In this document: positions 1 to 64,000 of the stretch, in pieces
Layout of the letters: every line of letters begins with the position of its first letter
Position numbering within the stretch: the first letter of the stretch is position 1
Origin: Candidatus Latescibacterota bacterium
GTDB taxonomy: Bacteria; Latescibacterota; UBA2968; UBA8231
Reading direction: 5' to 3'
NCBI GenBank assembly: GCA_965203175.1
Contig: OZ241867.1
Coordinates: 1,824,001-1,888,000 of the forward strand
DNA length: 64,000 bases
Notes under the pieces: generated by a model
The model's input: only the letters and a program-made list of their open reading frames with translations
Told to the model about the DNA's origin: nothing
The model's database searches: none
Program-made: the position numbers and the translations under genes

Positions 1-1515
1 CGGGCCGTCTGGACCGAATTCTACCCCTCCGGTATAGCGGAAGGAGGCGTTGGGGTCCGTGGCTTTGGTCAGGGTCAGCACGGCCGGGAACGTATAAGAG
101 GGAATGTAGATTATGCCTTTGTGGGGATCGACGGCGGCACCGGCCCAACTCGCTCCACCGATAATGCCGGGAACGAGGATCGTCCCCTTCTTGTCCATGC
201 TCTCCATGGTCTGCGCTACGTAGAGAGAGCCGTAGCTATAGTCGTCGGCGATGGTCTTGGCCATCTGGTGTAGGGTTGGCGTAAAGTCGATCAGATCGTC
301 CTCGGTCAGACCTTGTCGCTCGAAGGCGGCTGGCTTGCTGGGAATGGGTTGAGTGGGCGAGGATTTTTCGCCGGGAATGTCGGACTGCGGTACAGGTTTT
401 TCCTCGATAGGCCAGATCGGCTCACCCGTTTGGCGGTCGAAGACGAAGCAGAAGCCTTGTTTGGTGACTTGGGCCACGGCTTTGATTTCCCGGCCTCCGA
501 CATTGATGTCGACGAGGTTGGGCGCAGCCGGCAGATCGTAGTCCCACATCCCGTGGTGGGTGATCTGGAAGTGCCAGACGCGCTCGCCCGTAGCGGCATT
601 CAGGCAAACGAGGCTCTCGGCGAAGAGGTTGTCGCCGGGACGGTGCCCGCCGTAATAGTCGTTAGTCGGGGTGCTGACCGGCAAATAGACATAACCCAAT
701 TCGGGATCGGCACTCATTAGGGTCCAGACGTTGGTGTTGCCGGTGTTTTTCCACGAGCCGTCCTCCCAGGTCTCGTTGCCGAAGGCACCTTCCTGTGGGA
801 TGGTTTCAAAAACCCACTTCTGGGCACCAGTGCGCACATCGAAGCCGCGCACATCGCCTGGGGGCATGGTCTCGTCGGGCGGACGACCAACGGCAAAGGC
901 GTCGAGGACCACCGCGCCAACGACGGCGATGTCGCCGCAGATGACCGGCGGTGAAGTGACCGCATAGAGTTCGCGTTCGATTGGCCGGCGCAGGCCCTTG
1001 GTCAAATCGACGCGGCCGTTGTCACCAAAGCTCTGGATGGGGTGGCCGGTATCGGCGTTGAGGGCGATGAGATAGGCGTCGCCGGTGCCAAAGAGGATGC
1101 GACGGTCGTCGCCGTCCTCCCAATAGGAGACGCCCCGGTGGACTAGGCCGACGTTAGCTGGTGTGCCCGATCTCCAGGTGCCTGGGTCGTAGGTCCAGAT
1201 TGTTTTACCGCTCGTAGCGTCGAGTGCGACAACTAGGTTGAGCGAGGTGCTGACGTAGAGTCTGTCGCCGACTTGGAGCGGTGTGCCCTCAAAGACCATG
1301 GTCCAGATTTCTGGATGGGCGTCGAGGATGGACTGGTCGGCCGAGGCCCAAGTCCAGGCGATTTCTAGCTGGGCGAAATTGGTGGCATCGATTTGGTCGA
1401 AGGGGGCGTATTTGGTGCTGGCCGCCGTCGCGCCGTACGAGCGCCACTCGCCGGTGGAATCGGCCAGCAACGGTGAAGCGAATAGCGCGAGGGCAAGGAG
1501 CAGGGGACCCGTCAT
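1..1515 (-). CDS. PQQ-dependent (quinoprotein) glucose/quinate dehydrogenase family, 3' end outside window
   Basis: Manual translation from ATG at 1515 (AGGAG RBS): signal peptide MTGPLLLALALFASPLLA, then EWRSYG, FEGTPL, GDVRGFDVRTG, YYGGHRPGDNLFAESLV, WHFQITHHGMWDYDLPAAP. Absent from the ORF track because it has no stop in the window. Confidence 0.9.
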   Translation of the reverse strand, partial: MTGPLLLALALFASPLLADSTGEWRSYGATAASTKYAPFDQIDATNFAQLEIAWTWASADQSILDAHPEIWTMVFEGTPLQVGDRLYVSTSLNLVVALDATSGKTIWTYDPGTWRSGTPANVGLVHRGVSYWEDGDDRRILFGTGDAYLIALNADTGHPIQSFGDNGRVDLTKGLRRPIERELYAVTSPPVICGDIAVVGAVVLDAFAVGRPPDETMPPGDVRGFDVRTGAQKWVFETIPQEGAFGNETWEDGSWKNTGNTNVWTLMSADPELGYVYLPVSTPTNDYYGGHRPGDNLFAESLVCLNAATGERVWHFQITHHGMWDYDLPAAPNLVDINVGGREIKAVAQVTKQGFCFVFDRQTGEPIWPIEEKPVPQSDIPGEKSSPTQPIPSKPAAFERQGLTEDDLIDFTPTLHQMAKTIADDYSYGSLYVAQTMESMDKKGTILVPGIIGGASWAGAAVDPHKGIIYIPSYTFPAVLTLTKATDPNASFRYTGGVEFGPDGP

Positions 1516-1642
1516 GGCGTATCTCCTCGTGGATGGGGTATAGCGATAGTATAGAACTTTATGGACGAGGGCCGCCAGAGATTTGTCACGCCTAAAGGCG
1601 CGGTGAAGCAGACCGCTTCTCAGGGACAGAGCGGATCGGGCA

Positions 1643-2476
1643 TCAAGACCAGACGTAGATCTCGTCGTCGTCCGGAGACATGGCAAAGAAGATGGCCAGC
1701 ACCGCCCGGGGCTGACCGCCGACGACAGCGGGGACCTCGTGGATGTTTTCGGTAAAGAAAAAGTAGAGGTCACCGGGTTCGAGCTGTACCTGGACGCGCT
1801 CGATGCTCTCGCGGGCGACGTAAGCAGCGAATTCCTCGCGTCCCAGATGCTCTGTCAATTCGGGGCGAAAAGGACAGTTGTACAGATACGGCTCACCCGT
1901 GCCCCCTTCTTTGGTGCTATTCTGAAAGCAAAGCACCCCGGCGAACTGGTGTTTGAAGCGCGAAATCTGATATTCGAAAGCCTGGGTGCGCTTGGCGACG
2001 GAATCGTAGTGCGGGCCGTGGCCGACTTCCCGGTGATAGACGCGGAATATGGCCGGGCCGTAGAGGCGGCCGTCCGGCTCGCGTGCAGTCTTGACCTCTT
2101 TGCCAGGCACTAGCTGGGAAAGAGCGTCGTACATAGTGCGGACCGGATCGTCATAGCCGTCGAAGAGGGTCTCAAATAACGCCAGCGTCTCCGCGGAGTG
2201 GGCGTGGAACTTTTCGCGGTCGCTGCGGTGGTGGCCAAAACTAGTGCCAATATCGACGCGACGCGCTTGGCCGTCACCGACCTCGTGGGGGTCGTAGAGC
2301 AGGCTGCGCTCGTAGAAGCGCCGCATCAGCGCCCGGCAATGGGCGGGATTGTAGTGCTGGCGCAGCACAAAGGCCGGCACCTCGCCGCGCGCTAAGGCCA
2401 TCAGCGGCTCGGGGTACTGGTCGCGAATTTGCTCGATGGAAGCTTCGAAAGGAATCCAAGTTTGGGAGATTGTCAT
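1643..2476 (-). CDS. Putative 2OG-Fe(II)/non-heme iron oxygenase
   Basis: HYD...H facial-triad-like motif (GPHYDS; LEPGDLYFF..ENIHEV) and distal R (PRAVLAIFF); likely start MTISQ at 2476. Confidence 0.6.
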   Translation of the reverse strand: MTISQTWIPFEASIEQIRDQYPEPLMALARGEVPAFVLRQHYNPAHCRALMRRFYERSLLYDPHEVGDGQARRVDIGTSFGHHRSDREKFHAHSAETLALFETLFDGYDDPVRTMYDALSQLVPGKEVKTAREPDGRLYGPAIFRVYHREVGHGPHYDSVAKRTQAFEYQISRFKHQFAGVLCFQNSTKEGGTGEPYLYNCPFRPELTEHLGREEFAAYVARESIERVQVQLEPGDLYFFFTENIHEVPAVVGGQPRAVLAIFFAMSPDDDEIYVWS

Positions 2477-2630
2477 GGCGGGGAATTTAATATGCGTCGC
2501 GGGCTGAGTCCACACGGACTATTCGCGCGATACAAAGACATGCTCAAAAAGGTTGTAGCTGCCGATTGAAAAATTTACCATATCCCGCAAATGCGTTGTG
2601 GTGACTATCTGAAGTCCAGAGGCTTGTAAC

Positions 2631-3620
2631 GTGGAATATCGAAAATTGGGCACTGCGGATATCGAAGTATCGGCAATGGCGCTCGGCTGTTGGCCTTTCG
2701 CCGAGGGGACGGTCTGGGGCGAGCAGGATGAGGGTGAGTCGATTGCGACGGTGCACGCGGCGCTCGACGCGGGGATCAACTTCTTCGACACAGCGGAGGG
2801 CTATGAGGAGGGTCACTCCGAGCGCGTGCTCGGACGCGGTCTGGCCGGTCGGCGCCAGCAGGCGATCATCGCCAGCAAGGTAAGCCCGAATCACCTGACC
2901 TCGGAGGGCATCGCGGCCGCCTGCGAGCAGAGCTTAGAGAATTTGCAGACGGACTATATCGATCTCTACCAGATCCACTGGCCCAACCACGATATTCCAA
3001 TCGAGACATCTTGGCGCGCGTTAGAGGATCTGCTGGCCTCTGGAAAGGTGCGCGCCCTGGGGGTGGCGAACTTCGCCAGCAACGATCTGGCCGATCTGGT
3101 CGCGGTGGGTCAGCCAGCGGTGAATCAGTTGCCCTATAGTTTGCTGTGGCGAGCGATCGAATTCGAGGTCCTGGCGCGCTGCCGCGAGCGGGATATCGGG
3201 CTGATCTGTTACGCGCCGCTGGCACAGGGGCTGTTGACGGGAAGATACGCAACGGCGGACGAGGTGCCGGACGGGCTGGCGCGGACGCGGTGGTATGCGG
3301 GCAGTCGGCCGCTGGCCAAACACGGCGAGCCTGGCTGTGAAGAGGCCGTGTTTCACGCCATCGCGGGGATTCGCGATGTCAGCGAACGGATCGGCGCGTC
3401 GCTGGCGAGCGTGGCGCTGGCGTGGGTGCTCAAGCAGCGGGGGGTGACATCACTCTTGGTAGGGGCGCGAAATCTGGATGAACTCACACGCAACCTGCCG
3501 GTGCTGGCACTGAATTTGGACGCGGCGACAATGGCCGAACTGGAGCGGCTGACCGAGCCGGTTAAAGAAGCGATCGGGCGCAATCTGGATATGTGGTCTG
3601 CGGAGTCGCGAATGCGGTGA
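2631..3620 (+). CDS. Aldo/keto reductase
   Basis: GINFFDTAEGY, LQTDYIDLYQIHWP, GKVRALGVANF, YAPLAQGLLTG. Confidence 0.93.
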   Translation: MEYRKLGTADIEVSAMALGCWPFAEGTVWGEQDEGESIATVHAALDAGINFFDTAEGYEEGHSERVLGRGLAGRRQQAIIASKVSPNHLTSEGIAAACEQSLENLQTDYIDLYQIHWPNHDIPIETSWRALEDLLASGKVRALGVANFASNDLADLVAVGQPAVNQLPYSLLWRAIEFEVLARCRERDIGLICYAPLAQGLLTGRYATADEVPDGLARTRWYAGSRPLAKHGEPGCEEAVFHAIAGIRDVSERIGASLASVALAWVLKQRGVTSLLVGARNLDELTRNLPVLALNLDAATMAELERLTEPVKEAIGRNLDMWSAESRMR

Positions 3621-3673
3621 AGCGGGCGTCAGTATGCCAGCCCGATCAGACGCACGGCATTGTCCTCGCCGGT
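3606..3673 (+). repeat. 68-bp direct repeat, copy 1
   Basis: tcgcgaatgcggtgaagcgggcgtcagtatgccagcccgatcagacgcacggcattgtcctcgccggt matches 4965-5032 with one mismatch (3661 t vs 5020 c). Confidence 0.97.
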
Positions 3674-3683
3674 TGTTCACACT

Positions 3684-4856
3684 TCAGCCTGAGAATGGCG
3701 CGATTGCTTTACTGCGCAGATAATCGACGTTCATCTCAATTCCCAAGCCGGGACGGTTGGACAGATGTAGGCAGCCGTCTCTGACATCCAACGGATGGTC
3801 GATCAGCACATCATAAGCGTTGAGCTTGGCGCGACTGGTCTCTAATTTGTAGAAATTCGGGACTGTCATCATCGTATGCGCCCCAGCCAGCACGTTGATG
3901 GGACCGCTTGCATCGTGTGGCGAGATCGGCACGTAGTACGCCTCCGCCTGCGTCGCAATCTTCTTCAACTCTGAAATACCACCCGCCCACGTCACATCTG
4001 GCATGATATAGTCCGCGAGTTCATTTTCAAGGACTGGCACGAACTCATAGCGGGTCTGGAGCCGCTCACCGACACAGATTGGCACGCTGACGTTCTGTCT
4101 GACCTGCTTCAATGCGTGGTAGCTTTCAACGGGGACCGGCTCTTCAAACCATCCGATGTTGTAAGGTTCCAACCTTTTCGCGAGCCGAATCGCTGTTGCT
4201 ACATCAAACCGACCGTGACAGTCGATGAGAATTTGAATGTCAGGTCCGACCGCCTCTCGAATTGCAGCGATCACATTTGCGCCCTGTTCCTCTCCTGCGG
4301 CATCCATCTGCCCACTCAAATAGCCGTTGGCTTCTTCTGGATGGTGAGGGAACGGATCGGTTTTCAACGCGGTATGACCTGTTTCTGCAATCGCTTTGCA
4401 ATGCGCTGCCGTGCTCTCTGGATCTTTCTCACCCCCTGGATGTGTGTAAAGAGATATCGAGTCCCGAACGGGTCCCCCGCCAACCAGTTCATAGATTGGT
4501 AATCCCAACTGCTTACCGCGAATATCCCACAACGCGATATCAATAGCACTGACGATATTTGAGGTGGCACCTCGTGTCCCCATGTAGGTGAACGCTCGGA
4601 AAACCTTGTTCCATATCGTCTCGATGCGCGTTGCGTCGTCGCCTTCAATTAGACTGCTGGTTTGTTCAAGCATAGCACACACTGCTCTATTTGCGACCCG
4701 GCTGGTGCCGGTAATTTCGCCCCACCCTGTGATCCCTTCGTCTGTTGAGACTTGAACGAAGATATACTCTCGTTCTCTGTTGGGGCGGTCACCGGCGGTA
4801 TCTAGGTAAGGCGCTGGTGATTTAACGAGCCACGGTGTGATTCCAGTTATTTTCAT
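3684..4856 (-). CDS. Mandelate racemase/muconate lactonizing (enolase superfamily) dehydratase, DgoD-like
   Basis: SAIDIALWDIRGK, KTDP, LIDCHGRF, WFEEPV, VGERL, PHD; visibly more AT-rich codon usage than its neighbours. Confidence 0.9.
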   Translation of the reverse strand: MKITGITPWLVKSPAPYLDTAGDRPNREREYIFVQVSTDEGITGWGEITGTSRVANRAVCAMLEQTSSLIEGDDATRIETIWNKVFRAFTYMGTRGATSNIVSAIDIALWDIRGKQLGLPIYELVGGGPVRDSISLYTHPGGEKDPESTAAHCKAIAETGHTALKTDPFPHHPEEANGYLSGQMDAAGEEQGANVIAAIREAVGPDIQILIDCHGRFDVATAIRLAKRLEPYNIGWFEEPVPVESYHALKQVRQNVSVPICVGERLQTRYEFVPVLENELADYIMPDVTWAGGISELKKIATQAEAYYVPISPHDASGPINVLAGAHTMMTVPNFYKLETSRAKLNAYDVLIDHPLDVRDGCLHLSNRPGLGIEMNVDYLRSKAIAPFSG

Positions 4857-4964
4857 CGTTTAACCCTGTTTTCTAATGCCATTGGTTCATAAGAAGAAGC
4901 TACAAAGCCTCCGCGAATTAACGCGAATCTACGCAAAAAAAGAGAAAGACTAAAGATGGGCAAC

Positions 4965-5032
4965 TCGCGAATGCGGTGAAGCGGGCGTCAGTATGCCAGC
5001 CCGATCAGACGCACGGCATCGTCCTCGCCGGT
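4965..5032 (+). repeat. 68-bp direct repeat, copy 2
   Basis: Matches 3606-3673 and carries the true stop codon of CDS 4988-7351. Confidence 0.97.
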
Positions 5033-7351
5033 CTGAGCGCCCAGATCAATGCGGCAGAGGTAGATCCCCGGTGGCACGACCGCGCCCTGTAGATCAAATC
5101 CATTCCACAGATAAGACAGCAAACTGCCCGTCGATGACGGGCTCAGCCGCGCCACTTGGTGCCCGCTCAGGTCGAAGATCTCCACTTGCGGTGCGGACGC
5201 GGCGACCTTCAAGATGGCAAAGCGGATCGCGACCTGGTCGTTGATCCCGTCGCCATTGGGGGTGAAGACTAGTGGGTCTATCGCGAGGTCGTCGATGAGC
5301 CATCGGCTGCTAGTCAGTTCGGGCGAGAGCACGATATTGGCGCGACGGGTCATGGCCTCCACCGATTGCCACAGCCCCGGTCGCTCATTGGTGCCGAGGT
5401 CGAGGGCGAAGAGGGCGGCGTTTTGCAGGACGCGGGTAGTAAAGCTGACTTCGAGCGAGTCGGCGGCAATCACCTCTGGCAGGGCGATGAAGAGCGAGTC
5501 GCCCCGCGCTTCCACTCCTACGGGATCGATGGGTGCCGCTCCCGCGCTCACCTCGACGCCGGCCTCGAGATCGACCGGCCCGGGCAGGGTAAAGCGCAAG
5601 AGGTCGAAGCCGCTGTCTGCGGGCAGCGTGCGCGTCGCCAAGGCGTAGGTGAAGCGGGTGGCCTCGTTGGGGCGCACCTCGCGCGGCTCGATGCGTCCCA
5701 AGGCCTCCTGCACCAAAGCCTCTTCAAACTCGATCGCTAGCGAGTGGACCGTCGGTGCGAAATCGGGGTCGTCGGTGGCGAAGATCAGTTCCAATTGCAC
5801 AAAGCGGCGCGGACTTTCCGACTTGAAGGGATCACCCGAGGACTGGTACTCGCTGCTCCACGCACTCCAGTCTTCGCCCACCACCAAGGCGGTGTCGATG
5901 GGGCCTTTGAGAACCTTGGGAAGACTGTTGTATTTCTCCTCGGTGACCTCGTCCCCCTTCTTGTCGTAGAAGGTGTATTGCTCACTGAGCGCGTTGCCCG
6001 AGCGCGAGCGCAATTGGATGCGGGTGTGGGCGGGCAGCTCGGCGTCCCAGGAGAGTGCGTTGATGACCTTGGGGCGGCCGTCTGCAGAACCCAGATCGAT
6101 AAAGGCGGATCGCAGCACGACTTGGGCGGGATAGCCGGGTGAGAAGACCATGAACTCCCCCCATTTGGCCTGACCCCAGCCGCTGTCGGTGACGCCGTGC
6201 CAGAACAAATAGCGCATTTTGCGCGGTCTGAAGAGATAGCGGATATAGAACAGGCGGTCGGTGCCGGGGTTGAGGTGAGTGAGCAGTTCGGCGTAGTCGA
6301 AGGGCTCTGCTACCGGTAGGCCGCTGACTAGGGCGCGGGTGCCGTCCGAAAAGAGGATGGTGTGGCCGGGACCGGTGCCGCCGACGCCAAAGCCCAGGGT
6401 GCCCTCCTGCTGGCGCATCGAATAGATGAACATTTCGTCGACGAAAAACACCGCGCCCAAGTCGACTCCGAACCACACGCCGTTTTCCTTCCAACCCAGT
6501 TCGCCAACGCCTGAGGAAATGGAGTTGTTGGTGTTGAGATTAGCGTCGAACAGGTTGGCGGTGGCAGTGGCGCGAGCCCCGTCGGTGAAGGAGCCGCGCC
6601 GGTCGGTGCCGATGGCGATATTGTCCCCGATGCCGAAAACCTCGATTTCGGCGAGGGCCCCGTCCGCGCTCTGTTCCTCGGCCATGATACTGATGTACTG
6701 GATGAGCTGGTAGTGGTCGCGGCGATCCGGTTCTACTCGCAGGCCGGCGTCGATCACCAAGGTACTGTCGTTGCCGGGAAATCCGAGGGGTATGGCGATG
6801 GAGGTCGCCTCATTAGGTCGGGTGGTGCGATAGACCGAGCGGAAAAGAAAGACGTCTCGGGTGGCGACGATGCGCACACCAGTATTGACCAGCACGGTAA
6901 ACTGCCTGAGGGGACGGGCCCCTTCCCGGTTGGGAAAAATCAGGTGGATTTCGCGAGCGAGTACGGCGCGCCCTAGGTCGATGGTGATAAACCAGTCTTC
7001 GGGTGCCGCGCCGGGATCGGGCTGCCAGAAGGTCTCGGGATCGCCGTCGATGGCCAGCGCGGCCGTCTCCGGGCTGGAGCCCACTTCCCAGATGCCACCG
7101 AAAACCGAGTCGCCGCGCTCTTTGGTCTCGTGCGCGAATAGGTGAGCGTCCTGTACCGCGTTGATATCTTTGCGGAATTTGACCAGCTGTAACTGTCCCT
7201 CGGTCCCGACCTGTGTCAGGCCGAAGGGCTTTTCCCAGGTCGCCCATTCTGCGGCGCTATCGAAGACCAGTTGGTCGGCGCAGACCGGAACCGCGCACAG
7301 CAGTAAGGCGCAGATGGCGCAGATGGCAAGGTGCTTGCCCGACATAGCCAT
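4988..7351 (-). CDS. Large secreted protein with discoidin-like modules and C-terminal FlgD/gliding-motility-CTD-like domain
   Basis: Signal peptide; AIDGDPETFW..ITIDLG discoidin-type motif; C-terminal FTPNGDGIND...IFDLSG...WNGFD..G.VVPPGIYL. Confidence 0.75.
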   Translation of the reverse strand: MAMSGKHLAICAICALLLCAVPVCADQLVFDSAAEWATWEKPFGLTQVGTEGQLQLVKFRKDINAVQDAHLFAHETKERGDSVFGGIWEVGSSPETAALAIDGDPETFWQPDPGAAPEDWFITIDLGRAVLAREIHLIFPNREGARPLRQFTVLVNTGVRIVATRDVFLFRSVYRTTRPNEATSIAIPLGFPGNDSTLVIDAGLRVEPDRRDHYQLIQYISIMAEEQSADGALAEIEVFGIGDNIAIGTDRRGSFTDGARATATANLFDANLNTNNSISSGVGELGWKENGVWFGVDLGAVFFVDEMFIYSMRQQEGTLGFGVGGTGPGHTILFSDGTRALVSGLPVAEPFDYAELLTHLNPGTDRLFYIRYLFRPRKMRYLFWHGVTDSGWGQAKWGEFMVFSPGYPAQVVLRSAFIDLGSADGRPKVINALSWDAELPAHTRIQLRSRSGNALSEQYTFYDKKGDEVTEEKYNSLPKVLKGPIDTALVVGEDWSAWSSEYQSSGDPFKSESPRRFVQLELIFATDDPDFAPTVHSLAIEFEEALVQEALGRIEPREVRPNEATRFTYALATRTLPADSGFDLLRFTLPGPVDLEAGVEVSAGAAPIDPVGVEARGDSLFIALPEVIAADSLEVSFTTRVLQNAALFALDLGTNERPGLWQSVEAMTRRANIVLSPELTSSRWLIDDLAIDPLVFTPNGDGINDQVAIRFAILKVAASAPQVEIFDLSGHQVARLSPSSTGSLLSYLWNGFDLQGAVVPPGIYLCRIDLGAQTGEDDAVRLIGLAY

Positions 7352-7357
7352 TACCTC

Positions 7358-9409
7358 TTAGTAGGCGATACCCAAAGGGAGGATCTGTGCCGAGGTGGCA
7401 AATTCGGCATTGGGGGCGACACTCAGGAGGTAGACGCCGGGCGGTAGCAGTTCACCGCCCTCGTCGCGTCCGTCCCATTCTGTTTCCTGCGGGCCGGCGG
7501 CCTGATGCCCAGCGTCAATGCGGGCCAGTCTGCGTCCGTCGAGGGCGTAGATCTCCAGCGCAACTGGCACCAATTCGGGCAGGCGAAAAAGCGTGTAGTG
7601 GATCTGCAGGCGATCGTGGACGCCGTCGCCGTTGGGGGTCAGCACCGGGGTCGAGAAGCTCAGTTCCTGGACCGCGCTCGGGGTAGAGTCCGCCACCCCC
7701 AGCACGTGCAGGCTATTGGTCGACAGCGCTTGGCCGGCGTCGCCGCCGATGACCGGCTGTGGCAAGACCTCGCGCTCACTGTCGAAGACCTCGCCGGTAA
7801 ACGTGGTGGCAAAGGAGAATAGCGCGGTTGAGAAGAACAGGCGCAGCGGCGGGTTGTTGGCGCGGGTGACGCGGGTGGGCAGGAGGACGAGCAGGCCGTC
7901 TGCTGACTCGATAATCTCGGCGGGTGCGACTATTGCGAGCGGTTGGCCCATCTCCAAGCCGGCGAAGCGGGTACGGCTGCCCGTGCGGATGCGCAGCGCG
8001 TCAAAGCCAGGGGCGTCGACCTGAGAAAAATCGGCCCGCAGGTCGTAGACGAAGTCAGTCTCCTGCCCCAAGGCGACCTCGGTGAAACCGCGTGCCGGTT
8101 GTGGGTCGGAGCGCAGGGCGACCTCGCCGATAATGTCGCCAGCCAAAAGCGGAGCGGTTTCGATCCACAGCGAGTCGAGGCGGATGAAATCGTCGAAGGA
8201 CCGGCTTTCGAGCGCAATCCGCAATTGCAAATGAGAACCGCTGCGCAGATTGAGCGGCAGGCCCGGTTGGGTGAAGGGCACCGACCAGAAAGTCCAGTTC
8301 TCGTCGTCGTACCCGATGGAGGCGCGCAGGCCGGGGCGCGGCTCCAAGGTGACGATGGGTGACTCGAGGTTAGGGCGGAACTGGCGGGTGCGCAGTTGGT
8401 TTTCGTAGCGCTCGCGCGCGACGACGCGTTCAAAACCCGTCGCCATGTACTCGTGATAGACGGCGGGGTCCCCGTCGCGGCCGGTGCGCACCTCGATCTT
8501 GACTCCGACCGCGGCGTCGGGCGTCTCCACGGGCGCTCCGCCGACCATGCGCAAGGACGTGGTCCGCCAGAACAGCCGCCCGAAGTTCACCGATTGGCCG
8601 AGGTCGGTGATACTGGTTTTGTAGATGGCCTTGCGGGGCACGCCCTCGGCAAAGAGCTCGAACTCGGCAATGGTGCCGGGTGGGGCATCCCGGTATTGGC
8701 CGCGGACGAAGGAGGCGAGAAAGTCCTCGTCGAGAACCGAGACCTGCCGCCGATAGCGCACGAAGCGCACGTAGCGGCGAGGGAAGGGAATCGCGACGCG
8801 CGGTTCGAAATTCTCATCGACATCGGCGATGATATGTGAGAGAGGCTCCAGCGTGCCTTCGACGATGGGCCGCTCGGATTCGCTGGCGACCGACACGTCG
8901 TAGCCGGGAATTGCGTCGGTTTTGAGGGGCGTGCCGTCGGAGCGGAAGCCTTGGCTGGGGGTGGTAAAGCCGAAGGAGACGGCTGGCACGGCGACGGCCA
9001 GATCCATGGTGTAAACCTCGCGTTCGAGCGGCACGGCGCGGGGCGGGTAATAGGTGGCGTCGTCGCCGTCGATAAGCAGGCTGCCACTGGGGGCAGCTAG
9101 GCCGTCGCTCCACTTCCAAGTGCGCGGGGTCTCGCCGTCGACGTAGCCGAGGACGATATCGCTGGGGTCGCGCCAGAAAACCCAGTTGTCGAGGTGGGAA
9201 AAAACCGTTTTTTCAGGCGTCAGGTAGATGGGCTGGATGGAGCCGGGCGCGCTGACGAAGTCGATGAACAGACGCGTGGTGTCGCTTTCGCTCCACGACA
9301 GGCCAGCGCCGCCCAGCTTCCACGCCGAGATCTGGGCGGGGGCCGGCTGCGCTATCAGCACCAGCGCGAATAACAATACGCAACCGAATGAGGACTGCTT
9401 CAGAGCCAT
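7358..9409 (-). CDS. Large secreted protein with C-terminal FlgD/gliding-motility-CTD-like domain (distant paralog of 4988-7351)
   Basis: Signal peptide from MALKQ (9409); LTPNGDGVHD...IYALDG...WDGRDEGG.LLPPGVYL; ends GIAY. Confidence 0.75.
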   Translation of the reverse strand: MALKQSSFGCVLLFALVLIAQPAPAQISAWKLGGAGLSWSESDTTRLFIDFVSAPGSIQPIYLTPEKTVFSHLDNWVFWRDPSDIVLGYVDGETPRTWKWSDGLAAPSGSLLIDGDDATYYPPRAVPLEREVYTMDLAVAVPAVSFGFTTPSQGFRSDGTPLKTDAIPGYDVSVASESERPIVEGTLEPLSHIIADVDENFEPRVAIPFPRRYVRFVRYRRQVSVLDEDFLASFVRGQYRDAPPGTIAEFELFAEGVPRKAIYKTSITDLGQSVNFGRLFWRTTSLRMVGGAPVETPDAAVGVKIEVRTGRDGDPAVYHEYMATGFERVVARERYENQLRTRQFRPNLESPIVTLEPRPGLRASIGYDDENWTFWSVPFTQPGLPLNLRSGSHLQLRIALESRSFDDFIRLDSLWIETAPLLAGDIIGEVALRSDPQPARGFTEVALGQETDFVYDLRADFSQVDAPGFDALRIRTGSRTRFAGLEMGQPLAIVAPAEIIESADGLLVLLPTRVTRANNPPLRLFFSTALFSFATTFTGEVFDSEREVLPQPVIGGDAGQALSTNSLHVLGVADSTPSAVQELSFSTPVLTPNGDGVHDRLQIHYTLFRLPELVPVALEIYALDGRRLARIDAGHQAAGPQETEWDGRDEGGELLPPGVYLLSVAPNAEFATSAQILPLGIAY

Positions 9410-9468
9410 AGAGAATCTTTCAATACGCAACGCATAATAAATAATAATTATACGGCGCAAAGCGAATC

Positions 9469-11088
9469 CTATTTGTTCTCTCCGTCCTCTATCGCCTCAA
9501 TGTCAAAAGCCGCCGCGATCAACGCCCGCGTGTAGGTTTCTTGTGGCGCGGCAAAAACCTCCTGCGTCGGTCCCTGCTCAACTACCAACCCCTCCTTCAT
9601 CACAATCAGTTCGCTCGCCAAGGCGCGGACCACCTTCAAATCGTGACTGATGAACAAATAGGCTAGGCCGTGCCGCTCTTGCAGTTGCAGCAGCAGCTCG
9701 ACGATTTGGGCCTGCACTGTTTTGTCTAAGGCGCTAGTCGGTTCGTCGAGGACCACAAAGCGCGGCTTGAGGGCCATGGCGCGGGCGATGGCGATGCGCT
9801 GGCGTTGGCCGCCGGAGAACTCGTGTGGGTAGCGGTCCATGGTCAACGGGTCTAGGTTGACTTCGGCCATAGTCTCGGCTACTAGCTGCCGACGCTGGTG
9901 GTAGTCACCGCCAATCGCGTGAATCAGCAGGCCCTCCTCGATAATCTGAAAAGCCGACAGCCGCGGACTCAGCGAGGCGAAGGGATCCTGGAAGACGATC
10001 TGCATCTGCCGGCGCAGCGGGCGGATTTGCTTTTGCTGCCAGCCTTGGATATCGCGGTTGTCGAATTCGATGGGGCCTTCGCTGGCCACCAGACGCAAGA
10101 GTGCTTGGCCCAAGGTGGTCTTGCCCGAACCGGATTCGCCGACGATGCCGACAGTCTGCCCCGCGCGGATATTGAGCGAAATTCCATCGACTGCTTTTAC
10201 ATAGCCCACAGTGCGGCGCAGCAGACCGCGCTTGATGGGAAAGTGGACCTTGAGGTTGTGGGTGCGGATGACTTCGGGCGCGGTCTCGTCGATCGGAGCC
10301 GGTTCGCCCTGGGGCTCGGCGGCTAGGAGCGTGCGGGTATAGGGGTGTTGCGGAGCGGTGAAGAGAGACTCGGTGGTATTGTGTTCGACGATCTCGCCGT
10401 CGCTCATCACATAGACGCGATCGGCCATGTGGCGGACGATGCCCAGATCGTGGGTGATTAGCAGAATCGCCATGCCTAACCGGGCTTGCAGATCCTTGAG
10501 CAGGGCGAGGATCTGCGCCTGAATGGTCACATCGAGCGCCGTAGTCGGCTCGTCGGCGATGAGCAGGTCTGGCTCGTTGGCCAAGGCCATGGCAATCATC
10601 ACCCGCTGGCGCTGACCGCCCGAAAGCTGGTGCGGCCAAGCGTCTAAGCGCTCCTCCACATCGGGGAGGCCGACCAACCCAAGAAGCTCCATAGCCCGAT
10701 CGCGCGCTTCCACGCGGCTCAGGCCCCGATGCAGGATGAGCGTTTCGCACAGTTGCTTTTCGATGGAGTGCAGCGGGTTGAGCGAGGTCATCGGCTCTTG
10801 GAAAACCATCGCCACGCGATTTCCGCGCAGTGCCTGCAACTGCGCTGATGCAGCCCCCAACAGTTCCTCGCCATTGAGGCGGACGCTGCCTTGGGGATGG
10901 CTGGCGCGCGGGTAGGGCAACAGTTGCAGCACCGAGAGCGCGGTCACCGACTTGCCCGAGCCGGATTCGCCGACCAGCGCCACGGTCTCGCCGCGTTCGA
11001 TGCTGAGCGAAGCACTGCGCACGGCCTCGACATCTTCTCCCTCGACGTGGAAGCGCACGCCCAAGTCTTCGATGGTCAGCAAGCTCAT
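9469..11088 (-). CDS. yejF: Peptide ABC transporter double-ATPase subunit, YejF-like
   Basis: Two Walker A motifs ([16 protein letters not shown]), [16 protein letters not shown] signatures, DEPT Walker B. Confidence 0.9.
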
Positions 11089-12173
11089 GCGCCGTCCTCC
11101 CCAGCGTAGGTCTTGCGCGGATCAAACGCGTCGCGCACCGCCTCGCCGATAAAGACCAACAGCGACAGCATCACCGCCAGCGCTAAAAAAGCCGTAAAAC
11201 CCAGCCACGGCGCTTGCAAGTTGCGCTTGCCTTGATTGAGCAGTTCGCCCAGCGACGGCGAGCCGGGCGGCAGGCCAAAGCCGAGGAAGTCGAGCGAGGT
11301 CAGCACCGCCACCGAGCCGGTAAGCACAAAGGGCAAAAAGGTCAGGGTCGAGACCATGGCGTTGGGCAGCACGTGTCGCCACATGATGCGGCGGTTGCTC
11401 TGGCCGAGGGCGCGGGCCGCTTTGACGAAGTCGAAGTTGCGCGCGCGCAAAAATTCGGCGCGGACAACCCCGACCAAACCCATCCAGCGAAATAGCAGCA
11501 ACAAGCCAAGGAGCCACCAGAAATTCGGCTCCACCACGCTGGCGAGGATGATCAGCAAGTAGAGTAGCGGCAAGCCCTGCCAGATCTCGATAAAGCGTTG
11601 AAAGAGCAAGTCCACCCAGCCGCCGAAATACCCCTGCACCGCGCCTGCGGCAATGCCGACCGCAGCGCTGAACAGCGTCAGCAGTAGGCCGAAGAGCACT
11701 GAGATGCGGTAGCCGTAGATCACGCGCGCCACCACGTCGCGCGCTTGGTCGTCCGTGCCGAGCCAGTTTTCAGCGTCGGGCGGGGAAGGTGCCGGCTGCT
11801 TGAGGTCGTAGTTGACCGTGTCGTAGCTATAGGACACCAGCGGCCACAAGATCCAGCCCTTTCCCTCGATTAGTTCCACGACGAAGGGGTCGCGGTATTC
11901 GGCTTCGGTCGCAAAATCGCCGCCAAAGGTCGTTTCGGGATACGTCGCGAGGACCGGGAAGTAGTAGCTGCCGTCGAACCGGACGACTAGCGGACGGTCG
12001 TTGGCAATGAACTCAGCCGGCAGGCTCAGGGCGAAGAGGCCCCAGAAGACCCAGAAACTCCAAAAGCCGCGGCGATTGCGGCGAAAATTGGCCAGCCGCC
12101 GTTGATTGAGCCGCGACAACTGCAAGCCGAAAAAGCGCGTCGGAGGGGGCGGTGGGGCGGATACAGCGCTCAT
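11085..12173 (-). CDS. yejE: Peptide ABC transporter permease, YejE-like
   Basis: [40 protein letters not shown]. Confidence 0.9.
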
Positions 12174-13273
12174 GACTCGCGGCTTTCAAAGTCGATGCGG
12201 CGATCGACCAGCGTATAGGTCAAATCGCCCACCAACTGCATCAACAGGCCCAGCAACGTGAAGAAATACAGCGTGGCAAACATCACCGGGTAATCGCGGC
12301 CAATCGCCGCCTCGTAGCCCAACAAGCCCAACCCATCCAATGAGAAGATGATTTCCGTCAGCAGCGCACCGGTGAAGAAGATATCGACAAAAGCACTGGG
12401 GAAACCGGCAATGACGATCAACATGGCGTTGCGGAAGACGTGGCCGTAGAGCACCCGGTTTTCGCTCAGGCCCTTGGCGCGGGCGGTGGTGACGTAGAGC
12501 TTGTTGATCTCGTCGAGGAAGGAGTTTTTGGTCAGCAAGGTCAGCCCGGCAAAACCGCCGATGACCATCGCCGCAACCGGCAGCGCTAAGTGCCAAAAGT
12601 AGTCGGCGATCTTGGCAAAGAGGCTCAGTTCATCCCAATTAGACGAGGTCAGGCCGCGCAGCGGAAACCAGTCGAGATAATGCCCACCGGCAAAGACCAC
12701 GATCAGCAGGATGGCAAAGAGGAAGCTGGGGATGGCGTAGCCGACGATGACCAGCCCCGAGGTCCAGACGTCGAACCGCGAGCCATCGCGCACGGCCTTG
12801 GCGATCCCCAAGGGAATGGAAATGAAATAGACCAGCAGCGTGGTCCACAGCCCCAGCGAAATCGACACCGGCATCTTCTCCTTGACCAAATCGACGACCC
12901 TTTGGTCGCGGTAAAAGCTCTCGCCAAAGTCGAAGCGCACGTACTGGCCGATCATCTGCAAGAAGCGCTCGTGTACCGGCTTGTCGAAGCCGTACATGCG
13001 TTCGAGCTCGGCGATCAGTTCGGGGTCGAGCCCTTGGGCACCGCGGTATTTGCTGCTGATCTCGCCGCCCGGCGTCGCCTCGGTGTCGAGGGTCTCGCCC
13101 ATGCCCGAGCCGCTGACCCGCTCGGTGGCGTCCGTGCCAAAGCCCTGAATCACCGCGATAGTGCGCTCGACCGGGCCGCCCGGTGCCGCTTGGATGATGA
13201 TGAAGTTGATGGTCATGATGCCGAAGAGCGTCGGCACCATCAACAGCAGGCGGCGGAGGATGTAAGCGCCCAT
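12170..13273 (-). CDS. yejB: Peptide ABC transporter permease, YejB-like
   Basis: [41 protein letters not shown]. Confidence 0.92.
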
Positions 13274-13282
13274 AAAATTGGG

Positions 13283-15103
13283 CTAACGGCCCTGCTCCAG
13301 CCGCGCCGCCTTCTCTGCGTCGTACCACCAAGTGTAGGGCATGACGAAGTAGTCGCCGGTGTAGGGGGCGGACAAGGCGGGTTTGCCGAATTTGTCCCAG
13401 TGGACCACGCGGAAATTGTCGCTGTACCAGTGCGGGATGGTGTAGTGCCCCCACAGCAATACCCGGTCCAGCGCCCGAGTCGTCGCTACCAGTTCGGCGC
13501 GGCTAGGAGCCTGAATCAGTCGTTCGACCAACTCATCGACGACCGGGTCTTTAATACCGGCAACGTTGTCGCTGCCCGGCTCGTCCGCGACGGCGCTGGT
13601 CCAGTAGTTGCGCTGCTCATTGCCGGGACTGTGGCTCTGACCCCGAACCAGTGAGATGATATCGTAATCAAATGCCTGGACCCTGTTTTGATACTGGGTC
13701 CGATCGACAGTGCGGATCGTCGCTTTGACGCCGAGGCGTTCGAGGTTGGGGATCATCGGCGCGACAATGCGTTCCCACGACGAGCTGGAGAGCAAAAATT
13801 CGATTTCCATGACCTCGCCGGTCTCGGCGTGGGTCAGGACATCATCGGCAACAACCCAACCTGCTGCTTGCAACAACCTTTTGGCGCGGCGCAGGTTTTG
13901 ACGGAGCTGACCTGAACCGTCGGTGGTGGGTAGCTGAAACTCAGTGGTAAAAAGTTTGTTGGGAATGCGGCCTCGGTACTCCTCCAAAATTTCCAACTCC
14001 CGGCCCGAGGGCAGCCCCGCAGAGGCCAATTCCGAATTGGCGAAGTAGCTGTTGCTGCGGGTGTAGAGGCCGTAGAACAGATTCTTTTTGGTCCACTCGA
14101 AGTCAAAGGCATAGCCGAGGGCTTGCCGCACCCGAGGATCGGAAAACTTGGCGCGGCGCGTGTTGAACCAGAAAGCCTGCATACCAGCGGCGCGCTGATG
14201 GGGCAGTGGGTCCTTGACTAGCCTGCCAGCGGCCACGGCTTCTCCCTCGTAAGCCGTTGACCAGTCCTTGGACGAGTTTTCGCGGCGGTAGTCAAATTCT
14301 CCGGCCTTAAGTGCCTCGATGGCCACGGTCTGGTCGCGGTAGTAGTCGAAGTGGATGCGGTCGAAGTTGAAGCGGCCCTTGTTGACGGGCAGGTCGCGGC
14401 CCCAGTAGTCTGCAACGCGCTCGTAGGTGATCGAGCGCCCGGCCTCGACCGCGGCGATTCGGTAGGGACCACTACCCAGTGGCGGGTCGAGCGTGGTTTC
14501 CTCAAAGTTGCGGCCCTCCCAGTAGTGTTTGGGTAGAATGGGCATCTGGCCGGAGATTAGCGGCAGTTCTTTGTTAGTCTCTCCGCTGAAGATCAACCGG
14601 ACCTGGTGCGTCCCAACCTTTTCGGCTGTCTCGATGGCCGCAAAGTAGTTGCGCAAGCCGGGATTCCCCTTGGTCTTATAAGTCTCCAGAGAGAAAATCA
14701 CGTCCTCGGGGGTTATCGGCCTGCCGTCGTGCCAGCGCGCCTCCGACCGCAAGGTATAAAGAACCCAGGAATTGTCGGGAGGAACTTCGATGCACTCGAC
14801 GAGGCAGCCGTATCCGACGGCGATTTCGTCTTCGGCGCTTTCAGTGAGGGTGTCGTAGATCAAGCTACCCAGACCCGGCGGTTCAAGACCCTTGAGGATA
14901 TGGGGATTAAGGTTGTCAAAGGTGCCAATCCAACCTAAGCGCAGCGTACCGCCCTTCGGGGCGTCGGGATTGACATATTCAAAATGGGTAAAGTCTGGGC
15001 CGTATTTGAGTTCGCCGTAGAGGGAGATGCCGTGACCGACGTAGTTGTCGGCACGGACGGGAAGCGCTGTCAGGATGGCGATTAAGAAAAGTGCGATGTG
15101 CAT
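13283..15103 (-). CDS. yejA: Peptide ABC transporter substrate-binding protein, YejA-like (copy 2)
   Basis: KYGPDFTHFEYVNPDAPKGG, PPLGSGPY, FNTRR, SPGNEQRNYW; signal peptide from MHIAL at 15103. Confidence 0.88.
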   Translation of the reverse strand: MHIALFLIAILTALPVRADNYVGHGISLYGELKYGPDFTHFEYVNPDAPKGGTLRLGWIGTFDNLNPHILKGLEPPGLGSLIYDTLTESAEDEIAVGYGCLVECIEVPPDNSWVLYTLRSEARWHDGRPITPEDVIFSLETYKTKGNPGLRNYFAAIETAEKVGTHQVRLIFSGETNKELPLISGQMPILPKHYWEGRNFEETTLDPPLGSGPYRIAAVEAGRSITYERVADYWGRDLPVNKGRFNFDRIHFDYYRDQTVAIEALKAGEFDYRRENSSKDWSTAYEGEAVAAGRLVKDPLPHQRAAGMQAFWFNTRRAKFSDPRVRQALGYAFDFEWTKKNLFYGLYTRSNSYFANSELASAGLPSGRELEILEEYRGRIPNKLFTTEFQLPTTDGSGQLRQNLRRAKRLLQAAGWVVADDVLTHAETGEVMEIEFLLSSSSWERIVAPMIPNLERLGVKATIRTVDRTQYQNRVQAFDYDIISLVRGQSHSPGNEQRNYWTSAVADEPGSDNVAGIKDPVVDELVERLIQAPSRAELVATTRALDRVLLWGHYTIPHWYSDNFRVVHWDKFGKPALSAPYTGDYFVMPYTWWYDAEKAARLEQGR

Positions 15104-15150
15104 AGTCAACTTTCTGTCAATGGACGATTCAAGCGCGACATTCACGACAT

Positions 15151-16971
15151 TCATTTGGATTCTAACCGCGCCGCTTTTTCCGCGTCCCACCACCAAGTGT
15201 CGGGAAAGCCCAGCCCATTGGGAGCGGGCTTTGGCATCCGCCCGAACTTGTTCCAGTAGGCCAAGCGATAGGAGCGGCTGTGCGAGTCGGGGATCACGTA
15301 GTGGTTCCAGAGCAAGATGCGGTCGAGGGCGTGGGTTATCGCGACTTGGGTTGGACGGTCGGGGGCAGCGATCTGGCGCTCGATCAGCTCGTCGATGACC
15401 GGATCGGCAATGCCGACGTAATTGCGGCTGCCCGCAGAGCGCGCCGCCGTACTCGACCAGAAGTTGCGCTGCTCATTGCCTGGGCTCAAGGTCTGGCGCC
15501 ACGAGGTAACGATGATGTCGAAATCGAAATCCTGGACGCGGTTTTGGTACTGGGCCGCGTCAACCGTGCGAATGGTCGCCTCAACGCCGAGGCGTTCTAG
15601 GTTTTGCACGAGGGGGCTGAGGACGCGCTCGTACGACGAGGACCCGAGCAAGAATTCAAAGCGCATGACCTCGCCGGTCTCAGCGTGAGTCAGCTTCCCA
15701 TCGACCACGGTCCAGCCAGCCTCGGTGAGCAATTTCTTCGCCGTGCGCAGGTTTTGGCGAAGCTGTCCTGAGCCGTTAGTAGCCGGCGGCGCGTAGGCAG
15801 TGGTAAACACCTCGTCCGGTATCCGCCCCCGGTACGCCTGCAAAATTTCCAACTCCTGTCCCATGGGAAGCCCCGACGACCCAAGGTCCGAGTTGCCCCA
15901 ATAGCTGTTGCTGCGAGTGAGAAGGCCATAGAACAGATTCTTATTAGTCCATTCAAAGTCGTACGCATAGGCGAGCGCTTGCCGCACCTTGGGATCTTTG
16001 AACTTGTCGCGCCGGGTGTTAAACGCAAAACCCGACATGCCGCGGATGAGTTGGTGCGGGATCTGCACCTTGATCATCCGCCCTTTGGCGATCGGCGTAA
16101 AGTCTTCATAGTCAGTGGCCCATTCCTTGGAATCGCTCAACAGGCGATAATCGTACTCCCCCGTCTTAAAGGCTTCGATGGCCACGGTCTGGTCGCGGTA
16201 GTACTCGTAGCGGATGCGGTCGAAGTTGTGGCGACCCTTGTGTACGGGCAGGTCGCGCGCCCAGTAGTCTGCGACGCGCTCGTAGGTAATCGAGCGGCCC
16301 GGCTCGAACTCGGCGATCTTGTACGGGCCGCTACCCAAAGGCGGCTCAAGCGTGGTGGCGGCGAATTCGCGTCCCTCCCAATAGTGCTTGGGCAATACGC
16401 GCAACTGGCCGATGATCAGTGGCATTTCGCGGTTGGTGCCCTCTTTGAACTCGAACTTCACCTGGCGTTCGTCGAGGGCGAAGACTGTGTCAACATCGGC
16501 GTAAAAAGTGCGAAAGAACGGGATGCCCTTGGTGGTGAGGATTTTGAAGCTGAAGATCACATCGGCCGCGGTTACGGGGACGCCATCGTGCCAGCGCGCT
16601 GCGGGATGGAGTTCGAAGATGATCCAAGAGCGATCCTCCGGCATCTGCATCTGCGCCGCGAGCTGGCCGTATTCGGTGAACGGCTCGTCCTTGGACTTGG
16701 TGCAGAGCCGGTTGTAGAGCATCAGCGAGCCGTAGGCGGCAACGCCCTTGAGAGTAAAGGGGTTGAGGTTGTCGTACGTGCCGATGGCGGCGAGGCGGAT
16801 TTCGCCGCCTTTGGGGGCGTCGGGATTGACGTAGTCGAAGTGGGTAAAATCAGGCCCGTACTTGGGGTCGCCGTAGAGCGTGAAGGCGTGGGCGCGGAGA
16901 ACGGTACTGTCCGCGGCATGGGCCACCGAGGCGAGGATAAAGCAGAAAACTAGTGAGCGCATAGTCTGCAT
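15151..16971 (-). CDS. yejA: Peptide ABC transporter substrate-binding protein, YejA-like (copy 1)
   Basis: Same motifs as 13283-15103; alternative start MRSLV at 16962. Confidence 0.88.
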   Translation of the reverse strand: MQTMRSLVFCFILASVAHAADSTVLRAHAFTLYGDPKYGPDFTHFDYVNPDAPKGGEIRLAAIGTYDNLNPFTLKGVAAYGSLMLYNRLCTKSKDEPFTEYGQLAAQMQMPEDRSWIIFELHPAARWHDGVPVTAADVIFSFKILTTKGIPFFRTFYADVDTVFALDERQVKFEFKEGTNREMPLIIGQLRVLPKHYWEGREFAATTLEPPLGSGPYKIAEFEPGRSITYERVADYWARDLPVHKGRHNFDRIRYEYYRDQTVAIEAFKTGEYDYRLLSDSKEWATDYEDFTPIAKGRMIKVQIPHQLIRGMSGFAFNTRRDKFKDPKVRQALAYAYDFEWTNKNLFYGLLTRSNSYWGNSDLGSSGLPMGQELEILQAYRGRIPDEVFTTAYAPPATNGSGQLRQNLRTAKKLLTEAGWTVVDGKLTHAETGEVMRFEFLLGSSSYERVLSPLVQNLERLGVEATIRTVDAAQYQNRVQDFDFDIIVTSWRQTLSPGNEQRNFWSSTAARSAGSRNYVGIADPVIDELIERQIAAPDRPTQVAITHALDRILLWNHYVIPDSHSRSYRLAYWNKFGRMPKPAPNGLGFPDTWWWDAEKAARLESK

Positions 16972-16996
16972 GAGAATCGTCGTTTAATGTGAGGGT

Positions 16997-17031
16997 GATA
17001 AAACGGAAAATTAGTGCGTACATAGACTACA
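16997..17031 (+). repeat. Degenerate copy of the yejA 5' end (16936-16970)
   Basis: gataaaacggaaaattagtgcgtacatagactaca vs gataaagcagaaaactagtgagcgcatagtctgca, 27/35 identical, ungapped. Confidence 0.7.
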
Positions 17032-17134
17032 AAATTAACCTGAAAACGCATTTACGGCCACCGACGCGGTTGGCCGCAGCTCGGCTCTGTTCTATCTTGG
17101 CGACCTATAATTTGCTACGCGAGGAGGACTGCCG

Positions 17135-17932
17135 ATGCTGACGCCCAAACAAAAAGAACACTTTGACGTCTTTGGCTTTCTCTGCCTGCGCCAGGCGTTT
17201 TCCCCGGACGAGATGGCCGAGATTACCCAAGCCGCCGACCAAGTGTGGCACGAGGACCGAGGCGGCCAACCCGACGACGGCCAGCACCAGGGCCTAGCGC
17301 CTTTTGCCGAGCTAAATCCCCGGCTTTTGGACCTAGCCGAGGACGACCGCATTTTCGAGGTAGTCGCCGACCTCTTAGGAGACGATTTCCTGTGGTCGGG
17401 ATCGGAGGGCAACAAGGAGGGGCGTACCGAGAAAGGGGAGCACAACTGGCATGCGGATCGGCCAGGGGCCGCAGAGACCGAGTATCACCGGCTCAAGGTG
17501 ATGATCTACCTGACGCCCACCACCAAAGAGCAGGGTGCCCTGCGGGTGATCCCCGGTTCGCACCGCATGCCCTTCCACGAGTGGCTCTGGCCCTTACAGT
17601 CCCACCACTTCAAGGACGGCACAATCGGCGACAGCTTTGGGGCGCGAGGCGAGGACATCCCTTCCTGCGCGGTGGAGACGACGCCCGGCGACGTGGTCTT
17701 TTTCCACCACAGCCTCTTTCACGCGGCCTACGGCAAGTTCCCCGAGCGGCGCTACGTTGCCTTCAAGTTCGTCACCCGGCCCGACACCGAGGCCAAGCTG
17801 CGGTCCATGCAGCACTACGCATCCTACGCCTTTGACGTCAATCCAGCGCTCTTAGCAAGGCCCCGACTGCGGTCCATTGCAGAGGACATGATCGCCTTGG
17901 GCGAACAGGCGCGGGCTTTAACAGGCCAATAA
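17135..17932 (+). CDS. Phytanoyl-CoA dioxygenase (PhyH) family 2OG-Fe(II) oxygenase
   Basis: MLTPKQKEHFDVFGF start, WHAD, GALRVIPGSH, PGDVVFFHHSLFHA; GAGGAGG RBS. Confidence 0.88.
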   Translation: MLTPKQKEHFDVFGFLCLRQAFSPDEMAEITQAADQVWHEDRGGQPDDGQHQGLAPFAELNPRLLDLAEDDRIFEVVADLLGDDFLWSGSEGNKEGRTEKGEHNWHADRPGAAETEYHRLKVMIYLTPTTKEQGALRVIPGSHRMPFHEWLWPLQSHHFKDGTIGDSFGARGEDIPSCAVETTPGDVVFFHHSLFHAAYGKFPERRYVAFKFVTRPDTEAKLRSMQHYASYAFDVNPALLARPRLRSIAEDMIALGEQARALTGQ

Positions 17933-17939
17933 GAGAATT

Positions 17940-18452
17940 TTAATCGTGCTCGCCGCCTGTTTCACCCTCAGATCCGCTGTGCTCGCCGCCTGCTCCATCC
18001 TCAGATCCGCTGTGTTCACTCACTCCCACCTCTGCATGAGGAGTCCAAGCGTCAAAATTCTCGCTGGTTGCCTCTAACCTGACTTCTCGTTTCACGGCAG
18101 GACCAAGGTCAACAGGAGTCGTCGGACCGAGTTCCACGCCATTGGACAGGTGAACTTCAACCCGCACTTCTTGCAAGGTCTCGTCGGTGATGTTTTCCAC
18201 AGTGCCATTGAAAGAATTGTCTTCTGCATTGTAAGCCATCACCAGCCGGACGCCGTTTCTGGTCGTATCGTACGTCTCATTCAGTGAAAGGGCGGTCCCG
18301 GATTCTTCTCCGGTCTCGCCCCCATTTTCGCCACCCTCGCGAGCGTGTTCGTCTCTGCTTGCGCTCAGGACTTCCTCGGTTGGTGCTTCACTTGAACATC
18401 CAACAATTGCGACGCAAAAAATGACGGCCATCGCACCGAGAATACGGTTCAT
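17940..18452 (-). CDS. Lipoprotein of unknown function with acidic Gly/Glu/His-rich termini
   Basis: Lipobox IVGC; C-terminal EHSGSEDGAGG-EHSGSEGETGG-EHD. Confidence 0.7.
   Translation of the reverse strand: MNRILGAMAVIFCVAIVGCSSEAPTEEVLSASRDEHAREGGENGGETGEESGTALSLNETYDTTRNGVRLVMAYNAEDNSFNGTVENITDETLQEVRVEVHLSNGVELGPTTPVDLGPAVKREVRLEATSENFDAWTPHAEVGVSEHSGSEDGAGGEHSGSEGETGGEHD
17946..18011 (+). repeat. Two 33-bp tandem repeats (11-aa His/Glu/Gly unit)
   Basis: gtgctcgccgcctgtttcaccctcagatccgct / gtgctcgccgcctgctccatcctcagatccgct. Confidence 0.9.
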
Positions 18453-18538
18453 TGCTTTCTCCCTTTTTGGCGGTCTCGCGGCCCCGCGTAGGGTGCGCTA
18501 ACTGAGCGGTTTGTGCCGTCTAAAAGCGAATTGCGTTC

Positions 18539-19621
18539 CTATACCGACGGCAATTGCGGCACGACTCGGTTGGCGAGTAAGTCCATTGAGCGCTTCCACA
18601 GCGGCCGGTCGTCCCAGTCGTGGGCGATCATCAGCAGCGTGTCAAAGCCCCCGGTCGTATCCCACAAGCCCTGTAGCTGATCTACGCACGACTGCACGTC
18701 GCCTATTATGCACAGGTTCCTGATCAGATACTCGGGCGTGACTTCCTCGTCGGGAACGTCCGGGTCGTGCTTCGTAATGTGGAGCATTTCGGCACCGCTG
18801 AGTACGGCGATCAGATATTCATAGGAACGGCAGAAAGCGCTCTTTTCGTCGAGGGCGTAATCCCAAGCGCGCGCTTCGTCATCGGCGACGAGGATGCTGC
18901 GCGAGATGCGCCAGCGGGTGCGCTCGGGCGCGGGCAGACCGGCCTCGGTGGCCCCGGCGCTGTAGGTCTGCCAGTGCTGGGTCAAGATCGAAGGAGCGAC
19001 GAGATTGGTGCTGATGGGCAGATAGCCCCGCTGGCCGGCCATGGTCGCGGCCATGGAGCCGCTTCTTATCACGCTCATGCCAATGGGCGGGTGCGGCTGC
19101 TGGTAGGGCTTGAGCAGTTCGCCGATGCCGAGTTCGGGGTCCGCCTCTTCAATTTTGATGCGGTAGAAATCCCCTGCAAAGTCAAAAGGGGCGTCCGCCT
19201 GCCAGAGCTTGAGGACCATGTCGATGCTCTCGACGGTCATCAGCCCTTGCGTCTTGGGATCGGGCAGGTCAAAAAGGCCCCAGTCGGTAGCGACGCCGCC
19301 TTGGCCGAAACCGCAGTTGAAGCGGCCCTTGGACAGGTGATCGAGATAGGCCAGTCGCACCGCGACATTGACCGGGTGGTGCTGCGGCATGATGGAGACA
19401 CCCGTGCCCAAACGGATATTTTGCGTCAGGGGCAGGACGTGGGCGATGAAGAGGTCGTTGGACGGAATCGGCTCCCAAGCGACGGTGTGGTGCTGGCCGA
19501 CCCAAGCCTCGGTGAAGCCGAGCTGATCGGCGCGGACGACGAACTCGACGTCCTCGGCAAAGCATTCGGTGCGGTCTTTTTCCGGGGGGTGCAAGGGCAT
19601 CATAAAGGTGCCGAGTTTCAT
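18539..19621 (-). CDS. Luciferase-like (LLM) flavin-dependent monooxygenase
   Basis: MKLGTFMMPLHP, ADQLGFTEAWVGQHH, IRLGTGV, LDHLSKGRF, KPYQQPHPPI. Confidence 0.9.
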   Translation of the reverse strand: MKLGTFMMPLHPPEKDRTECFAEDVEFVVRADQLGFTEAWVGQHHTVAWEPIPSNDLFIAHVLPLTQNIRLGTGVSIMPQHHPVNVAVRLAYLDHLSKGRFNCGFGQGGVATDWGLFDLPDPKTQGLMTVESIDMVLKLWQADAPFDFAGDFYRIKIEEADPELGIGELLKPYQQPHPPIGMSVIRSGSMAATMAGQRGYLPISTNLVAPSILTQHWQTYSAGATEAGLPAPERTRWRISRSILVADDEARAWDYALDEKSAFCRSYEYLIAVLSGAEMLHITKHDPDVPDEEVTPEYLIRNLCIIGDVQSCVDQLQGLWDTTGGFDTLLMIAHDWDDRPLWKRSMDLLANRVVPQLPSV

Positions 19622-19669
19622 GGTACTCCTCCTCTACGGGCGATGTAGGTACGCAGTGTTTTTTCTAAC

Positions 19670-21004
19670 TCAATATCCCAATTCCCGCTCCATGTCTCCA
19701 ACCACATCCGCGATCACCTGTGCGATTTCCTCGACCTGTTCCTCGCTAATGGTAAAGGGCGGGCTGATGGCAATGTGGTCGCCGCTGACGCCGTCGATCA
19801 ACCCAGGCGACCCAGGCATGATGAGCACGCCTTTGGCAAAGGCGCGGTTGACGATCGCGGCCGACACGCCTTGGGCGGGGTCAAAGGGCGTGCGGCTCTC
19901 CTTGTCCTTTGCGAACTCAACGCCGGTGAGCAGGCCCTTGCCGCGCACTGCGCTGACTATGGGCGAGTCCATTAAGGGCTGCATCTTCTCCAGCATCAAG
20001 TCGCCCATCTGCGCGCAACGAGTGACCAAGTCGTGGTCCTGAATGTAATTCTGCACGGCAAGGGCAATGGCGCAGGAGAGCGGATTGCCGCCGTAGGTGT
20101 GGCCGTGGACGTAGTGGTTTTGCTTTTTGTAGATTCCGTCGTAGATCTCGTCGCGGACCAGGGTGGCGGCAATGGGCGTGTACCCGCTGGCGAGACCCTT
20201 GCCAGTGGCTATGATGTCTGGAATGGCGTCCCAGTGCTCAATGCCGAAATTGAGGCCCGTGCGTCCGTAGCCGGTGACCACTTCGTCGATGATCATCAGG
20301 ATGTTGTAGCGGTCGCAGATCGCGCGGATGGTGGGGAAGTAGTCGGGCGGTGGCATCAGGCCACAGCAAGAAGTGCCCGAGATCGGCTCGGCGATAAAGG
20401 CGGAGATGTACTCGCTTCCCTCTTGTTTAATAACCCGCTCCAGCTCTTCAGCGCAGGAGAGCGTACAGGCGGGTCGGTCTTGGCAGTACGGACAGTGATC
20501 CGGGTGGGGGAAGGTGATGTGCGGGAAGTCGTGCAGGTAGGGCACGTAGTCCTCGCGCCAAGTGGAGCGGCCCGACATGGAAAGCGCGCCGATGGTGTTG
20601 CCGTGCCAGCTCTGCCAGCGAGTGATGACTTTGAACTTCTTCGGGTTGCCGGTCTCAACGTGGTACTTGCGGGCGATCTTGAGCGCGGACTCCGTGGCCT
20701 CGGATCCGCCGGAGATGAAGAAGACGCGGTTGAGGTCGCCGGGGGCTATGGCGGCGACTTTGTCGGCGAGGTCGATTTGCGGTTGGGTGAGGAAGCGGGC
20801 ATAGGTAAAGCTGACCTTGTTCGCCTGCTCCCGCATGACCTCACCTATCTCCGGAACGCCGTGGCCAATGGAGACCACGTGGACGCCAGCGCAGGCATCG
20901 AGGTACGCGCGGCCGTCTTCGGCGTAGAGATAGCAGTCTTTGCCGTGGGAAATCTGCGGCCAGTTGTCGGTAATGACGCGGTGAAAAATGCGGTCGGTGG
21001 TCAT
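19670..21004 (-). CDS. Class III PLP-dependent aminotransferase
   Basis: YLDACAG, SGGSEATE, SWHGNT, FIAEPI, IIDEVVTGYGRTG, TGKGLASGY. Confidence 0.92.
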   Translation of the reverse strand: MTTDRIFHRVITDNWPQISHGKDCYLYAEDGRAYLDACAGVHVVSIGHGVPEIGEVMREQANKVSFTYARFLTQPQIDLADKVAAIAPGDLNRVFFISGGSEATESALKIARKYHVETGNPKKFKVITRWQSWHGNTIGALSMSGRSTWREDYVPYLHDFPHITFPHPDHCPYCQDRPACTLSCAEELERVIKQEGSEYISAFIAEPISGTSCCGLMPPPDYFPTIRAICDRYNILMIIDEVVTGYGRTGLNFGIEHWDAIPDIIATGKGLASGYTPIAATLVRDEIYDGIYKKQNHYVHGHTYGGNPLSCAIALAVQNYIQDHDLVTRCAQMGDLMLEKMQPLMDSPIVSAVRGKGLLTGVEFAKDKESRTPFDPAQGVSAAIVNRAFAKGVLIMPGSPGLIDGVSGDHIAISPPFTISEEQVEEIAQVIADVVGDMERELGY

Positions 21005-21172
21005 AGATCCATCCTTTGTATGTTGTAGTAGCAAGGCCCCGAAAGATACGAAGTCTTAAGAGGCCAGCATAGAGCGCGACCGATTTTGGCGGCTATTCGG
21101 GGTGCAACCCGCGCAATATCTCGATATGTTTCTCTACATACTGCTGAGCAACATCAGTGAGACAACAAACAG

Positions 21173-23338
21173 GTGATATTGCAAAAGAATTGTAGGCGAG
21201 TGCTGGCGGCGTGGCTGCTGTTGGCAGGGACGGCACAGGCGGCGACCCTGAGCGGCTTTGTCACCGATGTCGACAGCGGCGAAGCCCTGACCCGCGTCGC
21301 CATTGTGGTCGAAGGACTTCAACTCGAGGCGGTCAGCAACAACAGCGGCTACTACGCGGTCGTGCAAGTGTCGGCTGGCACGCATGTGGTGAGTGCGTCG
21401 CATACAGGCTACCAGACCTGGCGGGACACGCTCCACTTTGGCGCGGACGAGGTCGTGAGGCTCGACTTGGCGCTGGTACCCAAGCCAGTGGACCTGGGCG
21501 AGCAGGTCTCGGTGGAGACCGATCGCATCCGCCTCCGCGTCAAGCCGTTACAGCAGATGCCCGCTCTCGGAGAGGCCGATCTCTTGCGCGGCTTACAGCT
21601 ACTGCCGGGCGTCCAAGCGGTTGCGGATATCAGCAGCGGCTTGTACGTGCGCGGCGGCGGTCCCGACCAAACGGCTATCCTCCTCGACCAAACCCCTCTG
21701 TACAATCCCTCCCACCTCTTCGGACTTTTCTCGACCTTCAACCCAGACGCCATTAAGAAGGTCGATCTGTACAAGGGAGCCTATCCCGCTCTGTACGGCC
21801 GCACGCTCGGGGCGGTGCTCGACGTGAGCAACCGCGAGGGCAACCGCAAGCGCACTAGCGGGCGCGGCGGCGTGAGCCTGATTTCGGGGCGCTTACTCAC
21901 AGAGGGACCCGTCGGGCAGGGATCGTGGATGCTGGCCGGTCGCCGCACCTACCTAGACGGCGTGTTTAGTGCCCTCCGCGCACGCGGGGAGGACATCCCG
22001 TTGGACTATTTTTTCTACGACCTCAACGGCGACATCAACCAGCGGCGGGGTGACGACGCCTACGCCGCGAGCGCGTACTTGGGCCAAGATGACCTGCGGA
22101 TTGAGTTAGAAGACGATGAAGAGTCTTTCTTCGATATGAGCTGGGGGAACCGCGTCCTGACTGCGCACTGGACGCGCGCGTTCTCGCCGGCCCTGTTCGG
22201 CCACCTCATGGCCGCTAGCTCGTCGTACGAAAGCATCGTCGCGCTCCGTTTTCTCGACGCGCCCGTCCGCATCGCCAACAGCATCCGCGACCTATCGCTT
22301 AAAGGCGACGTGGATTACTTCGCCAACCGCCATCACACGCTTTCTTTGGGATTGTTGGCCACCCTATTTGAGTTTCACTTTGCCCGATCTTTTAACGAGC
22401 GGACCCAGCTCGATTTGCGCCAAGAGCCGGTGCTGTTGGAAGGCTACGTGCAGGACGAGTGGCGGCCGGGGCCGACCACGCGGGTGCGATTGGGTGGACG
22501 GGGAACGTACTTCAGCACAGGAGACCGCTGGCACTTCACGCCGAGGCTGTCCCTGAGCCAAGCGTTGAGCGACAAGGTCCGGGTCAAAGCCGCCGGCGGG
22601 GTGTATCGCCAACACCTGCAACTGATCACCACCGAAGCCTTCAGTGGCGGCGATTTCTGGGTGCCTTTGGACGACACTGTCGAACCGGGGCGATCCTATC
22701 AGGCCGTCACCGGCGTCGAGTGGACCCCTTCGCCGCGCTACCAGCTTGCCGTGGAGGCCTATTACACGGATCTCGCCAACCTAGTGACCGTGGATACCGA
22801 ACTGCCCGATGACAGCAAGGCCACGCACTCGGAAGCGGTGTTCAAAAGCGGCGGCACGGGTTGGGCGAGGGGGGTCGAGGTCTTTTTACAGCGGCGCACC
22901 GGCGCGCTCACAGGGTGGATCGGCTACGCACTCGGTTGGACGCGGCGCACCTTCCCGGAACTCAATGATGGCCGTTCTTTTCCCCCCAAGCACGACCGCC
23001 GCCACGACCTGTCTTTTATCGCCTCCTACAAGGTGGGCGCATGGCGGCTCGGCGCGAACCTAGCGTATGCCACTGGGCAGGCATTTACACCGGTTTCCGA
23101 GTCACCTGTCCAGCGCAACAGCGCCCGCCTGCAGCCCTATCACCGCCTCGATGTCAGCGCCCGCCGGTCGTTCGGGCTGCGGGGAACCGACAGCGAGTTC
23201 TACGTGCAGATATTCAATGTGTACAGCCGCCGCAACGAGTGGTTTGTGCAGCTTGATTCAGTCGATCCGGAAGTCGACCCGCGCAAGATCAAGCAATTGC
23301 CCATAATCCCCACGCTGGGCTTCAACTTCTCTTTTTAG
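21173..23338 (+). CDS. TonB-dependent receptor with N-terminal carboxypeptidase-regulatory-like domain (paralog 1)
   Basis: LSGFVTD.DSGEAL, plug LLPGVQ..GLYVRGG.PDQ, YNPSHLFGLFSTFN, terminal GFNFSF. Confidence 0.88.
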   Translation: MILQKNCRRVLAAWLLLAGTAQAATLSGFVTDVDSGEALTRVAIVVEGLQLEAVSNNSGYYAVVQVSAGTHVVSASHTGYQTWRDTLHFGADEVVRLDLALVPKPVDLGEQVSVETDRIRLRVKPLQQMPALGEADLLRGLQLLPGVQAVADISSGLYVRGGGPDQTAILLDQTPLYNPSHLFGLFSTFNPDAIKKVDLYKGAYPALYGRTLGAVLDVSNREGNRKRTSGRGGVSLISGRLLTEGPVGQGSWMLAGRRTYLDGVFSALRARGEDIPLDYFFYDLNGDINQRRGDDAYAASAYLGQDDLRIELEDDEESFFDMSWGNRVLTAHWTRAFSPALFGHLMAASSSYESIVALRFLDAPVRIANSIRDLSLKGDVDYFANRHHTLSLGLLATLFEFHFARSFNERTQLDLRQEPVLLEGYVQDEWRPGPTTRVRLGGRGTYFSTGDRWHFTPRLSLSQALSDKVRVKAAGGVYRQHLQLITTEAFSGGDFWVPLDDTVEPGRSYQAVTGVEWTPSPRYQLAVEAYYTDLANLVTVDTELPDDSKATHSEAVFKSGGTGWARGVEVFLQRRTGALTGWIGYALGWTRRTFPELNDGRSFPPKHDRRHDLSFIASYKVGAWRLGANLAYATGQAFTPVSESPVQRNSARLQPYHRLDVSARRSFGLRGTDSEFYVQIFNVYSRRNEWFVQLDSVDPEVDPRKIKQLPIIPTLGFNFSF

Positions 23339-23468
23339 TAGCGAAATCCAAAGTCGGCGAACGCGACGCGGATGCACTCAAAAGGCCCTTTCGCGTCTCG
23401 CCGGATACGTATCAGCCCACAATTCCACCGCATTAAAAGCCCCTGCATAATATAGTAAATTAACTGAT

Positions 23469-23543
23469 TGTCTAAATTTTGTCTAAAAAATTTCAGAAAA
23501 TATATTGATAAATAATAGACAAATAAGTACACTCAATTAGACA
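23469..23543. promoter_or_regulatory. AT-rich promoter with CarH/LitR-type operator repeats
   Basis: TTGATA(23505)-17bp-TACACT(23528) sigma70-like promoter; TAGACA at 23516 and 23538 (22 bp apart); inverted TGTCTA at 23469 and 23480 (11 bp apart). Confidence 0.75.
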
Positions 23544-23593
23544 ATGGACGCCGAAAGTGGCTCCATACACCTTTACAATTAGGAGGAAATCGC

Positions 23594-24133
23594 ATGAATA
23601 TCACCCGCATTGCCACGCTCATGGCGCTGACACTCTCGTTTTGGGCAGGCCCAGCCCAAGCCCAGGACGACGAGGATATCGTCGGCGTTGCCATCGGGGC
23701 TGGCACTTTTAACACGCTGGTCGCCGCGGTTCAGGCCGCGGAACTAGTCGACGCGCTCAAGGGTGAAGGCCCCTTCACTGTCTTTGCCCCCACTGACGAG
23801 GCCTTCGCCGCTTTGCCAGAGGGCACCGTCGAATCGCTGCTGTTGCCCGAGAATAAGGAGTTGCTGACCTCGATCCTGCTTTATCACGTCGTCTCCGGTT
23901 CGGTTTTGGCCGCTGACGTAGTGGGACTGGATTCGGCTACCACCCTCAATGGTGCCTCGATCGATATCAGCGTCAGCGACAGTGGCGTGATGATCAACAA
24001 TGCCAATGTCGTCCAAGCTGACGTGGCCGCCAGTAATGGGGTAATCCACATCATTGATGCGGTGCTCCTGCCTTCGCTTGCTACCGCTGTCGAGGGCAGT
24101 ACTTGGGGGACGGTCAAGCAGCAGGCTCGCTAA
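23594..24133 (+). CDS. Fasciclin (FAS1) domain secreted protein
   Basis: [44 protein letters not shown]; AGGAGG RBS; tail [12 protein letters not shown]. Confidence 0.93.
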
Positions 24134-24156
24134 GCCAGTAAATTCTGACGAAGAAG

Positions 24157-24194
24157 GCCGCAGCGAATATCCTTTTTTGCTGCGGCTATTTTTC
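24157..24194 (+). terminator. Probable intrinsic terminator after the fasciclin gene
   Basis: gccgcagc...gctgcggc stem followed by tattttt. Confidence 0.6.
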
Positions 24195-24256
24195 CCTTTG
24201 CAACGAAGACGCTAGGAGATTGTGGAAATGGGTAGAAATCGCTTGTTTGCTGTGCT

Positions 24257-25219
24257 ATGGAATCGACGCCGGGACATTCTATCAAAGTGGTAGTGCGGCG
24301 GACCGGGCTTTCGGCCCATGTCATCCGCGTCTGGGAAAGGCGCTATCAAGCCGTGGTGCCCGCGCGAACGGAGACCAACAGACGACTTTATTCGGACGAG
24401 GACATCGCGCGCTTGCAGTGGTTGCAGCAGGCGGTGCAGGCCGGACAGAGCATTGGCCGCATCGCCCATCTCTCCACGCCCGAGCTGATGAAGCTGGTCC
24501 GCGCTGAGCAAGCAGCGGCACCGTTGGCCCAAAGGCCGACCGATGGAGAGGGCGAGGAAAAAGACCCCGGCGAATTCCTCAAACAAGCCTTAGTCGCAGT
24601 GCAAAGGCTGGACGCAGTCTCGCTTGAAGAGCAATTGGTCCGCGCCTCCATAGCGTTGAGCCAACGGCATCTGCTCGAAGAAGTGGTCCAGCCGCTTATG
24701 GAGCGCATCGGCCAGATGTGGCAGGAAGGCACCTTGCGGGTATCCGACGAACATATGGCTTCGGCCGTGGTGCGCAGCTTTATCGGCAACATACAGGCTA
24801 GTTTCCAAGTATCGGCAGCCGCTCCCCACCTTGTCGCGACCACGCCAGCGGGGCAATTGCACGAGATGGGGGCCTTGCTCGCTTCGGTCGTGGCCACGTC
24901 AGAAGGGTGGAATTCGACTTTTCTGGGACCCAATCTACCGGTCGAAGAGATCGCCGGAGCCGCCGCGCAAAAGGGTGCCAAGGCCGTCCTTCTCAGCATA
25001 GTCTATCCGGGCGACGATCCCCATCTGGGCGGCGAGTTGATCAAATTGCGCCGTCTGCTGGGCGACGAGATTGCCCTGTTAGCCGGCGGCCGGGCTGCCC
25101 AGCATTACCGGCGTTTTCTCAACCAAGCCGGGGCCGTTACCCTAGCCTCCCTGAACGATTTGTGCGATTCCCTGAGTCTTTTGCGCCAAGAGACCATGCT
25201 AAAAGCGCCTGTTCAGTAG
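24257..25219 (+). CDS. MerR-family cobalamin-binding photoreceptor/repressor (CarH/LitR-like)
   Basis: MerR HTH (IRVWERRY..R.YSDEDI), W-x9-EH motif (WQEGTLRVSDEH), B12-binding QLHEMG, LGPNLP. Confidence 0.88.
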   Translation: MESTPGHSIKVVVRRTGLSAHVIRVWERRYQAVVPARTETNRRLYSDEDIARLQWLQQAVQAGQSIGRIAHLSTPELMKLVRAEQAAAPLAQRPTDGEGEEKDPGEFLKQALVAVQRLDAVSLEEQLVRASIALSQRHLLEEVVQPLMERIGQMWQEGTLRVSDEHMASAVVRSFIGNIQASFQVSAAAPHLVATTPAGQLHEMGALLASVVATSEGWNSTFLGPNLPVEEIAGAAAQKGAKAVLLSIVYPGDDPHLGGELIKLRRLLGDEIALLAGGRAAQHYRRFLNQAGAVTLASLNDLCDSLSLLRQETMLKAPVQ

Positions 25220-25246
25220 GTCAAACAATTGACACCTATAAATCGA

Positions 25247-26212
25247 ATGGAACCTACGAAAGCCGTGGGCAATGTGCGGCCGCTCAAAGGTTGGCGACTA
25301 GCTTTTCTGCGCTGGTTTAAAGGCGATGACGCCGTTGCCTCCGCGGTCGCCGAAGACGATCAGCAGATCGATTGGGTGCGCATGCTGCCCTTTGCGGCGC
25401 TGCACTTGAGTTGCCTCGGGGTCTTATGGGTCGGCTGGAGTCCCCTAGCCGTGGGCGTGGCCGTCGCGTCCTACTGGGTGCGGATGTTCGCCATAACTGG
25501 GTTTTACCACCGCTATTTTTCGCACCGCACGTTCAAGACCTCGCGGCCCGTACAGTTCCTCTTTGCCGTGCTGGGCAATACGGCCGTGCAGCGGGGGCCA
25601 TTGTGGTGGGCCGGGCACCACCGCCACCACCATCGCCACTCCGATGTCGCCAGCGATGTGCATTCGCCCAAAGAGCACGGTTTTTGGTGGAGCCACGTAC
25701 TGTGGATCACCTCGCGGTCGAATTTCCCCACCCGTCTGTACAATGTGCGCGACCTAGCCCGTTTCCCCGAACTGCGCTTTCTCGACCGCTTCGACATCAT
25801 CGTGCCCGTTTTGCTAGCGGCGGCGATGTACGCCTTGGGGGAGTATTGCAGCCGCCGCTTTCCCGCGTTGGAGACCAGCGGCTGGCAGATGCTCGTCTGG
25901 GGCTTCTCCATCTCCACCATCGTCCTGTTTCACGGCACCTGTACCATCAACTCGCTCTCCCATCTTTTTGGTCGCCGCCGCTTTGCCACCCAAGACCACA
26001 GCCGCAATAATATCTGGCTGGCGCTTATCACCATGGGCGAGGGCTGGCACAACCACCACCACTATTATCCGGGGGCGGTGCGTCAGGGTTTTTACTGGTG
26101 GGAGTTCGATCCGACCTATTACTTGCTCAAAGTGCTGTCTTGGATCGGTCTGGTGCGCGATCTCAGGCCAGTGCCCGAGCGGGTTTACGACCGAGCCGTC
26201 AGCGGGCCATGA
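25247..26212 (+). CDS. Membrane acyl-CoA (delta-9-type) fatty acid desaturase
   Basis: His boxes HRYFSH, HRHHH, HNHHH; CTINSLSH. Confidence 0.92.
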   Translation: MEPTKAVGNVRPLKGWRLAFLRWFKGDDAVASAVAEDDQQIDWVRMLPFAALHLSCLGVLWVGWSPLAVGVAVASYWVRMFAITGFYHRYFSHRTFKTSRPVQFLFAVLGNTAVQRGPLWWAGHHRHHHRHSDVASDVHSPKEHGFWWSHVLWITSRSNFPTRLYNVRDLARFPELRFLDRFDIIVPVLLAAAMYALGEYCSRRFPALETSGWQMLVWGFSISTIVLFHGTCTINSLSHLFGRRRFATQDHSRNNIWLALITMGEGWHNHHHYYPGAVRQGFYWWEFDPTYYLLKVLSWIGLVRDLRPVPERVYDRAVSGP

Positions 26213-27471
26213 AGCCGACGCAGGGTCGGCGCATCGCCGTGGTGGGAGGCGGTATTTCCGGCTTGGTGGCGGCCTATCTGCTGCACCCAGATTACCACGT
26301 CACGCTGTTTGAAGCCAACGATTATATCGGCGGGCATACCCATACCTTGGAAGTTGAGCAGGAAGGGCGCCCCTATGCGGTGGATACGGGCTTTATCGTC
26401 TTCAACGAACCCAATTACCCGCAGTTCAATCGCCTGTTGCAGCATTTGGGGGTGGCTTCCCAGCCGACCCAAATGAGTTTCAGCGTCAAGTGCGGTCGCA
26501 CCGGCCTGGAATACGCCAGCACGTCGCTGAGCAGTCTGCTGGCCCAGCGGCGCAACGCGCTGCGGCCGTCGTTCTACCGCATGTTGGCCGACATCCTGCG
26601 CTTCAACCGCACAGCACCGGAATTATTGCGCGATCCCCATGACGCGACGACCCTCGGGGACTATTTAGCCGACACCGGCTACTCCGAGGCTTTTGTCCGA
26701 CACCACATCATCCCATTGGGATCGGCGCTGTGGTCGGCCTTGCCCGACCGCATGTACGAGTTTCCGGCGCGCTACTTCGTCCAGTTTTTTGCCAACCACG
26801 CCTTTTTACAAGTGCGCGGGCGGACGCCTTGGCGCGTCATCAAAGGAGGCTCGCAGCGCTACGTCGAGGCGCTGATCCGCCCCTTTAGCGAGCGCATCCG
26901 CGTCAATTGCCCCGTGGCTTCCGTGCGGCGTTTGCATCAAGGCGTGGAAGTATGCACCCAAGCCGGAGAGTCCGATCACTTCGACGAGGTCATCTTGGCC
27001 GTACACAGCGACCAAGCGCTGCGGCTATTGGCCGATCCTACCCCGGCCGAGCGCCAGGTTCTAGGAGCCATGCGATATCAAGCCAACGATGTTGCTCTGC
27101 ACACCGACGCGTCCGTGCTGCCCAAGCGCCAGCGCGCTTGGGCTAGCTGGAATTACTACATCCCGCCCGACAAGGGATGCCCCGCTACCGTCACCTACAA
27201 TATGAACATCCTCCAAAGCCTGGAGAGTCGCCGACCCTTCTGCGTCAGCCTCAATCGCACTGCCGACATTGCTCCAGAGCGGCTCATCGCCCGCATGACC
27301 TATCACCATCCGGTCTATTCGCCAGCCTCAGTAGCCGCGCAAAAGCAGCGGTCGCGCATTGATGGGGTCGATCGCATCCACTACTGCGGGGCTTATTGGG
27401 GTTTTGGTTTTCGCGAGGACGGGGTCGTCAGCGCCTTGGAAGTGGCGCGGCGCTTTGGCAAGACACTGTGA
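26209..27471 (+). CDS. FAD-dependent oxidoreductase (amine-oxidase-like, UfaD-like)
   Basis: IAVVGGGISGL, GGHTHT, VDTGFIVFNEPNYP, AWASWNY, YCGAYWGFGF; ATGA overlap with the desaturase. Confidence 0.88.
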   Translation: MKPTQGRRIAVVGGGISGLVAAYLLHPDYHVTLFEANDYIGGHTHTLEVEQEGRPYAVDTGFIVFNEPNYPQFNRLLQHLGVASQPTQMSFSVKCGRTGLEYASTSLSSLLAQRRNALRPSFYRMLADILRFNRTAPELLRDPHDATTLGDYLADTGYSEAFVRHHIIPLGSALWSALPDRMYEFPARYFVQFFANHAFLQVRGRTPWRVIKGGSQRYVEALIRPFSERIRVNCPVASVRRLHQGVEVCTQAGESDHFDEVILAVHSDQALRLLADPTPAERQVLGAMRYQANDVALHTDASVLPKRQRAWASWNYYIPPDKGCPATVTYNMNILQSLESRRPFCVSLNRTADIAPERLIARMTYHHPVYSPASVAAQKQRSRIDGVDRIHYCGAYWGFGFREDGVVSALEVARRFGKTL

Positions 27472-28259
27472 GCTGCCATAGCTGCATATATGAAGGACGA
27501 GTGCGGCATCGCCGCTTTGCGCCGGTGGCCCACGCCTTTGAGTACCGAATCTTTATGATGTACCTCGATCTAGCCGAACTGCCCAACGTGTTCAACGGGC
27601 GTTGGCTGTGGTCGTCGGAGCGGCCCAACGTCGCCTATTTCCGCCGCGCCGACCACTTGGGCGCGCCGCAACATCCCCTAGCGGATTGCGTGCGGCAATT
27701 GGTCAAAGACCAGAGCGGACGCTATCCCGACGGGCCGATTCGCCTGCTAACTCATCTGCGCTACGGCGGGTACGGCTTCAACCCGGTCAGCTTTTACTAC
27801 TGCTTCGACCGAGCCGATAGGCGCGTCGAGACGGTGGTGGGAGAGGTAAATAATACCCCTTGGGGCGAACAGCACTGCTACGTCCTGCACTCAGGTCTCG
27901 ACTGCGGCCGTGGAGCGCACAAGTGCTACCAATTCTCCAAGGCTTTCCACGTTTCGCCTTTCATGGCCATGCAGCAGGCATACACGTGGCGCTTTACGAC
28001 GCCGAGGCACACGCCGGCAGTGCATATGGACAATTGGCAGGATGGCAGCCATTTATTCGACGCGACCTTGGTGCTGCGGCGGCGGGAAATATGCGCGGCA
28101 GCGCTGGCGCGGGTACTAGTGCAGTATCCGCTGATAACGACAAAAGTCATTGGTGCCATTCACTGGCAGGCACTAAAACTGTGGCTCAAGCGCTGTCCGT
28201 TCTACCCGCATCCAAAGGAAAAAGACTATGTCGCAAGTGGCTCTCTCCCCCGCAGTTAA
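27468..28259 (+). CDS. DUF1365 family protein (UfaO-like)
   Basis: IYEGRVRHRR, FNPVSFYYC, EVNNTPWGEQH, KAFHVSPF, IHWQALKLWLK. Confidence 0.9.
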   Translation: MSCHSCIYEGRVRHRRFAPVAHAFEYRIFMMYLDLAELPNVFNGRWLWSSERPNVAYFRRADHLGAPQHPLADCVRQLVKDQSGRYPDGPIRLLTHLRYGGYGFNPVSFYYCFDRADRRVETVVGEVNNTPWGEQHCYVLHSGLDCGRGAHKCYQFSKAFHVSPFMAMQQAYTWRFTTPRHTPAVHMDNWQDGSHLFDATLVLRRREICAAALARVLVQYPLITTKVIGAIHWQALKLWLKRCPFYPHPKEKDYVASGSLPRS

Positions 28260-29514
28260 AAAACGGCCCATCGGCCTCGGCGGCTGGCAGGACCGCTGGG
28301 CGCGGCGATTGGTGTTGGGGCAATTGCAGCGCTTGCAACGCGGGGCGATTTGCCTAGTCGAAGGCGAACAGCATCGCACCTTTGGGCAGGGCGAAGACGG
28401 TCCCGAAGTGGGTTTGCAGGTCAACCATCCTCGGTTCTTCCGCGCCCTGGCCCTCGGGGGCACTATTGGCGCGGCAGAAGCCTACATGCAGGGATGGTGG
28501 AGTTGCGACGACCTGCCGGCTATGTGCCGCTTGGCCGTGGCCAATATAGAGTGGATGCAGCAGCGCGAGCGGGGGTGGGCCCGCTTGGCCGCACCGGTCC
28601 GCATGTTGGGGCATGCCCTCAAACGCAATACGCTCCGGGGCAGTCGGCGTAACATCGCCGCCCACTACGATTTGGGCAACGACTTTTTCCGCCTCTTCCT
28701 CGACGACAACATGATGTATTCCAGCGCCGTATTCCCGCGTTCGGACAGTTCGCTGGAAGAGGCCTCTCGCTACAAAGTGGATCGCATCTGCAAAAAGCTA
28801 GCCCTAGTGCCCGAGGACCACCTGTTGGAGATCGGCACCGGATGGGGCGGTTTCGCCCTGCACGCGGCCCGCGAGTACGGCTGTCGGGTGACCACGGCGA
28901 CCATTTCGCAGCAACAGTGCGAACTAGCTCGTCAACGAGTGCGCGCGGCCGGCTTAGATGGCCGGGTGGAGGTAGTGTTGGCCGACTACCGCGATCTACA
29001 GGGACAGTACGACAAACTGGTCTCCATAGAAATGATCGAAGCCGTGGGACACCACTACTTCGACACCTATTTCGGCTGTTGCTCCCGCCTGCTCAAACCC
29101 GAGGGACTGATGCTATTGCAGGCCATCGTCATCGGCGATTGGGCCTACGAGCGGACGCGCCGGTCGGTCGATTTCATCAAGGCATACATCTTTCCGGGCA
29201 GTTGCATTCCATCGGTGGCGACCATGAGCCGCTCGCTGGCGGCGACCACGGATATGCGTTTGGTGCATCTGGAGGATATTGGTCCGCACTACGCTCGCAC
29301 CTTGCGGGCTTGGCGGGCGCGTTTTTGGGACGCAGAGGAACAAGTGCGTCAGCTAGGCTTTACCGAGGAATTCATTCGCATGTGGGACTTTTATTTTGCT
29401 TACTGCATCGGTGGCTTTGAAGAGCGCTACATATCCGATGTGCAAATGCTCTTGGCCCGTCCGGCCAACCGGCGCTCGGCGCAGTTGTCCGAGATTGGTC
29501 ACGGCGAGGTTTAG
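28228..29514 (+). CDS. cfa: Cyclopropane-fatty-acyl-phospholipid synthase family SAM methyltransferase
   Basis: NIAAHYDLGNDFF, MMYSSA, LLEIGTGWGG, SIEMIEAVG, YIFPG. Confidence 0.9.
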   Translation: MSQVALSPAVKKRPIGLGGWQDRWARRLVLGQLQRLQRGAICLVEGEQHRTFGQGEDGPEVGLQVNHPRFFRALALGGTIGAAEAYMQGWWSCDDLPAMCRLAVANIEWMQQRERGWARLAAPVRMLGHALKRNTLRGSRRNIAAHYDLGNDFFRLFLDDNMMYSSAVFPRSDSSLEEASRYKVDRICKKLALVPEDHLLEIGTGWGGFALHAAREYGCRVTTATISQQQCELARQRVRAAGLDGRVEVVLADYRDLQGQYDKLVSIEMIEAVGHHYFDTYFGCCSRLLKPEGLMLLQAIVIGDWAYERTRRSVDFIKAYIFPGSCIPSVATMSRSLAATTDMRLVHLEDIGPHYARTLRAWRARFWDAEEQVRQLGFTEEFIRMWDFYFAYCIGGFEERYISDVQMLLARPANRRSAQLSEIGHGEV

Positions 29515-29519
29515 GGCCC

Positions 29520-30308
29520 GTGTTGAGCGTATTGGCCTATAGTCTGCCAGTGGCTATGGTGGGTATGGCCGCGCTGTATTGGCTGCAGCGGCGGCGGGGC
29601 GACGCGGGCGTCGTTGACGTGGGCTGGGCCGGTGGCATTGGGCTGGTGGCCGTGGTCGCAGCCTATAGTGGCGACGGCTGGGAGCCGAGGCGGCTCTTGC
29701 TCGGTCTGATGGGCGCGGTTTGGTCCTTTCGCCTGACCGCTTACCTAGTGATTGATCGGCTAATAAGGGCCGAGGAAGAGGACGGTCGCTATCAGATGCT
29801 GCGGGCTCAATGGGGTGCCAAGGCCCAGCGGCGCTTTTTCTCTTTATTCCAAGCGCAGGCCCTGCTGGTGGTTTTATTTGGCCTACCTTTTGTCGCCGTG
29901 GCAGCCAAAGCTCACGCAGGCTGGACCGCTTGGGATGTAACCGGTCTGCTAGTGTGGGTAGTGGCGGTAGTCGGCGAATGGATAGCCGACCGCCAATTGG
30001 CCACCTTCCGCAGCCAAGCCGCTAACCACGGACGCACCTGCGACCGCGGCCTGTGGCGCTATTCGCGCCATCCCAACTATTTTTTTGAATGGATTCACTG
30101 GTGGGCCTACGTGGTCATGGCGGTCGGGTCGGCGAATGGATGGTTGGCTTGGATCGGACCGGTGATGATGTTGTTTCTGCTGTACCGCGTGACTGGTATT
30201 CCCTACACTGAAAAGCGGGCACTAGTCAGTCGCGGCGATAACTACCGCCGCTATCAGCGCACCACCAGTCCCTTTATTCCGTGGTTTCCCCGTAGGGAAA
30301 GACCTTGA
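29520..30308 (+). CDS. DUF1295 membrane protein (steroid 5-alpha-reductase-like)
   Basis: [36 protein letters not shown]. Confidence 0.9.
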
Positions 30309-31336
30309 ACGCGATCGATTGGGCCGAGCGGGGTCTGTTGCCGGATGCCCTTATCCGCTGGGGCATCCGCCGCCTCAATCGCGGACGCCTGCGGCAAGAG
30401 CGAGGTGTCGACTGCGAGGCCGAGCAGGCGGCCAAATCTCGCTTCATCGCCTCTATGGACCAGGCACCCATCGCCCTGCATACGCAGAGTGCCAACGAGC
30501 AGCACTACGAGGTGCCGCCCGAGTTTTTCCAACTGGTCCTGGGCCACCATCTCAAGTACAGCGGCTGTTATTTCCCTGCGCAGACGGCCAGTCTGGACCA
30601 AGCCGAAGCGGCCATGCTGGAACTGACCTGTCAGCACGCCGATCTGCAAGACGGCCAGGAGGTGCTGGAATTGGGCTGCGGCTGGGGGTCGCTGACCTTG
30701 TGGATGGCGCGGCATTATCCCGGCAGCCGCATCACTGCGGTGTCCAATTCAACGTTGCAGCGCAACTTTATCGAAGAGCGCTGCAAAGCCTTGAGGCTGG
30801 ACAACGTCGAGGTGATCACCTCGGACATGAACCAATTCGCGGCACCGGGACGCTACGACCGGGTGGTATCGGTGGAGATGTTTGAGCACATGCGCAATTA
30901 CCGCGAGTTAATGCGGCGCATCGCTGGCTGGCTCAAACCGGATGGCTCGCTATTCATCCACATCTTCGTCCATCGCCTCTACGCATACACCTTTGCCGCC
31001 GAAGGTGAAGAAAACTGGATGGGGCGTTATTTTTTTACCGGCGGCATCATGCCCTCCGACGATCTGCTGCACTACTTCCAAGACGACCTAGTCCTAGAGG
31101 CGCAATGGCGGGTCGATGGCCGGCACTACGCCCGCACGGCCGAGCATTGGCTGGCCAATCTCGACGCCCGGCGCTCAGAGGCCCTCGCCATTTTGGAGCA
31201 CCAGTACGGCACCGCCACAAAGCAGCGATGGTTACAGCGCTGGCGTATTTTCTTTATGGCCTGCGCCGAATTGTGGGGCTACAATGGCGGGCAGGAGTGG
31301 TGGGTGTCGCATTATCGTTTTAAACGGAGAGGGTAG
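30305..31336 (+). CDS. Cfa-like SAM-dependent methyltransferase
   Basis: [55 protein letters not shown]. Confidence 0.9.
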
Positions 31337-31365
31337 CGGTAGGACGGGTTTAGGGGTTAAAAGAA

Positions 31366-31401
31366 AGTGGTGCGTGTCGTATCAGCATTTTAAACGGAGA
31401 G
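31366..31401 (+). repeat. Degenerate copy of the methyltransferase 3' end (31296-31331)
   Basis: agtggtgcgtgtcgtatcagcattttaaacggagag vs agtggtgggtgtcgcattatcgttttaaacggagag, 31/36 identical. Confidence 0.88.
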
Positions 31402-31404
31402 AGA

Positions 31405-33645
31405 ATGGCAATTATTAGGTATTGTATGATGACTCTGTTGGTGGCCATGCCCTTGGCGGCTCAGACCCCGGGAGTTACCCTGAGCGGATTTGTGACCGAC
31501 GCCGACAACGGCGAATCCCTGCCTCTGGCCTCCATTGTCCTGACGCAGATACAGTTGGGCACGGCGAGCAATAGCAGCGGCTACTACGCCGTCAAAGAGG
31601 TCCCAGCGGGGACGTACGAGGTGGTGATTTCGTATATAGGCTACAAAACCTGGCGCGATACTCTAGCGTTCAGCGACCAAGATGTGCGCTTGGATGTGGC
31701 CTTGCAGGTCGAGTCGGTGGATCTAGAGGAAATTGTGATCCAGGCCGAGCGCCGCGAAGAGCTAGAGCAAGCCACCCAGAGCAGTTTTATCGCCCTGCAG
31801 GTCGAGCCGTTGCAGCAAATGCCAGCCATTGGCGAGGCCGATCTGCTCCGCAGCTTGCAACTGCTGCCGGGCATCCAATCGGCGTCGGACATTAGCAGCG
31901 GCCTGTACGTGCGCGGCGGCGGCCCCGACCAGACGGCCATCCTCCTCGACCACATCCCCCTATACAACCCCTCGCACCTCTTCGGCTTCTTCTCGACTTT
32001 CAACCCCGACGCCATCAAGGACGTCCAGCTCTACAAAGGGGCCTACCCGGCCGCGTACGGCCGCACGCTCGGGGCGGTACTCGACGTGAGCAACCGCGAA
32101 GGCAACCGACAGCGATTCAGTGGCCGGGGCGGCATCAGCCTGATCGCGAGCCGCTTGCTGGCCGAAGGGCCGGTGGGCCAAGGCTCGTGGATGATGGCCG
32201 GCCGCCGCACGTACCTAGAACCCATACTTAGCGCCATTCGCTCTCGCGGGGTGGACATCCCCTTGAACTATTACTTCTACGACTTCAACGGCAAAGTCAA
32301 CCAGCGCTGGGGCGACGACACCTTTACCGTGAGCACGTACTGGGGCCAAGACGATCTGCGAGTGGATGCAGAAGAAGAGGATGAATCCTTCGCCGATTTG
32401 CGCTGGGGCAACCGCGCCGTGACCGCGCGCTGGACGCGGGTGTTCTCACCAACCCTGTTTGGTCACTTCATGGCCGCCGGCTCGTCGTATGAAAGCATCC
32501 TCTTGTTCAGTTTCTTCGACACGCCTTTCAGCATTGCCAACAGCATCCGCGATTGGTCGCTCAAGGGCGATGTGGATTACTTCGCCAACCGAGACCACAC
32601 CCTCACCCTCGGCTTTCTGGCCACTCTATTCGAGTTCGACTATTCCCAGTCCTTCAATCAGGAGGAAGAGTCCTTGTACCAGAAGTCGGTGTTGGCCTCG
32701 GCCTACGTCCAAGACGAGTGGCAGGCCGGGCCCACTACGCGGCTGCGGCTCGGGGGACGAGGCACTTATTTCAGCGTTGGGGATCGCCTGCACTTCGCGC
32801 CGAGGCTGTCCCTGAGCCGCGCCCTCAACGACAAAATCCGCATCAAAGCCGCCGCAGGGATGTACCGCCAGTACTTGCAATTAATCACCACCGAAGTCTT
32901 CAGCGGCGGCGATTTTTGGGTGCCGCTGGACAGCAGCGTCGAGCCGGGCCGCTCTTATCAAGGAGTCGTAGGAACCGAGTGGAACCCCTCGCGGCGCTAC
33001 CAGCTCTCCGTGGAGACCTACTACACCGACTTGGCCAATCTGGTGGTGCTGGACAACGCAGTGCCCGTCGATAGCGAAGGCACGCGCTCGGATGACATAT
33101 TCAAAAGCGGGGGCAGTGGTTGGGCCAGCGGGGTCGAGGTCTTTTTGCAACGGCGCACTGGGGCACTCACCGGCTGGATAGGCTATACGTTGGGCTGGAC
33201 GCGGCGCACCTTCCCCGAGCTAAACCGTGGACGCGCCTTCCCCCCCAAGTACGACCGCCGCCACGATCTGTCTTTCGTGCTCTCGTACAACTTGGGAAAA
33301 TGGCGCTTAGGTTCAAATCTCGTGTACGCCACTGGACAGACCTTTACCCCGGCCTCTGCCCGCTATTCGCTGCGCGAGCCGACCACTGGGTCGCTGCAAG
33401 ACTACGTGCTACCAGCCAACCGCAACAGCGCCCGTCTGCTACCCTATCACCGCCTCGATGCCAGTGCCAGCCGCGAGTTCGGGCTGTGGGGTCTTGACGC
33501 CGAGTTCTACTTGCAAATTTTCAATATCTACAGTCGGCGCAACGAGTGGTTCGTGGAGTTCAACACGAACAATCCCGAGACCGAGCCGCAAGTGATCAAG
33601 CAATTGCCCATCGTGCCGACGCTGGGTTTCAATTTTTCGTTTTGA
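31405..33645 (+). CDS. TonB-dependent receptor (paralog 2)
   Basis: Same architecture as 21173-23338 with long near-identical peptide blocks; terminal GFNFSF. Confidence 0.9.
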   Translation: MAIIRYCMMTLLVAMPLAAQTPGVTLSGFVTDADNGESLPLASIVLTQIQLGTASNSSGYYAVKEVPAGTYEVVISYIGYKTWRDTLAFSDQDVRLDVALQVESVDLEEIVIQAERREELEQATQSSFIALQVEPLQQMPAIGEADLLRSLQLLPGIQSASDISSGLYVRGGGPDQTAILLDHIPLYNPSHLFGFFSTFNPDAIKDVQLYKGAYPAAYGRTLGAVLDVSNREGNRQRFSGRGGISLIASRLLAEGPVGQGSWMMAGRRTYLEPILSAIRSRGVDIPLNYYFYDFNGKVNQRWGDDTFTVSTYWGQDDLRVDAEEEDESFADLRWGNRAVTARWTRVFSPTLFGHFMAAGSSYESILLFSFFDTPFSIANSIRDWSLKGDVDYFANRDHTLTLGFLATLFEFDYSQSFNQEEESLYQKSVLASAYVQDEWQAGPTTRLRLGGRGTYFSVGDRLHFAPRLSLSRALNDKIRIKAAAGMYRQYLQLITTEVFSGGDFWVPLDSSVEPGRSYQGVVGTEWNPSRRYQLSVETYYTDLANLVVLDNAVPVDSEGTRSDDIFKSGGSGWASGVEVFLQRRTGALTGWIGYTLGWTRRTFPELNRGRAFPPKYDRRHDLSFVLSYNLGKWRLGSNLVYATGQTFTPASARYSLREPTTGSLQDYVLPANRNSARLLPYHRLDASASREFGLWGLDAEFYLQIFNIYSRRNEWFVEFNTNNPETEPQVIKQLPIVPTLGFNFSF

Positions 33646-33655
33646 GGAGGAAATC

Positions 33656-34588
33656 GTGCGTTACGTTTTTATCGCCCTGTTCCTGACGGCCTGCGCTGCC
33701 GAGCGCCAGCCGGGTGAGCTCTTCGGCTCGGTAGAGGAAGGCAGCGAACTGGTGGTGGACGCGGTGCTGATAGTCGATCAGCCCCTACCCGAATTGTTCG
33801 TGCGGCGCATCCTGCCTCCCGGCCAAACCTATAGTCGGGATGCGGCGGGGGTGCCCGATGCCCAAGTGCGCGTCTTCCAAGGGGATCAGATCTTTGAGTA
33901 TGCACCTGATCCAGCACCCGGTCGCTATTTGCCACCGCCAGAGGCCCCTCTCGTGCAAACCACGACCGAGTACCGGCTAGAAGTGGATGTCGAAGGCAAG
34001 AAGGTGCGCGCTCGCACGACCACGCCGGAGCGAGTGCGGGTGCGCCAGATGGTTTTATTGGACGAAGACACCCAAGAGATCATGCGGACTCTCAAGTCAT
34101 TTGCCGAGGTGGGGGACGAAGTGTACACGGCACCAGAGAATCAGCTTACTCATCTGGAGGGCTTGATCGAAATCCACTTGGAAAAGGCAGGAGAAGCGTA
34201 CCAAGCGGCGCTCTTCGCTTTGGAAGAGGACGCGCAATTGCTCGACGATGATTTCATAGAGATATACGACCGGACCCCGGAGGACTTGCTAGTCAACCAA
34301 TCGCCGCCCTTTGCCGCCAGCGACGGAATCGTGCGCTGGCCGTGGTTCGCCGTGGTTTATACCGGGCGTTCGCTGATAAAGGTGTACGCAGTCGATCACA
34401 ACTGGTTCGAGTTCGCCCGCTCCAGCCCCGACTTCCAAGAAGAACAGGGCGGCTTTGGGGGGCTCGCTGGCGAAAATTTCGAGCGACCGCTCTTTCAGGT
34501 GGAGGGCGGCATCGGGCTGTTTGTGTCGGCGTCGGTGGATTCGGTGGGATTTGTCATCCTGCCGCGACAGGCCGAATCGTCTGATTGA
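33656..34588 (+). CDS. Lipoprotein partner of the TonB receptor (DUF4249-like)
   Basis: Lipobox LTAC; LVVDAVL, YRLEV, C-terminal VEGGIGLF; lies directly downstream of the receptor with a GAGGAGG RBS. Confidence 0.7.
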   Translation: MRYVFIALFLTACAAERQPGELFGSVEEGSELVVDAVLIVDQPLPELFVRRILPPGQTYSRDAAGVPDAQVRVFQGDQIFEYAPDPAPGRYLPPPEAPLVQTTTEYRLEVDVEGKKVRARTTTPERVRVRQMVLLDEDTQEIMRTLKSFAEVGDEVYTAPENQLTHLEGLIEIHLEKAGEAYQAALFALEEDAQLLDDDFIEIYDRTPEDLLVNQSPPFAASDGIVRWPWFAVVYTGRSLIKVYAVDHNWFEFARSSPDFQEEQGGFGGLAGENFERPLFQVEGGIGLFVSASVDSVGFVILPRQAESSD

Positions 34589-34625
34589 CCAGCCACAACC
34601 CGAGATATATACTATGATATATATC
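34585..34625 (+). promoter_or_regulatory. vapBC promoter with palindromic operator
   Basis: TTGACC(34585)-17bp-TATACT(34608); GATATAT...ATATATC inverted repeat over the -10. Confidence 0.8.
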
Positions 34626-34645
34626 CTGCCACAGGAGGCACATCT

Positions 34646-34873
34646 ATGCAGACAGCAAAGTTGTTCAACAATGGCCGCAGCCAAGCCGTGAGGCTCCCGA
34701 AGGAGTTTCGTTTTAGCGGAGACGATGTCTATATCAAGAAATACCAAGGCATTGTTATGCTTTTGCCCAAGGAATCCCCTTGGACCTCGCTCGTGGACAG
34801 CCTAGACCGTTTCTCCAGCGATTTTATGAACGAAAGAAATCAGCCCGATCAGCAGGAGAGAGCATCTCTGTGA
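34646..34873 (+). CDS. vapB: VapB antitoxin (AbrB/MazE fold)
   Basis: TAKLFNNGRSQAVRLPKEFRF...FSSDFM.ER.QP.QQER. Confidence 0.93.
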   Translation: MQTAKLFNNGRSQAVRLPKEFRFSGDDVYIKKYQGIVMLLPKESPWTSLVDSLDRFSSDFMNERNQPDQQERASL

Positions 34874-35274
34874 TCGATTTCCTGCTCGACACCGATACCT
34901 GCATCTACCTCATTAAGAGACAACCGGCGCAAGCCTTAGCCAGACTACAAGCTCTGGATATCTCGCAAGTCGGGATCTCCACGATCACGCTGAGCGAATT
35001 GGAATACGGTGTCTCGAAGAGCTCGAAACCAGAGCAAAACAAGCTGGCTCTGGCTGAATTTGTCGCCCCCTTGGAAATCATCGCTTACGGCGACGCGGCA
35101 GCAGCGCATTATGGTCGCATCAGAACCTTACTTGAGCGCCAGGGCACCCCGATTGGCCCGCTAGACACCCTGATCGCAGCACATGCATCGGCCCTCGGCT
35201 GTACCCTCGTGACGAACAACGACAGGGAGTTCTCTCGCATTCCCAATCTCGCGGTCGAGAGCTGGGCTAGCTGA
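34870..35274 (+). CDS. vapC: VapC PIN-domain toxin
   Basis: GTG start overlapping the vapB stop; LLDTDTCIY, ELEYG, IGPLDTLIAAHA, LVTNN.REF. Confidence 0.93.
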   Translation: MIDFLLDTDTCIYLIKRQPAQALARLQALDISQVGISTITLSELEYGVSKSSKPEQNKLALAEFVAPLEIIAYGDAAAAHYGRIRTLLERQGTPIGPLDTLIAAHASALGCTLVTNNDREFSRIPNLAVESWAS

Positions 35275-35305
35275 CCTTGCCATCCTGCCAACAAGGACCA
35301 AGCAC

Positions 35306-35425
35306 GTGTGGACAAAAGCACAACAACGGGCATTTGCAGAGCGGGGCTACTTCATTGCCAGCGACGCCGTCAACCCGGATATGCACGTCTATTACGACCG
35401 CTGGAAATCCCTTCAACGCGCCTGA
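35306..35425 (+). pseudogene. Collapsed remnant of a PhyH-family dioxygenase gene
   Basis: 39-aa frame VWTKAQQRAFAERGYFIASDAVNPD-MHVYYDRWKSLQRA* with AAGGA upstream; the first part resembles the PhyH N-terminus. Confidence 0.5.
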
Positions 35426-35428
35426 AAT

Positions 35429-35932
35429 TTACTCCTCGCCCTGCGGCCTCCTGCCCGCCAGATCCCGATCCATCAGAAAGAGTCCATCGCGGCTTTCGAT
35501 AATCAGCTCCATATCGCTGACGATATTGCGGACGATGGCCTCCTCCTCCACCTGCTCGTTGACGAACCACTGCATGAAGGTATGCGTTGCGTGATCGCTC
35601 TCGGCAAGAGCCTCATTCACTACCGCATAGATTTTCTTGCTCAAAGCCCGCTCGCCTTCTAGGGCAAACTTGAAGGCGTCCAGCGGCGAGTCCCACTCGC
35701 TGTGTGGCTCAGCTAGAGCCTGCAAGCGCACGCGGCCATCGCGGTCGTTGATGAAGGCGTAGACCCGTTCCGCGTGCATCAGCTCCTCTTGGTACTGGAT
35801 CTTCATCCAGTGGGCAAAACCATTGAGGTCGAGGTCCTCGAAATAAGCCGCCATCGACAAATACGTATAGGCCGAGGAAAACTCGGCATTGAGCTGGTCG
35901 TTGAGTGCCTGTTGCAATTTTTCGTTAAGCAT
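35429..35932 (-). CDS. ftnA: Non-heme ferritin
   Basis: LNDQLNAEFSSAYTYLSM, EELMHA, FMQWFVNEQVEEE. Confidence 0.92.
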   Translation of the reverse strand: MLNEKLQQALNDQLNAEFSSAYTYLSMAAYFEDLDLNGFAHWMKIQYQEELMHAERVYAFINDRDGRVRLQALAEPHSEWDSPLDAFKFALEGERALSKKIYAVVNEALAESDHATHTFMQWFVNEQVEEEAIVRNIVSDMELIIESRDGLFLMDRDLAGRRPQGEE

Positions 35933-35942
35933 TTTCTCCTCC

Positions 35943-38342
35943 TTAATTAGCGGCCACAAGCGACCGCAATTCTGCGGTCGGACGGCCACTGTGGTCGGAC
36001 GGCTCAGTCGCCTGTTTGAGTACTCGGCTGCGCTCGTACAACTCGGCTAAATCCATTTCTCTGAGAAACACTAAGCCCCGCGTAGCGCGAATCAGAGGAC
36101 TCGGGTGCTCTTGAAACCACTCGCGGCCGAGGCAGGTTTTGATTTTCTGATACTGCTCCACCTGCACCCGGCGCGCCAGCTCGGAGAACGGGCCATCGTG
36201 CTCGTAGCTGGGGAACGAAGCGTCGCGCTGAGAAATAAAATTGTTCATAAACGCGCTCTGCATCACCGAGAGCATGTTGAGCGAGACCGGCACGAAAATA
36301 TTGGCCTCGCTGGGATCGAAGCGGTACCACACATTGCGATAACCCCAAACCTTGATGGGCGCGTCTTTGCGCTGCCGCTCGTAGCGGCGCAGGGCCTCGG
36401 TGACGGCCTGCAACACCTTGTAGTGAGTGTCCGGGCCGCTGGCCTCTGGATCCAATGCCACGCTGACCACATCGGGCGCGACCTCTTCGAGGAGCGAGAG
36501 CACGGGCAGCACATCGTCTTCCACCGTCGGCTCCTTGGTGAAAAGGTCGCCCGTATAAAATCCGAGTCGCAAGTGCTTGACGCTGGTGCAGTCCCACCCG
36601 AGATAGCCCCACGTGCATTCAGCCTCCCATTCTCTACACAAGCCTTTGAGGGTTTGGACTTGGGGCGCGTCCTTTTGGCCGGGATAGCGGCTGGCAAAAT
36701 AGTCGTCTAGCTCGGCCAGCAGCGCCTCAATGCCCTCGCGGTCCTCGACGCCATACAGCGCGACGAGGTTCCGCAAAAAGCGCCGCGCCATCCCTTCGTC
36801 GCACATCCTCGAGTCGTCCGCTGCTACTCCGTCGAGATACAGCCAAACATCGCGATTGCGGCCGTGCTCATGGCTCGGCGCAAAGTAGCCTTCGGCCAGC
36901 AGCGCGGCGCACTCGTCAGTGGGCAAAAAGCGCCGCAATCGCTCGATGTGATCCTCGATAAAGCGGTTGGTCACCGCGGTGAAGCCACCAGTGAAACAGA
37001 CGAAGTAATGCACATTCGTGGCGTCGCGCACGTGGCGCACGATATAGGGCAGATAGCCCAGCATCAAGTCGTCGTGGTGCGGCTCGGTGTGGAGAAAGCG
37101 CGTGCCGGAAAGGGTCTGGCAGCCCCGCTCGATTTTGCCGATCAAGCGGTCGCGCACCATGTGCGTCAGAGCCTCGACCGATTCGGCGCGCCGCTGCAAA
37201 AGCACCGCACCTAGCTCGTCCTGCTCCAGTTCCTCCTCGGTCAAATCGACGACCTTCTTGCCCAATTTGCTGGCGAGTTCGACGGTGATTTTTTCCACCG
37301 CTTCGTCGTCGATAGCCTCTTGGTGTTGCAAAAGCACCCGTTGCCGCACCCGCAGCAACTTGGCCGCGCCGCGCGTGATGTAAAACCGCGCGCGCGGCAG
37401 GCTGTGCAGGACCGAGGCCGGATAGCGCACATCGGCCGCTTCCTCGATAGCAGCCGCGACAATGCCCGCCTTGGCCTCGCCCGCGGCGATAATTATGGCG
37501 CAGGCATCGGAACGGGCGGCGATGGTGCCGAGGCCGATGGTAATGACCAACCGCTTGCGCGCCACCTCCATGCCGCCTAAATCGGCTGCGGCCGCGGCTT
37601 GCGTCTCGTAGTTGACCTCGGTCAACCGCGTGGTCGAGAAGTGGTCTGAGCCGCGCACGTTGAAACCAATGTGCCCGTCCGGGCCAATGCCGCCTAGAAA
37701 GAAGCCAATGCCGCCAAGAGCGCGGATCCGCTCCTCGTACTCCAAGCACCACTGGTCGATCCTTTGCAGCGCGTCTTGCTGCACTTGCTCCAACAGGGTG
37801 CGCGCGGGCCGGTGGCGCAGCGACAAGTCAACCGCGCCATCGGGCCACACCTCGGCGAGGGTCTGGCCGGGCCGCAAGCCGATCTCAGCGCAATTGATCA
37901 GCAGTGCCTTGGCCGGATCGAGCCCAAAGCCGTCGATGTAGAAGCGGTTTACATAGCTGTAGAAGCTGTTGTCCTGCTGGGGGTCTATTGGATAGAACTC
38001 GTCGATCTGTACGAAGTGCAGGCCGCGCAGGTCCGGTTTACGCGTCGGATCGACGCCGGCCTCTGCGAACGTGGACTGGATCTCTGCTTCGTCCCAATGC
38101 TGCACCAACCGCTGGACCCAGCGGATGAAGTACTGCGGAGTTTTGCCCGTCGGCAGCGAGATCACGCCCTCGGGATGCTCCTGCACCCATTCGATGAAGC
38201 GCATCGCCGCGAGCTTGCCCAGCCCTGGGAAGTTCTCCACCACAATGGTTTTGATCTTTTCAGTCGGCGGATAGAGGGCGTCGAAGGGAGAGGCGGCTAC
38301 GGCGCGGCGCTCGACGATAGTGAGGTCTTCGGTGTGTGCCAT
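35943..38342 (-). CDS. nagB: Glucosamine-6-phosphate deaminase fused to a PIG-L/LmbE deacetylase-like domain
   Basis: LPTGKTP, QIDEFY, GGIGPDGHIGFN, then EPHHDD, DPEASGPDTH, FPSYEHDGPF. Confidence 0.85.
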   Translation of the reverse strand: MAHTEDLTIVERRAVAASPFDALYPPTEKIKTIVVENFPGLGKLAAMRFIEWVQEHPEGVISLPTGKTPQYFIRWVQRLVQHWDEAEIQSTFAEAGVDPTRKPDLRGLHFVQIDEFYPIDPQQDNSFYSYVNRFYIDGFGLDPAKALLINCAEIGLRPGQTLAEVWPDGAVDLSLRHRPARTLLEQVQQDALQRIDQWCLEYEERIRALGGIGFFLGGIGPDGHIGFNVRGSDHFSTTRLTEVNYETQAAAAADLGGMEVARKRLVITIGLGTIAARSDACAIIIAAGEAKAGIVAAAIEEAADVRYPASVLHSLPRARFYITRGAAKLLRVRQRVLLQHQEAIDDEAVEKITVELASKLGKKVVDLTEEELEQDELGAVLLQRRAESVEALTHMVRDRLIGKIERGCQTLSGTRFLHTEPHHDDLMLGYLPYIVRHVRDATNVHYFVCFTGGFTAVTNRFIEDHIERLRRFLPTDECAALLAEGYFAPSHEHGRNRDVWLYLDGVAADDSRMCDEGMARRFLRNLVALYGVEDREGIEALLAELDDYFASRYPGQKDAPQVQTLKGLCREWEAECTWGYLGWDCTSVKHLRLGFYTGDLFTKEPTVEDDVLPVLSLLEEVAPDVVSVALDPEASGPDTHYKVLQAVTEALRRYERQRKDAPIKVWGYRNVWYRFDPSEANIFVPVSLNMLSVMQSAFMNNFISQRDASFPSYEHDGPFSELARRVQVEQYQKIKTCLGREWFQEHPSPLIRATRGLVFLREMDLAELYERSRVLKQATEPSDHSGRPTAELRSLVAAN

Positions 38343-38388
38343 TTTGGGGAGAGGGGATGGGGAGTGGGAGAGTACAGGGTCTAAAGTA

Positions 38389-40097
38389 CTACCACAATAC
38401 AACAAAGAGTAATATGCTCGCCACTACTAAATAAACTCCGATCCACAGCCCAGGGCGCAAGTACCAGCGCGGACCGTCCACTCCTACGGCAAAGGGGTAC
38501 TCCGGTCGGATCGGAGCTTCCGCTAGCGTCTTTTGCAGCCAAGTGCCCTCTAAGGCGGCGAGCCGCTGGCCCATGTGCTGCCGCAGGGAAGCGGGGTCTT
38601 CGCGGCGGGCGTACACCAAGCCGCGCAATTCTTCGTCGCGCACTGGGCCGCGCCGCCAGTCGATCACCTTTGAGGCGATGAGCATACTCAGCGCGGGTAG
38701 CACCAAGTTCCACAAGTAAGTCCACCAAGTATTCTGGTACCACACCGGCAGCGCCCAATCGTTGAAATCGGCCAAAATCGCCGACATCCCATAGCCCAAC
38801 CCCACCAGCAAACCGACGATCCCCGTTTGGCGATGCACCCGCGTGAAAACGCCCATCAACATCACCGTCATCAGCGGCACGGCAATGGCCCCAGCCAGCC
38901 GCAGGTAGAACAGCAACATGCCCTTTTCGCCCAAAAAAGGCACGTACACAAAGCCCAGCGCCAAAATGATCGGCACCGATATCCGGCCCACCTTGGTGTA
39001 GTGCGCGTCCGTGCCGTTTTTGACGATGAAGCGCGCGTACACGTCGCGCACAAAAAGCGAGGAAATGCCAATACCGATAGAATCAAAAGTCGAATACCCA
39101 GCCGCTACCAAGCCAGCGACCACCAAGCCGACCAATCCGCCGGCAGGTATGCCTCAATCATCAGCGGATAGGCCCTGTCAACGATCTCCAAACCGGGAAA
39201 TTGCGCCCGCGCCATCGGCCCCAAACTGACGTTGAAAAACAGACAGATCGCCGTGGCGATGCTGGCCACCAACACCGCCATCTTGAAGTCCCACTCCGAG
39301 CGCGCGCCCAAGAAGCGAATGGCCTCGTACTGGTTGATAATCGCATACGTAGTCAACACCACCAAGAAGCCGAATATCACCACCAATGCGGGCACGCCAT
39401 CGGGCGAATAGCCCCCTACCTTCAGCAGCGCATCCGCCAGCCCTTCTTCGGCCGCCTCCAGCCGCGTCGCCACCCCCTCCCAACCGCCTAGACCCGAATA
39501 CGCGAATCCCCACAAGACGAACGAAGCCACGATCATCGTCGTGCTTTGCAGGGCATCAGTCAGGACACCGGCCCGCAGACCACCGCGCACGATGTAGAGC
39601 ACCGAGCTGATGGCCACGCCCACCACCACAAACCAACACGTCGTCGCCTCGATGTCGGCGACGATGTGCAACACCAAGTACATGGAAAAGAAAATGTTGC
39701 CCAGCACGTTGGTCCGCGACTGGACATTGATCAAGACCGCCAGCAGCCGCACGGATGGCCCGAAGCGGAACTCCAGCCATTCGGCGTTGGTAAAAACCCC
39801 CGAGCGGTACATCGGCACGATGACGAAGAAGCTGAGCACAGTCCAACCCACGGCAATGCCCAGCCACCACTGCGCCAACTGCGACAGCCCGAGGTTGTAG
39901 GACCCGCCGACAATGCCGACGTAATCGCCGCTATCAACGGCCGTGCCAAACGCCGACAGCCCGATCACCCACCAGGGCATGGACTTGGCCGCGAGGTACC
40001 AATCGAAGCTCTCGCCCTTGTTGCGGAAGGCAATCAGGCTATAGGCGACGATGCCGCCGTTGAGCACTACCACGACGGCCCAGTCTAAGGCGGTCAT
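38389..40097 (-). pseudogene. Sodium:solute symporter (SSS) split by a 1-bp frameshift near 39138
   Basis: ORFs 39105-40097 and 38389-39135 are consecutive halves; adding one G restores ...YLPAGLVGLVVAGLVAA... Confidence 0.85.
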
Positions 40098-40101
40098 CGC
40101 A

Positions 40102-41139
40102 TCACGGGGCTGGTAGGTGGTACCCGTCCTTGCCGACTGTTATCTTGGCCAAGATGCCGGGGTTTTCCGGCGGCGCGCCCCCTCCGTAGGTGACGTAGAG
40201 TGTCTTGCTCGCCTCGCCGCGGCCAAACGCCACATTGGTCGGAACCACGGGCGTGGGGATATAGCCCAGTTCCTCACCACTGGGCGCATACACGACAATG
40301 CCCGGGCGCGTCACGTCGCGCACCGCTACGTACAGGTTGCCCTCGACATCGACGACTAGGCCGTCCGGCCCGTCTTCGGGATAGTAATCGACGAGCACCT
40401 CGCGGAAGGTGGCCGTGCCGTCGGGATGCAGATCGTACGCCAACAGCGCCATCCGGCCCTTGTGCGCCGGCATGTCTAGCAATTGGAAGATCCCCGTATT
40501 GCCGTTGTCGTTGCTCACCACGTAGAGCGACTGCTGGTCCGGGGACACGCAGACGCCGTTGGGCTTGCCCGCGTCGGTGATGATCCGCTCAATGGTGCCG
40601 TCCGGGTCAATTCGGTACACCGCCATCACCGGCTGGTCGATCGGCTCGTGCCCCAAGTAGCGCGGGTCGCTGAAGTAGATGCGGCCCTTTTCGTCGATGG
40701 AAATGTCGTTGGGGGCGTTGAAGGGGTGGCCCTCATACAGCCCGGCGATGATCTCGGTCTTGCCGGTTGTAAGGTCGGTGCGCGTCACGCGCTGCCCCCC
40801 GAAATCCGCGCCTTCAGCAGCGATCAGCCGGCCCATCGCGTCGAACTTGAGGCCGTTGGACATGCCGCTGGGCGAGCGGAAGATCGAAGTATTGCCAGTC
40901 TTGGGATCGTAACGCCAGATGTGCCCGGCCTGCATCCCCGAGAGCTGAGAAAAGGTAATGTCACTGAAGTAAACCGAGCCATCGAAGGCCACGGCCGGCC
41001 CCTCGGAAAAGAACGCGCCGTCGAAGAGCACTTCGAGCTTGGCACCTGCGGGTATAATCGACGGATCGCCCGTCGGCTTTTGGGCGAAAGCAGTGCTGGC
41101 GACCAAGGCCAGCGCGATTGTGGCGAGACGTTGCATCAT
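40102..41139 (-). CDS. SMP-30/gluconolactonase family, secreted
   Basis: SEGP, YFSDI, SNGL, FNAPND, PNGVCVSPD, PDGLVVDVEGNLYV, PTNVAFG. Confidence 0.9.
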   Translation of the reverse strand: MMQRLATIALALVASTAFAQKPTGDPSIIPAGAKLEVLFDGAFFSEGPAVAFDGSVYFSDITFSQLSGMQAGHIWRYDPKTGNTSIFRSPSGMSNGLKFDAMGRLIAAEGADFGGQRVTRTDLTTGKTEIIAGLYEGHPFNAPNDISIDEKGRIYFSDPRYLGHEPIDQPVMAVYRIDPDGTIERIITDAGKPNGVCVSPDQQSLYVVSNDNGNTGIFQLLDMPAHKGRMALLAYDLHPDGTATFREVLVDYYPEDGPDGLVVDVEGNLYVAVRDVTRPGIVVYAPSGEELGYIPTPVVPTNVAFGRGEASKTLYVTYGGGAPPENPGILAKITVGKDGYHLPAP

Positions 41140-41234
41140 GGTATCTCTCCTTGGATTATGTGAAAGCTAAAAACCGAATTGGTTACTGACGCTACTTACT
41201 GTCCTTCCCGTGCGCCAGGTGCTGGCACGGTTCC

Positions 41235-41261
41235 TGTCATGCTGAGCGTAGCGAAGCATCC
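41235..41261 (+). repeat. Single copy of a REP-like interspersed element
   Basis: tgtcatgctgagcgtagcgaagcatcc resembles the widespread GTCATGCTGAGC.nAGCGAAGCATC intergenic repeat (recognised from memory); an adjacent hairpin ccgtgc..gcacgg lies just upstream. Confidence 0.55.
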
Positions 41262-41279
41262 CATACCTAGGCAGTTCAG

Positions 41280-42806
41280 TCAGGAAAACACTGCATCGTA
41301 CAGCCGCCGGACGCCTTGGCAATGCCCCTCCAAGACGGCCTCTAGCGGTTCGTCTAGTTCCAGCAGTTCGGCTAGGATTTGGCGGTCCTCCTCCTCTTCG
41401 GGCACCGCGTACACCGGCTGGGCCTCCTGAATTTGCAGCAAGTTTTCTAGCTGCCGCAAAAAGCGGTAGGCCTCCTTTAGGGTCTGGGCGTCCGCCGGCG
41501 CGAGCAGTCCGTCCCGGCGCAGGCGCTCAATCGCCGTCAGGGTATTGTGGGAGCGAATCTGGGGATGGGTATGGCCGTTGAGTAGCTGGAAGCACTGGAC
41601 GATGAATTCGATGTCGCGGATGCCCCCAGGCTGTAGCTTGATATTGTTGTCGCCGGCCCTACTCGCTATTTCGGCTTCGATGCGTTGCTTGACGCGGGCA
41701 ATCTCTTGGCGCGGGTCGTCCTTGAAATGGCCCGGAAAAACAAAAGGGACCAGCATCTGGCGAAAGCGCTGCCACACTTGGGTTGAACCAGCGGCGCGGC
41801 GGGCCTTAATCAGCATCTGGCGCTCCCACAACTCGCCCCGTTCCTCGTAATAACTCAAGTAGCTGGCCAAGGGTCGAACTAAGGCTCCATCAATTCCGTC
41901 GGGCCGCAGCCGCATGTCAACGCGATAAAAAAAGCCCTCCCCGGTCATCGCGGTCAACAACTGAATAAGCCGTTCGCCCAAGCGCCGAAAAAACTGGCCG
42001 TTATCTACTGAATAGCCGCCGCGCGGAGCGCGCGTTTCGCCTTCTTCGTCGTAGATGAACAACAAATCGACATCCGAGCTGTAGTTGAGCTCTTGGCCGC
42101 CGTACTTGCCCAAGCCCACCACGCAAAACTTGGCCGGCCGGCCGCACTCGTCCTGCGGTCGGCCCCAGCGCGGCAGCAACTCTTCCCAAGCCCACTTTAG
42201 AGCCTGATCTACGATCGCGTCGGCTAAGTCGGCCAATTCGCGGCCGACCTGCCGCACATCTTTCATTCCCAGCACTTGGGCCGCGCCCAACCGCAGCAAC
42301 TCGCGCCGCTGGAATCGGTACAAGTCCGCGAGGGGATCGTCACTATCCGTCTCTTGGATTAGGGCGCGGCGGAGGGCAGACAGGGCCAGCGGCTGGCTCA
42401 GGTGGGCCGTCTCAACCAGCAGCCAATAAAGGTGCTCCGGGTCGCGCATCAATGCATCGGTTAAAAAGCCGCTATAGCTCAAAATCTGCGCCAATTGCTG
42501 ACCCAAGATGGGAGTATCGTTGGTCCGGTGATGTAGCACCGTTATTCCGCCCGCTCTCTGCAAGAACCGCTCCAACCTCTGCAGCGCCTGATCGGGCTGG
42601 ACGGACCGGCTCACCGCCGCCAGCAGCGACACCGGGGGATCTAAGGCGTAAGCTGGCCCCGCCAAATCGACCAACAGGTCCAGCCGCCGCAGCGCTTGAT
42701 AGGGCTGGTCAAAGCCCAATTGCGCTAGGGTATGGCACGCCGGCCCACTCGCTTCTTCAAAGGCCCGATGGGCTAGACGCAGACTCTCTTGGAACGCAGG
42801 CATCAA
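41280..42806 (-). CDS. glnE: GlnE-type adenylyltransferase, single nucleotidyltransferase module
   Basis: GLGKYGGQELNYSSDVDLLF, YRVDMRLRPDG, WERQMLIKAR, IKLQPGGIRDIEF; about half the canonical length. Confidence 0.8.
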   Translation of the reverse strand: MMPAFQESLRLAHRAFEEASGPACHTLAQLGFDQPYQALRRLDLLVDLAGPAYALDPPVSLLAAVSRSVQPDQALQRLERFLQRAGGITVLHHRTNDTPILGQQLAQILSYSGFLTDALMRDPEHLYWLLVETAHLSQPLALSALRRALIQETDSDDPLADLYRFQRRELLRLGAAQVLGMKDVRQVGRELADLADAIVDQALKWAWEELLPRWGRPQDECGRPAKFCVVGLGKYGGQELNYSSDVDLLFIYDEEGETRAPRGGYSVDNGQFFRRLGERLIQLLTAMTGEGFFYRVDMRLRPDGIDGALVRPLASYLSYYEERGELWERQMLIKARRAAGSTQVWQRFRQMLVPFVFPGHFKDDPRQEIARVKQRIEAEIASRAGDNNIKLQPGGIRDIEFIVQCFQLLNGHTHPQIRSHNTLTAIERLRRDGLLAPADAQTLKEAYRFLRQLENLLQIQEAQPVYAVPEEEEDRQILAELLELDEPLEAVLEGHCQGVRRLYDAVFS

Positions 42807-42822
42807 GAGCCACCTCTAATGC

Positions 42823-44016
42823 TCACACCCTCGGCGGCCACGGCTCCAAACAGGCTCCGGTCGGCCGCGGCCCAGTCGGTCGCCAGCGGAACGCATCATA
42901 CGACTGGTACTCCAAATCCAGCCACGGCGTTTCCAGCCGCTTGTACCCCTCGTAGCGCGAGGTCAGCGCCGCTTCGAGGATGCCGCTGGTCAGCAGGGTG
43001 CGCTCGACCGGATACTGGGCCTCGCCGCTCAGGAACATCTCTTCGACGTTGAGCGACAGATAACTAAAATGCGCGTACGCCCCTTCCGGCCCGCCGTGCC
43101 CTTGGGCGTGGAACTCGCAGGCTTGCACCTGTCCGCCGACTCGCGCCGCGTACGCCAAGTCGTGGACGTAGCCGTTGAGCATCAGCACGGCCCCCCGCAA
43201 GCCGTCGCTGTATTCCACGACAAAAAGCGCTGGATTTTGGCAGTGCTCCTCCATCGTCCCCTCGGGCTTATCGACAATGGTCGCGCAGGCGGCCTCTGCT
43301 AAGTCCCGCGACCACAATCCCTCATCGGCGGCCCGCCACACAGCCTCCCCCTCCAAACAAGTCACTGCCGCCACTCCTGTCTCTCCACCCTGCCGTCGTT
43401 CGACCATACACTGGAGCACTTCAAGGGTGTGGAACCCGTAGATATCCAGCCCGGAAAACCCAATCGCCACCGCCTCCTCCACCGGGGCCTCCAACTCGTG
43501 CTCGACCCAAGGTTGCCGCCAACACACGGGCAGCGAAGACCCGCCCATAAACGCCGCTCTCACCACCTGCGCCCGTTGGTACATCCACAGCGCATCGGTC
43601 CAGCTATAGGACAAGTGCTTGTCGTTGAACACCGGCACCCCCCGCTTCGACGTCGCCATGACCCCGCAGATTTGCTCCATAAAGTAGCGGCGGGGATAGA
43701 GTTGCTGCTCCTTTTCGTTCCAGGCGTAGTCCCCGTGCTCGCCAATGGACAGTACCCCATCCACCGCTAACTCCCGTCCCCCCAGACACAGCGCCGCCGA
43801 GATGCTGTTATAAATCGGCACCCCGTGCTCCTGGGCCATCGCCCGTCCCATATCGTTCTCGGGAAACTGGTCGATGTACATAGACGCGATCTCGACCCTC
43901 GGTGCGCACAAACCCTCGTCCGTGGGAAAGCCCTTGAGGAACTTGGAGACGATCACGTCGGCGTGCGACCGAGGGCGGTATTCGGTGATGATCGCCGCGA
44001 TTTTCTTTTTGCTCAT
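42823..44016 (-). CDS. Conserved hypothetical protein, probable Gfo/Idh/MocA-like oxidoreductase fold
   Basis: SHADVI, LAVDGVLSIGEHGDY, PVFNDKHLS, YGFHTLE, YPVERTLLTSG. Confidence 0.6.
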   Translation of the reverse strand: MSKKKIAAIITEYRPRSHADVIVSKFLKGFPTDEGLCAPRVEIASMYIDQFPENDMGRAMAQEHGVPIYNSISAALCLGGRELAVDGVLSIGEHGDYAWNEKEQQLYPRRYFMEQICGVMATSKRGVPVFNDKHLSYSWTDALWMYQRAQVVRAAFMGGSSLPVCWRQPWVEHELEAPVEEAVAIGFSGLDIYGFHTLEVLQCMVERRQGGETGVAAVTCLEGEAVWRAADEGLWSRDLAEAACATIVDKPEGTMEEHCQNPALFVVEYSDGLRGAVLMLNGYVHDLAYAARVGGQVQACEFHAQGHGGPEGAYAHFSYLSLNVEEMFLSGEAQYPVERTLLTSGILEAALTSRYEGYKRLETPWLDLEYQSYDAFRWRPTGPRPTGACLEPWPPRV

Positions 44017-44025
44017 TTTATCCCA

Positions 44026-44988
44026 CTATTTGATCGCCGCCAACGCGGCAAACAACGCCTTGATGTACCCCACCGAGTACGCCAACCCCCGCGTCAGTGC
44101 CCCCTCGTCTCCCTCTAGCGCTGGTATGTGGTCAGGATTGATGCACCCATCGAAACCCACCCGGTCCAGTTCCAGCAAAATTTTGGCCATGTTCATGTCG
44201 CCGTCGTCGAGCAGGGTCTCTTCAAATCCCCCAGCCGTGGCCAAGCTCCCGCGCACATTGCGCAAATGCACCATGAAGATCCGGCCCTTGCGCCCGTAGT
44301 TGTGCACCTCGTCGAGCACTAAGGGCAAGCCACCGGCCTCGGCGCGGGTGCCGCAGCAATAGAGGTACCCAACTTGGCGGCTGGGAAAGGCGTCGATGAC
44401 CTTGTGAAAACCCAAGCCGCCCAGCGGCGTATCCGGCAGCGGCGAGTCCGACGGATGGATCGCCAGCTTGATGTCGCAGTCTTCGGCAATGGGCACCAAG
44501 CGCTCGTACACCGTGCAAAAGCGCGCCCACCAAGCATCGAGTTGTTCTAGCGAAGGCGGCCCCTCGTCGCTGTCGGCCAAGCTGCGGCTCTCGGCCCGGT
44601 AGTGATAGCCGCCGCGCCGCGGCGAGTTCCAGCGGTGGAGCATCCAGGGAAACACATCCCCGTGAAATCGCTGCCGCGCAATGGGCGCGCCGGCCTCGGC
44701 AAAGACCTCCAGCGCCGCGGCCGCGTTTTCCAACTCCTTTTCGCAACCATCCTCCCCGGACATGAACTTTTCGGTTATGTCCGGCAGGGTCACGCGGTTG
44801 AAGTCCAGCCCCCAAGAACGGATTTTTTTTCTTATTTTTATCACGGCGTCCAAGTCGGGATAGCCCTGCTCTTTGACCCCGGGGAAGTAATCGCCCGCGC
44901 CAAAGTCCAAGCAATCGACTCCGAGCTGGGTGACGTAGCGCAGGTACGATTCCGACAAATCGCCGTGCCAAACGGATATTTTGAACAT
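44026..44988 (-). CDS. uxuA: Mannonate dehydratase family
   Basis: LVPIAE..DIKLAIHPSDSP, GRIFMVHLRNVRG, FEETLLDDGD, PDHIP, AYSVGYIKAL. Confidence 0.8.
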   Translation of the reverse strand: MFKISVWHGDLSESYLRYVTQLGVDCLDFGAGDYFPGVKEQGYPDLDAVIKIRKKIRSWGLDFNRVTLPDITEKFMSGEDGCEKELENAAAALEVFAEAGAPIARQRFHGDVFPWMLHRWNSPRRGGYHYRAESRSLADSDEGPPSLEQLDAWWARFCTVYERLVPIAEDCDIKLAIHPSDSPLPDTPLGGLGFHKVIDAFPSRQVGYLYCCGTRAEAGGLPLVLDEVHNYGRKGRIFMVHLRNVRGSLATAGGFEETLLDDGDMNMAKILLELDRVGFDGCINPDHIPALEGDEGALTRGLAYSVGYIKALFAALAAIK

Positions 44989-45076
44989 CGCTCCTTCTCC
45001 TTTTGCGGGGGCACAAGATAGCCAAGTCCCCCCAATTCAACAAGCAGCATCGCTCTTGCCCATAGGACAATAAAAC

Positions 45077-45487
45077 ATGCCAGCACAACCTCCCGACTTC
45101 ACGCTCACCCTAGACGTCCGCGACTACGAATGCGACTTACAGGGCATTGTCAACAACGCGATCTACCAACACTACCTCGAACACGCCCGCCATCAGTACT
45201 TGCAAAGCCTCGGTCTCAGCTTTGCCCGCTTCCACGAACAGGGCCACGACTTGGTCCTCACCCGCGCAGAAATCGACTACAAGACCCCCCTCCGCAGCGG
45301 CGACCGCTTCACGATTGAGCTGCGCTTGGAGCGGGAGAGTCGCCTGCGCTTTTGCTTTGTTCAAGATATCTTCAGAGAAGCCGACGGCGCGCACGTGCTG
45401 CACGGACGCCTCATTGGCACCAGCCTCAACCGCGACGGGCAGCGCGGTTTTCCGCCTGAGATAGAGGAGCTGTTGGCGAGTCGCTAA
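45077..45487 (+). CDS. Acyl-CoA thioesterase (4HBT/YbgC family)
   Basis: VRDYECDLQGIVNNAIYQHYLEHAR. Confidence 0.9.
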   Translation: MPAQPPDFTLTLDVRDYECDLQGIVNNAIYQHYLEHARHQYLQSLGLSFARFHEQGHDLVLTRAEIDYKTPLRSGDRFTIELRLERESRLRFCFVQDIFREADGAHVLHGRLIGTSLNRDGQRGFPPEIEELLASR

Positions 45488-47607
45488 CGCGTCAACTCTA
45501 ATCCCGCTTCTCGCAGGTACCCCTCACACTCGTCCAGCGATTCGCCGACCAGCAGCACGGTAGCGAAAGAACGGGCCTGAGCCGGATCAGTCGTAAAAAG
45601 CACCCCACCGCTCAACTGCTTGCCGTCAGGCATCATCCGGGCTGGATGCTCAGCCTCTAGCGCAGCGGCACATTCAGCCAAGCCAGCAAACCCAGCCGCC
45701 GTTACCTCGCGTCGGCTAATCACCAACCACAGAGCCGTGCGCGCCGAATTAACTGCCTGTTGTAACTTGAGCGTCACCCGCCCCATCGTCGTGCGCGGAT
45801 TGATCTCTACAATCGGCTTTAGCCGCAAGCGGTCACGGTCGCGGTACACCATAGCATCCACGCCGACTGGCCCTTGATAACCAGCAGCGCGCAGCGGCTC
45901 GGCGAGCCATTCGGCGAGCTGTTCGCCCAACTTCGGCAAGCGGCGTGCATCGCGGCCATCGCCGTAGAGAAATCGCTTCACTTCCTCGTCGAGTCCAGCA
46001 GTAAGAGAGCCGACGAACGAACCGCGATACTGGCCGCGCCCGTCAGTGAGAAATCGCGTCCAGCCAGCCACCGTCACCCTACCCTCGGTTCCCACGTCAA
46101 AATGCAGTGACAGATCCACCACCTTGTCGAGCCACGGCTCTACTACGACTTGACCTTGCTGCCGCAAAATGTTCTCCAAGCGGCCGCGCTGCTCCGCACG
46201 CAGTTGTCCTCCACGGCAGTGGATTTGGCCGCGGCCCGAAGAGCCGTATATAGCCTTAACGACCACCGCGTCAAAACCCGCCTCCCCCAAGCACTCCATC
46301 TCCGCTAGGACTTGTTCTGTCGTCGAGCAAGCCGTGCCGACCACATCCATTCCGCAGAAATAGCCGGCCTCCTGCACCGCGAGAAACTCGCCCAACCTCG
46401 CCGCACTCCACGACTTGGCGTAGAGCGCCCGGATCGCCGCACTCCAGCAAGGCCCTTCTCCACCCCGAGGCAATCCCTCAACCAAAGGAGCGAGCAACTC
46501 GGCACTGTCTGGACTCCAACCCCAAGGTCTGAGCGCGTTGACCTTGCGCTCGGCAAGTGCTGCTAGGCCATTCGCGCTGCACTCGACGAACTCCGGAATC
46601 GCAAAGCCCAACCCCTGCATCCGCCGCAAAAAGCCCGGCGAAGGCTTCTCGCGCAAAAGCACCACATCGTCGCGGACGCACAGCAGCATGGGCAGCGCTT
46701 GGAAGTCCGCCTCCAACTCAGCCACTCGTCGCGGCGGCGTAAAACCCGACCGTCCCAACGCCACCTGCTCCTCGCAGTTGGCGTTGAACCAGTACACAAC
46801 CGGACAGCGTCCCCGCGACTGCGAGAACAACTCCAGCTCATCGATATAGTCCGCAGAAAGCCCCGCCTGGAGCCGACCCGCGCGATTGAAGCCAATGCCC
46901 TTGGCCCGCGCTGGCCCCAGCGGAAAGCGCAGCGCCTGGCGATAGGCTTCCCATTCGCTCAGCCCGGTCTCCTGCCAGCGCCTAAACCACGTCAACCCGT
47001 GTTTGACATGGCCGATTTCGTCGCGATAGATCCGCTCCAGAATCACCGCAGTCTCCGGGTCGTCCAATTGTCGATAAACTTGGGCGTAGTGCCGCGCGTA
47101 GTCGAGATTGGCTTGTTCGAGGGTCAGGCTCAAGCCCGTTACAAAGTCCATCGGGGTCTCCATCGGCCCGATGGCTTTCCAGAAAAAATCGCCGACCGGG
47201 ATCTCGCCAAAATGCACCCCAATTTCCCGCATCCGCTGTTGATAGAGCCGCACGTGCTCTTGCTCGTCGCTAAGCGTCTGCACTAAGCCACGGCGAAACT
47301 TCTCCGGGGCCTCCGGGAACTTGAGCAGCGCCAATGCCATCAGCTCCAAGGCGAGCAACTCGTGATTGGCAAAAAAGTGCAAAACCAGCCCGCGCTCTTT
47401 TTCGCTGTGGAAGTGGCGCACATCGCGGAAGCGGAGTTTTTCCCGGTGGTGCCACTCGTCCAGCCCCAAGCCGGGCGGACGGCCCGGAGCACTGGGAGTC
47501 GCAATCCCCGCACCGGGCGCGCGGTCCTCGTAGCGGTCGAGGACGACCAGCTTGTCTTCCCAGCGCGTGCCGAATAGCACCTGCTCGGCGAATTGGCGAA
47601 TTTCCAT
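45484..47607 (-). CDS. DUF455 ferritin-like (diiron) domain fused to a C-terminal ATP-grasp-like domain
   Basis: HFFANHELLALEL, DEQEH, EQANLD, DEIGHV; later VVKAIYGSSGRG, VVEPWL, GPVGVDAM, IVEINPRTTMG; likely start MEIRQ at 47607. Confidence 0.75.
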   Translation of the reverse strand: MEIRQFAEQVLFGTRWEDKLVVLDRYEDRAPGAGIATPSAPGRPPGLGLDEWHHREKLRFRDVRHFHSEKERGLVLHFFANHELLALELMALALLKFPEAPEKFRRGLVQTLSDEQEHVRLYQQRMREIGVHFGEIPVGDFFWKAIGPMETPMDFVTGLSLTLEQANLDYARHYAQVYRQLDDPETAVILERIYRDEIGHVKHGLTWFRRWQETGLSEWEAYRQALRFPLGPARAKGIGFNRAGRLQAGLSADYIDELELFSQSRGRCPVVYWFNANCEEQVALGRSGFTPPRRVAELEADFQALPMLLCVRDDVVLLREKPSPGFLRRMQGLGFAIPEFVECSANGLAALAERKVNALRPWGWSPDSAELLAPLVEGLPRGGEGPCWSAAIRALYAKSWSAARLGEFLAVQEAGYFCGMDVVGTACSTTEQVLAEMECLGEAGFDAVVVKAIYGSSGRGQIHCRGGQLRAEQRGRLENILRQQGQVVVEPWLDKVVDLSLHFDVGTEGRVTVAGWTRFLTDGRGQYRGSFVGSLTAGLDEEVKRFLYGDGRDARRLPKLGEQLAEWLAEPLRAAGYQGPVGVDAMVYRDRDRLRLKPIVEINPRTTMGRVTLKLQQAVNSARTALWLVISRREVTAAGFAGLAECAAALEAEHPARMMPDGKQLSGGVLFTTDPAQARSFATVLLVGESLDECEGYLREAGLELTR

Positions 47608-47695
47608 GCTGTCAATATAACGCATTCCCCACCTTGACACTTGGCTCGGCTCGCTATTATCTAGCCCACCCCACCACTTCCCAAAGGAGCCTCCA

Positions 47696-48946
47696 ATGCA
47701 AGTCCAATCCGTCGAACTCATCCACTTAGACGTCCCGTTCACCGACCACACCAATCAGCATATGAAGTACTGGCTGCCGCACTGGCGCATTGTCCAACTC
47801 TGCAAGATCACCCTCGCCGACGGCACCATCGGCTGGGGCGAGACCATTCCCAATTACACGTGGGCCAAAGTCCCTGAAGACATCGAAGACCGCATCGTCG
47901 ACCGCGCCGTCGGCGATCTGCTGTGGCAGGATGCGCTGGGGGCCGGAGTCCAGCAGGCGCTTTTCGACGCAGTGGGCAAGGTCCTAGGTGCCCCGGTTTA
48001 TCGCCTATTGGGCACCAAGGTCCGCACGTGGTGCCCGCTGTCGTGGTGGGCGATGGACATGCCGGCCGCAGATTGGGCGCGCCAGTGCGCCGACGCCGTC
48101 GCACAGGGCTATACCACCGCCAAACTCAAGGCGCGGACTTGGTACGACCTGCACGCCTGCATCCAAGCCATTATTGAGGCCGTCCCCCCGCAGTTCAAGC
48201 TCGACTTGGACTTCAACGGCACGCTCGCCAACGCCGCCAGTGCCGTCGAGTTTTTATCAACCTTGGAGCAATACTCGCAGGTGGCCATGATCGAGACGCC
48301 CATCCCCCAATCCGATGTGGCCGGCAACGCCCAAATCCGCAACCACATCCGCCGCCCGCTGGCCATGCACTACGGCTCACCACCCATTCTCACCACCCTG
48401 CAAGAAGACGTCGCCGACGGTTTTGTCGTCGGCGTTGGTGCCCACGGCATCGCGCAGCAATCCGCAGTCGCCGACGTGGCCAACAAACCCTTCTGGCTCC
48501 AGCTCGTCGGCACGGGCATCACCACCACGTGGGCTGCCCACTTGGGCGCGGTCTGCCCTCAGAGCAAGTGGCCGGCCATCACCTGCATGAACATCTGGGA
48601 GAGCCAACTATTGGCCGACCCCATCGAACTTCGTGGCGGCTACTACCGAGTCCCAGAACAACCCGGCCTCGGCATCGAGATTGACCTCCAAGCCATAGAG
48701 CAATATCGCGTGGATTACAGTTGGGTCGATCCGCCCCGCCACGTCTATCGCTACGCCCGCGCCAACGGCGAAGTCACCTATTACGGCTGCTCCAAGCAGG
48801 ACCTCCACAACGAATACCCCCGCGACGCCATGCCCGTCTGCGAAAGCGGGTCCGAATGCCTCCCCGTCGAAGACGACGGCAGCCGCGAGTTCGCCCAGAT
48901 TTACGAAGCCGTGCAGGATGGGGGGACGTTTAGAAGGATCGAGTAG
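47696..48946 (+). CDS. Enolase-superfamily (mandelate racemase-like) protein
   Basis: GWGET, ALFDAVGK, KLKAR, LDLDFN, IETPI, VPEQPGLGIEID; AAGGAG RBS. Confidence 0.85.
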   Translation: MQVQSVELIHLDVPFTDHTNQHMKYWLPHWRIVQLCKITLADGTIGWGETIPNYTWAKVPEDIEDRIVDRAVGDLLWQDALGAGVQQALFDAVGKVLGAPVYRLLGTKVRTWCPLSWWAMDMPAADWARQCADAVAQGYTTAKLKARTWYDLHACIQAIIEAVPPQFKLDLDFNGTLANAASAVEFLSTLEQYSQVAMIETPIPQSDVAGNAQIRNHIRRPLAMHYGSPPILTTLQEDVADGFVVGVGAHGIAQQSAVADVANKPFWLQLVGTGITTTWAAHLGAVCPQSKWPAITCMNIWESQLLADPIELRGGYYRVPEQPGLGIEIDLQAIEQYRVDYSWVDPPRHVYRYARANGEVTYYGCSKQDLHNEYPRDAMPVCESGSECLPVEDDGSREFAQIYEAVQDGGTFRRIE

Positions 48947-48954
48947 ACCAACCC

Positions 48955-49456
48955 GTGAACAAGAGCTCTTACTCGCGCCGCTACGACCCCGACGCCCTGC
49001 GCGCCACGGCGATGCTGCTCGGCATCGTATTGCACGCGGGGTTGTCCTTCACGCCGTTTCCTTGGGCAGTCCAAGATGAGCGGCAAAGCGGTTTCTTTTG
49101 GTTTTTATTTGCCGCAATCCACGGTTTCCGCATGCCGGTGTTCTTTGTGCTGAGCGGCTTTTTCACGGCCATGCTTTGGCGCGGACGCGGTTTAAAACCA
49201 GTGCTCTCCCACCGTTTTCGCCGCGTGTTGCTGCCATTCCTACTCGGGCTGGTGACCATCGTTCCCGCGGTAAACTGGATCAGCGGCTGGGCCATTGCAT
49301 CTAGATTAGAAACCAACGCGGCCAAGACCGAAAAAGACAATATCTGGAGTGCAGCCAAGAGCGGAGACCTCGCCACTATTGAACGGCACCTGCGAGGCGG
49401 GGCCGATATCGAGGGGACCGATCCGGCATTCGGGCAAACTCCCCTAGTATGGGCCG
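48955..49456 (+). pseudogene. Truncated OpgC/acyltransferase-3 plus ankyrin protein
   Basis: DALRATAMLLGIVLH, IHGFRMPVFFVLSGFF, then ankyrin IWSAAKSGDL...GQTPLVWA; the frame then loses coherence and runs into the convergent macro gene. Confidence 0.75.
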
Positions 49457-49495
49457 ATTACGGAATGGTCCCCGCGTCCGCCCGACGAGCTAGCG

Positions 49496-50041
49496 TTACA
49501 CTTTCATCGTCGCTAGAGCATTCTCGTAAGCCCCGTACGTCGCATCGTCGAAGAGGACGAAGCGCACCTCATAGAGACCGTCGTGCGCTTCGAGGAACTG
49601 CTTTACCACATTGAGCGCGACAACCGCGGCTTGCGCGACTGGATAACCATACACGCCGGTGCTAATGGATGGAAATGCAATCGTCTTGATGTTGTGCTCC
49701 ACTGCGAGTCGTAAGCTTTCCCGATAGCAGCTAGCAAGAAGTTCGGGTTCACCAGCGTCTCCGCCCCGCCAGATCGGCCCCACTGTGTGGATGACGCACT
49801 TCGCGGGAAGATTGCCCCCCGTCGTGATGACGGCTTGACCCGTGGGACAACCGCCCTGCTTGGCGCGGATTGCGCTGCATTCCGCCATGATGGCTGGTCC
49901 CCCAGCGCGGTGAATGGCACCATCGACGCCACCACCGCCCATGAGCCCCTCGTTAGCAGCGTTGGCAATCGCATCGACTCGTTCCCTTGTAATATCTCCG
50001 CGCACAAGTGCGAGAGACGTTTGGTTAATTTTTGTCGTCAT
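49496..50041 (-). CDS. Macro domain O-acetyl-ADP-ribose deacetylase (YmdB-like)
   Basis: GDIT, DAIANAAN, GGGGVDGAIHRAGG, VIHTVGP, FPSISTGVYGYP. Confidence 0.93.
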   Translation of the reverse strand: MTTKINQTSLALVRGDITRERVDAIANAANEGLMGGGGVDGAIHRAGGPAIMAECSAIRAKQGGCPTGQAVITTGGNLPAKCVIHTVGPIWRGGDAGEPELLASCYRESLRLAVEHNIKTIAFPSISTGVYGYPVAQAAVVALNVVKQFLEAHDGLYEVRFVLFDDATYGAYENALATMKV

Positions 50042-51072
50042 GAAGAATTCTCCTCACCATCGCTTGATCTTGGTCGGCTAGCACGATTTCCTGCTCCCCG
50101 TTCCTTCGCAGACTCCCGTTGATACGCATCGGCCCAGTGCGTTGCGGCGCATTCGCGGCCTTCGTTGCCAAGCGCACTGGCGATGGCCTCGCGCACCCCT
50201 TGGGGCTGAATGTGCGGAAAGGTCTGCAGGGCTGCGTCGTCGCGGACGACCGTCGGGTGGCGAATGCTGTCGATCAGTTTGCGTCCAATCCGGGCGTACA
50301 AGGGCGTCACCAGACCGAGCCAGAGGCTAGAAAGGCGCGGCGTCAACAACGGCACGGGAATCATCAGCCGCCTGAGCCGGCGCTGCCGCGCGTACTCCCG
50401 CATCAAGTCGCCGTAAGAAACCGAATCGGGACCGCCGATTTCAAAAATCGCATGGTCATCGGTTTTTAAGTCGAGTGCGGCCGAGAGATATTGCAGCAGA
50501 TCGTCAATCGCTATTGGCTGTGCAGTGACGTTCACCCAACGCGGAGTGATCATCACGGGAAGCCGCTCCACCAGCGAGCGAATCATCTCAAACGACAAAC
50601 TGCCAGAACCAATGACAATAGAGGCGCGAAACTCGACGACCTGCACTCCCGATGCGCGCAGGACCTCGGCGACCTCCTGCCGGCTTCTAAGATGCGGGGA
50701 CAGCTCCCCACTCGTTTCGCCGAGACCGCCGAGATAGATAATCCGCCCGACGCCCGCTCTCTGCGCCTCTGCACCAAAGTTGTGCGCGGCCCGGCGGTCC
50801 TGTTCCTCGAAATCGCCCTTTGAACCCATGGAGTGGACCATGTAGTAGGCAATCTCGACGCCGTCCATCGTCCCTGTGAGGCTTTCGCGGTCGAGGACGT
50901 TGCCGCTGATTACTTCCGTCGTTGGCCCAACGCAAGATTGGAGTGCCTCGGGACGCCGAGTTACACAGCGCACCCGATGCCCGGCATTTTCCAACACGTG
51001 CAACAGCCGCCCGCCGATATAGCCGGTCGCGCCCGTCAAGAGAATGGGCGAAGTCGCTGACGGTGTAGGCAC
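50038..51072 (-). CDS. YbjT-like atypical SDR NAD(P)-binding protein, C-terminally truncated
   Basis: LLTGATGYIGGRL, YYMVHSM, SPHLRSR, RASIVIGSGS.SFEM, QPIAI; low-complexity tail after WADA where DUF2867 often follows. Confidence 0.8.
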   Translation of the reverse strand: MPTPSATSPILLTGATGYIGGRLLHVLENAGHRVRCVTRRPEALQSCVGPTTEVISGNVLDRESLTGTMDGVEIAYYMVHSMGSKGDFEEQDRRAAHNFGAEAQRAGVGRIIYLGGLGETSGELSPHLRSRQEVAEVLRASGVQVVEFRASIVIGSGSLSFEMIRSLVERLPVMITPRWVNVTAQPIAIDDLLQYLSAALDLKTDDHAIFEIGGPDSVSYGDLMREYARQRRLRRLMIPVPLLTPRLSSLWLGLVTPLYARIGRKLIDSIRHPTVVRDDAALQTFPHIQPQGVREAIASALGNEGRECAATHWADAYQRESAKERGAGNRASRPRSSDGEENSS

Positions 51073-51087
51073 TGGTTTTTCCCGCTA

Positions 51088-51145
51088 ATTTGACTGTGTA
51101 TCGTCATTTTTCACAACAATTTGACGACAACATATACATTTTTCA
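51088..51145 (+). repeat. About 58-bp direct repeat, copy 1 (promoter/operator-like)
   Basis: Matches 56630-56688 with 2 substitutions and 1 indel; contains the TCGTCA-N15-TGACGA inverted repeat. Confidence 0.95.
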
Positions 51146-51181
51146 TTCATCCTACAGTCAGGTCTCGTCCATCCACCACAG

Positions 51182-51364
51182 CTACGGTACGCTATTCTTC
51201 TCTTCGGCATGGGGCACTTCCTCGCTGCGAATGAAACCATTACAAAGGGCACAATGAATGACCCGCAGGGCTAGTTCCTTCCCTTTGGACGTGCGGCGCG
51301 GGGGCTCAAGGACAATGCGCGTGTTGGTGGCGCGGCGGCAGTGGGGGCAATAGGTAGTGGACAT
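51182..51364 (-). CDS. Small zinc-ribbon protein (60 aa)
   Basis: MSTTYCPHC...HCALCNG, two CxxC pairs; GGAGGA RBS. Confidence 0.7.
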   Translation of the reverse strand: MSTTYCPHCRRATNTRIVLEPPRRTSKGKELALRVIHCALCNGFIRSEEVPHAEEKNSVP

Positions 51365-51395
51365 GGATAATCCTCCGCAAAAGTTGCCAATGGGA

Positions 51396-53372
51396 TTACG
51401 TGTTGATAATTCGCCGACGCCCACCTTTCAGCCGGTCTAGTACCTCCAGACATCGCGGCCGACGATGGTTTTCCTCTCGCAAGGAAGCCAAATACACTTC
51501 CCATTCCTGCTTGCGACCAGCCCGCGTGAGCGCATTTTTCATTTTTCGCAAATAGGGAGTTGCTGCTTCGTATCCACTCGTACTGACTCGGGCGATATTG
51601 CTCTCCGCAGTTTCCTTCCATATAGCTATCGCCCGACCCGGGTAGGCCGACTTGATGGCCTCAGCCACCTCGGTGGCATCGACAAGGAAGTCAGACAGTC
51701 CCAATCCACCCTTTTTGCGGCCAGCATAGTCGTACCACTTGAGCACCTCGTCTGGCTGCTTTTCGGCAATAGCCAACTGAGTTAGTATCCCGGTCATGGG
51801 TGCCTCTATTGCCTCGATATTGGGCACCTCGACTTCAGGAGGCGGCAGGGGCCAAGCTACCTTCGGATCGCTCTTGCGTTTTCGACCAACACCGGGTCGT
51901 CGGCCAGTTTCCAGATAGTGCCGCGCCCAAGCCTCGACGCCTTGGCCGACGCGCACCTTGCGAGCGGCTTTGCACAAATCCTGAAAACCGGCTAGATAAG
52001 GCTCGGCAAAAAACTCCTCGGCCTGAAGGGCCAACCCAGCGAGCGGATTGCCACTGCGCCAATTAATCGTCTGTAGCTGCTTGTGCATGGCCGTTTCAAT
52101 GCCCGGATAGATGGAGGCGACCGCCTCAATCCCCTGATGACACCAGCGCCGGGCCTCTTCCCAGCGGCGTTTGGCCATCAAGTAATCCACCAAGCGTTCA
52201 TAGCTCAAAGTAATGGGTGCTTCGCGCTCGCACAGCGGGATGATCTCGTCTTGGCGGCCGGCCTTTTCCAAGGCGAGAATCAGCCAGTCGGTCAGTCGGT
52301 CCCGCTCGTAGTGCAGTTCCTCCTTAGTGTCCTTGGAGGTCTCGATACGCTGCGCTAGCCGATCACTCACCGCGGACCAATCGCTTTTGGCGTAGCGTCT
52401 TTTCCACAGTTGATCCAAGCCAGCGTCGCACAGTCCGTATTCGTCGGCCAGTGCCATATTTAAGGCCCATTCTACTTGGTCTGCTGGCGACAGAGACGAT
52501 TTTTCCAAGACTTGAAAAAGAACATCGAGGCAGTCGGAGAACGCCGCTTCGAATTCGCCTTCGCTATCGTACTGTAGTGCTTGGTGGGCTGTGGCCAATA
52601 GCTCCGGCCCCAGTCGCACGGCCGCGTCGGCCTGTCCGGCTTGCGCCAGCCCTTTGAGCGCCGCCTTGAGGCGATCCGTGTTAAGCGCAGGGGAGTTGCC
52701 GTATTCGTCCCATACCGGCTCTTCTAAGGTACTGATCTCGCGGCGGATCGTCTGGAAAATTTTGTCAGTCTGCCCCGAGGTTAAGTCTCGGCGGTCGGCG
52801 ATCAACTGGCGCACCGCGTCATGCGCGTCCGCGAGTTCCATCACCAGCGCTACGAGTTCGGCTTTGGTCTGCTCTTGGAGGTACGGACGCAGAGAAGCTG
52901 TCTTGAATTTTGACCGCCCGGAACGCACCTTGACGTTTTCTTCCTCCTCTTCCTCGGCGAATTCCTCGTATTCGTCGCCTTCATCCCCTATCGCTTCTAG
53001 TTTCAACAAGCGCGGATCGTCCTCGTCAATTTCGCCAATAGCACTATCAGTCTTGAGGCGTTCCAAGTATTCCAGTACCACCGCCACCGCGTGCTTGCAG
53101 GTATCCCAATAGGGACAGGTGCAGGCGGATTCCAAGCCGTTCCTCTCGGTAAGACGCACTCGGGTGGCATAGCGCCGCGTTCCTCTCACCCAAGCTGCCA
53201 ACGTCCCGCCCTCAGTGCGTCCCAAGTTTTCAACCGCTCCGTTTCTCTGATAAGGGCGTCCTCGTCCGACTATGACGTTGCCCGCCCATTCCTCTAGGTC
53301 TTCCCAAGTGAGTTTCGAGAATGGGTCGGAAGACTTTTGCTTCTTAGTGGTTTTCTTTTTTTGCCGCGCCAT
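51396..53372 (-). CDS. SWIM zinc-finger protein with long helical C-terminus
   Basis: RGRPYQ..G.V, VRGTRRY, CTCPYWDTCKHAVAV (CxC..CxH). Confidence 0.85.
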   Translation of the reverse strand: MARQKKKTTKKQKSSDPFSKLTWEDLEEWAGNVIVGRGRPYQRNGAVENLGRTEGGTLAAWVRGTRRYATRVRLTERNGLESACTCPYWDTCKHAVAVVLEYLERLKTDSAIGEIDEDDPRLLKLEAIGDEGDEYEEFAEEEEEENVKVRSGRSKFKTASLRPYLQEQTKAELVALVMELADAHDAVRQLIADRRDLTSGQTDKIFQTIRREISTLEEPVWDEYGNSPALNTDRLKAALKGLAQAGQADAAVRLGPELLATAHQALQYDSEGEFEAAFSDCLDVLFQVLEKSSLSPADQVEWALNMALADEYGLCDAGLDQLWKRRYAKSDWSAVSDRLAQRIETSKDTKEELHYERDRLTDWLILALEKAGRQDEIIPLCEREAPITLSYERLVDYLMAKRRWEEARRWCHQGIEAVASIYPGIETAMHKQLQTINWRSGNPLAGLALQAEEFFAEPYLAGFQDLCKAARKVRVGQGVEAWARHYLETGRRPGVGRKRKSDPKVAWPLPPPEVEVPNIEAIEAPMTGILTQLAIAEKQPDEVLKWYDYAGRKKGGLGLSDFLVDATEVAEAIKSAYPGRAIAIWKETAESNIARVSTSGYEAATPYLRKMKNALTRAGRKQEWEVYLASLREENHRRPRCLEVLDRLKGGRRRIINT

Positions 53373-53488
53373 TTTCGTTCATTCCCCTACTCTTGGATAG
53401 CGATGTTGGGGCTTCTTATATCAATTGTCCTAATAAGGGCCGTATGCGACATTCCTACAACGGGCGTTCAGGGAAGGTATGGCGAGAG

Positions 53489-55456
53489 ATGGAGACGAGA
53501 AACGAGAAAATTAGGGCAAAGACAGCCGCCGTCCGTGCGTGGCTAATGGTCCTTCTGCCAGCCCTCGTGGCTCCCGCCCAGGGCCTGCAGGTGAAGGGCT
53601 TCACCAGCGCGGCGGTTCAGGAGGCCGTGTCCAGAGCCTCCGCCGGGGACACACTGGTGTTTCCAAGAGGAGAGTACCTGTTCACCGAGACGGTCGTCAT
53701 CGACAGGAGCATCACCCTTCTCGGCGCGGCCAAACTCGTGGACGTGGGCGAGGTCGAGCCGGGAGAGCCGAATGACCCGCCGTACTGGGACTCCTCTCCC
53801 TCCGTGTGCTACACCGAAGACAGCGACCTCGACCTGTTCCACGTGGCGAGCGACGCCGCGACCTTCAAAAGCCTCAAGCTCGTGGGGGCCATTACCCACG
53901 AGGCGGGAACCGGAGACGGCATCGCCGTTGTCGGGCACGACCAGCTCGAAATCGACAACTGCGAAATCACCCGCTTCCGCAAGGGCATCGACTTCATGAA
54001 CTCCCACAGGGGCGTAGTCACCGGAAGCTACCTGCACGAGAACTATCGCAATGGCTTCGGCTATGGGATCAGCATTACGGGGCCGACCATGGCCACCGGC
54101 GGTTCCGAGGTTGCCATATCGCGCAACGAATTCACCTTCAACCGCCATTCCATTGCCTCTAACAGCCCGCAGACCCGGTTCACCGTGGAGAACAACTACT
54201 TCCACGACAACGATCTAGAGCAGTGGCAGGCCTGCGTCGATACCCATCCCCAGGGCGGGTACGCGATTCGAGCCGTGGTCCGCGACAATATCTTCGAGCG
54301 CACCCGGCCCATGGCCTTCAAGAGCGGCAGCCTAGAGATCACTGGGAACTACTTCGATCCCGGTTGCGGAGACTACTCGGTCGGCGGGTACTCCCGGATG
54401 CTGGACTTCGGCGAACCAACGCACAACGGCAATCACATCGCCGAAGCCGTGCTCCACAACATCTACATAGGAGATAACGTGAACGCCACGGATCCGTGGC
54501 GCCGACTGCTGTGGGTGGACGACTACGACTACGAAGGGGAGACGAAATTCGTGGCCTACAACCTGTTCGTCGACGGCCGACTCTTCAAGTACAACAGCGC
54601 CCTGAGTTCTGCGCCCCGCCATCCCTTCCCCGACTCGAGCCCCAGTCCTTTCGTCGGACACATGTATGTCACCCTGCCCGGCGCAGAGGAGCGAGTCGAT
54701 ACCCTCGAAACCAACACTTGGTACGACCTGTACGCGCTGGCCGTCGACCCTCAGGGAGCGCATGACATCGCCGAGATCGGCGTCCAGCTCATCAGCTCCG
54801 GGCACCTCGCCACCGGCGATCGCATGGCTCTGGAGGAATTCTCAGTCAGTGACAGCTATTTCATTCGCGGTGCCAGCGAGTCCGTGTATGCGAGGGAGGA
54901 GGAGGGTTCATCGGATTGGACGGACCTCACGGGGATCGAGGGCCTGTACGTCGATGGCACAGAGACGGCCTGGGGAACCTCCGGCCGCGACCGCATTCGC
55001 TTCACAGCGCGATTTAGGGTGTCGGATCAGGCCCTCGGGGGAAAGTGGCGCATGTTCGGGTATGCCCGCGATCAGGACGGCAATCTGCCTGTCGCACCCT
55101 GGCACGAGTTGCTGGAGGGCTGGCCCATAGAGGTCAATAACCACGTGGCGACATCGATAACCAGCACTGCCTCGGACCAAGTGGCACCCCAGAAGACGAG
55201 GCTCGATAGCATCTACCCAAATCCCTTCAATCCAGTCACCACGATCCACTTCACGCTCTCGGAGCCGCAGCACGTGACGCTATCGGTCTACACTCTCACG
55301 GGGCAGCTAATGGAGACGCTGTTCAGCGAGACCAGGAGCCGAGGGAGTCACTCTGCGACGTGGGATGCCTCGGACCGGGCTTCGGGCGTCTACCTGTGCA
55401 GGCTGACCGGGGCTGACCAGCTCTCGCAGGTGCAGAAGATGGTCCTGATAAAATGA
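53489..55456 (+). CDS. Secreted right-handed beta-helix (pectin-lyase fold) protein with C-terminal sorting domain
   Basis: VQEAV..A..GDTLVFPRGEY, repeated IDNCEI/ISRNEF/VENNYF/VRDNIF strands; C-terminal YPNPFNP...GVYL...KMVLIK. Confidence 0.75.
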   Translation: METRNEKIRAKTAAVRAWLMVLLPALVAPAQGLQVKGFTSAAVQEAVSRASAGDTLVFPRGEYLFTETVVIDRSITLLGAAKLVDVGEVEPGEPNDPPYWDSSPSVCYTEDSDLDLFHVASDAATFKSLKLVGAITHEAGTGDGIAVVGHDQLEIDNCEITRFRKGIDFMNSHRGVVTGSYLHENYRNGFGYGISITGPTMATGGSEVAISRNEFTFNRHSIASNSPQTRFTVENNYFHDNDLEQWQACVDTHPQGGYAIRAVVRDNIFERTRPMAFKSGSLEITGNYFDPGCGDYSVGGYSRMLDFGEPTHNGNHIAEAVLHNIYIGDNVNATDPWRRLLWVDDYDYEGETKFVAYNLFVDGRLFKYNSALSSAPRHPFPDSSPSPFVGHMYVTLPGAEERVDTLETNTWYDLYALAVDPQGAHDIAEIGVQLISSGHLATGDRMALEEFSVSDSYFIRGASESVYAREEEGSSDWTDLTGIEGLYVDGTETAWGTSGRDRIRFTARFRVSDQALGGKWRMFGYARDQDGNLPVAPWHELLEGWPIEVNNHVATSITSTASDQVAPQKTRLDSIYPNPFNPVTTIHFTLSEPQHVTLSVYTLTGQLMETLFSETRSRGSHSATWDASDRASGVYLCRLTGADQLSQVQKMVLIK

Positions 55457-55479
55457 CTGGTTCCCGTTTCGCGCGGGGC

Positions 55480-56631
55480 TTATGGCCACAGAGCATCGGC
55501 GGCCAACAGGTTGGAAAATTGCGAAAATGGCAGAATCTCGATGCCATCTGCCGTTTGTAACTCAGGCCCTTCGGGATAGACGACAATGCGTCGGCACAAA
55601 CCTTCTAAGTCGGCTAGCACTCTCAACCCTTTGCACCAAGATTCGGCAAATGTACTGCCGGACTTGACCTCAATGGCGACGAATTCTCCCCCGCGTTTGA
55701 GCAGGAAATCGACCTCAGTTTGGGTTTGCGCAACAGTTGCCCAATAGAAGCATTCGTCACACAGATTGCGATAGTCTGTGTACGACCGAATCAACTGTGC
55801 AATCAGCCCTTCAAATAGGACACCGCGTTCCTCTGGTGTTGGAGGCGTCGTGACCTTTTTCATGGCTCGCACAATACCGGGGTCACACCAATACCATTTG
55901 GGCAATTTGCGTTCGCGCACGCGCAATCGGGTCTCATAGGCAGGAAGCTGAAAGCAGAGGAGCGTTTCCTCTAGGATCTCCAGATAACCCGTCACCGTCG
56001 TGCGGGCAACTTGAGCTTCTCTGGCAATGTTGGTCACGTTCAAGGTCTGACCGTGAAAGAGCGCCGCAACGGGCAGAAAGCGCGCGAATCCCGGCAGGTT
56101 GCGCACTAGGGCCTCGGCTTGAATCTCTTCTTTGAGATACATCTGCGTACAGGCAATGAGCGTCTCTGCTCTGTCCTGTGAATCCCATACAATGGGCAGC
56201 AAACCGTGTTGCAAAGCGTCGTCGAGTGCGAATTGTTCTCCCAATTCTTCGGGAATAAAGGGGTGCATCGCGCGATACAGGGCGCGCCCTGCGAGCAGGT
56301 TGACACCTGCCTGTTTGAGCTTTCTCGCGCTCGACCCGCACAAAACAAAGCGCAGCCCCCTTTCTTCTATAAAACGGTGTACTTCATTGAGCAGCGCCGG
56401 CAGTCTCTGCATTTCGTCTAAAACCACCCAGCGGTCGCCGGGCACAGCCCGCAGTTCGGCGGCTAGGAGCCCTGGATTTGCAAGCAGGCGCTGGTACGTA
56501 TCCTCGGCGAGCAAATTGATGACGTGCGCATCGGGAAAAGCGATCCGCAAATAGGTGCTTTTTCCAACGCCGCGCGGTCCTAAGAGAAAGAAGCTTTTTT
56601 TAGGGGCTTCAAATATACGTGGAATCGTCAT
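55480..56631 (-). CDS. AAA+ ATPase with DUF4143-type C-terminal domain
   Basis: GPRGVGKST, LDEMQR, LCGSSARKL, LLAGRA, PKWYWCDPG, EVDFLL..AIEVK. Confidence 0.88.
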   Translation of the reverse strand: MTIPRIFEAPKKSFFLLGPRGVGKSTYLRIAFPDAHVINLLAEDTYQRLLANPGLLAAELRAVPGDRWVVLDEMQRLPALLNEVHRFIEERGLRFVLCGSSARKLKQAGVNLLAGRALYRAMHPFIPEELGEQFALDDALQHGLLPIVWDSQDRAETLIACTQMYLKEEIQAEALVRNLPGFARFLPVAALFHGQTLNVTNIAREAQVARTTVTGYLEILEETLLCFQLPAYETRLRVRERKLPKWYWCDPGIVRAMKKVTTPPTPEERGVLFEGLIAQLIRSYTDYRNLCDECFYWATVAQTQTEVDFLLKRGGEFVAIEVKSGSTFAESWCKGLRVLADLEGLCRRIVVYPEGPELQTADGIEILPFSQFSNLLAADALWP

Positions 56632-56688
56632 TTGACTATGTTATCGTCATTTTTCACAACAATTTGACGACAACATATACACTTTTCA
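56630..56688 (+). repeat. About 58-bp direct repeat, copy 2, abutting the ATPase start codon
   Basis: Matches 51088-51145. Confidence 0.95.
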
Positions 56689-56741
56689 CAGACTGTCAAG
56701 TTATGGATGAACGACAACGGAGCTAGCACGGCTCGGTTTCT

Positions 56742-57125
56742 TTATTTGGCATCGATCTCTTCCAGCCGCGAGAGGCGCTGATCCATATTGTCGAGGAAGG
56801 GCTTGGGATCGTCGATGAACATCCGGGGAGAGTTCAACCGACGGCTCTGGATTTGGTGATGACGCTCTAAAGTCCTGAGACTCATCTCCAATTCTCGGAG
56901 GGCCCGATGCATCTCAAAGTGGAGTCGTCTGGGACGGCGTACCCGCAGGGCCGGCTGACCGGCGCGCTTGTAGAGCTGGCGCAGTCGGTCGGCTAGTTGT
57001 TCCAGCCGTTCGCGATTCTTTTCTTCGATCCCTCCGCAATACAGGGCTATGAATATGGCTAAAGAGAAGGCTATGAATATGGCTAAAAAGGATGAGAAAT
57101 ACCAGCTAAAATAGATTGGTTCCAT
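56742..57125 (-). CDS. Hypothetical protein with N-terminal TM helix and coiled coil
   Basis: AGGAGG RBS; TM segment built from a 24-bp-period duplication (ggctatgaatatggctaaa at 57045 and 57069). Confidence 0.65.
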   Translation of the reverse strand: MEPIYFSWYFSSFLAIFIAFSLAIFIALYCGGIEEKNRERLEQLADRLRQLYKRAGQPALRVRRPRRLHFEMHRALRELEMSLRTLERHHQIQSRRLNSPRMFIDDPKPFLDNMDQRLSRLEEIDAK

Positions 57126-57139
57126 AACAACCTCCTAGG

Positions 57140-57217
57140 GTCAAGTCTCGTCCATCCACCGCACTATTGTACCCTATCCTTCTCTCCATTGTAAAGAGCA
57201 CAGTGGAGGATCCGGCA
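57140..57217 (-). pseudogene. Degenerate, internally deleted copy of the Zn-ribbon gene 3' end plus its downstream flank
   Basis: Reads CRILHCALYNG-EKDRVQ* vs LRVIHCALCNG(FIRSEEVPHAE)EKNSVP*; flank gtcaagtctcgtccatccacc vs gtcaggtctcgtccatccacc at 51157. Confidence 0.85.
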
Positions 57218-57265
57218 GCGAATCGCGAAGCTTCGCGTTGGGCGCTAGCAATTTCTTCTTACAAT

Positions 57266-57285
57266 TATACTAATAAACTAGTACA
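57266..57285. promoter_or_regulatory. YtrA-family GntR operator palindrome
   Basis: TATACTA-ataaac-TAGTACA, 9 bp upstream of the GntR start. Confidence 0.7.
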
Positions 57286-57294
57286 TTAGTTCAC

Positions 57295-57675
57295 ATGCAG
57301 GTTAGCATCAACTTGCGTGACCGCACTCCCATTTACATCCAACTGGAGCGGGGGTTGAGAGCGGCGATTGCCGCAGGACGCCTCCGTGCTGGTGATCAGT
57401 TGCCGACGGTTCGGCAACTCGCAGGCGATCTCCGCGTCAATGCGAACACAGTCGCGCGCGTGTACAGCGAACTCGAGCGCGCCGGCGTACTCGAAACCCG
57501 GCGAGGGGTAGGCTCGTTCGTCAGCGCCACCCGGGCGCAGGCCCGGCCACGACGTGAACGCGACCGCCGCCTGAGCGCGTTCGTCACGCGGCTGCTGGCC
57601 GATGCCGAAGCCGAGGGGTTTACCAGCGACGACGTCCTGACGGCGCTTCGCGCACATGTACAGGGAGGAACATAG
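57295..57675 (+). CDS. GntR family regulator, YtrA subfamily
   Basis: PIYIQL, GDQLPTVRQLA, VNANTVARVYSELE..G, RRGVGSFV; short C-terminus. Confidence 0.9.
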   Translation: MQVSINLRDRTPIYIQLERGLRAAIAAGRLRAGDQLPTVRQLAGDLRVNANTVARVYSELERAGVLETRRGVGSFVSATRAQARPRRERDRRLSAFVTRLLADAEAEGFTSDDVLTALRAHVQGGT

Positions 57676-57765
57676 GTACAGCAACTTATTGATCAGCGTT
57701 CGAACCCGTGGAGTCGGTCGAGATGCGAGACGTCGGATGGACTCCGCAGAGAGGGAATTGAGGAG

Positions 57766-59208
57766 ATGATCGACCAGAAGATGGAAAGCTACTTTGCCGA
57801 TTGGGCCAAGCGGGAGGAGGTCGCCGAGTCCATGGTCCCGCTCATCGGCAAACTCTACCGGAATTACGGCGTGGTCACCACGATCTACGGTCGCTCCCTG
57901 GTGCACAACTCCACAATTGACATCCTCAAGGCCCACCGCTTTGCTCGCCAGGTGATCAAGGACGAACTCTGCATGTTTTCGAGCTTTGCGGTCCTCCAGG
58001 CCCTGTCCCAGCTGAATCTGGCCCCGACGCGGATAGATATCGGCAAGCTGACTACTAGATTCCAGAGAAGTAAAGCGAACGGGGATGTGGATGCTTTTGT
58101 GCGCCGGGAACTGGCTGAGATCAATGGCGGTAAGACGCTGCTGGACAAGCCGCAGGACGTGGTGCTCTACGGCTTTGGCCGGGTCGGACGCATCTTGGCG
58201 CGGATCCTGATCGCGCGCAGCGGCGGGGGCGATAAGTGGCGGCTGCGAGCCGTGGTGGTGCGCACGGGCTCGGAGAGCGACCTAGTGAAACGGGCCAGTC
58301 TGCTGCGGCGAGACTCCATTCACGGCCCCTTCAAGGGGACCATCGTCATGGACCAGGAAGAGAACGCCATCATCGCCAATGGCAACATGATCCGCCTCCT
58401 CTACTCGGACACCCCGGAGGACGTGGATTACAGCGCCTACGGCATTGAAAGCGCCATTGTGCTCGACAACACCGGCGTCTGGCGGGACCGCGAGGGCCTC
58501 CAGCGCCACCTCCGTGCCCCGGGGGTCGCCAAGGTCGTCCTGACCGCACCCGGCAAGGGCGATGTCCCAAATATAGTCTACGGCATCAACAACGATTGCA
58601 TTGTGGAGGAAGAACAGATTCTCTCCGCCGGCAGCTGTACTACCAATGCCATCGCGCCGGTGATCAAGGTCGTGCACGACCGCTACGGCATCGCCAGCGG
58701 TCACATCGAGACCTGCCATTCCTACACCAACGACCAGAATCTCATCGACAACTATCACAAGCACGAGCGGCGGGGGCGCGGGGCGCCGCTGAACATGGTC
58801 ATAACGGACACAGGGGCGGCCAGCGCCGTGATCAAGGTCCTGCCGAAATTAAAAGGCAGGCTCACGGCCAATGCCATTCGCGTGCCCACGCCCAATGTCT
58901 CCCTCGCCATTTTGAATTTGAACCTGGAACGGGAAGTCGGCACAGAGGAGATCAACACCTACCTGCGGGATATCTCCCTCGATGTGCCCCTAGGGGGCCA
59001 AATCGATTACACGAGCTCGCCCGAGGTGGTATCGAGCGACTTCGTCGGCAATGAGAAAGCCGGCATCGTCGACTCGGGAGCGACCATTACCCAAGGCAAA
59101 CGCTGCGTGTTGTACGTGTGGTACGACAACGAGTACGGCTACAGCGCCCAGGTGATCCGCATCCTGCAGCACATATCCGGTCTCGAATTGCCCTATTTTC
59201 CCAAGTAA
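57766..59208 (+). CDS. gap: Glyceraldehyde-3-phosphate dehydrogenase, long form with N-terminal extension
   Basis: LYGFGRVGR, SAGSCTTNA, HSYTNDQ, TGAA, AIRVPTPNVS, WYDNEYGY. Confidence 0.92.
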   Translation: MIDQKMESYFADWAKREEVAESMVPLIGKLYRNYGVVTTIYGRSLVHNSTIDILKAHRFARQVIKDELCMFSSFAVLQALSQLNLAPTRIDIGKLTTRFQRSKANGDVDAFVRRELAEINGGKTLLDKPQDVVLYGFGRVGRILARILIARSGGGDKWRLRAVVVRTGSESDLVKRASLLRRDSIHGPFKGTIVMDQEENAIIANGNMIRLLYSDTPEDVDYSAYGIESAIVLDNTGVWRDREGLQRHLRAPGVAKVVLTAPGKGDVPNIVYGINNDCIVEEEQILSAGSCTTNAIAPVIKVVHDRYGIASGHIETCHSYTNDQNLIDNYHKHERRGRGAPLNMVITDTGAASAVIKVLPKLKGRLTANAIRVPTPNVSLAILNLNLEREVGTEEINTYLRDISLDVPLGGQIDYTSSPEVVSSDFVGNEKAGIVDSGATITQGKRCVLYVWYDNEYGYSAQVIRILQHISGLELPYFPK

Positions 59209-59231
59209 TCCAATAGCAGGGACAGAGTTCT

Positions 59232-60377
59232 ATGCGAGAAAAGCGAGAAGCCAAATACCGGGTCGGCGTCATTGGCTGCGGACGGGCCGGCACCAGCCGA
59301 GCCCGGGCCTTTGACGTGCACCCCTTGTGCGAGGTGGTGGCCATTGCCGATACAGATGCGGAAAATCTGGCGCTGGGTTGCCGCCGCTTCGGGGTGCCCG
59401 GCTACGCCACCTACGAGGAGATGTTGGCACGCGAATCGATCGATATCGCCATGCCAGTGCTGCCGGTGAGAGCCAACGCCGGAGCAGTAGTGGCCGCGGC
59501 CGAGGCCGGGGCCAAGGCCATCTTTTGCGAAAAACCGCTGACGGCCCAATTGTCCGAAGCTGACCGCATGGTGGAGAGCTGCCAACAGCGGGGCGTGTAC
59601 CTGGCCTCGGGCGTCATGGTGTCGAGTCATCCAGACTACCGCCGGGCCTACGAGTTGGCCGCAGGGGGGGAGATTGGTCAAGTGGAGCGCATCAATCTGT
59701 ACGGCGGCAACGGCCAGGGTGGCTGCCATGGTTTGAACTTGACGCGCAAGTTCGCCGCCAAGGCACCGGCAGAGTGGGTCGTCGGCCGGGTCGGAGGCGA
59801 TCCCCACAGCGACCACGAGGAACCTTACGAGGAAGGAGCCACTGGTTTCGGCGGAGTGGGTGGGTACATTCGCTTTGGCAATGGCATAGAGTGTTTCAGC
59901 AGTTTCCCAGGCCCGACTTGGCGCGGCATCGAGGTGGTGGGCCGCGAGGGACTGATCTGCAATTGGAACAATACGGGCCTAGGTTTGCGCCTGTTCAAGC
60001 ACAGCGGTCGAGGGGCCCCTCTGGTCGAGGTGGAAGGGGTGTTCGAGCAATACACCGAGGAGGAGAGAGGGTACGACGACGAGGGCTGGCAGGATCCCGG
60101 GCCGGTGATGCGGGCCATTGTCGAGGATATCGTCCGCGTCCTCGAAGAAGGCGGAGACTTGGCAATCACCAGCGGCGACGATTTGCGCCATGCCTTGGAG
60201 TTGGCCGTGGCCCTGCGCGAGTCGCACCGACAGGGCAGGGTCCAAGTGTCCCTGCCCTTGGCGGATCGCTCCCTAGTGATGTACCCGGAAAAGAGCCGCT
60301 GGAACTATAAGAAAGACCTCATAGGTCGAGCCGCTTATATGGAGCAGATGGCGCGCCAGGTCGAGGAGGGCGTCTGA
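59232..60377 (+). CDS. Gfo/Idh/MocA oxidoreductase
   Basis: VGVIGCGRAG, YEEMLARE.IDI, IFCEKP. Confidence 0.85.
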   Translation: MREKREAKYRVGVIGCGRAGTSRARAFDVHPLCEVVAIADTDAENLALGCRRFGVPGYATYEEMLARESIDIAMPVLPVRANAGAVVAAAEAGAKAIFCEKPLTAQLSEADRMVESCQQRGVYLASGVMVSSHPDYRRAYELAAGGEIGQVERINLYGGNGQGGCHGLNLTRKFAAKAPAEWVVGRVGGDPHSDHEEPYEEGATGFGGVGGYIRFGNGIECFSSFPGPTWRGIEVVGREGLICNWNNTGLGLRLFKHSGRGAPLVEVEGVFEQYTEEERGYDDEGWQDPGPVMRAIVEDIVRVLEEGGDLAITSGDDLRHALELAVALRESHRQGRVQVSLPLADRSLVMYPEKSRWNYKKDLIGRAAYMEQMARQVEEGV

Positions 60378-60417
60378 GAAGCTCTCTACCACCGCTCCCG
60401 AGAAAGGCACAACGACA

Positions 60418-61392
60418 ATGTCTCATTTGCCGGCCATTCAGATCGAAACCTTAACAACCATTCGCCAGGATGCCAACCACAACGCCTTCACGGATCTCTG
60501 CTCGTACTCGGGCAGATTCTACCTGACCTTCCGGAGCTCTCCCGACGGCCACGGCGTCGCGAGCTCTGGCAGCGTCGTCGTTCTCGAGAGCGACGACGGT
60601 CGGAATTGGTCAGAGGCATTCACCTTTTGCGTCCCAGGCCGCGACACGCGCGATCCCCATTTCCTCGTCTTCAAGGGATCGTTGTTCGTCTACACCGGTA
60701 CCTGGCTGCTGCCGGAGGCGGGCCTCCCCCTGAACCTCAACGAAGCTATCGGGTACGCTGCGTGGACTGCGGACGGATCCGAGTGGAGCGGCCCGACGCA
60801 GATGGAGGGCACGCACGCCCATTACGTCTGGCGGGCGGCGGCGCACGGCGACCGCGCGTTTTTGTGCGCCCGGCGCCGGCGCGCGTACGAGTCCGGCATA
60901 GCGGACGAGCAGGAGCCCGAGTCGATCGAGGCGGCGGTACTCGAAAGTGCTGACGGCCTAGTGTGGTCTTTCCGGTCTCTCTTCGTCGAGGATTTCGGCG
61001 ATGAAACCGCGTTCCTGTTCGAAGCCGATGATTCCGCGGTGGCGCTGGTTCGCGGCGGCGGCGAAGCGCCGGCTCGCGTCTGTCGGTCGGCACCCCCTTG
61101 GACGGTCTGGACATCCGTATCTCTCGACCGCAATGTCGGTGGCCCCTTACTGGCGCGCTGGGGCGACCGCTACCTCGTGGGAGGGCGCAAAATCAAGGCA
61201 GACGACACCCGGATGACCTCGCTCTACTGGCTGCACGAAGACGCGCTGCACGAAGCAGTGGAGCTGCCGAGCGGTGGCGACTGCTCTTATCCCGGGTTTG
61301 TGGCGCTGAGTGAAGAACGAGGACTGCTGTCTTATTACTCGAGCCATGAAGGCAACACGTCCATCTACCTCGCCGAACTAACAGTGCGCTAG
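60418..61392 (+). CDS. Hypothetical sialidase/BNR-like beta-propeller protein
   Basis: HNAFTDL, Asp-box-like SDDGRNW and SADGLVW, DTRDP, LPSGGDCSYPG, SYYSSHEG. Confidence 0.65.
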   Translation: MSHLPAIQIETLTTIRQDANHNAFTDLCSYSGRFYLTFRSSPDGHGVASSGSVVVLESDDGRNWSEAFTFCVPGRDTRDPHFLVFKGSLFVYTGTWLLPEAGLPLNLNEAIGYAAWTADGSEWSGPTQMEGTHAHYVWRAAAHGDRAFLCARRRRAYESGIADEQEPESIEAAVLESADGLVWSFRSLFVEDFGDETAFLFEADDSAVALVRGGGEAPARVCRSAPPWTVWTSVSLDRNVGGPLLARWGDRYLVGGRKIKADDTRMTSLYWLHEDALHEAVELPSGGDCSYPGFVALSEERGLLSYYSSHEGNTSIYLAELTVR

Positions 61393-61427
61393 TTGCCTGC
61401 TTGGGACCGCGTTCAGAGGCGCTCCAA

Positions 61428-62588
61428 TCAGTAGTCCCGCAGAGCGCCATCGGGTCCAATCACCGGCTCCCGGGTATACGGCTCAGGCGGGTAGTGCGGG
61501 AACGCTTCGTCGTTCAGTTCAATTCCAATGCCGGGAGCCTGCGGAACGATCAGGAAACCGCCCTCGCGCCGCAGTGGCATCTCGACCAGATCCCGTTTCG
61601 GGGCATCGTACTCATCCCTCGGGTATTCCTGGATGGCGACGTTGTGGATGGCGGCGTCGAGTTGCACGCACGCCGCGGTCAGGACGCAACTCAGCGGGTT
61701 GTGCGGGGCGACTCCCACGTAGCTTGCTTCGGCCAGCGCCGCGATCTTTTTGCAATTCGTGATTCCACCGGCGAGCGACAGGTCCGGTCGGATGTACGAG
61801 GCTCCCTTGTGGGCCAGCAACTCGCGGAACTGGTAGGCGGTGTAGAGCCGCTCGCCCATAGCCACTGGCACCGGCATATTGGCCGCGACATAACCCCACG
61901 CATCCATGTTCTCAGGCTCGATGGGATCTTCGAAAAAAAACAAGCCATAGGGCTCGAGCGCCTTGGCCACCTCGATGGCCTCCGGCGGCGTGAGGCGGTT
62001 GACCACATCCACCATGAGATCGATCTCGTCACCCACGGCGTCGCGGATCGCCTGCAAGGTAGCCGCGGCGTGCTTAGCCATGCCGCGGAACGACAGTTGC
62101 TCTAAGCTTGTGCCCTCGCCAGACGCAAAGGCTCCGAACGGATAGAGGCGCAAGGCTGTATAGCCGGCCTCGACCATGCGCCGGGCGTCTTCGGCCAACT
62201 CCGCAGGGGAGTTGCCATGCAGATGTGAGTACACGCGTACGCGCTCCCGTGTGGGACCGCCCAATAGCGAGTGGACGGGTAACTCGGCAACCTTCCCCTT
62301 GATGTCCCACAGCGCGATGTCGATTGCCCCGATCGCAGCCATGCTGTCTGCGCCGCCGCGAAACACGCAGCGGCGGAACATGTGCTGCCAATTGCGCTCA
62401 ATGTGGAGGGGGTCCTTGCCGACTAGGTACTCGGCGCAGTAATCCACTGCCGCAATGGGTGCAAACGGCCAGCCGCTGGTACCGCTTGCGGGGTGCAACT
62501 CGCCGACACCCGATATGCCCTCGTCGGTGTGCACCCGCACGTAGATAAAGCGGCTGGCCCGCAGGGTCTCAATCCTCGTGACTTTCAT
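61428..62588 (-). CDS. Galactonate dehydratase-like enolase-superfamily enzyme
   Basis: AIDIALWDIKGK, FFEDP, MGERL, RPDLSLAGGI, PHNPLS. Confidence 0.88.
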   Translation of the reverse strand: MKVTRIETLRASRFIYVRVHTDEGISGVGELHPASGTSGWPFAPIAAVDYCAEYLVGKDPLHIERNWQHMFRRCVFRGGADSMAAIGAIDIALWDIKGKVAELPVHSLLGGPTRERVRVYSHLHGNSPAELAEDARRMVEAGYTALRLYPFGAFASGEGTSLEQLSFRGMAKHAAATLQAIRDAVGDEIDLMVDVVNRLTPPEAIEVAKALEPYGLFFFEDPIEPENMDAWGYVAANMPVPVAMGERLYTAYQFRELLAHKGASYIRPDLSLAGGITNCKKIAALAEASYVGVAPHNPLSCVLTAACVQLDAAIHNVAIQEYPRDEYDAPKRDLVEMPLRREGGFLIVPQAPGIGIELNDEAFPHYPPEPYTREPVIGPDGALRDY

Positions 62589-62599
62589 CTCCGTCTGTC

Positions 62600-63694
62600 T
62601 CAATTACGCTCGGCAACATCAACCGCTACGCCTTCCTCGCGTCCCTGCAACGCCCCACTCCCCATCATCGCAATCTCCAACGCCCTCAACCCATCGCGGT
62701 GATCAACAGCAAAGGGCGCTCCAGCGCGGCACTGGTCGATATAGTGGGCCACCTCGGCCTTGTACGCCGGCCCAAAGCGCTCGATAAAAAACGGCACTTC
62801 CGCACCGTAATCGCGCAGGGCGAATTCCCGCCGCTCGATTAAGCCCCGCCGACCAAATACCTCCACCTCCACCGAGAGCGGGTCCTCACTAAAGGCCCCC
62901 ACATGCACCAACCCCTCCGTCCCGTAAACCCATGTCTCATTGCGATACCCAGCCACGTGATTGCGGCTCACCGTCACTTGGCCGATCAGATTCTCGGGAA
63001 AGTACATCTGCAAGAGGGCATCGTCGAAATCTTCTTTGACATCTGTGTGCTGCTGGTTGTAAATGAGGCTGCCAAAACCCGCCAGCCGCTCGGGCTGCTG
63101 CCCGCCAAGCCAGACGATCTCGTCGATATTGTGCACCGCCATATCCGAGAGTATGCCGGAGCTATTGTACCCCTCGGGCGGCGGCACTGGATCTTCGAGA
63201 ATCGAGACGATCTTGAACGGCGCGCCGATAGCGCCTTGATCCAACAGGTCTTTCGTCCACAACAGCGGCGCGTCAAAGCGGCGCATAAAAGCCTGCATCA
63301 GCGCCGTGCAGCGGAAATCGTCGGCGTCTAGATAGGCGGCAAACTCCCGCGCTGTGGCCAGAGAGTGCGTCAGCGGCTTTTCCATCAGCACGCGCCAGCC
63401 CGCGTCGATCAAGGTCTGGGCATCGCGGTAGTGGTTTTCAGTGCGCGAGGCAATGAACGCGCCGTCGGCTGCATCAGCCGCGGCTAGTTCCTCTACGTCT
63501 TTGAAAACACTAATCGCCGTTTCTTGACCCGCCTGTAGCTGAGCCGCGACCTCGGCGGCCAAGTCGCCGTAGCCATCTACTACCGCTGTCAACGCGCAAT
63601 CGCCCCGCTCGCTGGCCAGCTCTTGGACGTGGCGGGCGTGAAAGGCACCAATCCGGCCGACGCCTACAACCGCTATTCTAAAACGTTCCGCCAT
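62600..63694 (-). CDS. Gfo/Idh/MocA oxidoreductase (inositol dehydrogenase-like)
   Basis: VVGVGRIG, VLMEKP, FMRRFD, DMAVHNID. Confidence 0.85.
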   Translation of the reverse strand: MAERFRIAVVGVGRIGAFHARHVQELASERGDCALTAVVDGYGDLAAEVAAQLQAGQETAISVFKDVEELAAADAADGAFIASRTENHYRDAQTLIDAGWRVLMEKPLTHSLATAREFAAYLDADDFRCTALMQAFMRRFDAPLLWTKDLLDQGAIGAPFKIVSILEDPVPPPEGYNSSGILSDMAVHNIDEIVWLGGQQPERLAGFGSLIYNQQHTDVKEDFDDALLQMYFPENLIGQVTVSRNHVAGYRNETWVYGTEGLVHVGAFSEDPLSVEVEVFGRRGLIERREFALRDYGAEVPFFIERFGPAYKAEVAHYIDQCRAGAPFAVDHRDGLRALEIAMMGSGALQGREEGVAVDVAERN

Positions 63695-63756
63695 GGGCAA
63701 ATCTCTGTGGTCAATCCTCAATGGTTATGGAAGAACCCGAAAATTTGACCGACTTC

Positions 63757-64000
63757 TCACGCCGCCAGCTCCCGCAAATGGTCGCGGAAGCGAATGGTCT
63801 CCGCCAGCGTGTCGCAGCCTTCATAGCCCTCTCCCCAGCAGTACTCCAACTCGAGCCAGCCGCGATAACCGCTCGTGCGCATGACCTCCAATATGCGCCC
63901 GAAATCCAAGGTATTGCGCTCAAAGTTCGCTTGGCCGTTGCCCCGGCACGCCCCTCGGACGTGGAAGTGACTGGCGTGCTGAATTAAAACCTCCACCTCG
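63757..64000 (-). CDS. C-terminal part of a sugar-phosphate isomerase/epimerase (xylose isomerase-like TIM barrel)
   Basis: HFHVRG...LDFGRILE...GYRGWLELEY; 5' end outside window. Confidence 0.7.
   Translation of the reverse strand, partial: EVEVLIQHASHFHVRGACRGNGQANFERNTLDFGRILEVMRTSGYRGWLELEYCWGEGYEGCDTLAETIRFRDHLRELAA

Follow-up and report, generated by a model that had tools for sequence, protein, structure and literature searches.

The flexible genes of uncultured symbionts are usually credited to mobile elements. Insertion sequences produce target-site duplications of fixed short length (2-14 bp), and islands moved by integrases insert at gene 3' ends, supplying the target gene with a surrogate end. 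Tandem duplication followed by random loss is a model of gene-order change familiar from animal mitochondrial genomes. At type VI secretion (T6SS) effector and rhs loci, homology-facilitated illegitimate recombination (HFIR), with 'sequential' or 'C-terminal' displacement of the older gene ends, has been put forward (Kirchberger et al. 2017, PMC5361080). Variable chromosomal segments flanked by direct repeats have also been catalogued in E. coli, S. aureus and S. pyogenes (Touzain et al. 2010, PMC2884548); according to the available part of that study, 10-18% of the variable segments are flanked in this way, and 66-94% of the repeats are shorter than 30 bp and were interpreted as substrates for deletion.

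The DNA analysed here (the window, 64,000 nt) belongs to a sponge-associated Candidatus Latescibacterota bacterium, whose closed 6.58-Mb genome is a metagenome-derived single contig, labelled G000 among its relatives. A first-pass annotation had read four repeat pairs in the window, each at a junction between genes, as the work of one transposase-free process that inserts gene cassettes at gene boundaries and duplicates the target. The recurrent duplication of gene ends and the existence of empty alleles stand, but a single process behind the four pairs and a dedicated machinery are not supported; pair 1, pair 2 and pairs 3 and 4 have different origins. We give a probability of about 0.6 to the reading that general recombination, by three routes and not through one dedicated system, left the repeats as scars in a gene-dense genome whose genes turn over fast.

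Compared with the T6SS effector and rhs loci, as the available part of the 2017 paper presents them, the Latescibacterota loci likewise combine one conserved homologous anchor with one variable illegitimate junction; new DNA is added, the former gene end is displaced and left as an orphan, mobility genes are not required, and the events recur in the same slot among relatives. They differ from that account in that the anchors are ordinary metabolic or housekeeping genes, used at both 3' and 5' ends, and in that the orphan measures only 32-141 nt; moreover, HFIR is here a mechanism proposed from sequence patterns. A literature search, which left the primary HFIR papers of 2002-2003 outside its range, retrieved no description of HFIR shown to yield a duplication. 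With the segments of the 2010 study, again as far as its available part goes, they share small size, strain variability and a lack of mobile-element signatures, features ascribed there to illegitimate or homology-assisted recombination; the repeats found here are longer (32-141 nt) and lie on gene termini. The coordinates of the features in the window are collected in Table 1.

Table 1. Repeats and neighbouring genes at the four loci of the window
Feature	Positions	Strand	Description
A, aldo/keto reductase gene	2631-3620	+	Convergent with T (4988-7351)
Pair 1, copy R1	3606-3673		Last 15 nt of A, 8-nt spacer, orphan copy of last 45 nt of T
Pair 1, cargo M	3674-4964	-	MR/MLE (enolase-superfamily) gene 3684-4856 with 108 nt upstream and 10 nt downstream
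Pair 1, copy R2	4965-5032		Orphan copy of the last 15 nt of A and true 3' end of T (4988-7351)
T, secreted protein gene, T9SS C-terminal sorting domain	4988-7351	-	Conserved anchor gene of pair 1
Pair 4, copy 1	16936-16970		5' end of solute-binding protein gene 15151-16971 (-)
Pair 4, copy 2	16997-17031		Intergenic
Pair 3, copy 1	31296-31331		3' end of CMAS-type methyltransferase gene 30305-31336
Pair 3, copy 2	31366-31401		Directly upstream of TonB-dependent receptor gene 31405-33645
Pair 2, copy R1	51088-51145		16 nt upstream of the start of NmrA-like gene 50038-51072 (-)
U1, second, more decayed repeat	51150-51203		Adjoins R1; about 81% identical to 57133-57185
S-B block	51396-55456		SWIM-finger protein gene 51396-53372 (-) and beta-helix T9SS gene 53393-55456 (+)
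P, AAA_14/DUF4143 ATPase gene	55480-56631	-	Start abuts R2
Pair 2, copy R2	56630-56688		Region upstream of P
g127, 127-aa ORF, no Pfam family	56742-57125	-	Between R2 and U2; missing between R1 and U1
U2	57133-57185		Partner of U1

All four pairs were confirmed, and they lie far above the level of chance. Ungapped counts gave 67/68 identical positions for pair 1 (3606/4965), 31/36 for pair 3 (31296/31366) and 27/35 for pair 4 (16936/16997). For pair 2 such a count fails solely because of a 1-nt indel, and the self-BLAST alignment of its two copies has 94.9% identity over 59 columns. When matches of at least 31/36 or at least 27/35 were sought at offsets of 40-120 nt, the whole genome (6.58 Mb) contained 182 and 315, respectively, against 1 and 5 at control offsets of about 20 kb and none of either kind at about 100 kb; the window alone contained 1 and 3, against 0 at four control offsets. 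Thus, all four pairs are true repeats, and a chance origin was ruled out. The earlier statement that the repeats share no sequence with each other also holds, as a repeat search makes pair 1 its own two-copy family and puts no two of the four pairs in one group, and self-BLAST links no two pairs.

Pair 1 was compared in ten relatives. Two of them, G001 and G023, have the order A-R-T with a single repeat copy and no M, and two assigned to other species, G011 and G002, have two repeat copies arranged as in G000. In the remaining six (G012, G003, G022, G013, G010 and G021) M is present while R1 and all or nearly all of A are missing, about 40 nt of A being retained in G010 and G021; altogether, A is partly or wholly deleted in eight of the ten. 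The right junction (…gggcaac|R2) is common to G000, G011, G002, G012, G010, G021 and G003. G013, where a 5.9-kb insert lies upstream, shows the variant form …aacaac|R2, and G022 has M and no R2. The left junction takes at least five forms among the relatives, and in G011 and G002 R1 is 57 nt long and is followed by a different 12-nt tail. The cargo, inserted where two convergent genes abut, has a low GC content of about 0.48-0.55, compared with about 0.58-0.69 in its flanks, and M is confined to one locus in all nine genomes that hold it. In the more distant relatives G016 and G024 A occupies the syntenic place, and M is represented only by a 70% paralogue on another contig. Judged by its junctions, pair 1 fits one-sided homologous plus illegitimate recombination of an HFIR-like kind, and the orphan gene end would have been retained because both convergent genes need their ends.

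Divergence at third codon positions in nine genomes is 0.032 for M, as opposed to 0.109-0.174 for T1, T2 and W, and the W and T1 trees are in conflict. Taken together, the low divergence of M and the conflicting trees point to recombination between species at this locus. The low divergence ends at the coding region, the 108 nt upstream being 92-96% identical. Since it is restricted to the coding region, it fits the sweep of an allele among genomes that already held M, which weakens the case that each variable left junction marks an acquisition of its own; deletions at a later time may account for them. On the left side, three independent deletions stop within about 10 nt of the stop of M, and microhomology explains only part of this.

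One-copy alleles of the kind that the cassette proposal predicted were found in relatives at seven of the nine loci tested. At the 3' end of aspS, where the repeat measures 101 nt, G013 and G019 have empty sites; five genomes agree in the junction that joins the cargo to the aspS end, the left side is variable, and in G010 and G021 a different cargo is present with a repeat of 50 nt. Locus L028 has an 80-nt repeat and a cargo of 290 nt, and exactly empty sites occur there in G012, G013 and G001; the filled genomes, three in number, have one right junction and three different left junctions, and the two-copy state is present in G010. Exactly empty sites were further seen at L021 (five of five relatives), L046 (four of five) and L024 (two of five). 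The conserved-plus-variable junction that characterizes HFIR was thus found at pair 1, aspS and L028. The cargos of L021 and L046 were each absent from all five relatives searched, so an HFIR donor for them is hypothetical. At L046 the two copies disagree at 12 of 112 sites, and at 3-4 of these each state is shared with different relatives; at aspS R1 carries the variant of G019 and R2 that of G001 and G023. Later homologous exchange could yield the same split of alleles at both loci; L021 and pair 1 are uninformative in this respect.

Direct observation covers the repeats and their polymorphism, the patterns at the junctions and the absence of recombinases; from these we infer the enzymology (RecA and illegitimate joining) and the direction of each event. 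In the first route, additive insertion beside a conserved anchor gene (pair 1, the aspS 3' end, L028, L021 and L046), the incoming DNA would consist of cargo linked to a copy of the end of the anchor gene. Homologous recombination would take place within the anchor, and the other end would be joined illegitimately within the resident copy of the same gene end, in the manner of HFIR, so that the resident end persists as an orphaned direct repeat. One crossover with a circle that carries the short homology would give the same product. Where convergent genes abut or overlap, both stay intact only if both ends are duplicated, and selection would thus enrich this form. Later, recombination between the copies may delete the cargo and restore one-copy alleles or, alternatively, microhomology deletions may remove the orphan together with the adjoining gene. 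No donor genome with a cargo-anchor junction and free of the duplication history was found, for L021 and L046 as for the rest, and for this reason the first origin of each duplication is something that we infer.

Pair 2 departs from the proposed insertion with target duplication. The S-B block sits to the right of g127 in four relatives, and the order N-P-R-g-U-S-B occurs in G010, G022, G013 and G021. The order is N-R-U-S-B-P-R-g-U in G000, N-P-R-x-S-B-R-g in G012, and S-B-(P-R)-g-U with the S flank in G001, G002 and G011; the novel end-to-start joint B|P (55454|55456) is present in G000 and G001. A single tandem duplication of [P R g U f S B], with different losses afterwards, suffices to produce all of these orders. 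On the evidence of gene order, pair 2 is what remains after a six-part block was duplicated in tandem and then lost different parts in different species. In this second route, a multi-gene block would be duplicated in tandem and different copies lost in different lineages, leaving reordered genes and remnants of promoter regions. As in the mitochondrial model, the losses in G000, G001 and G012 are complementary with respect to one block and the junction remnants are short and non-coding; the differences are that this is a 7-kb block of a bacterial chromosome and that its promoter-region remnants may persist, each now serving a gene. A search of the pair-2 repeat for sigma-70-type promoters gave one consensus-level match partly overlapping R2 and none overlapping R1.

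Pairs 3 and 4, the two most diverged, had been taken as scars of deleted cargo. Both copies of each pair are instead present in 12 of 13 aligned rows. The unit of about 30 nt at pair 4 occurs twice in G022 and G003 and three times in G011, a copy-number change of the slippage type; at pair 3 none of the 13 aligned rows showed a gain of copies, and G004 showed a partial loss. Both pairs are, to judge from these alignments, old small tandem duplications kept across the genus. The third route would be slippage at gene boundaries, giving tandem duplications of 61-70 nt that have aged and been conserved.

Genome-wide, isolated pairs number 35 direct and 2 inverted, with lengths of 32-141 nt that differ from pair to pair. 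The enrichment at gene ends foreseen by the earlier proposal is clear, with 26 of the 35 direct pairs on a called gene terminus versus 6.5 ± 2.3 under random placement, counts that are approximate because the rough codon-usage gene caller missed some atypical genes (e.g. 1643-2515). In three cases the repeats span the ends of two convergent genes. Counted from this genome alone, 35 pairs may exceed the yield of generic processes. The gene-end repeats look like a genuine footprint of known processes that is unusually frequent, and a dedicated transposase-free cassette system is not supported. Not every one of the 35 direct pairs marks an insertion: the pair at 4514428 represents a conserved GTPase motif within genes, that at 5620474 carries a sulfatase motif, that at 5955257 is a CRISPR-like repeat, and 4248999 and 4250281 belong to one decayed gene copy. 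L045 was rejected as a flanking duplication, its second repeat copy lying within the inserted segment.

Given how well duplication and loss account for pair 2, one may ask whether the same process made every pair, pair 1 included, the orphan ends being the remains of lost gene copies. This extension is unlikely. It agrees with the cargo blocks of L024 and L026, which in G012 are found beyond the flank gene, on its opposite side and at a distance of a few kb, and with a cobW-like gene copy at genome positions 4256736-4256912 that is cut to its first 92 and last 93 nt. At pair 1, however, it requires an ancestral order W-M-A-T that none of the ten relatives has, and M is absent from G001 and G023 and, at this locus, from the outgroups. 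The failure to find the L021 and L046 cargos in any of five relatives, the position of the other copy of the L028 cargo, 1.2 Mb away in G013, and the alternative alleles that R1 and R2 carry at L046 and aspS also argue against it.

A process closer to the first-pass annotation would have cassettes excise as circles through the flanking repeats, pass between cells and reinsert at one-copy sites, with a trans-acting, sequence-independent activity making the first long target duplication of variable length. The excess of direct over inverted pairs and the exact one-copy alleles at seven of nine loci would be expected from it; in addition, the cargo of most pairs is without mobility genes, and between species with flanks 90-95% identical, M and a second MR/MLE cargo reach about 98% identity. 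Nevertheless, we hold it to be quite improbable. There is no sign of dedicated machinery: the repeat lengths follow no ruler, the cargo ends of the 35 pairs have no common motif or terminal inverted repeat that could be seen by eye, and a repeat search of 3560-5080 found none at the ends of the pair-1 cargo, the sole inverted repeat there being internal (4309/4556). M occurs at no other locus in nine genomes, the second copy of the L028 cargo in G013 lacks a flanking repeat, and pair 2 and pairs 3 and 4 have other origins. Joints expected from R1 x R2 deletion or from circles were absent from the contigs of four runs, a weak point, as contigs drop rare forms and are uninformative either way.

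The same idea can be cast as RecA-only cassettes without mobility genes in this genus. A sequence-independent step, such as replication template switching at abutting convergent gene ends, would insert DNA with a target duplication of 30-140 nt; the duplication would keep both neighbours whole and then serve excision, reintegration and spread between species in the same slot, and the small tandem duplications of pairs 3 and 4 might then be landing pads that are still empty, not scars. We regard this version, too, as doubtful, with only a small chance of being correct.

It is less probable still that the repeats are attL and attR of small or decayed integrative elements with a surrogate gene end, moved by site-specific recombinases. 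The loci do resemble integrase islands in having a direct repeat of a gene 3' end around foreign cargo with the target gene intact; the geometry at aspS (intact gene, cargo, orphan 3' end) is that of 3'-end integration, and the pair at genome positions 3380004/3386235 adjoins an integrase gene. However, 34 of the 35 pairs have no integrase in or beside them, and the 229 cargo and flank ORFs scanned for the other 32 pairs include a single one, outside its repeat pair. The closed genome encodes 4 tyrosine and 0 serine recombinases (with 0 Ku and 1 ComEC homologue), to be set against 35 different repeat sequences on many unrelated targets. One junction varies among relatives where att junctions would be fixed, the cargo can be as small as 290 nt, and at the nine loci checked in relatives no integrase was seen next to the conserved junction. 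The earlier view that the pattern matches neither insertion-sequence duplications nor integron attC sites nor integrases in cis was borne out in the window, where none of 51 scanned ORFs matches a transposase or integrase family and the repeats fold no better than shuffled sequences (z from -0.6 to -1.2). Thus, although single promoter-bearing genes between repeats recall integron cassettes, and direct duplication of the target recalls insertion sequences, the loci lack the shared attC-like palindrome of the former and the terminal inverted repeats and transposase of the latter, and their duplications are too long and too variable. Finally, an assembly artefact in which two strain alleles were stitched in tandem, conceivable in a metagenome-derived single contig, is highly improbable, as G011 and G002 hold the two-copy state of pair 1, each with its own later deletions, short-read contigs of runs X1 and X16 bridge the junction between R1 and the cargo, and G010 holds the two-copy state of L028.

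In this one closed genome, dozens of gene gains, reorderings and losses come without a mobility gene. Their footprint is readable: an orphan gene end marks one side, and the junction at the other is conserved. Should such footprints prove general, they would provide a simple finder, working from sequence alone, of recent gene gain and its direction in genomes from metagenomes, and the contribution of illegitimate and one-sided homologous recombination to gene flux would become measurable. The footprint also shows that insertions are still possible between tightly packed convergent genes.

The source genome (G000; G001 to G024 are relatives) is closed in a single 6.58-Mb contig, of which bases 1824001-1888000 form the window; several window proteins carry T9SS sorting tails, and source-genome DNA occurs in runs that carry a sponge or marine metagenome label. 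The four repeat pairs proposed by the first-pass annotation are real. Ungapped comparison reproduced its match counts for pair 1 (67/68), pair 3 (31/36) and pair 4 (27/35), pair 2 aligns at 94.9% identity over 59 columns with one indel, and the repeat search of the window returned pair 1 as a 68-nt direct repeat of 99% identity. As a chance control that preserves composition and codon structure, matches of at least 31/36 and at least 27/35 were counted at near offsets (40-120 nt) and at far ones. Genome-wide there were 182 and 315 near matches, respectively, against 1 and 5 at ~20 kb and none of either at ~100 kb; in the window there were 1 and 3 near matches and 0 at four control offsets. This near-offset excess indicates that all four pairs are true repeats. 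The statement that the window holds no mobility gene also stands, as the 51 ORFs scanned in the window include no match to a transposase or integrase family.

Coordinates of the features discussed (window positions unless marked as genome positions)
Feature	Coordinates	Strand	Remarks
W, WelO5-like gene	1643-2515		
A, aldo/keto reductase	2631-3620	+	
Pair 1, repeat R, 68 nt	3606/4965		last 15 nt of A + 8 nt spacer + last 45 nt of T
M, MR/MLE enolase-superfamily gene	3684-4856	-	
T, T9SS-tailed gene	4988-7351	-	convergent with A
Family-5 solute-binding protein paralogues	13283-15196 / 15151-16971		
Pair 4	16936/16997		
TonB-dependent receptor paralogues	21173-23338 / 31405-33645		
Pair 3	31296/31366		
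Sodium:solute symporter (SSF) ORFs	38389-39135 / 39105-40097	-	
Pair 2, repeat R	51088-51145 / 56630-56688		
Second repeat of pair 2, U1 / U2	51150-51203 / 57133-57185		
IS in locus L021	L021:2325-3262		genome 396502-397439
cobW-like gene	genome 4249024-4250370		
L036, fused gene ends	genome 4256736-4256912		
L044, 33-nt copies	genome 5955257-5955289 / 5957365-5957397		
MR/MLE gene in locus L045	L045:2312-3556		genome 5963087-5964331

At pair 1, where ten related species were compared, G001 and G023 carry W-A-R-T with a single R, and M is absent at high identity throughout both genomes. In the distant relatives G016 and G024, A lies at the syntenic place and there is only a 70% M paralogue, on another contig; thus the A-T adjacency is older and M arrived later. 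The 1291 nt separating the two copies in the source genome consist of M with its 108 upstream and 10 downstream nucleotides, with a GC content of ~0.48-0.55 versus ~0.58-0.69 outside, and the repeat search found no terminal inverted repeats at this cargo. The right junction (…gggcaac followed by R2, the right copy) is identical in G000, G011, G002, G012, G010, G021 and G003, and G013 has a variant form, upstream of which lies a 5.9-kb insert. At least five forms of the left junction exist. G011 and G002 have two R copies with A partly or almost wholly deleted, and their left copy, R1, is 57 nt long and continues into a 12-nt tail of different sequence; W is joined directly to M in G012, G003 and G022; the W spacer is joined to M in G013; and ~40-70 nt from the interior of A are retained before M in G010 and G021. 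Short-read contigs of other sequencing runs (X1 and X16) bridge the R1-M joint, and the G012-type joint is also present in contigs of run X3. At window 2519-4964, one X3 contig has W directly followed by R2, with a single additional base between them, so that the reductase and the MR/MLE gene are both missing, an allele seen in 0 of the 10 relatives.

M is 97.8-98.3% identical among nine genomes versus 89-95% for its flanks, and its mean pairwise third-codon-position difference is 0.032, compared with 0.109 for T1, 0.116 for T2 and 0.174 for W, i.e. 3-5 times below its neighbours'. Moreover, the W and T1 trees conflict, which together with the low divergence of M indicates that DNA moves between species at this locus. 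A second MR/MLE cargo gene, in locus L045, is also ~98% identical between species with flanks at 90-95%, and both genes look like the products of gene-specific sweeps across species. L045 itself was rejected as a flanking duplication, since its second copy lies inside the inserted segment.

That duplication of gene ends recurs across the genome, as previously proposed, was borne out by self-BLAST. Repeats of 30-160 nt with at least 90% identity and 0.25-30 kb apart numbered 66, of which 64 were direct; after removal of those on longer paralogous diagonals and of multi-copy families, 37 pairs were left, 35 direct and 2 inverted. At least one copy falls on a called gene terminus in 26 of the 35 direct pairs, versus 6.5 +/- 2.3 by random placement (maximum 15 in 1000 trials), a null that takes no account of repeats being tolerated chiefly outside genes. 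The DNA between the copies has a lower GC content than the flanks in 21 of the 35 pairs, and by at least 0.03 in 14. The cargo ORFs of the direct pairs are mixed, including defence, toxin-antitoxin and restriction genes as well as genes from the MR/MLE, PhyH and sulfatase families, which are large in this genome; about six pairs contain IS copies, and the one integrase among the scanned cargo and flank ORFs sits just beyond the limits of its pair. Some of these 35 pairs were rejected as insertion footprints, being paralogue motifs, a repeat of CRISPR-like type and a single gene copy in decay. L044 has two exact 33-nt copies 2.1 kb apart, presumably type I-E CRISPR repeats from their resemblance, adjoining a Cas3 HD-domain fragment of 204 aa as well as a HepT/MNT pair, and looks like a decayed CRISPR-Cas locus. 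L036, in which the first 92 nt and last 93 nt of a cobW-like gene are fused 7.7 kb downstream of it, is a duplicate gene copy shrunk by internal deletion.

The expectation of empty alleles in relatives was also confirmed, with exact one-copy sites at 7 of the 9 loci compared. The 101-nt repeat at the aspS 3' end has such a site in G013 and G019; the junction between cargo and aspS stop is common to G000, G006, G001, G023 and G011, the far side differs, and G010 and G021 have another cargo with a 50-nt repeat. The R1 variant of aspS is that of G019, and the R2 variant that of G001 and G023. At L028 an 80-nt repeat covers both ends of two abutting convergent genes and encloses a 290-nt cargo with a 70-codon ORF. 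This locus is exactly empty in G012, G013 and G001, and its filled forms in G000, G010 and G011 share the right junction, which has 15 nt of filler, and have three different left junctions; a second copy of the cargo, 1.2 Mb away in G013, is without the flanking repeat. Two convergent gene ends are again covered by the 134-nt repeat of L024, empty in G012 and G011, whose 7-kb cargo cluster is found at another place in G013 and G001 and, in G012, at a distance of ~4 kb. The 63-nt repeat of L021 is empty in all five relatives compared, the ~112-nt repeat of L046 in four of five, and the 46-nt repeat of L026 in G012, with cargo pieces on both sides. The L046 copies differ at 12 sites, at 3-4 of which each state is found in different relatives. 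The cargos of L021 and L046 occur in none of the five relatives searched. L021 also holds a ~940-nt IS, which we take to be of IS5-like type; it is bounded by terminal inverted repeats, and its ORF encodes 297 aa. This IS recurs at genome 1812073 and 3388051, giving 3 copies in G000, whereas G012 has 6 close copies and G001 over 25.

Not all pairs in the window are of the insertion type. Pairs 3 and 4, formerly read as deletion scars, stem from old tandem duplication in which the end of a gene, 5' or 3', was copied: no aligned relative has cargo between the copies, and a clean deletion would leave one copy, not two. For each pair, 12 of the 13 rows aligned hold both copies, and for pair 3 these extend to relatives of ~76-80% identity; the second copy of pair 3 is incomplete in G004. 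In pair 4 the ~30-nt unit occurs as two copies in G022 and G003 and as three in G011. Elsewhere in the window, the solute-binding protein paralogues stand in tandem with ~70% DNA identity, and the TonB-dependent receptor paralogues (~74.5%) are 10.2 kb apart, each followed by a different gene set. The overlapping SSF ORFs cover two halves of the family profile and may be a frameshifted or split gene.

Pair 2, taken before as an insertion with target duplication, is a duplication followed by differential loss. Its repeat lies close upstream of two genes on the minus strand, N (NmrA-like) and P (AAA_14/DUF4143 ATPase). U1 adjoins R1 and is ~81% identical to U2, so that R1-U1 equals R2-g127-U2 minus g127. 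Among fifteen relatives, four (G010, G022, G013 and G021) have every part once, as N-P-R-g-U-f-S-B-rest, where g is g127, S a SWIM-finger gene and B a beta-helix T9SS gene. The order is N-R-U-f-S-B-P-R-g-U-rest in G000, N-P-R-x-S-B-R-g-rest in G012 and S-B-(P-R)-g-U-f-rest in G001, G002 and G011, and G007 retains two g-U-f stretches. In G000 the B-P joint (55454|55456) is the point at which, in a tandem duplication of [P R g U f S B], the end of one unit meets the start of the next, and different losses from that duplication account for all observed orders. The repeat is built of two similar ~30-nt halves (AATTTGAC ... CATTTTTCA), a structure suggestive of an operator or promoter element with two sites, placed before the NmrA-like and DUF4143 ATPase genes.

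The insertion-type loci follow a common rule: one junction is shared, the other is variable, and the orphan gene end keeps its original surroundings. A RecA-only cycle excising and reinserting repeat-flanked blocks, close to the first-pass idea, is an improbable source. The closed genome has four tyrosine recombinases, one ComEC, no Ku and no serine recombinase, and the repeats fold no better than shuffles. The footprint is the one put forward in PMC5361080 for homology-facilitated illegitimate recombination in which old gene ends are displaced, and this process would be the likelier one here. In Touzain et al. (PMC2884548), many small variable segments are ascribed to illegitimate or homology-assisted recombination, and 10-18% of them are repeat-flanked, mostly by repeats below 30 bp. 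Between abutting convergent genes, an insertion would be harmless only if both gene ends were duplicated, and the position of the scars on gene ends is probably due to selection.
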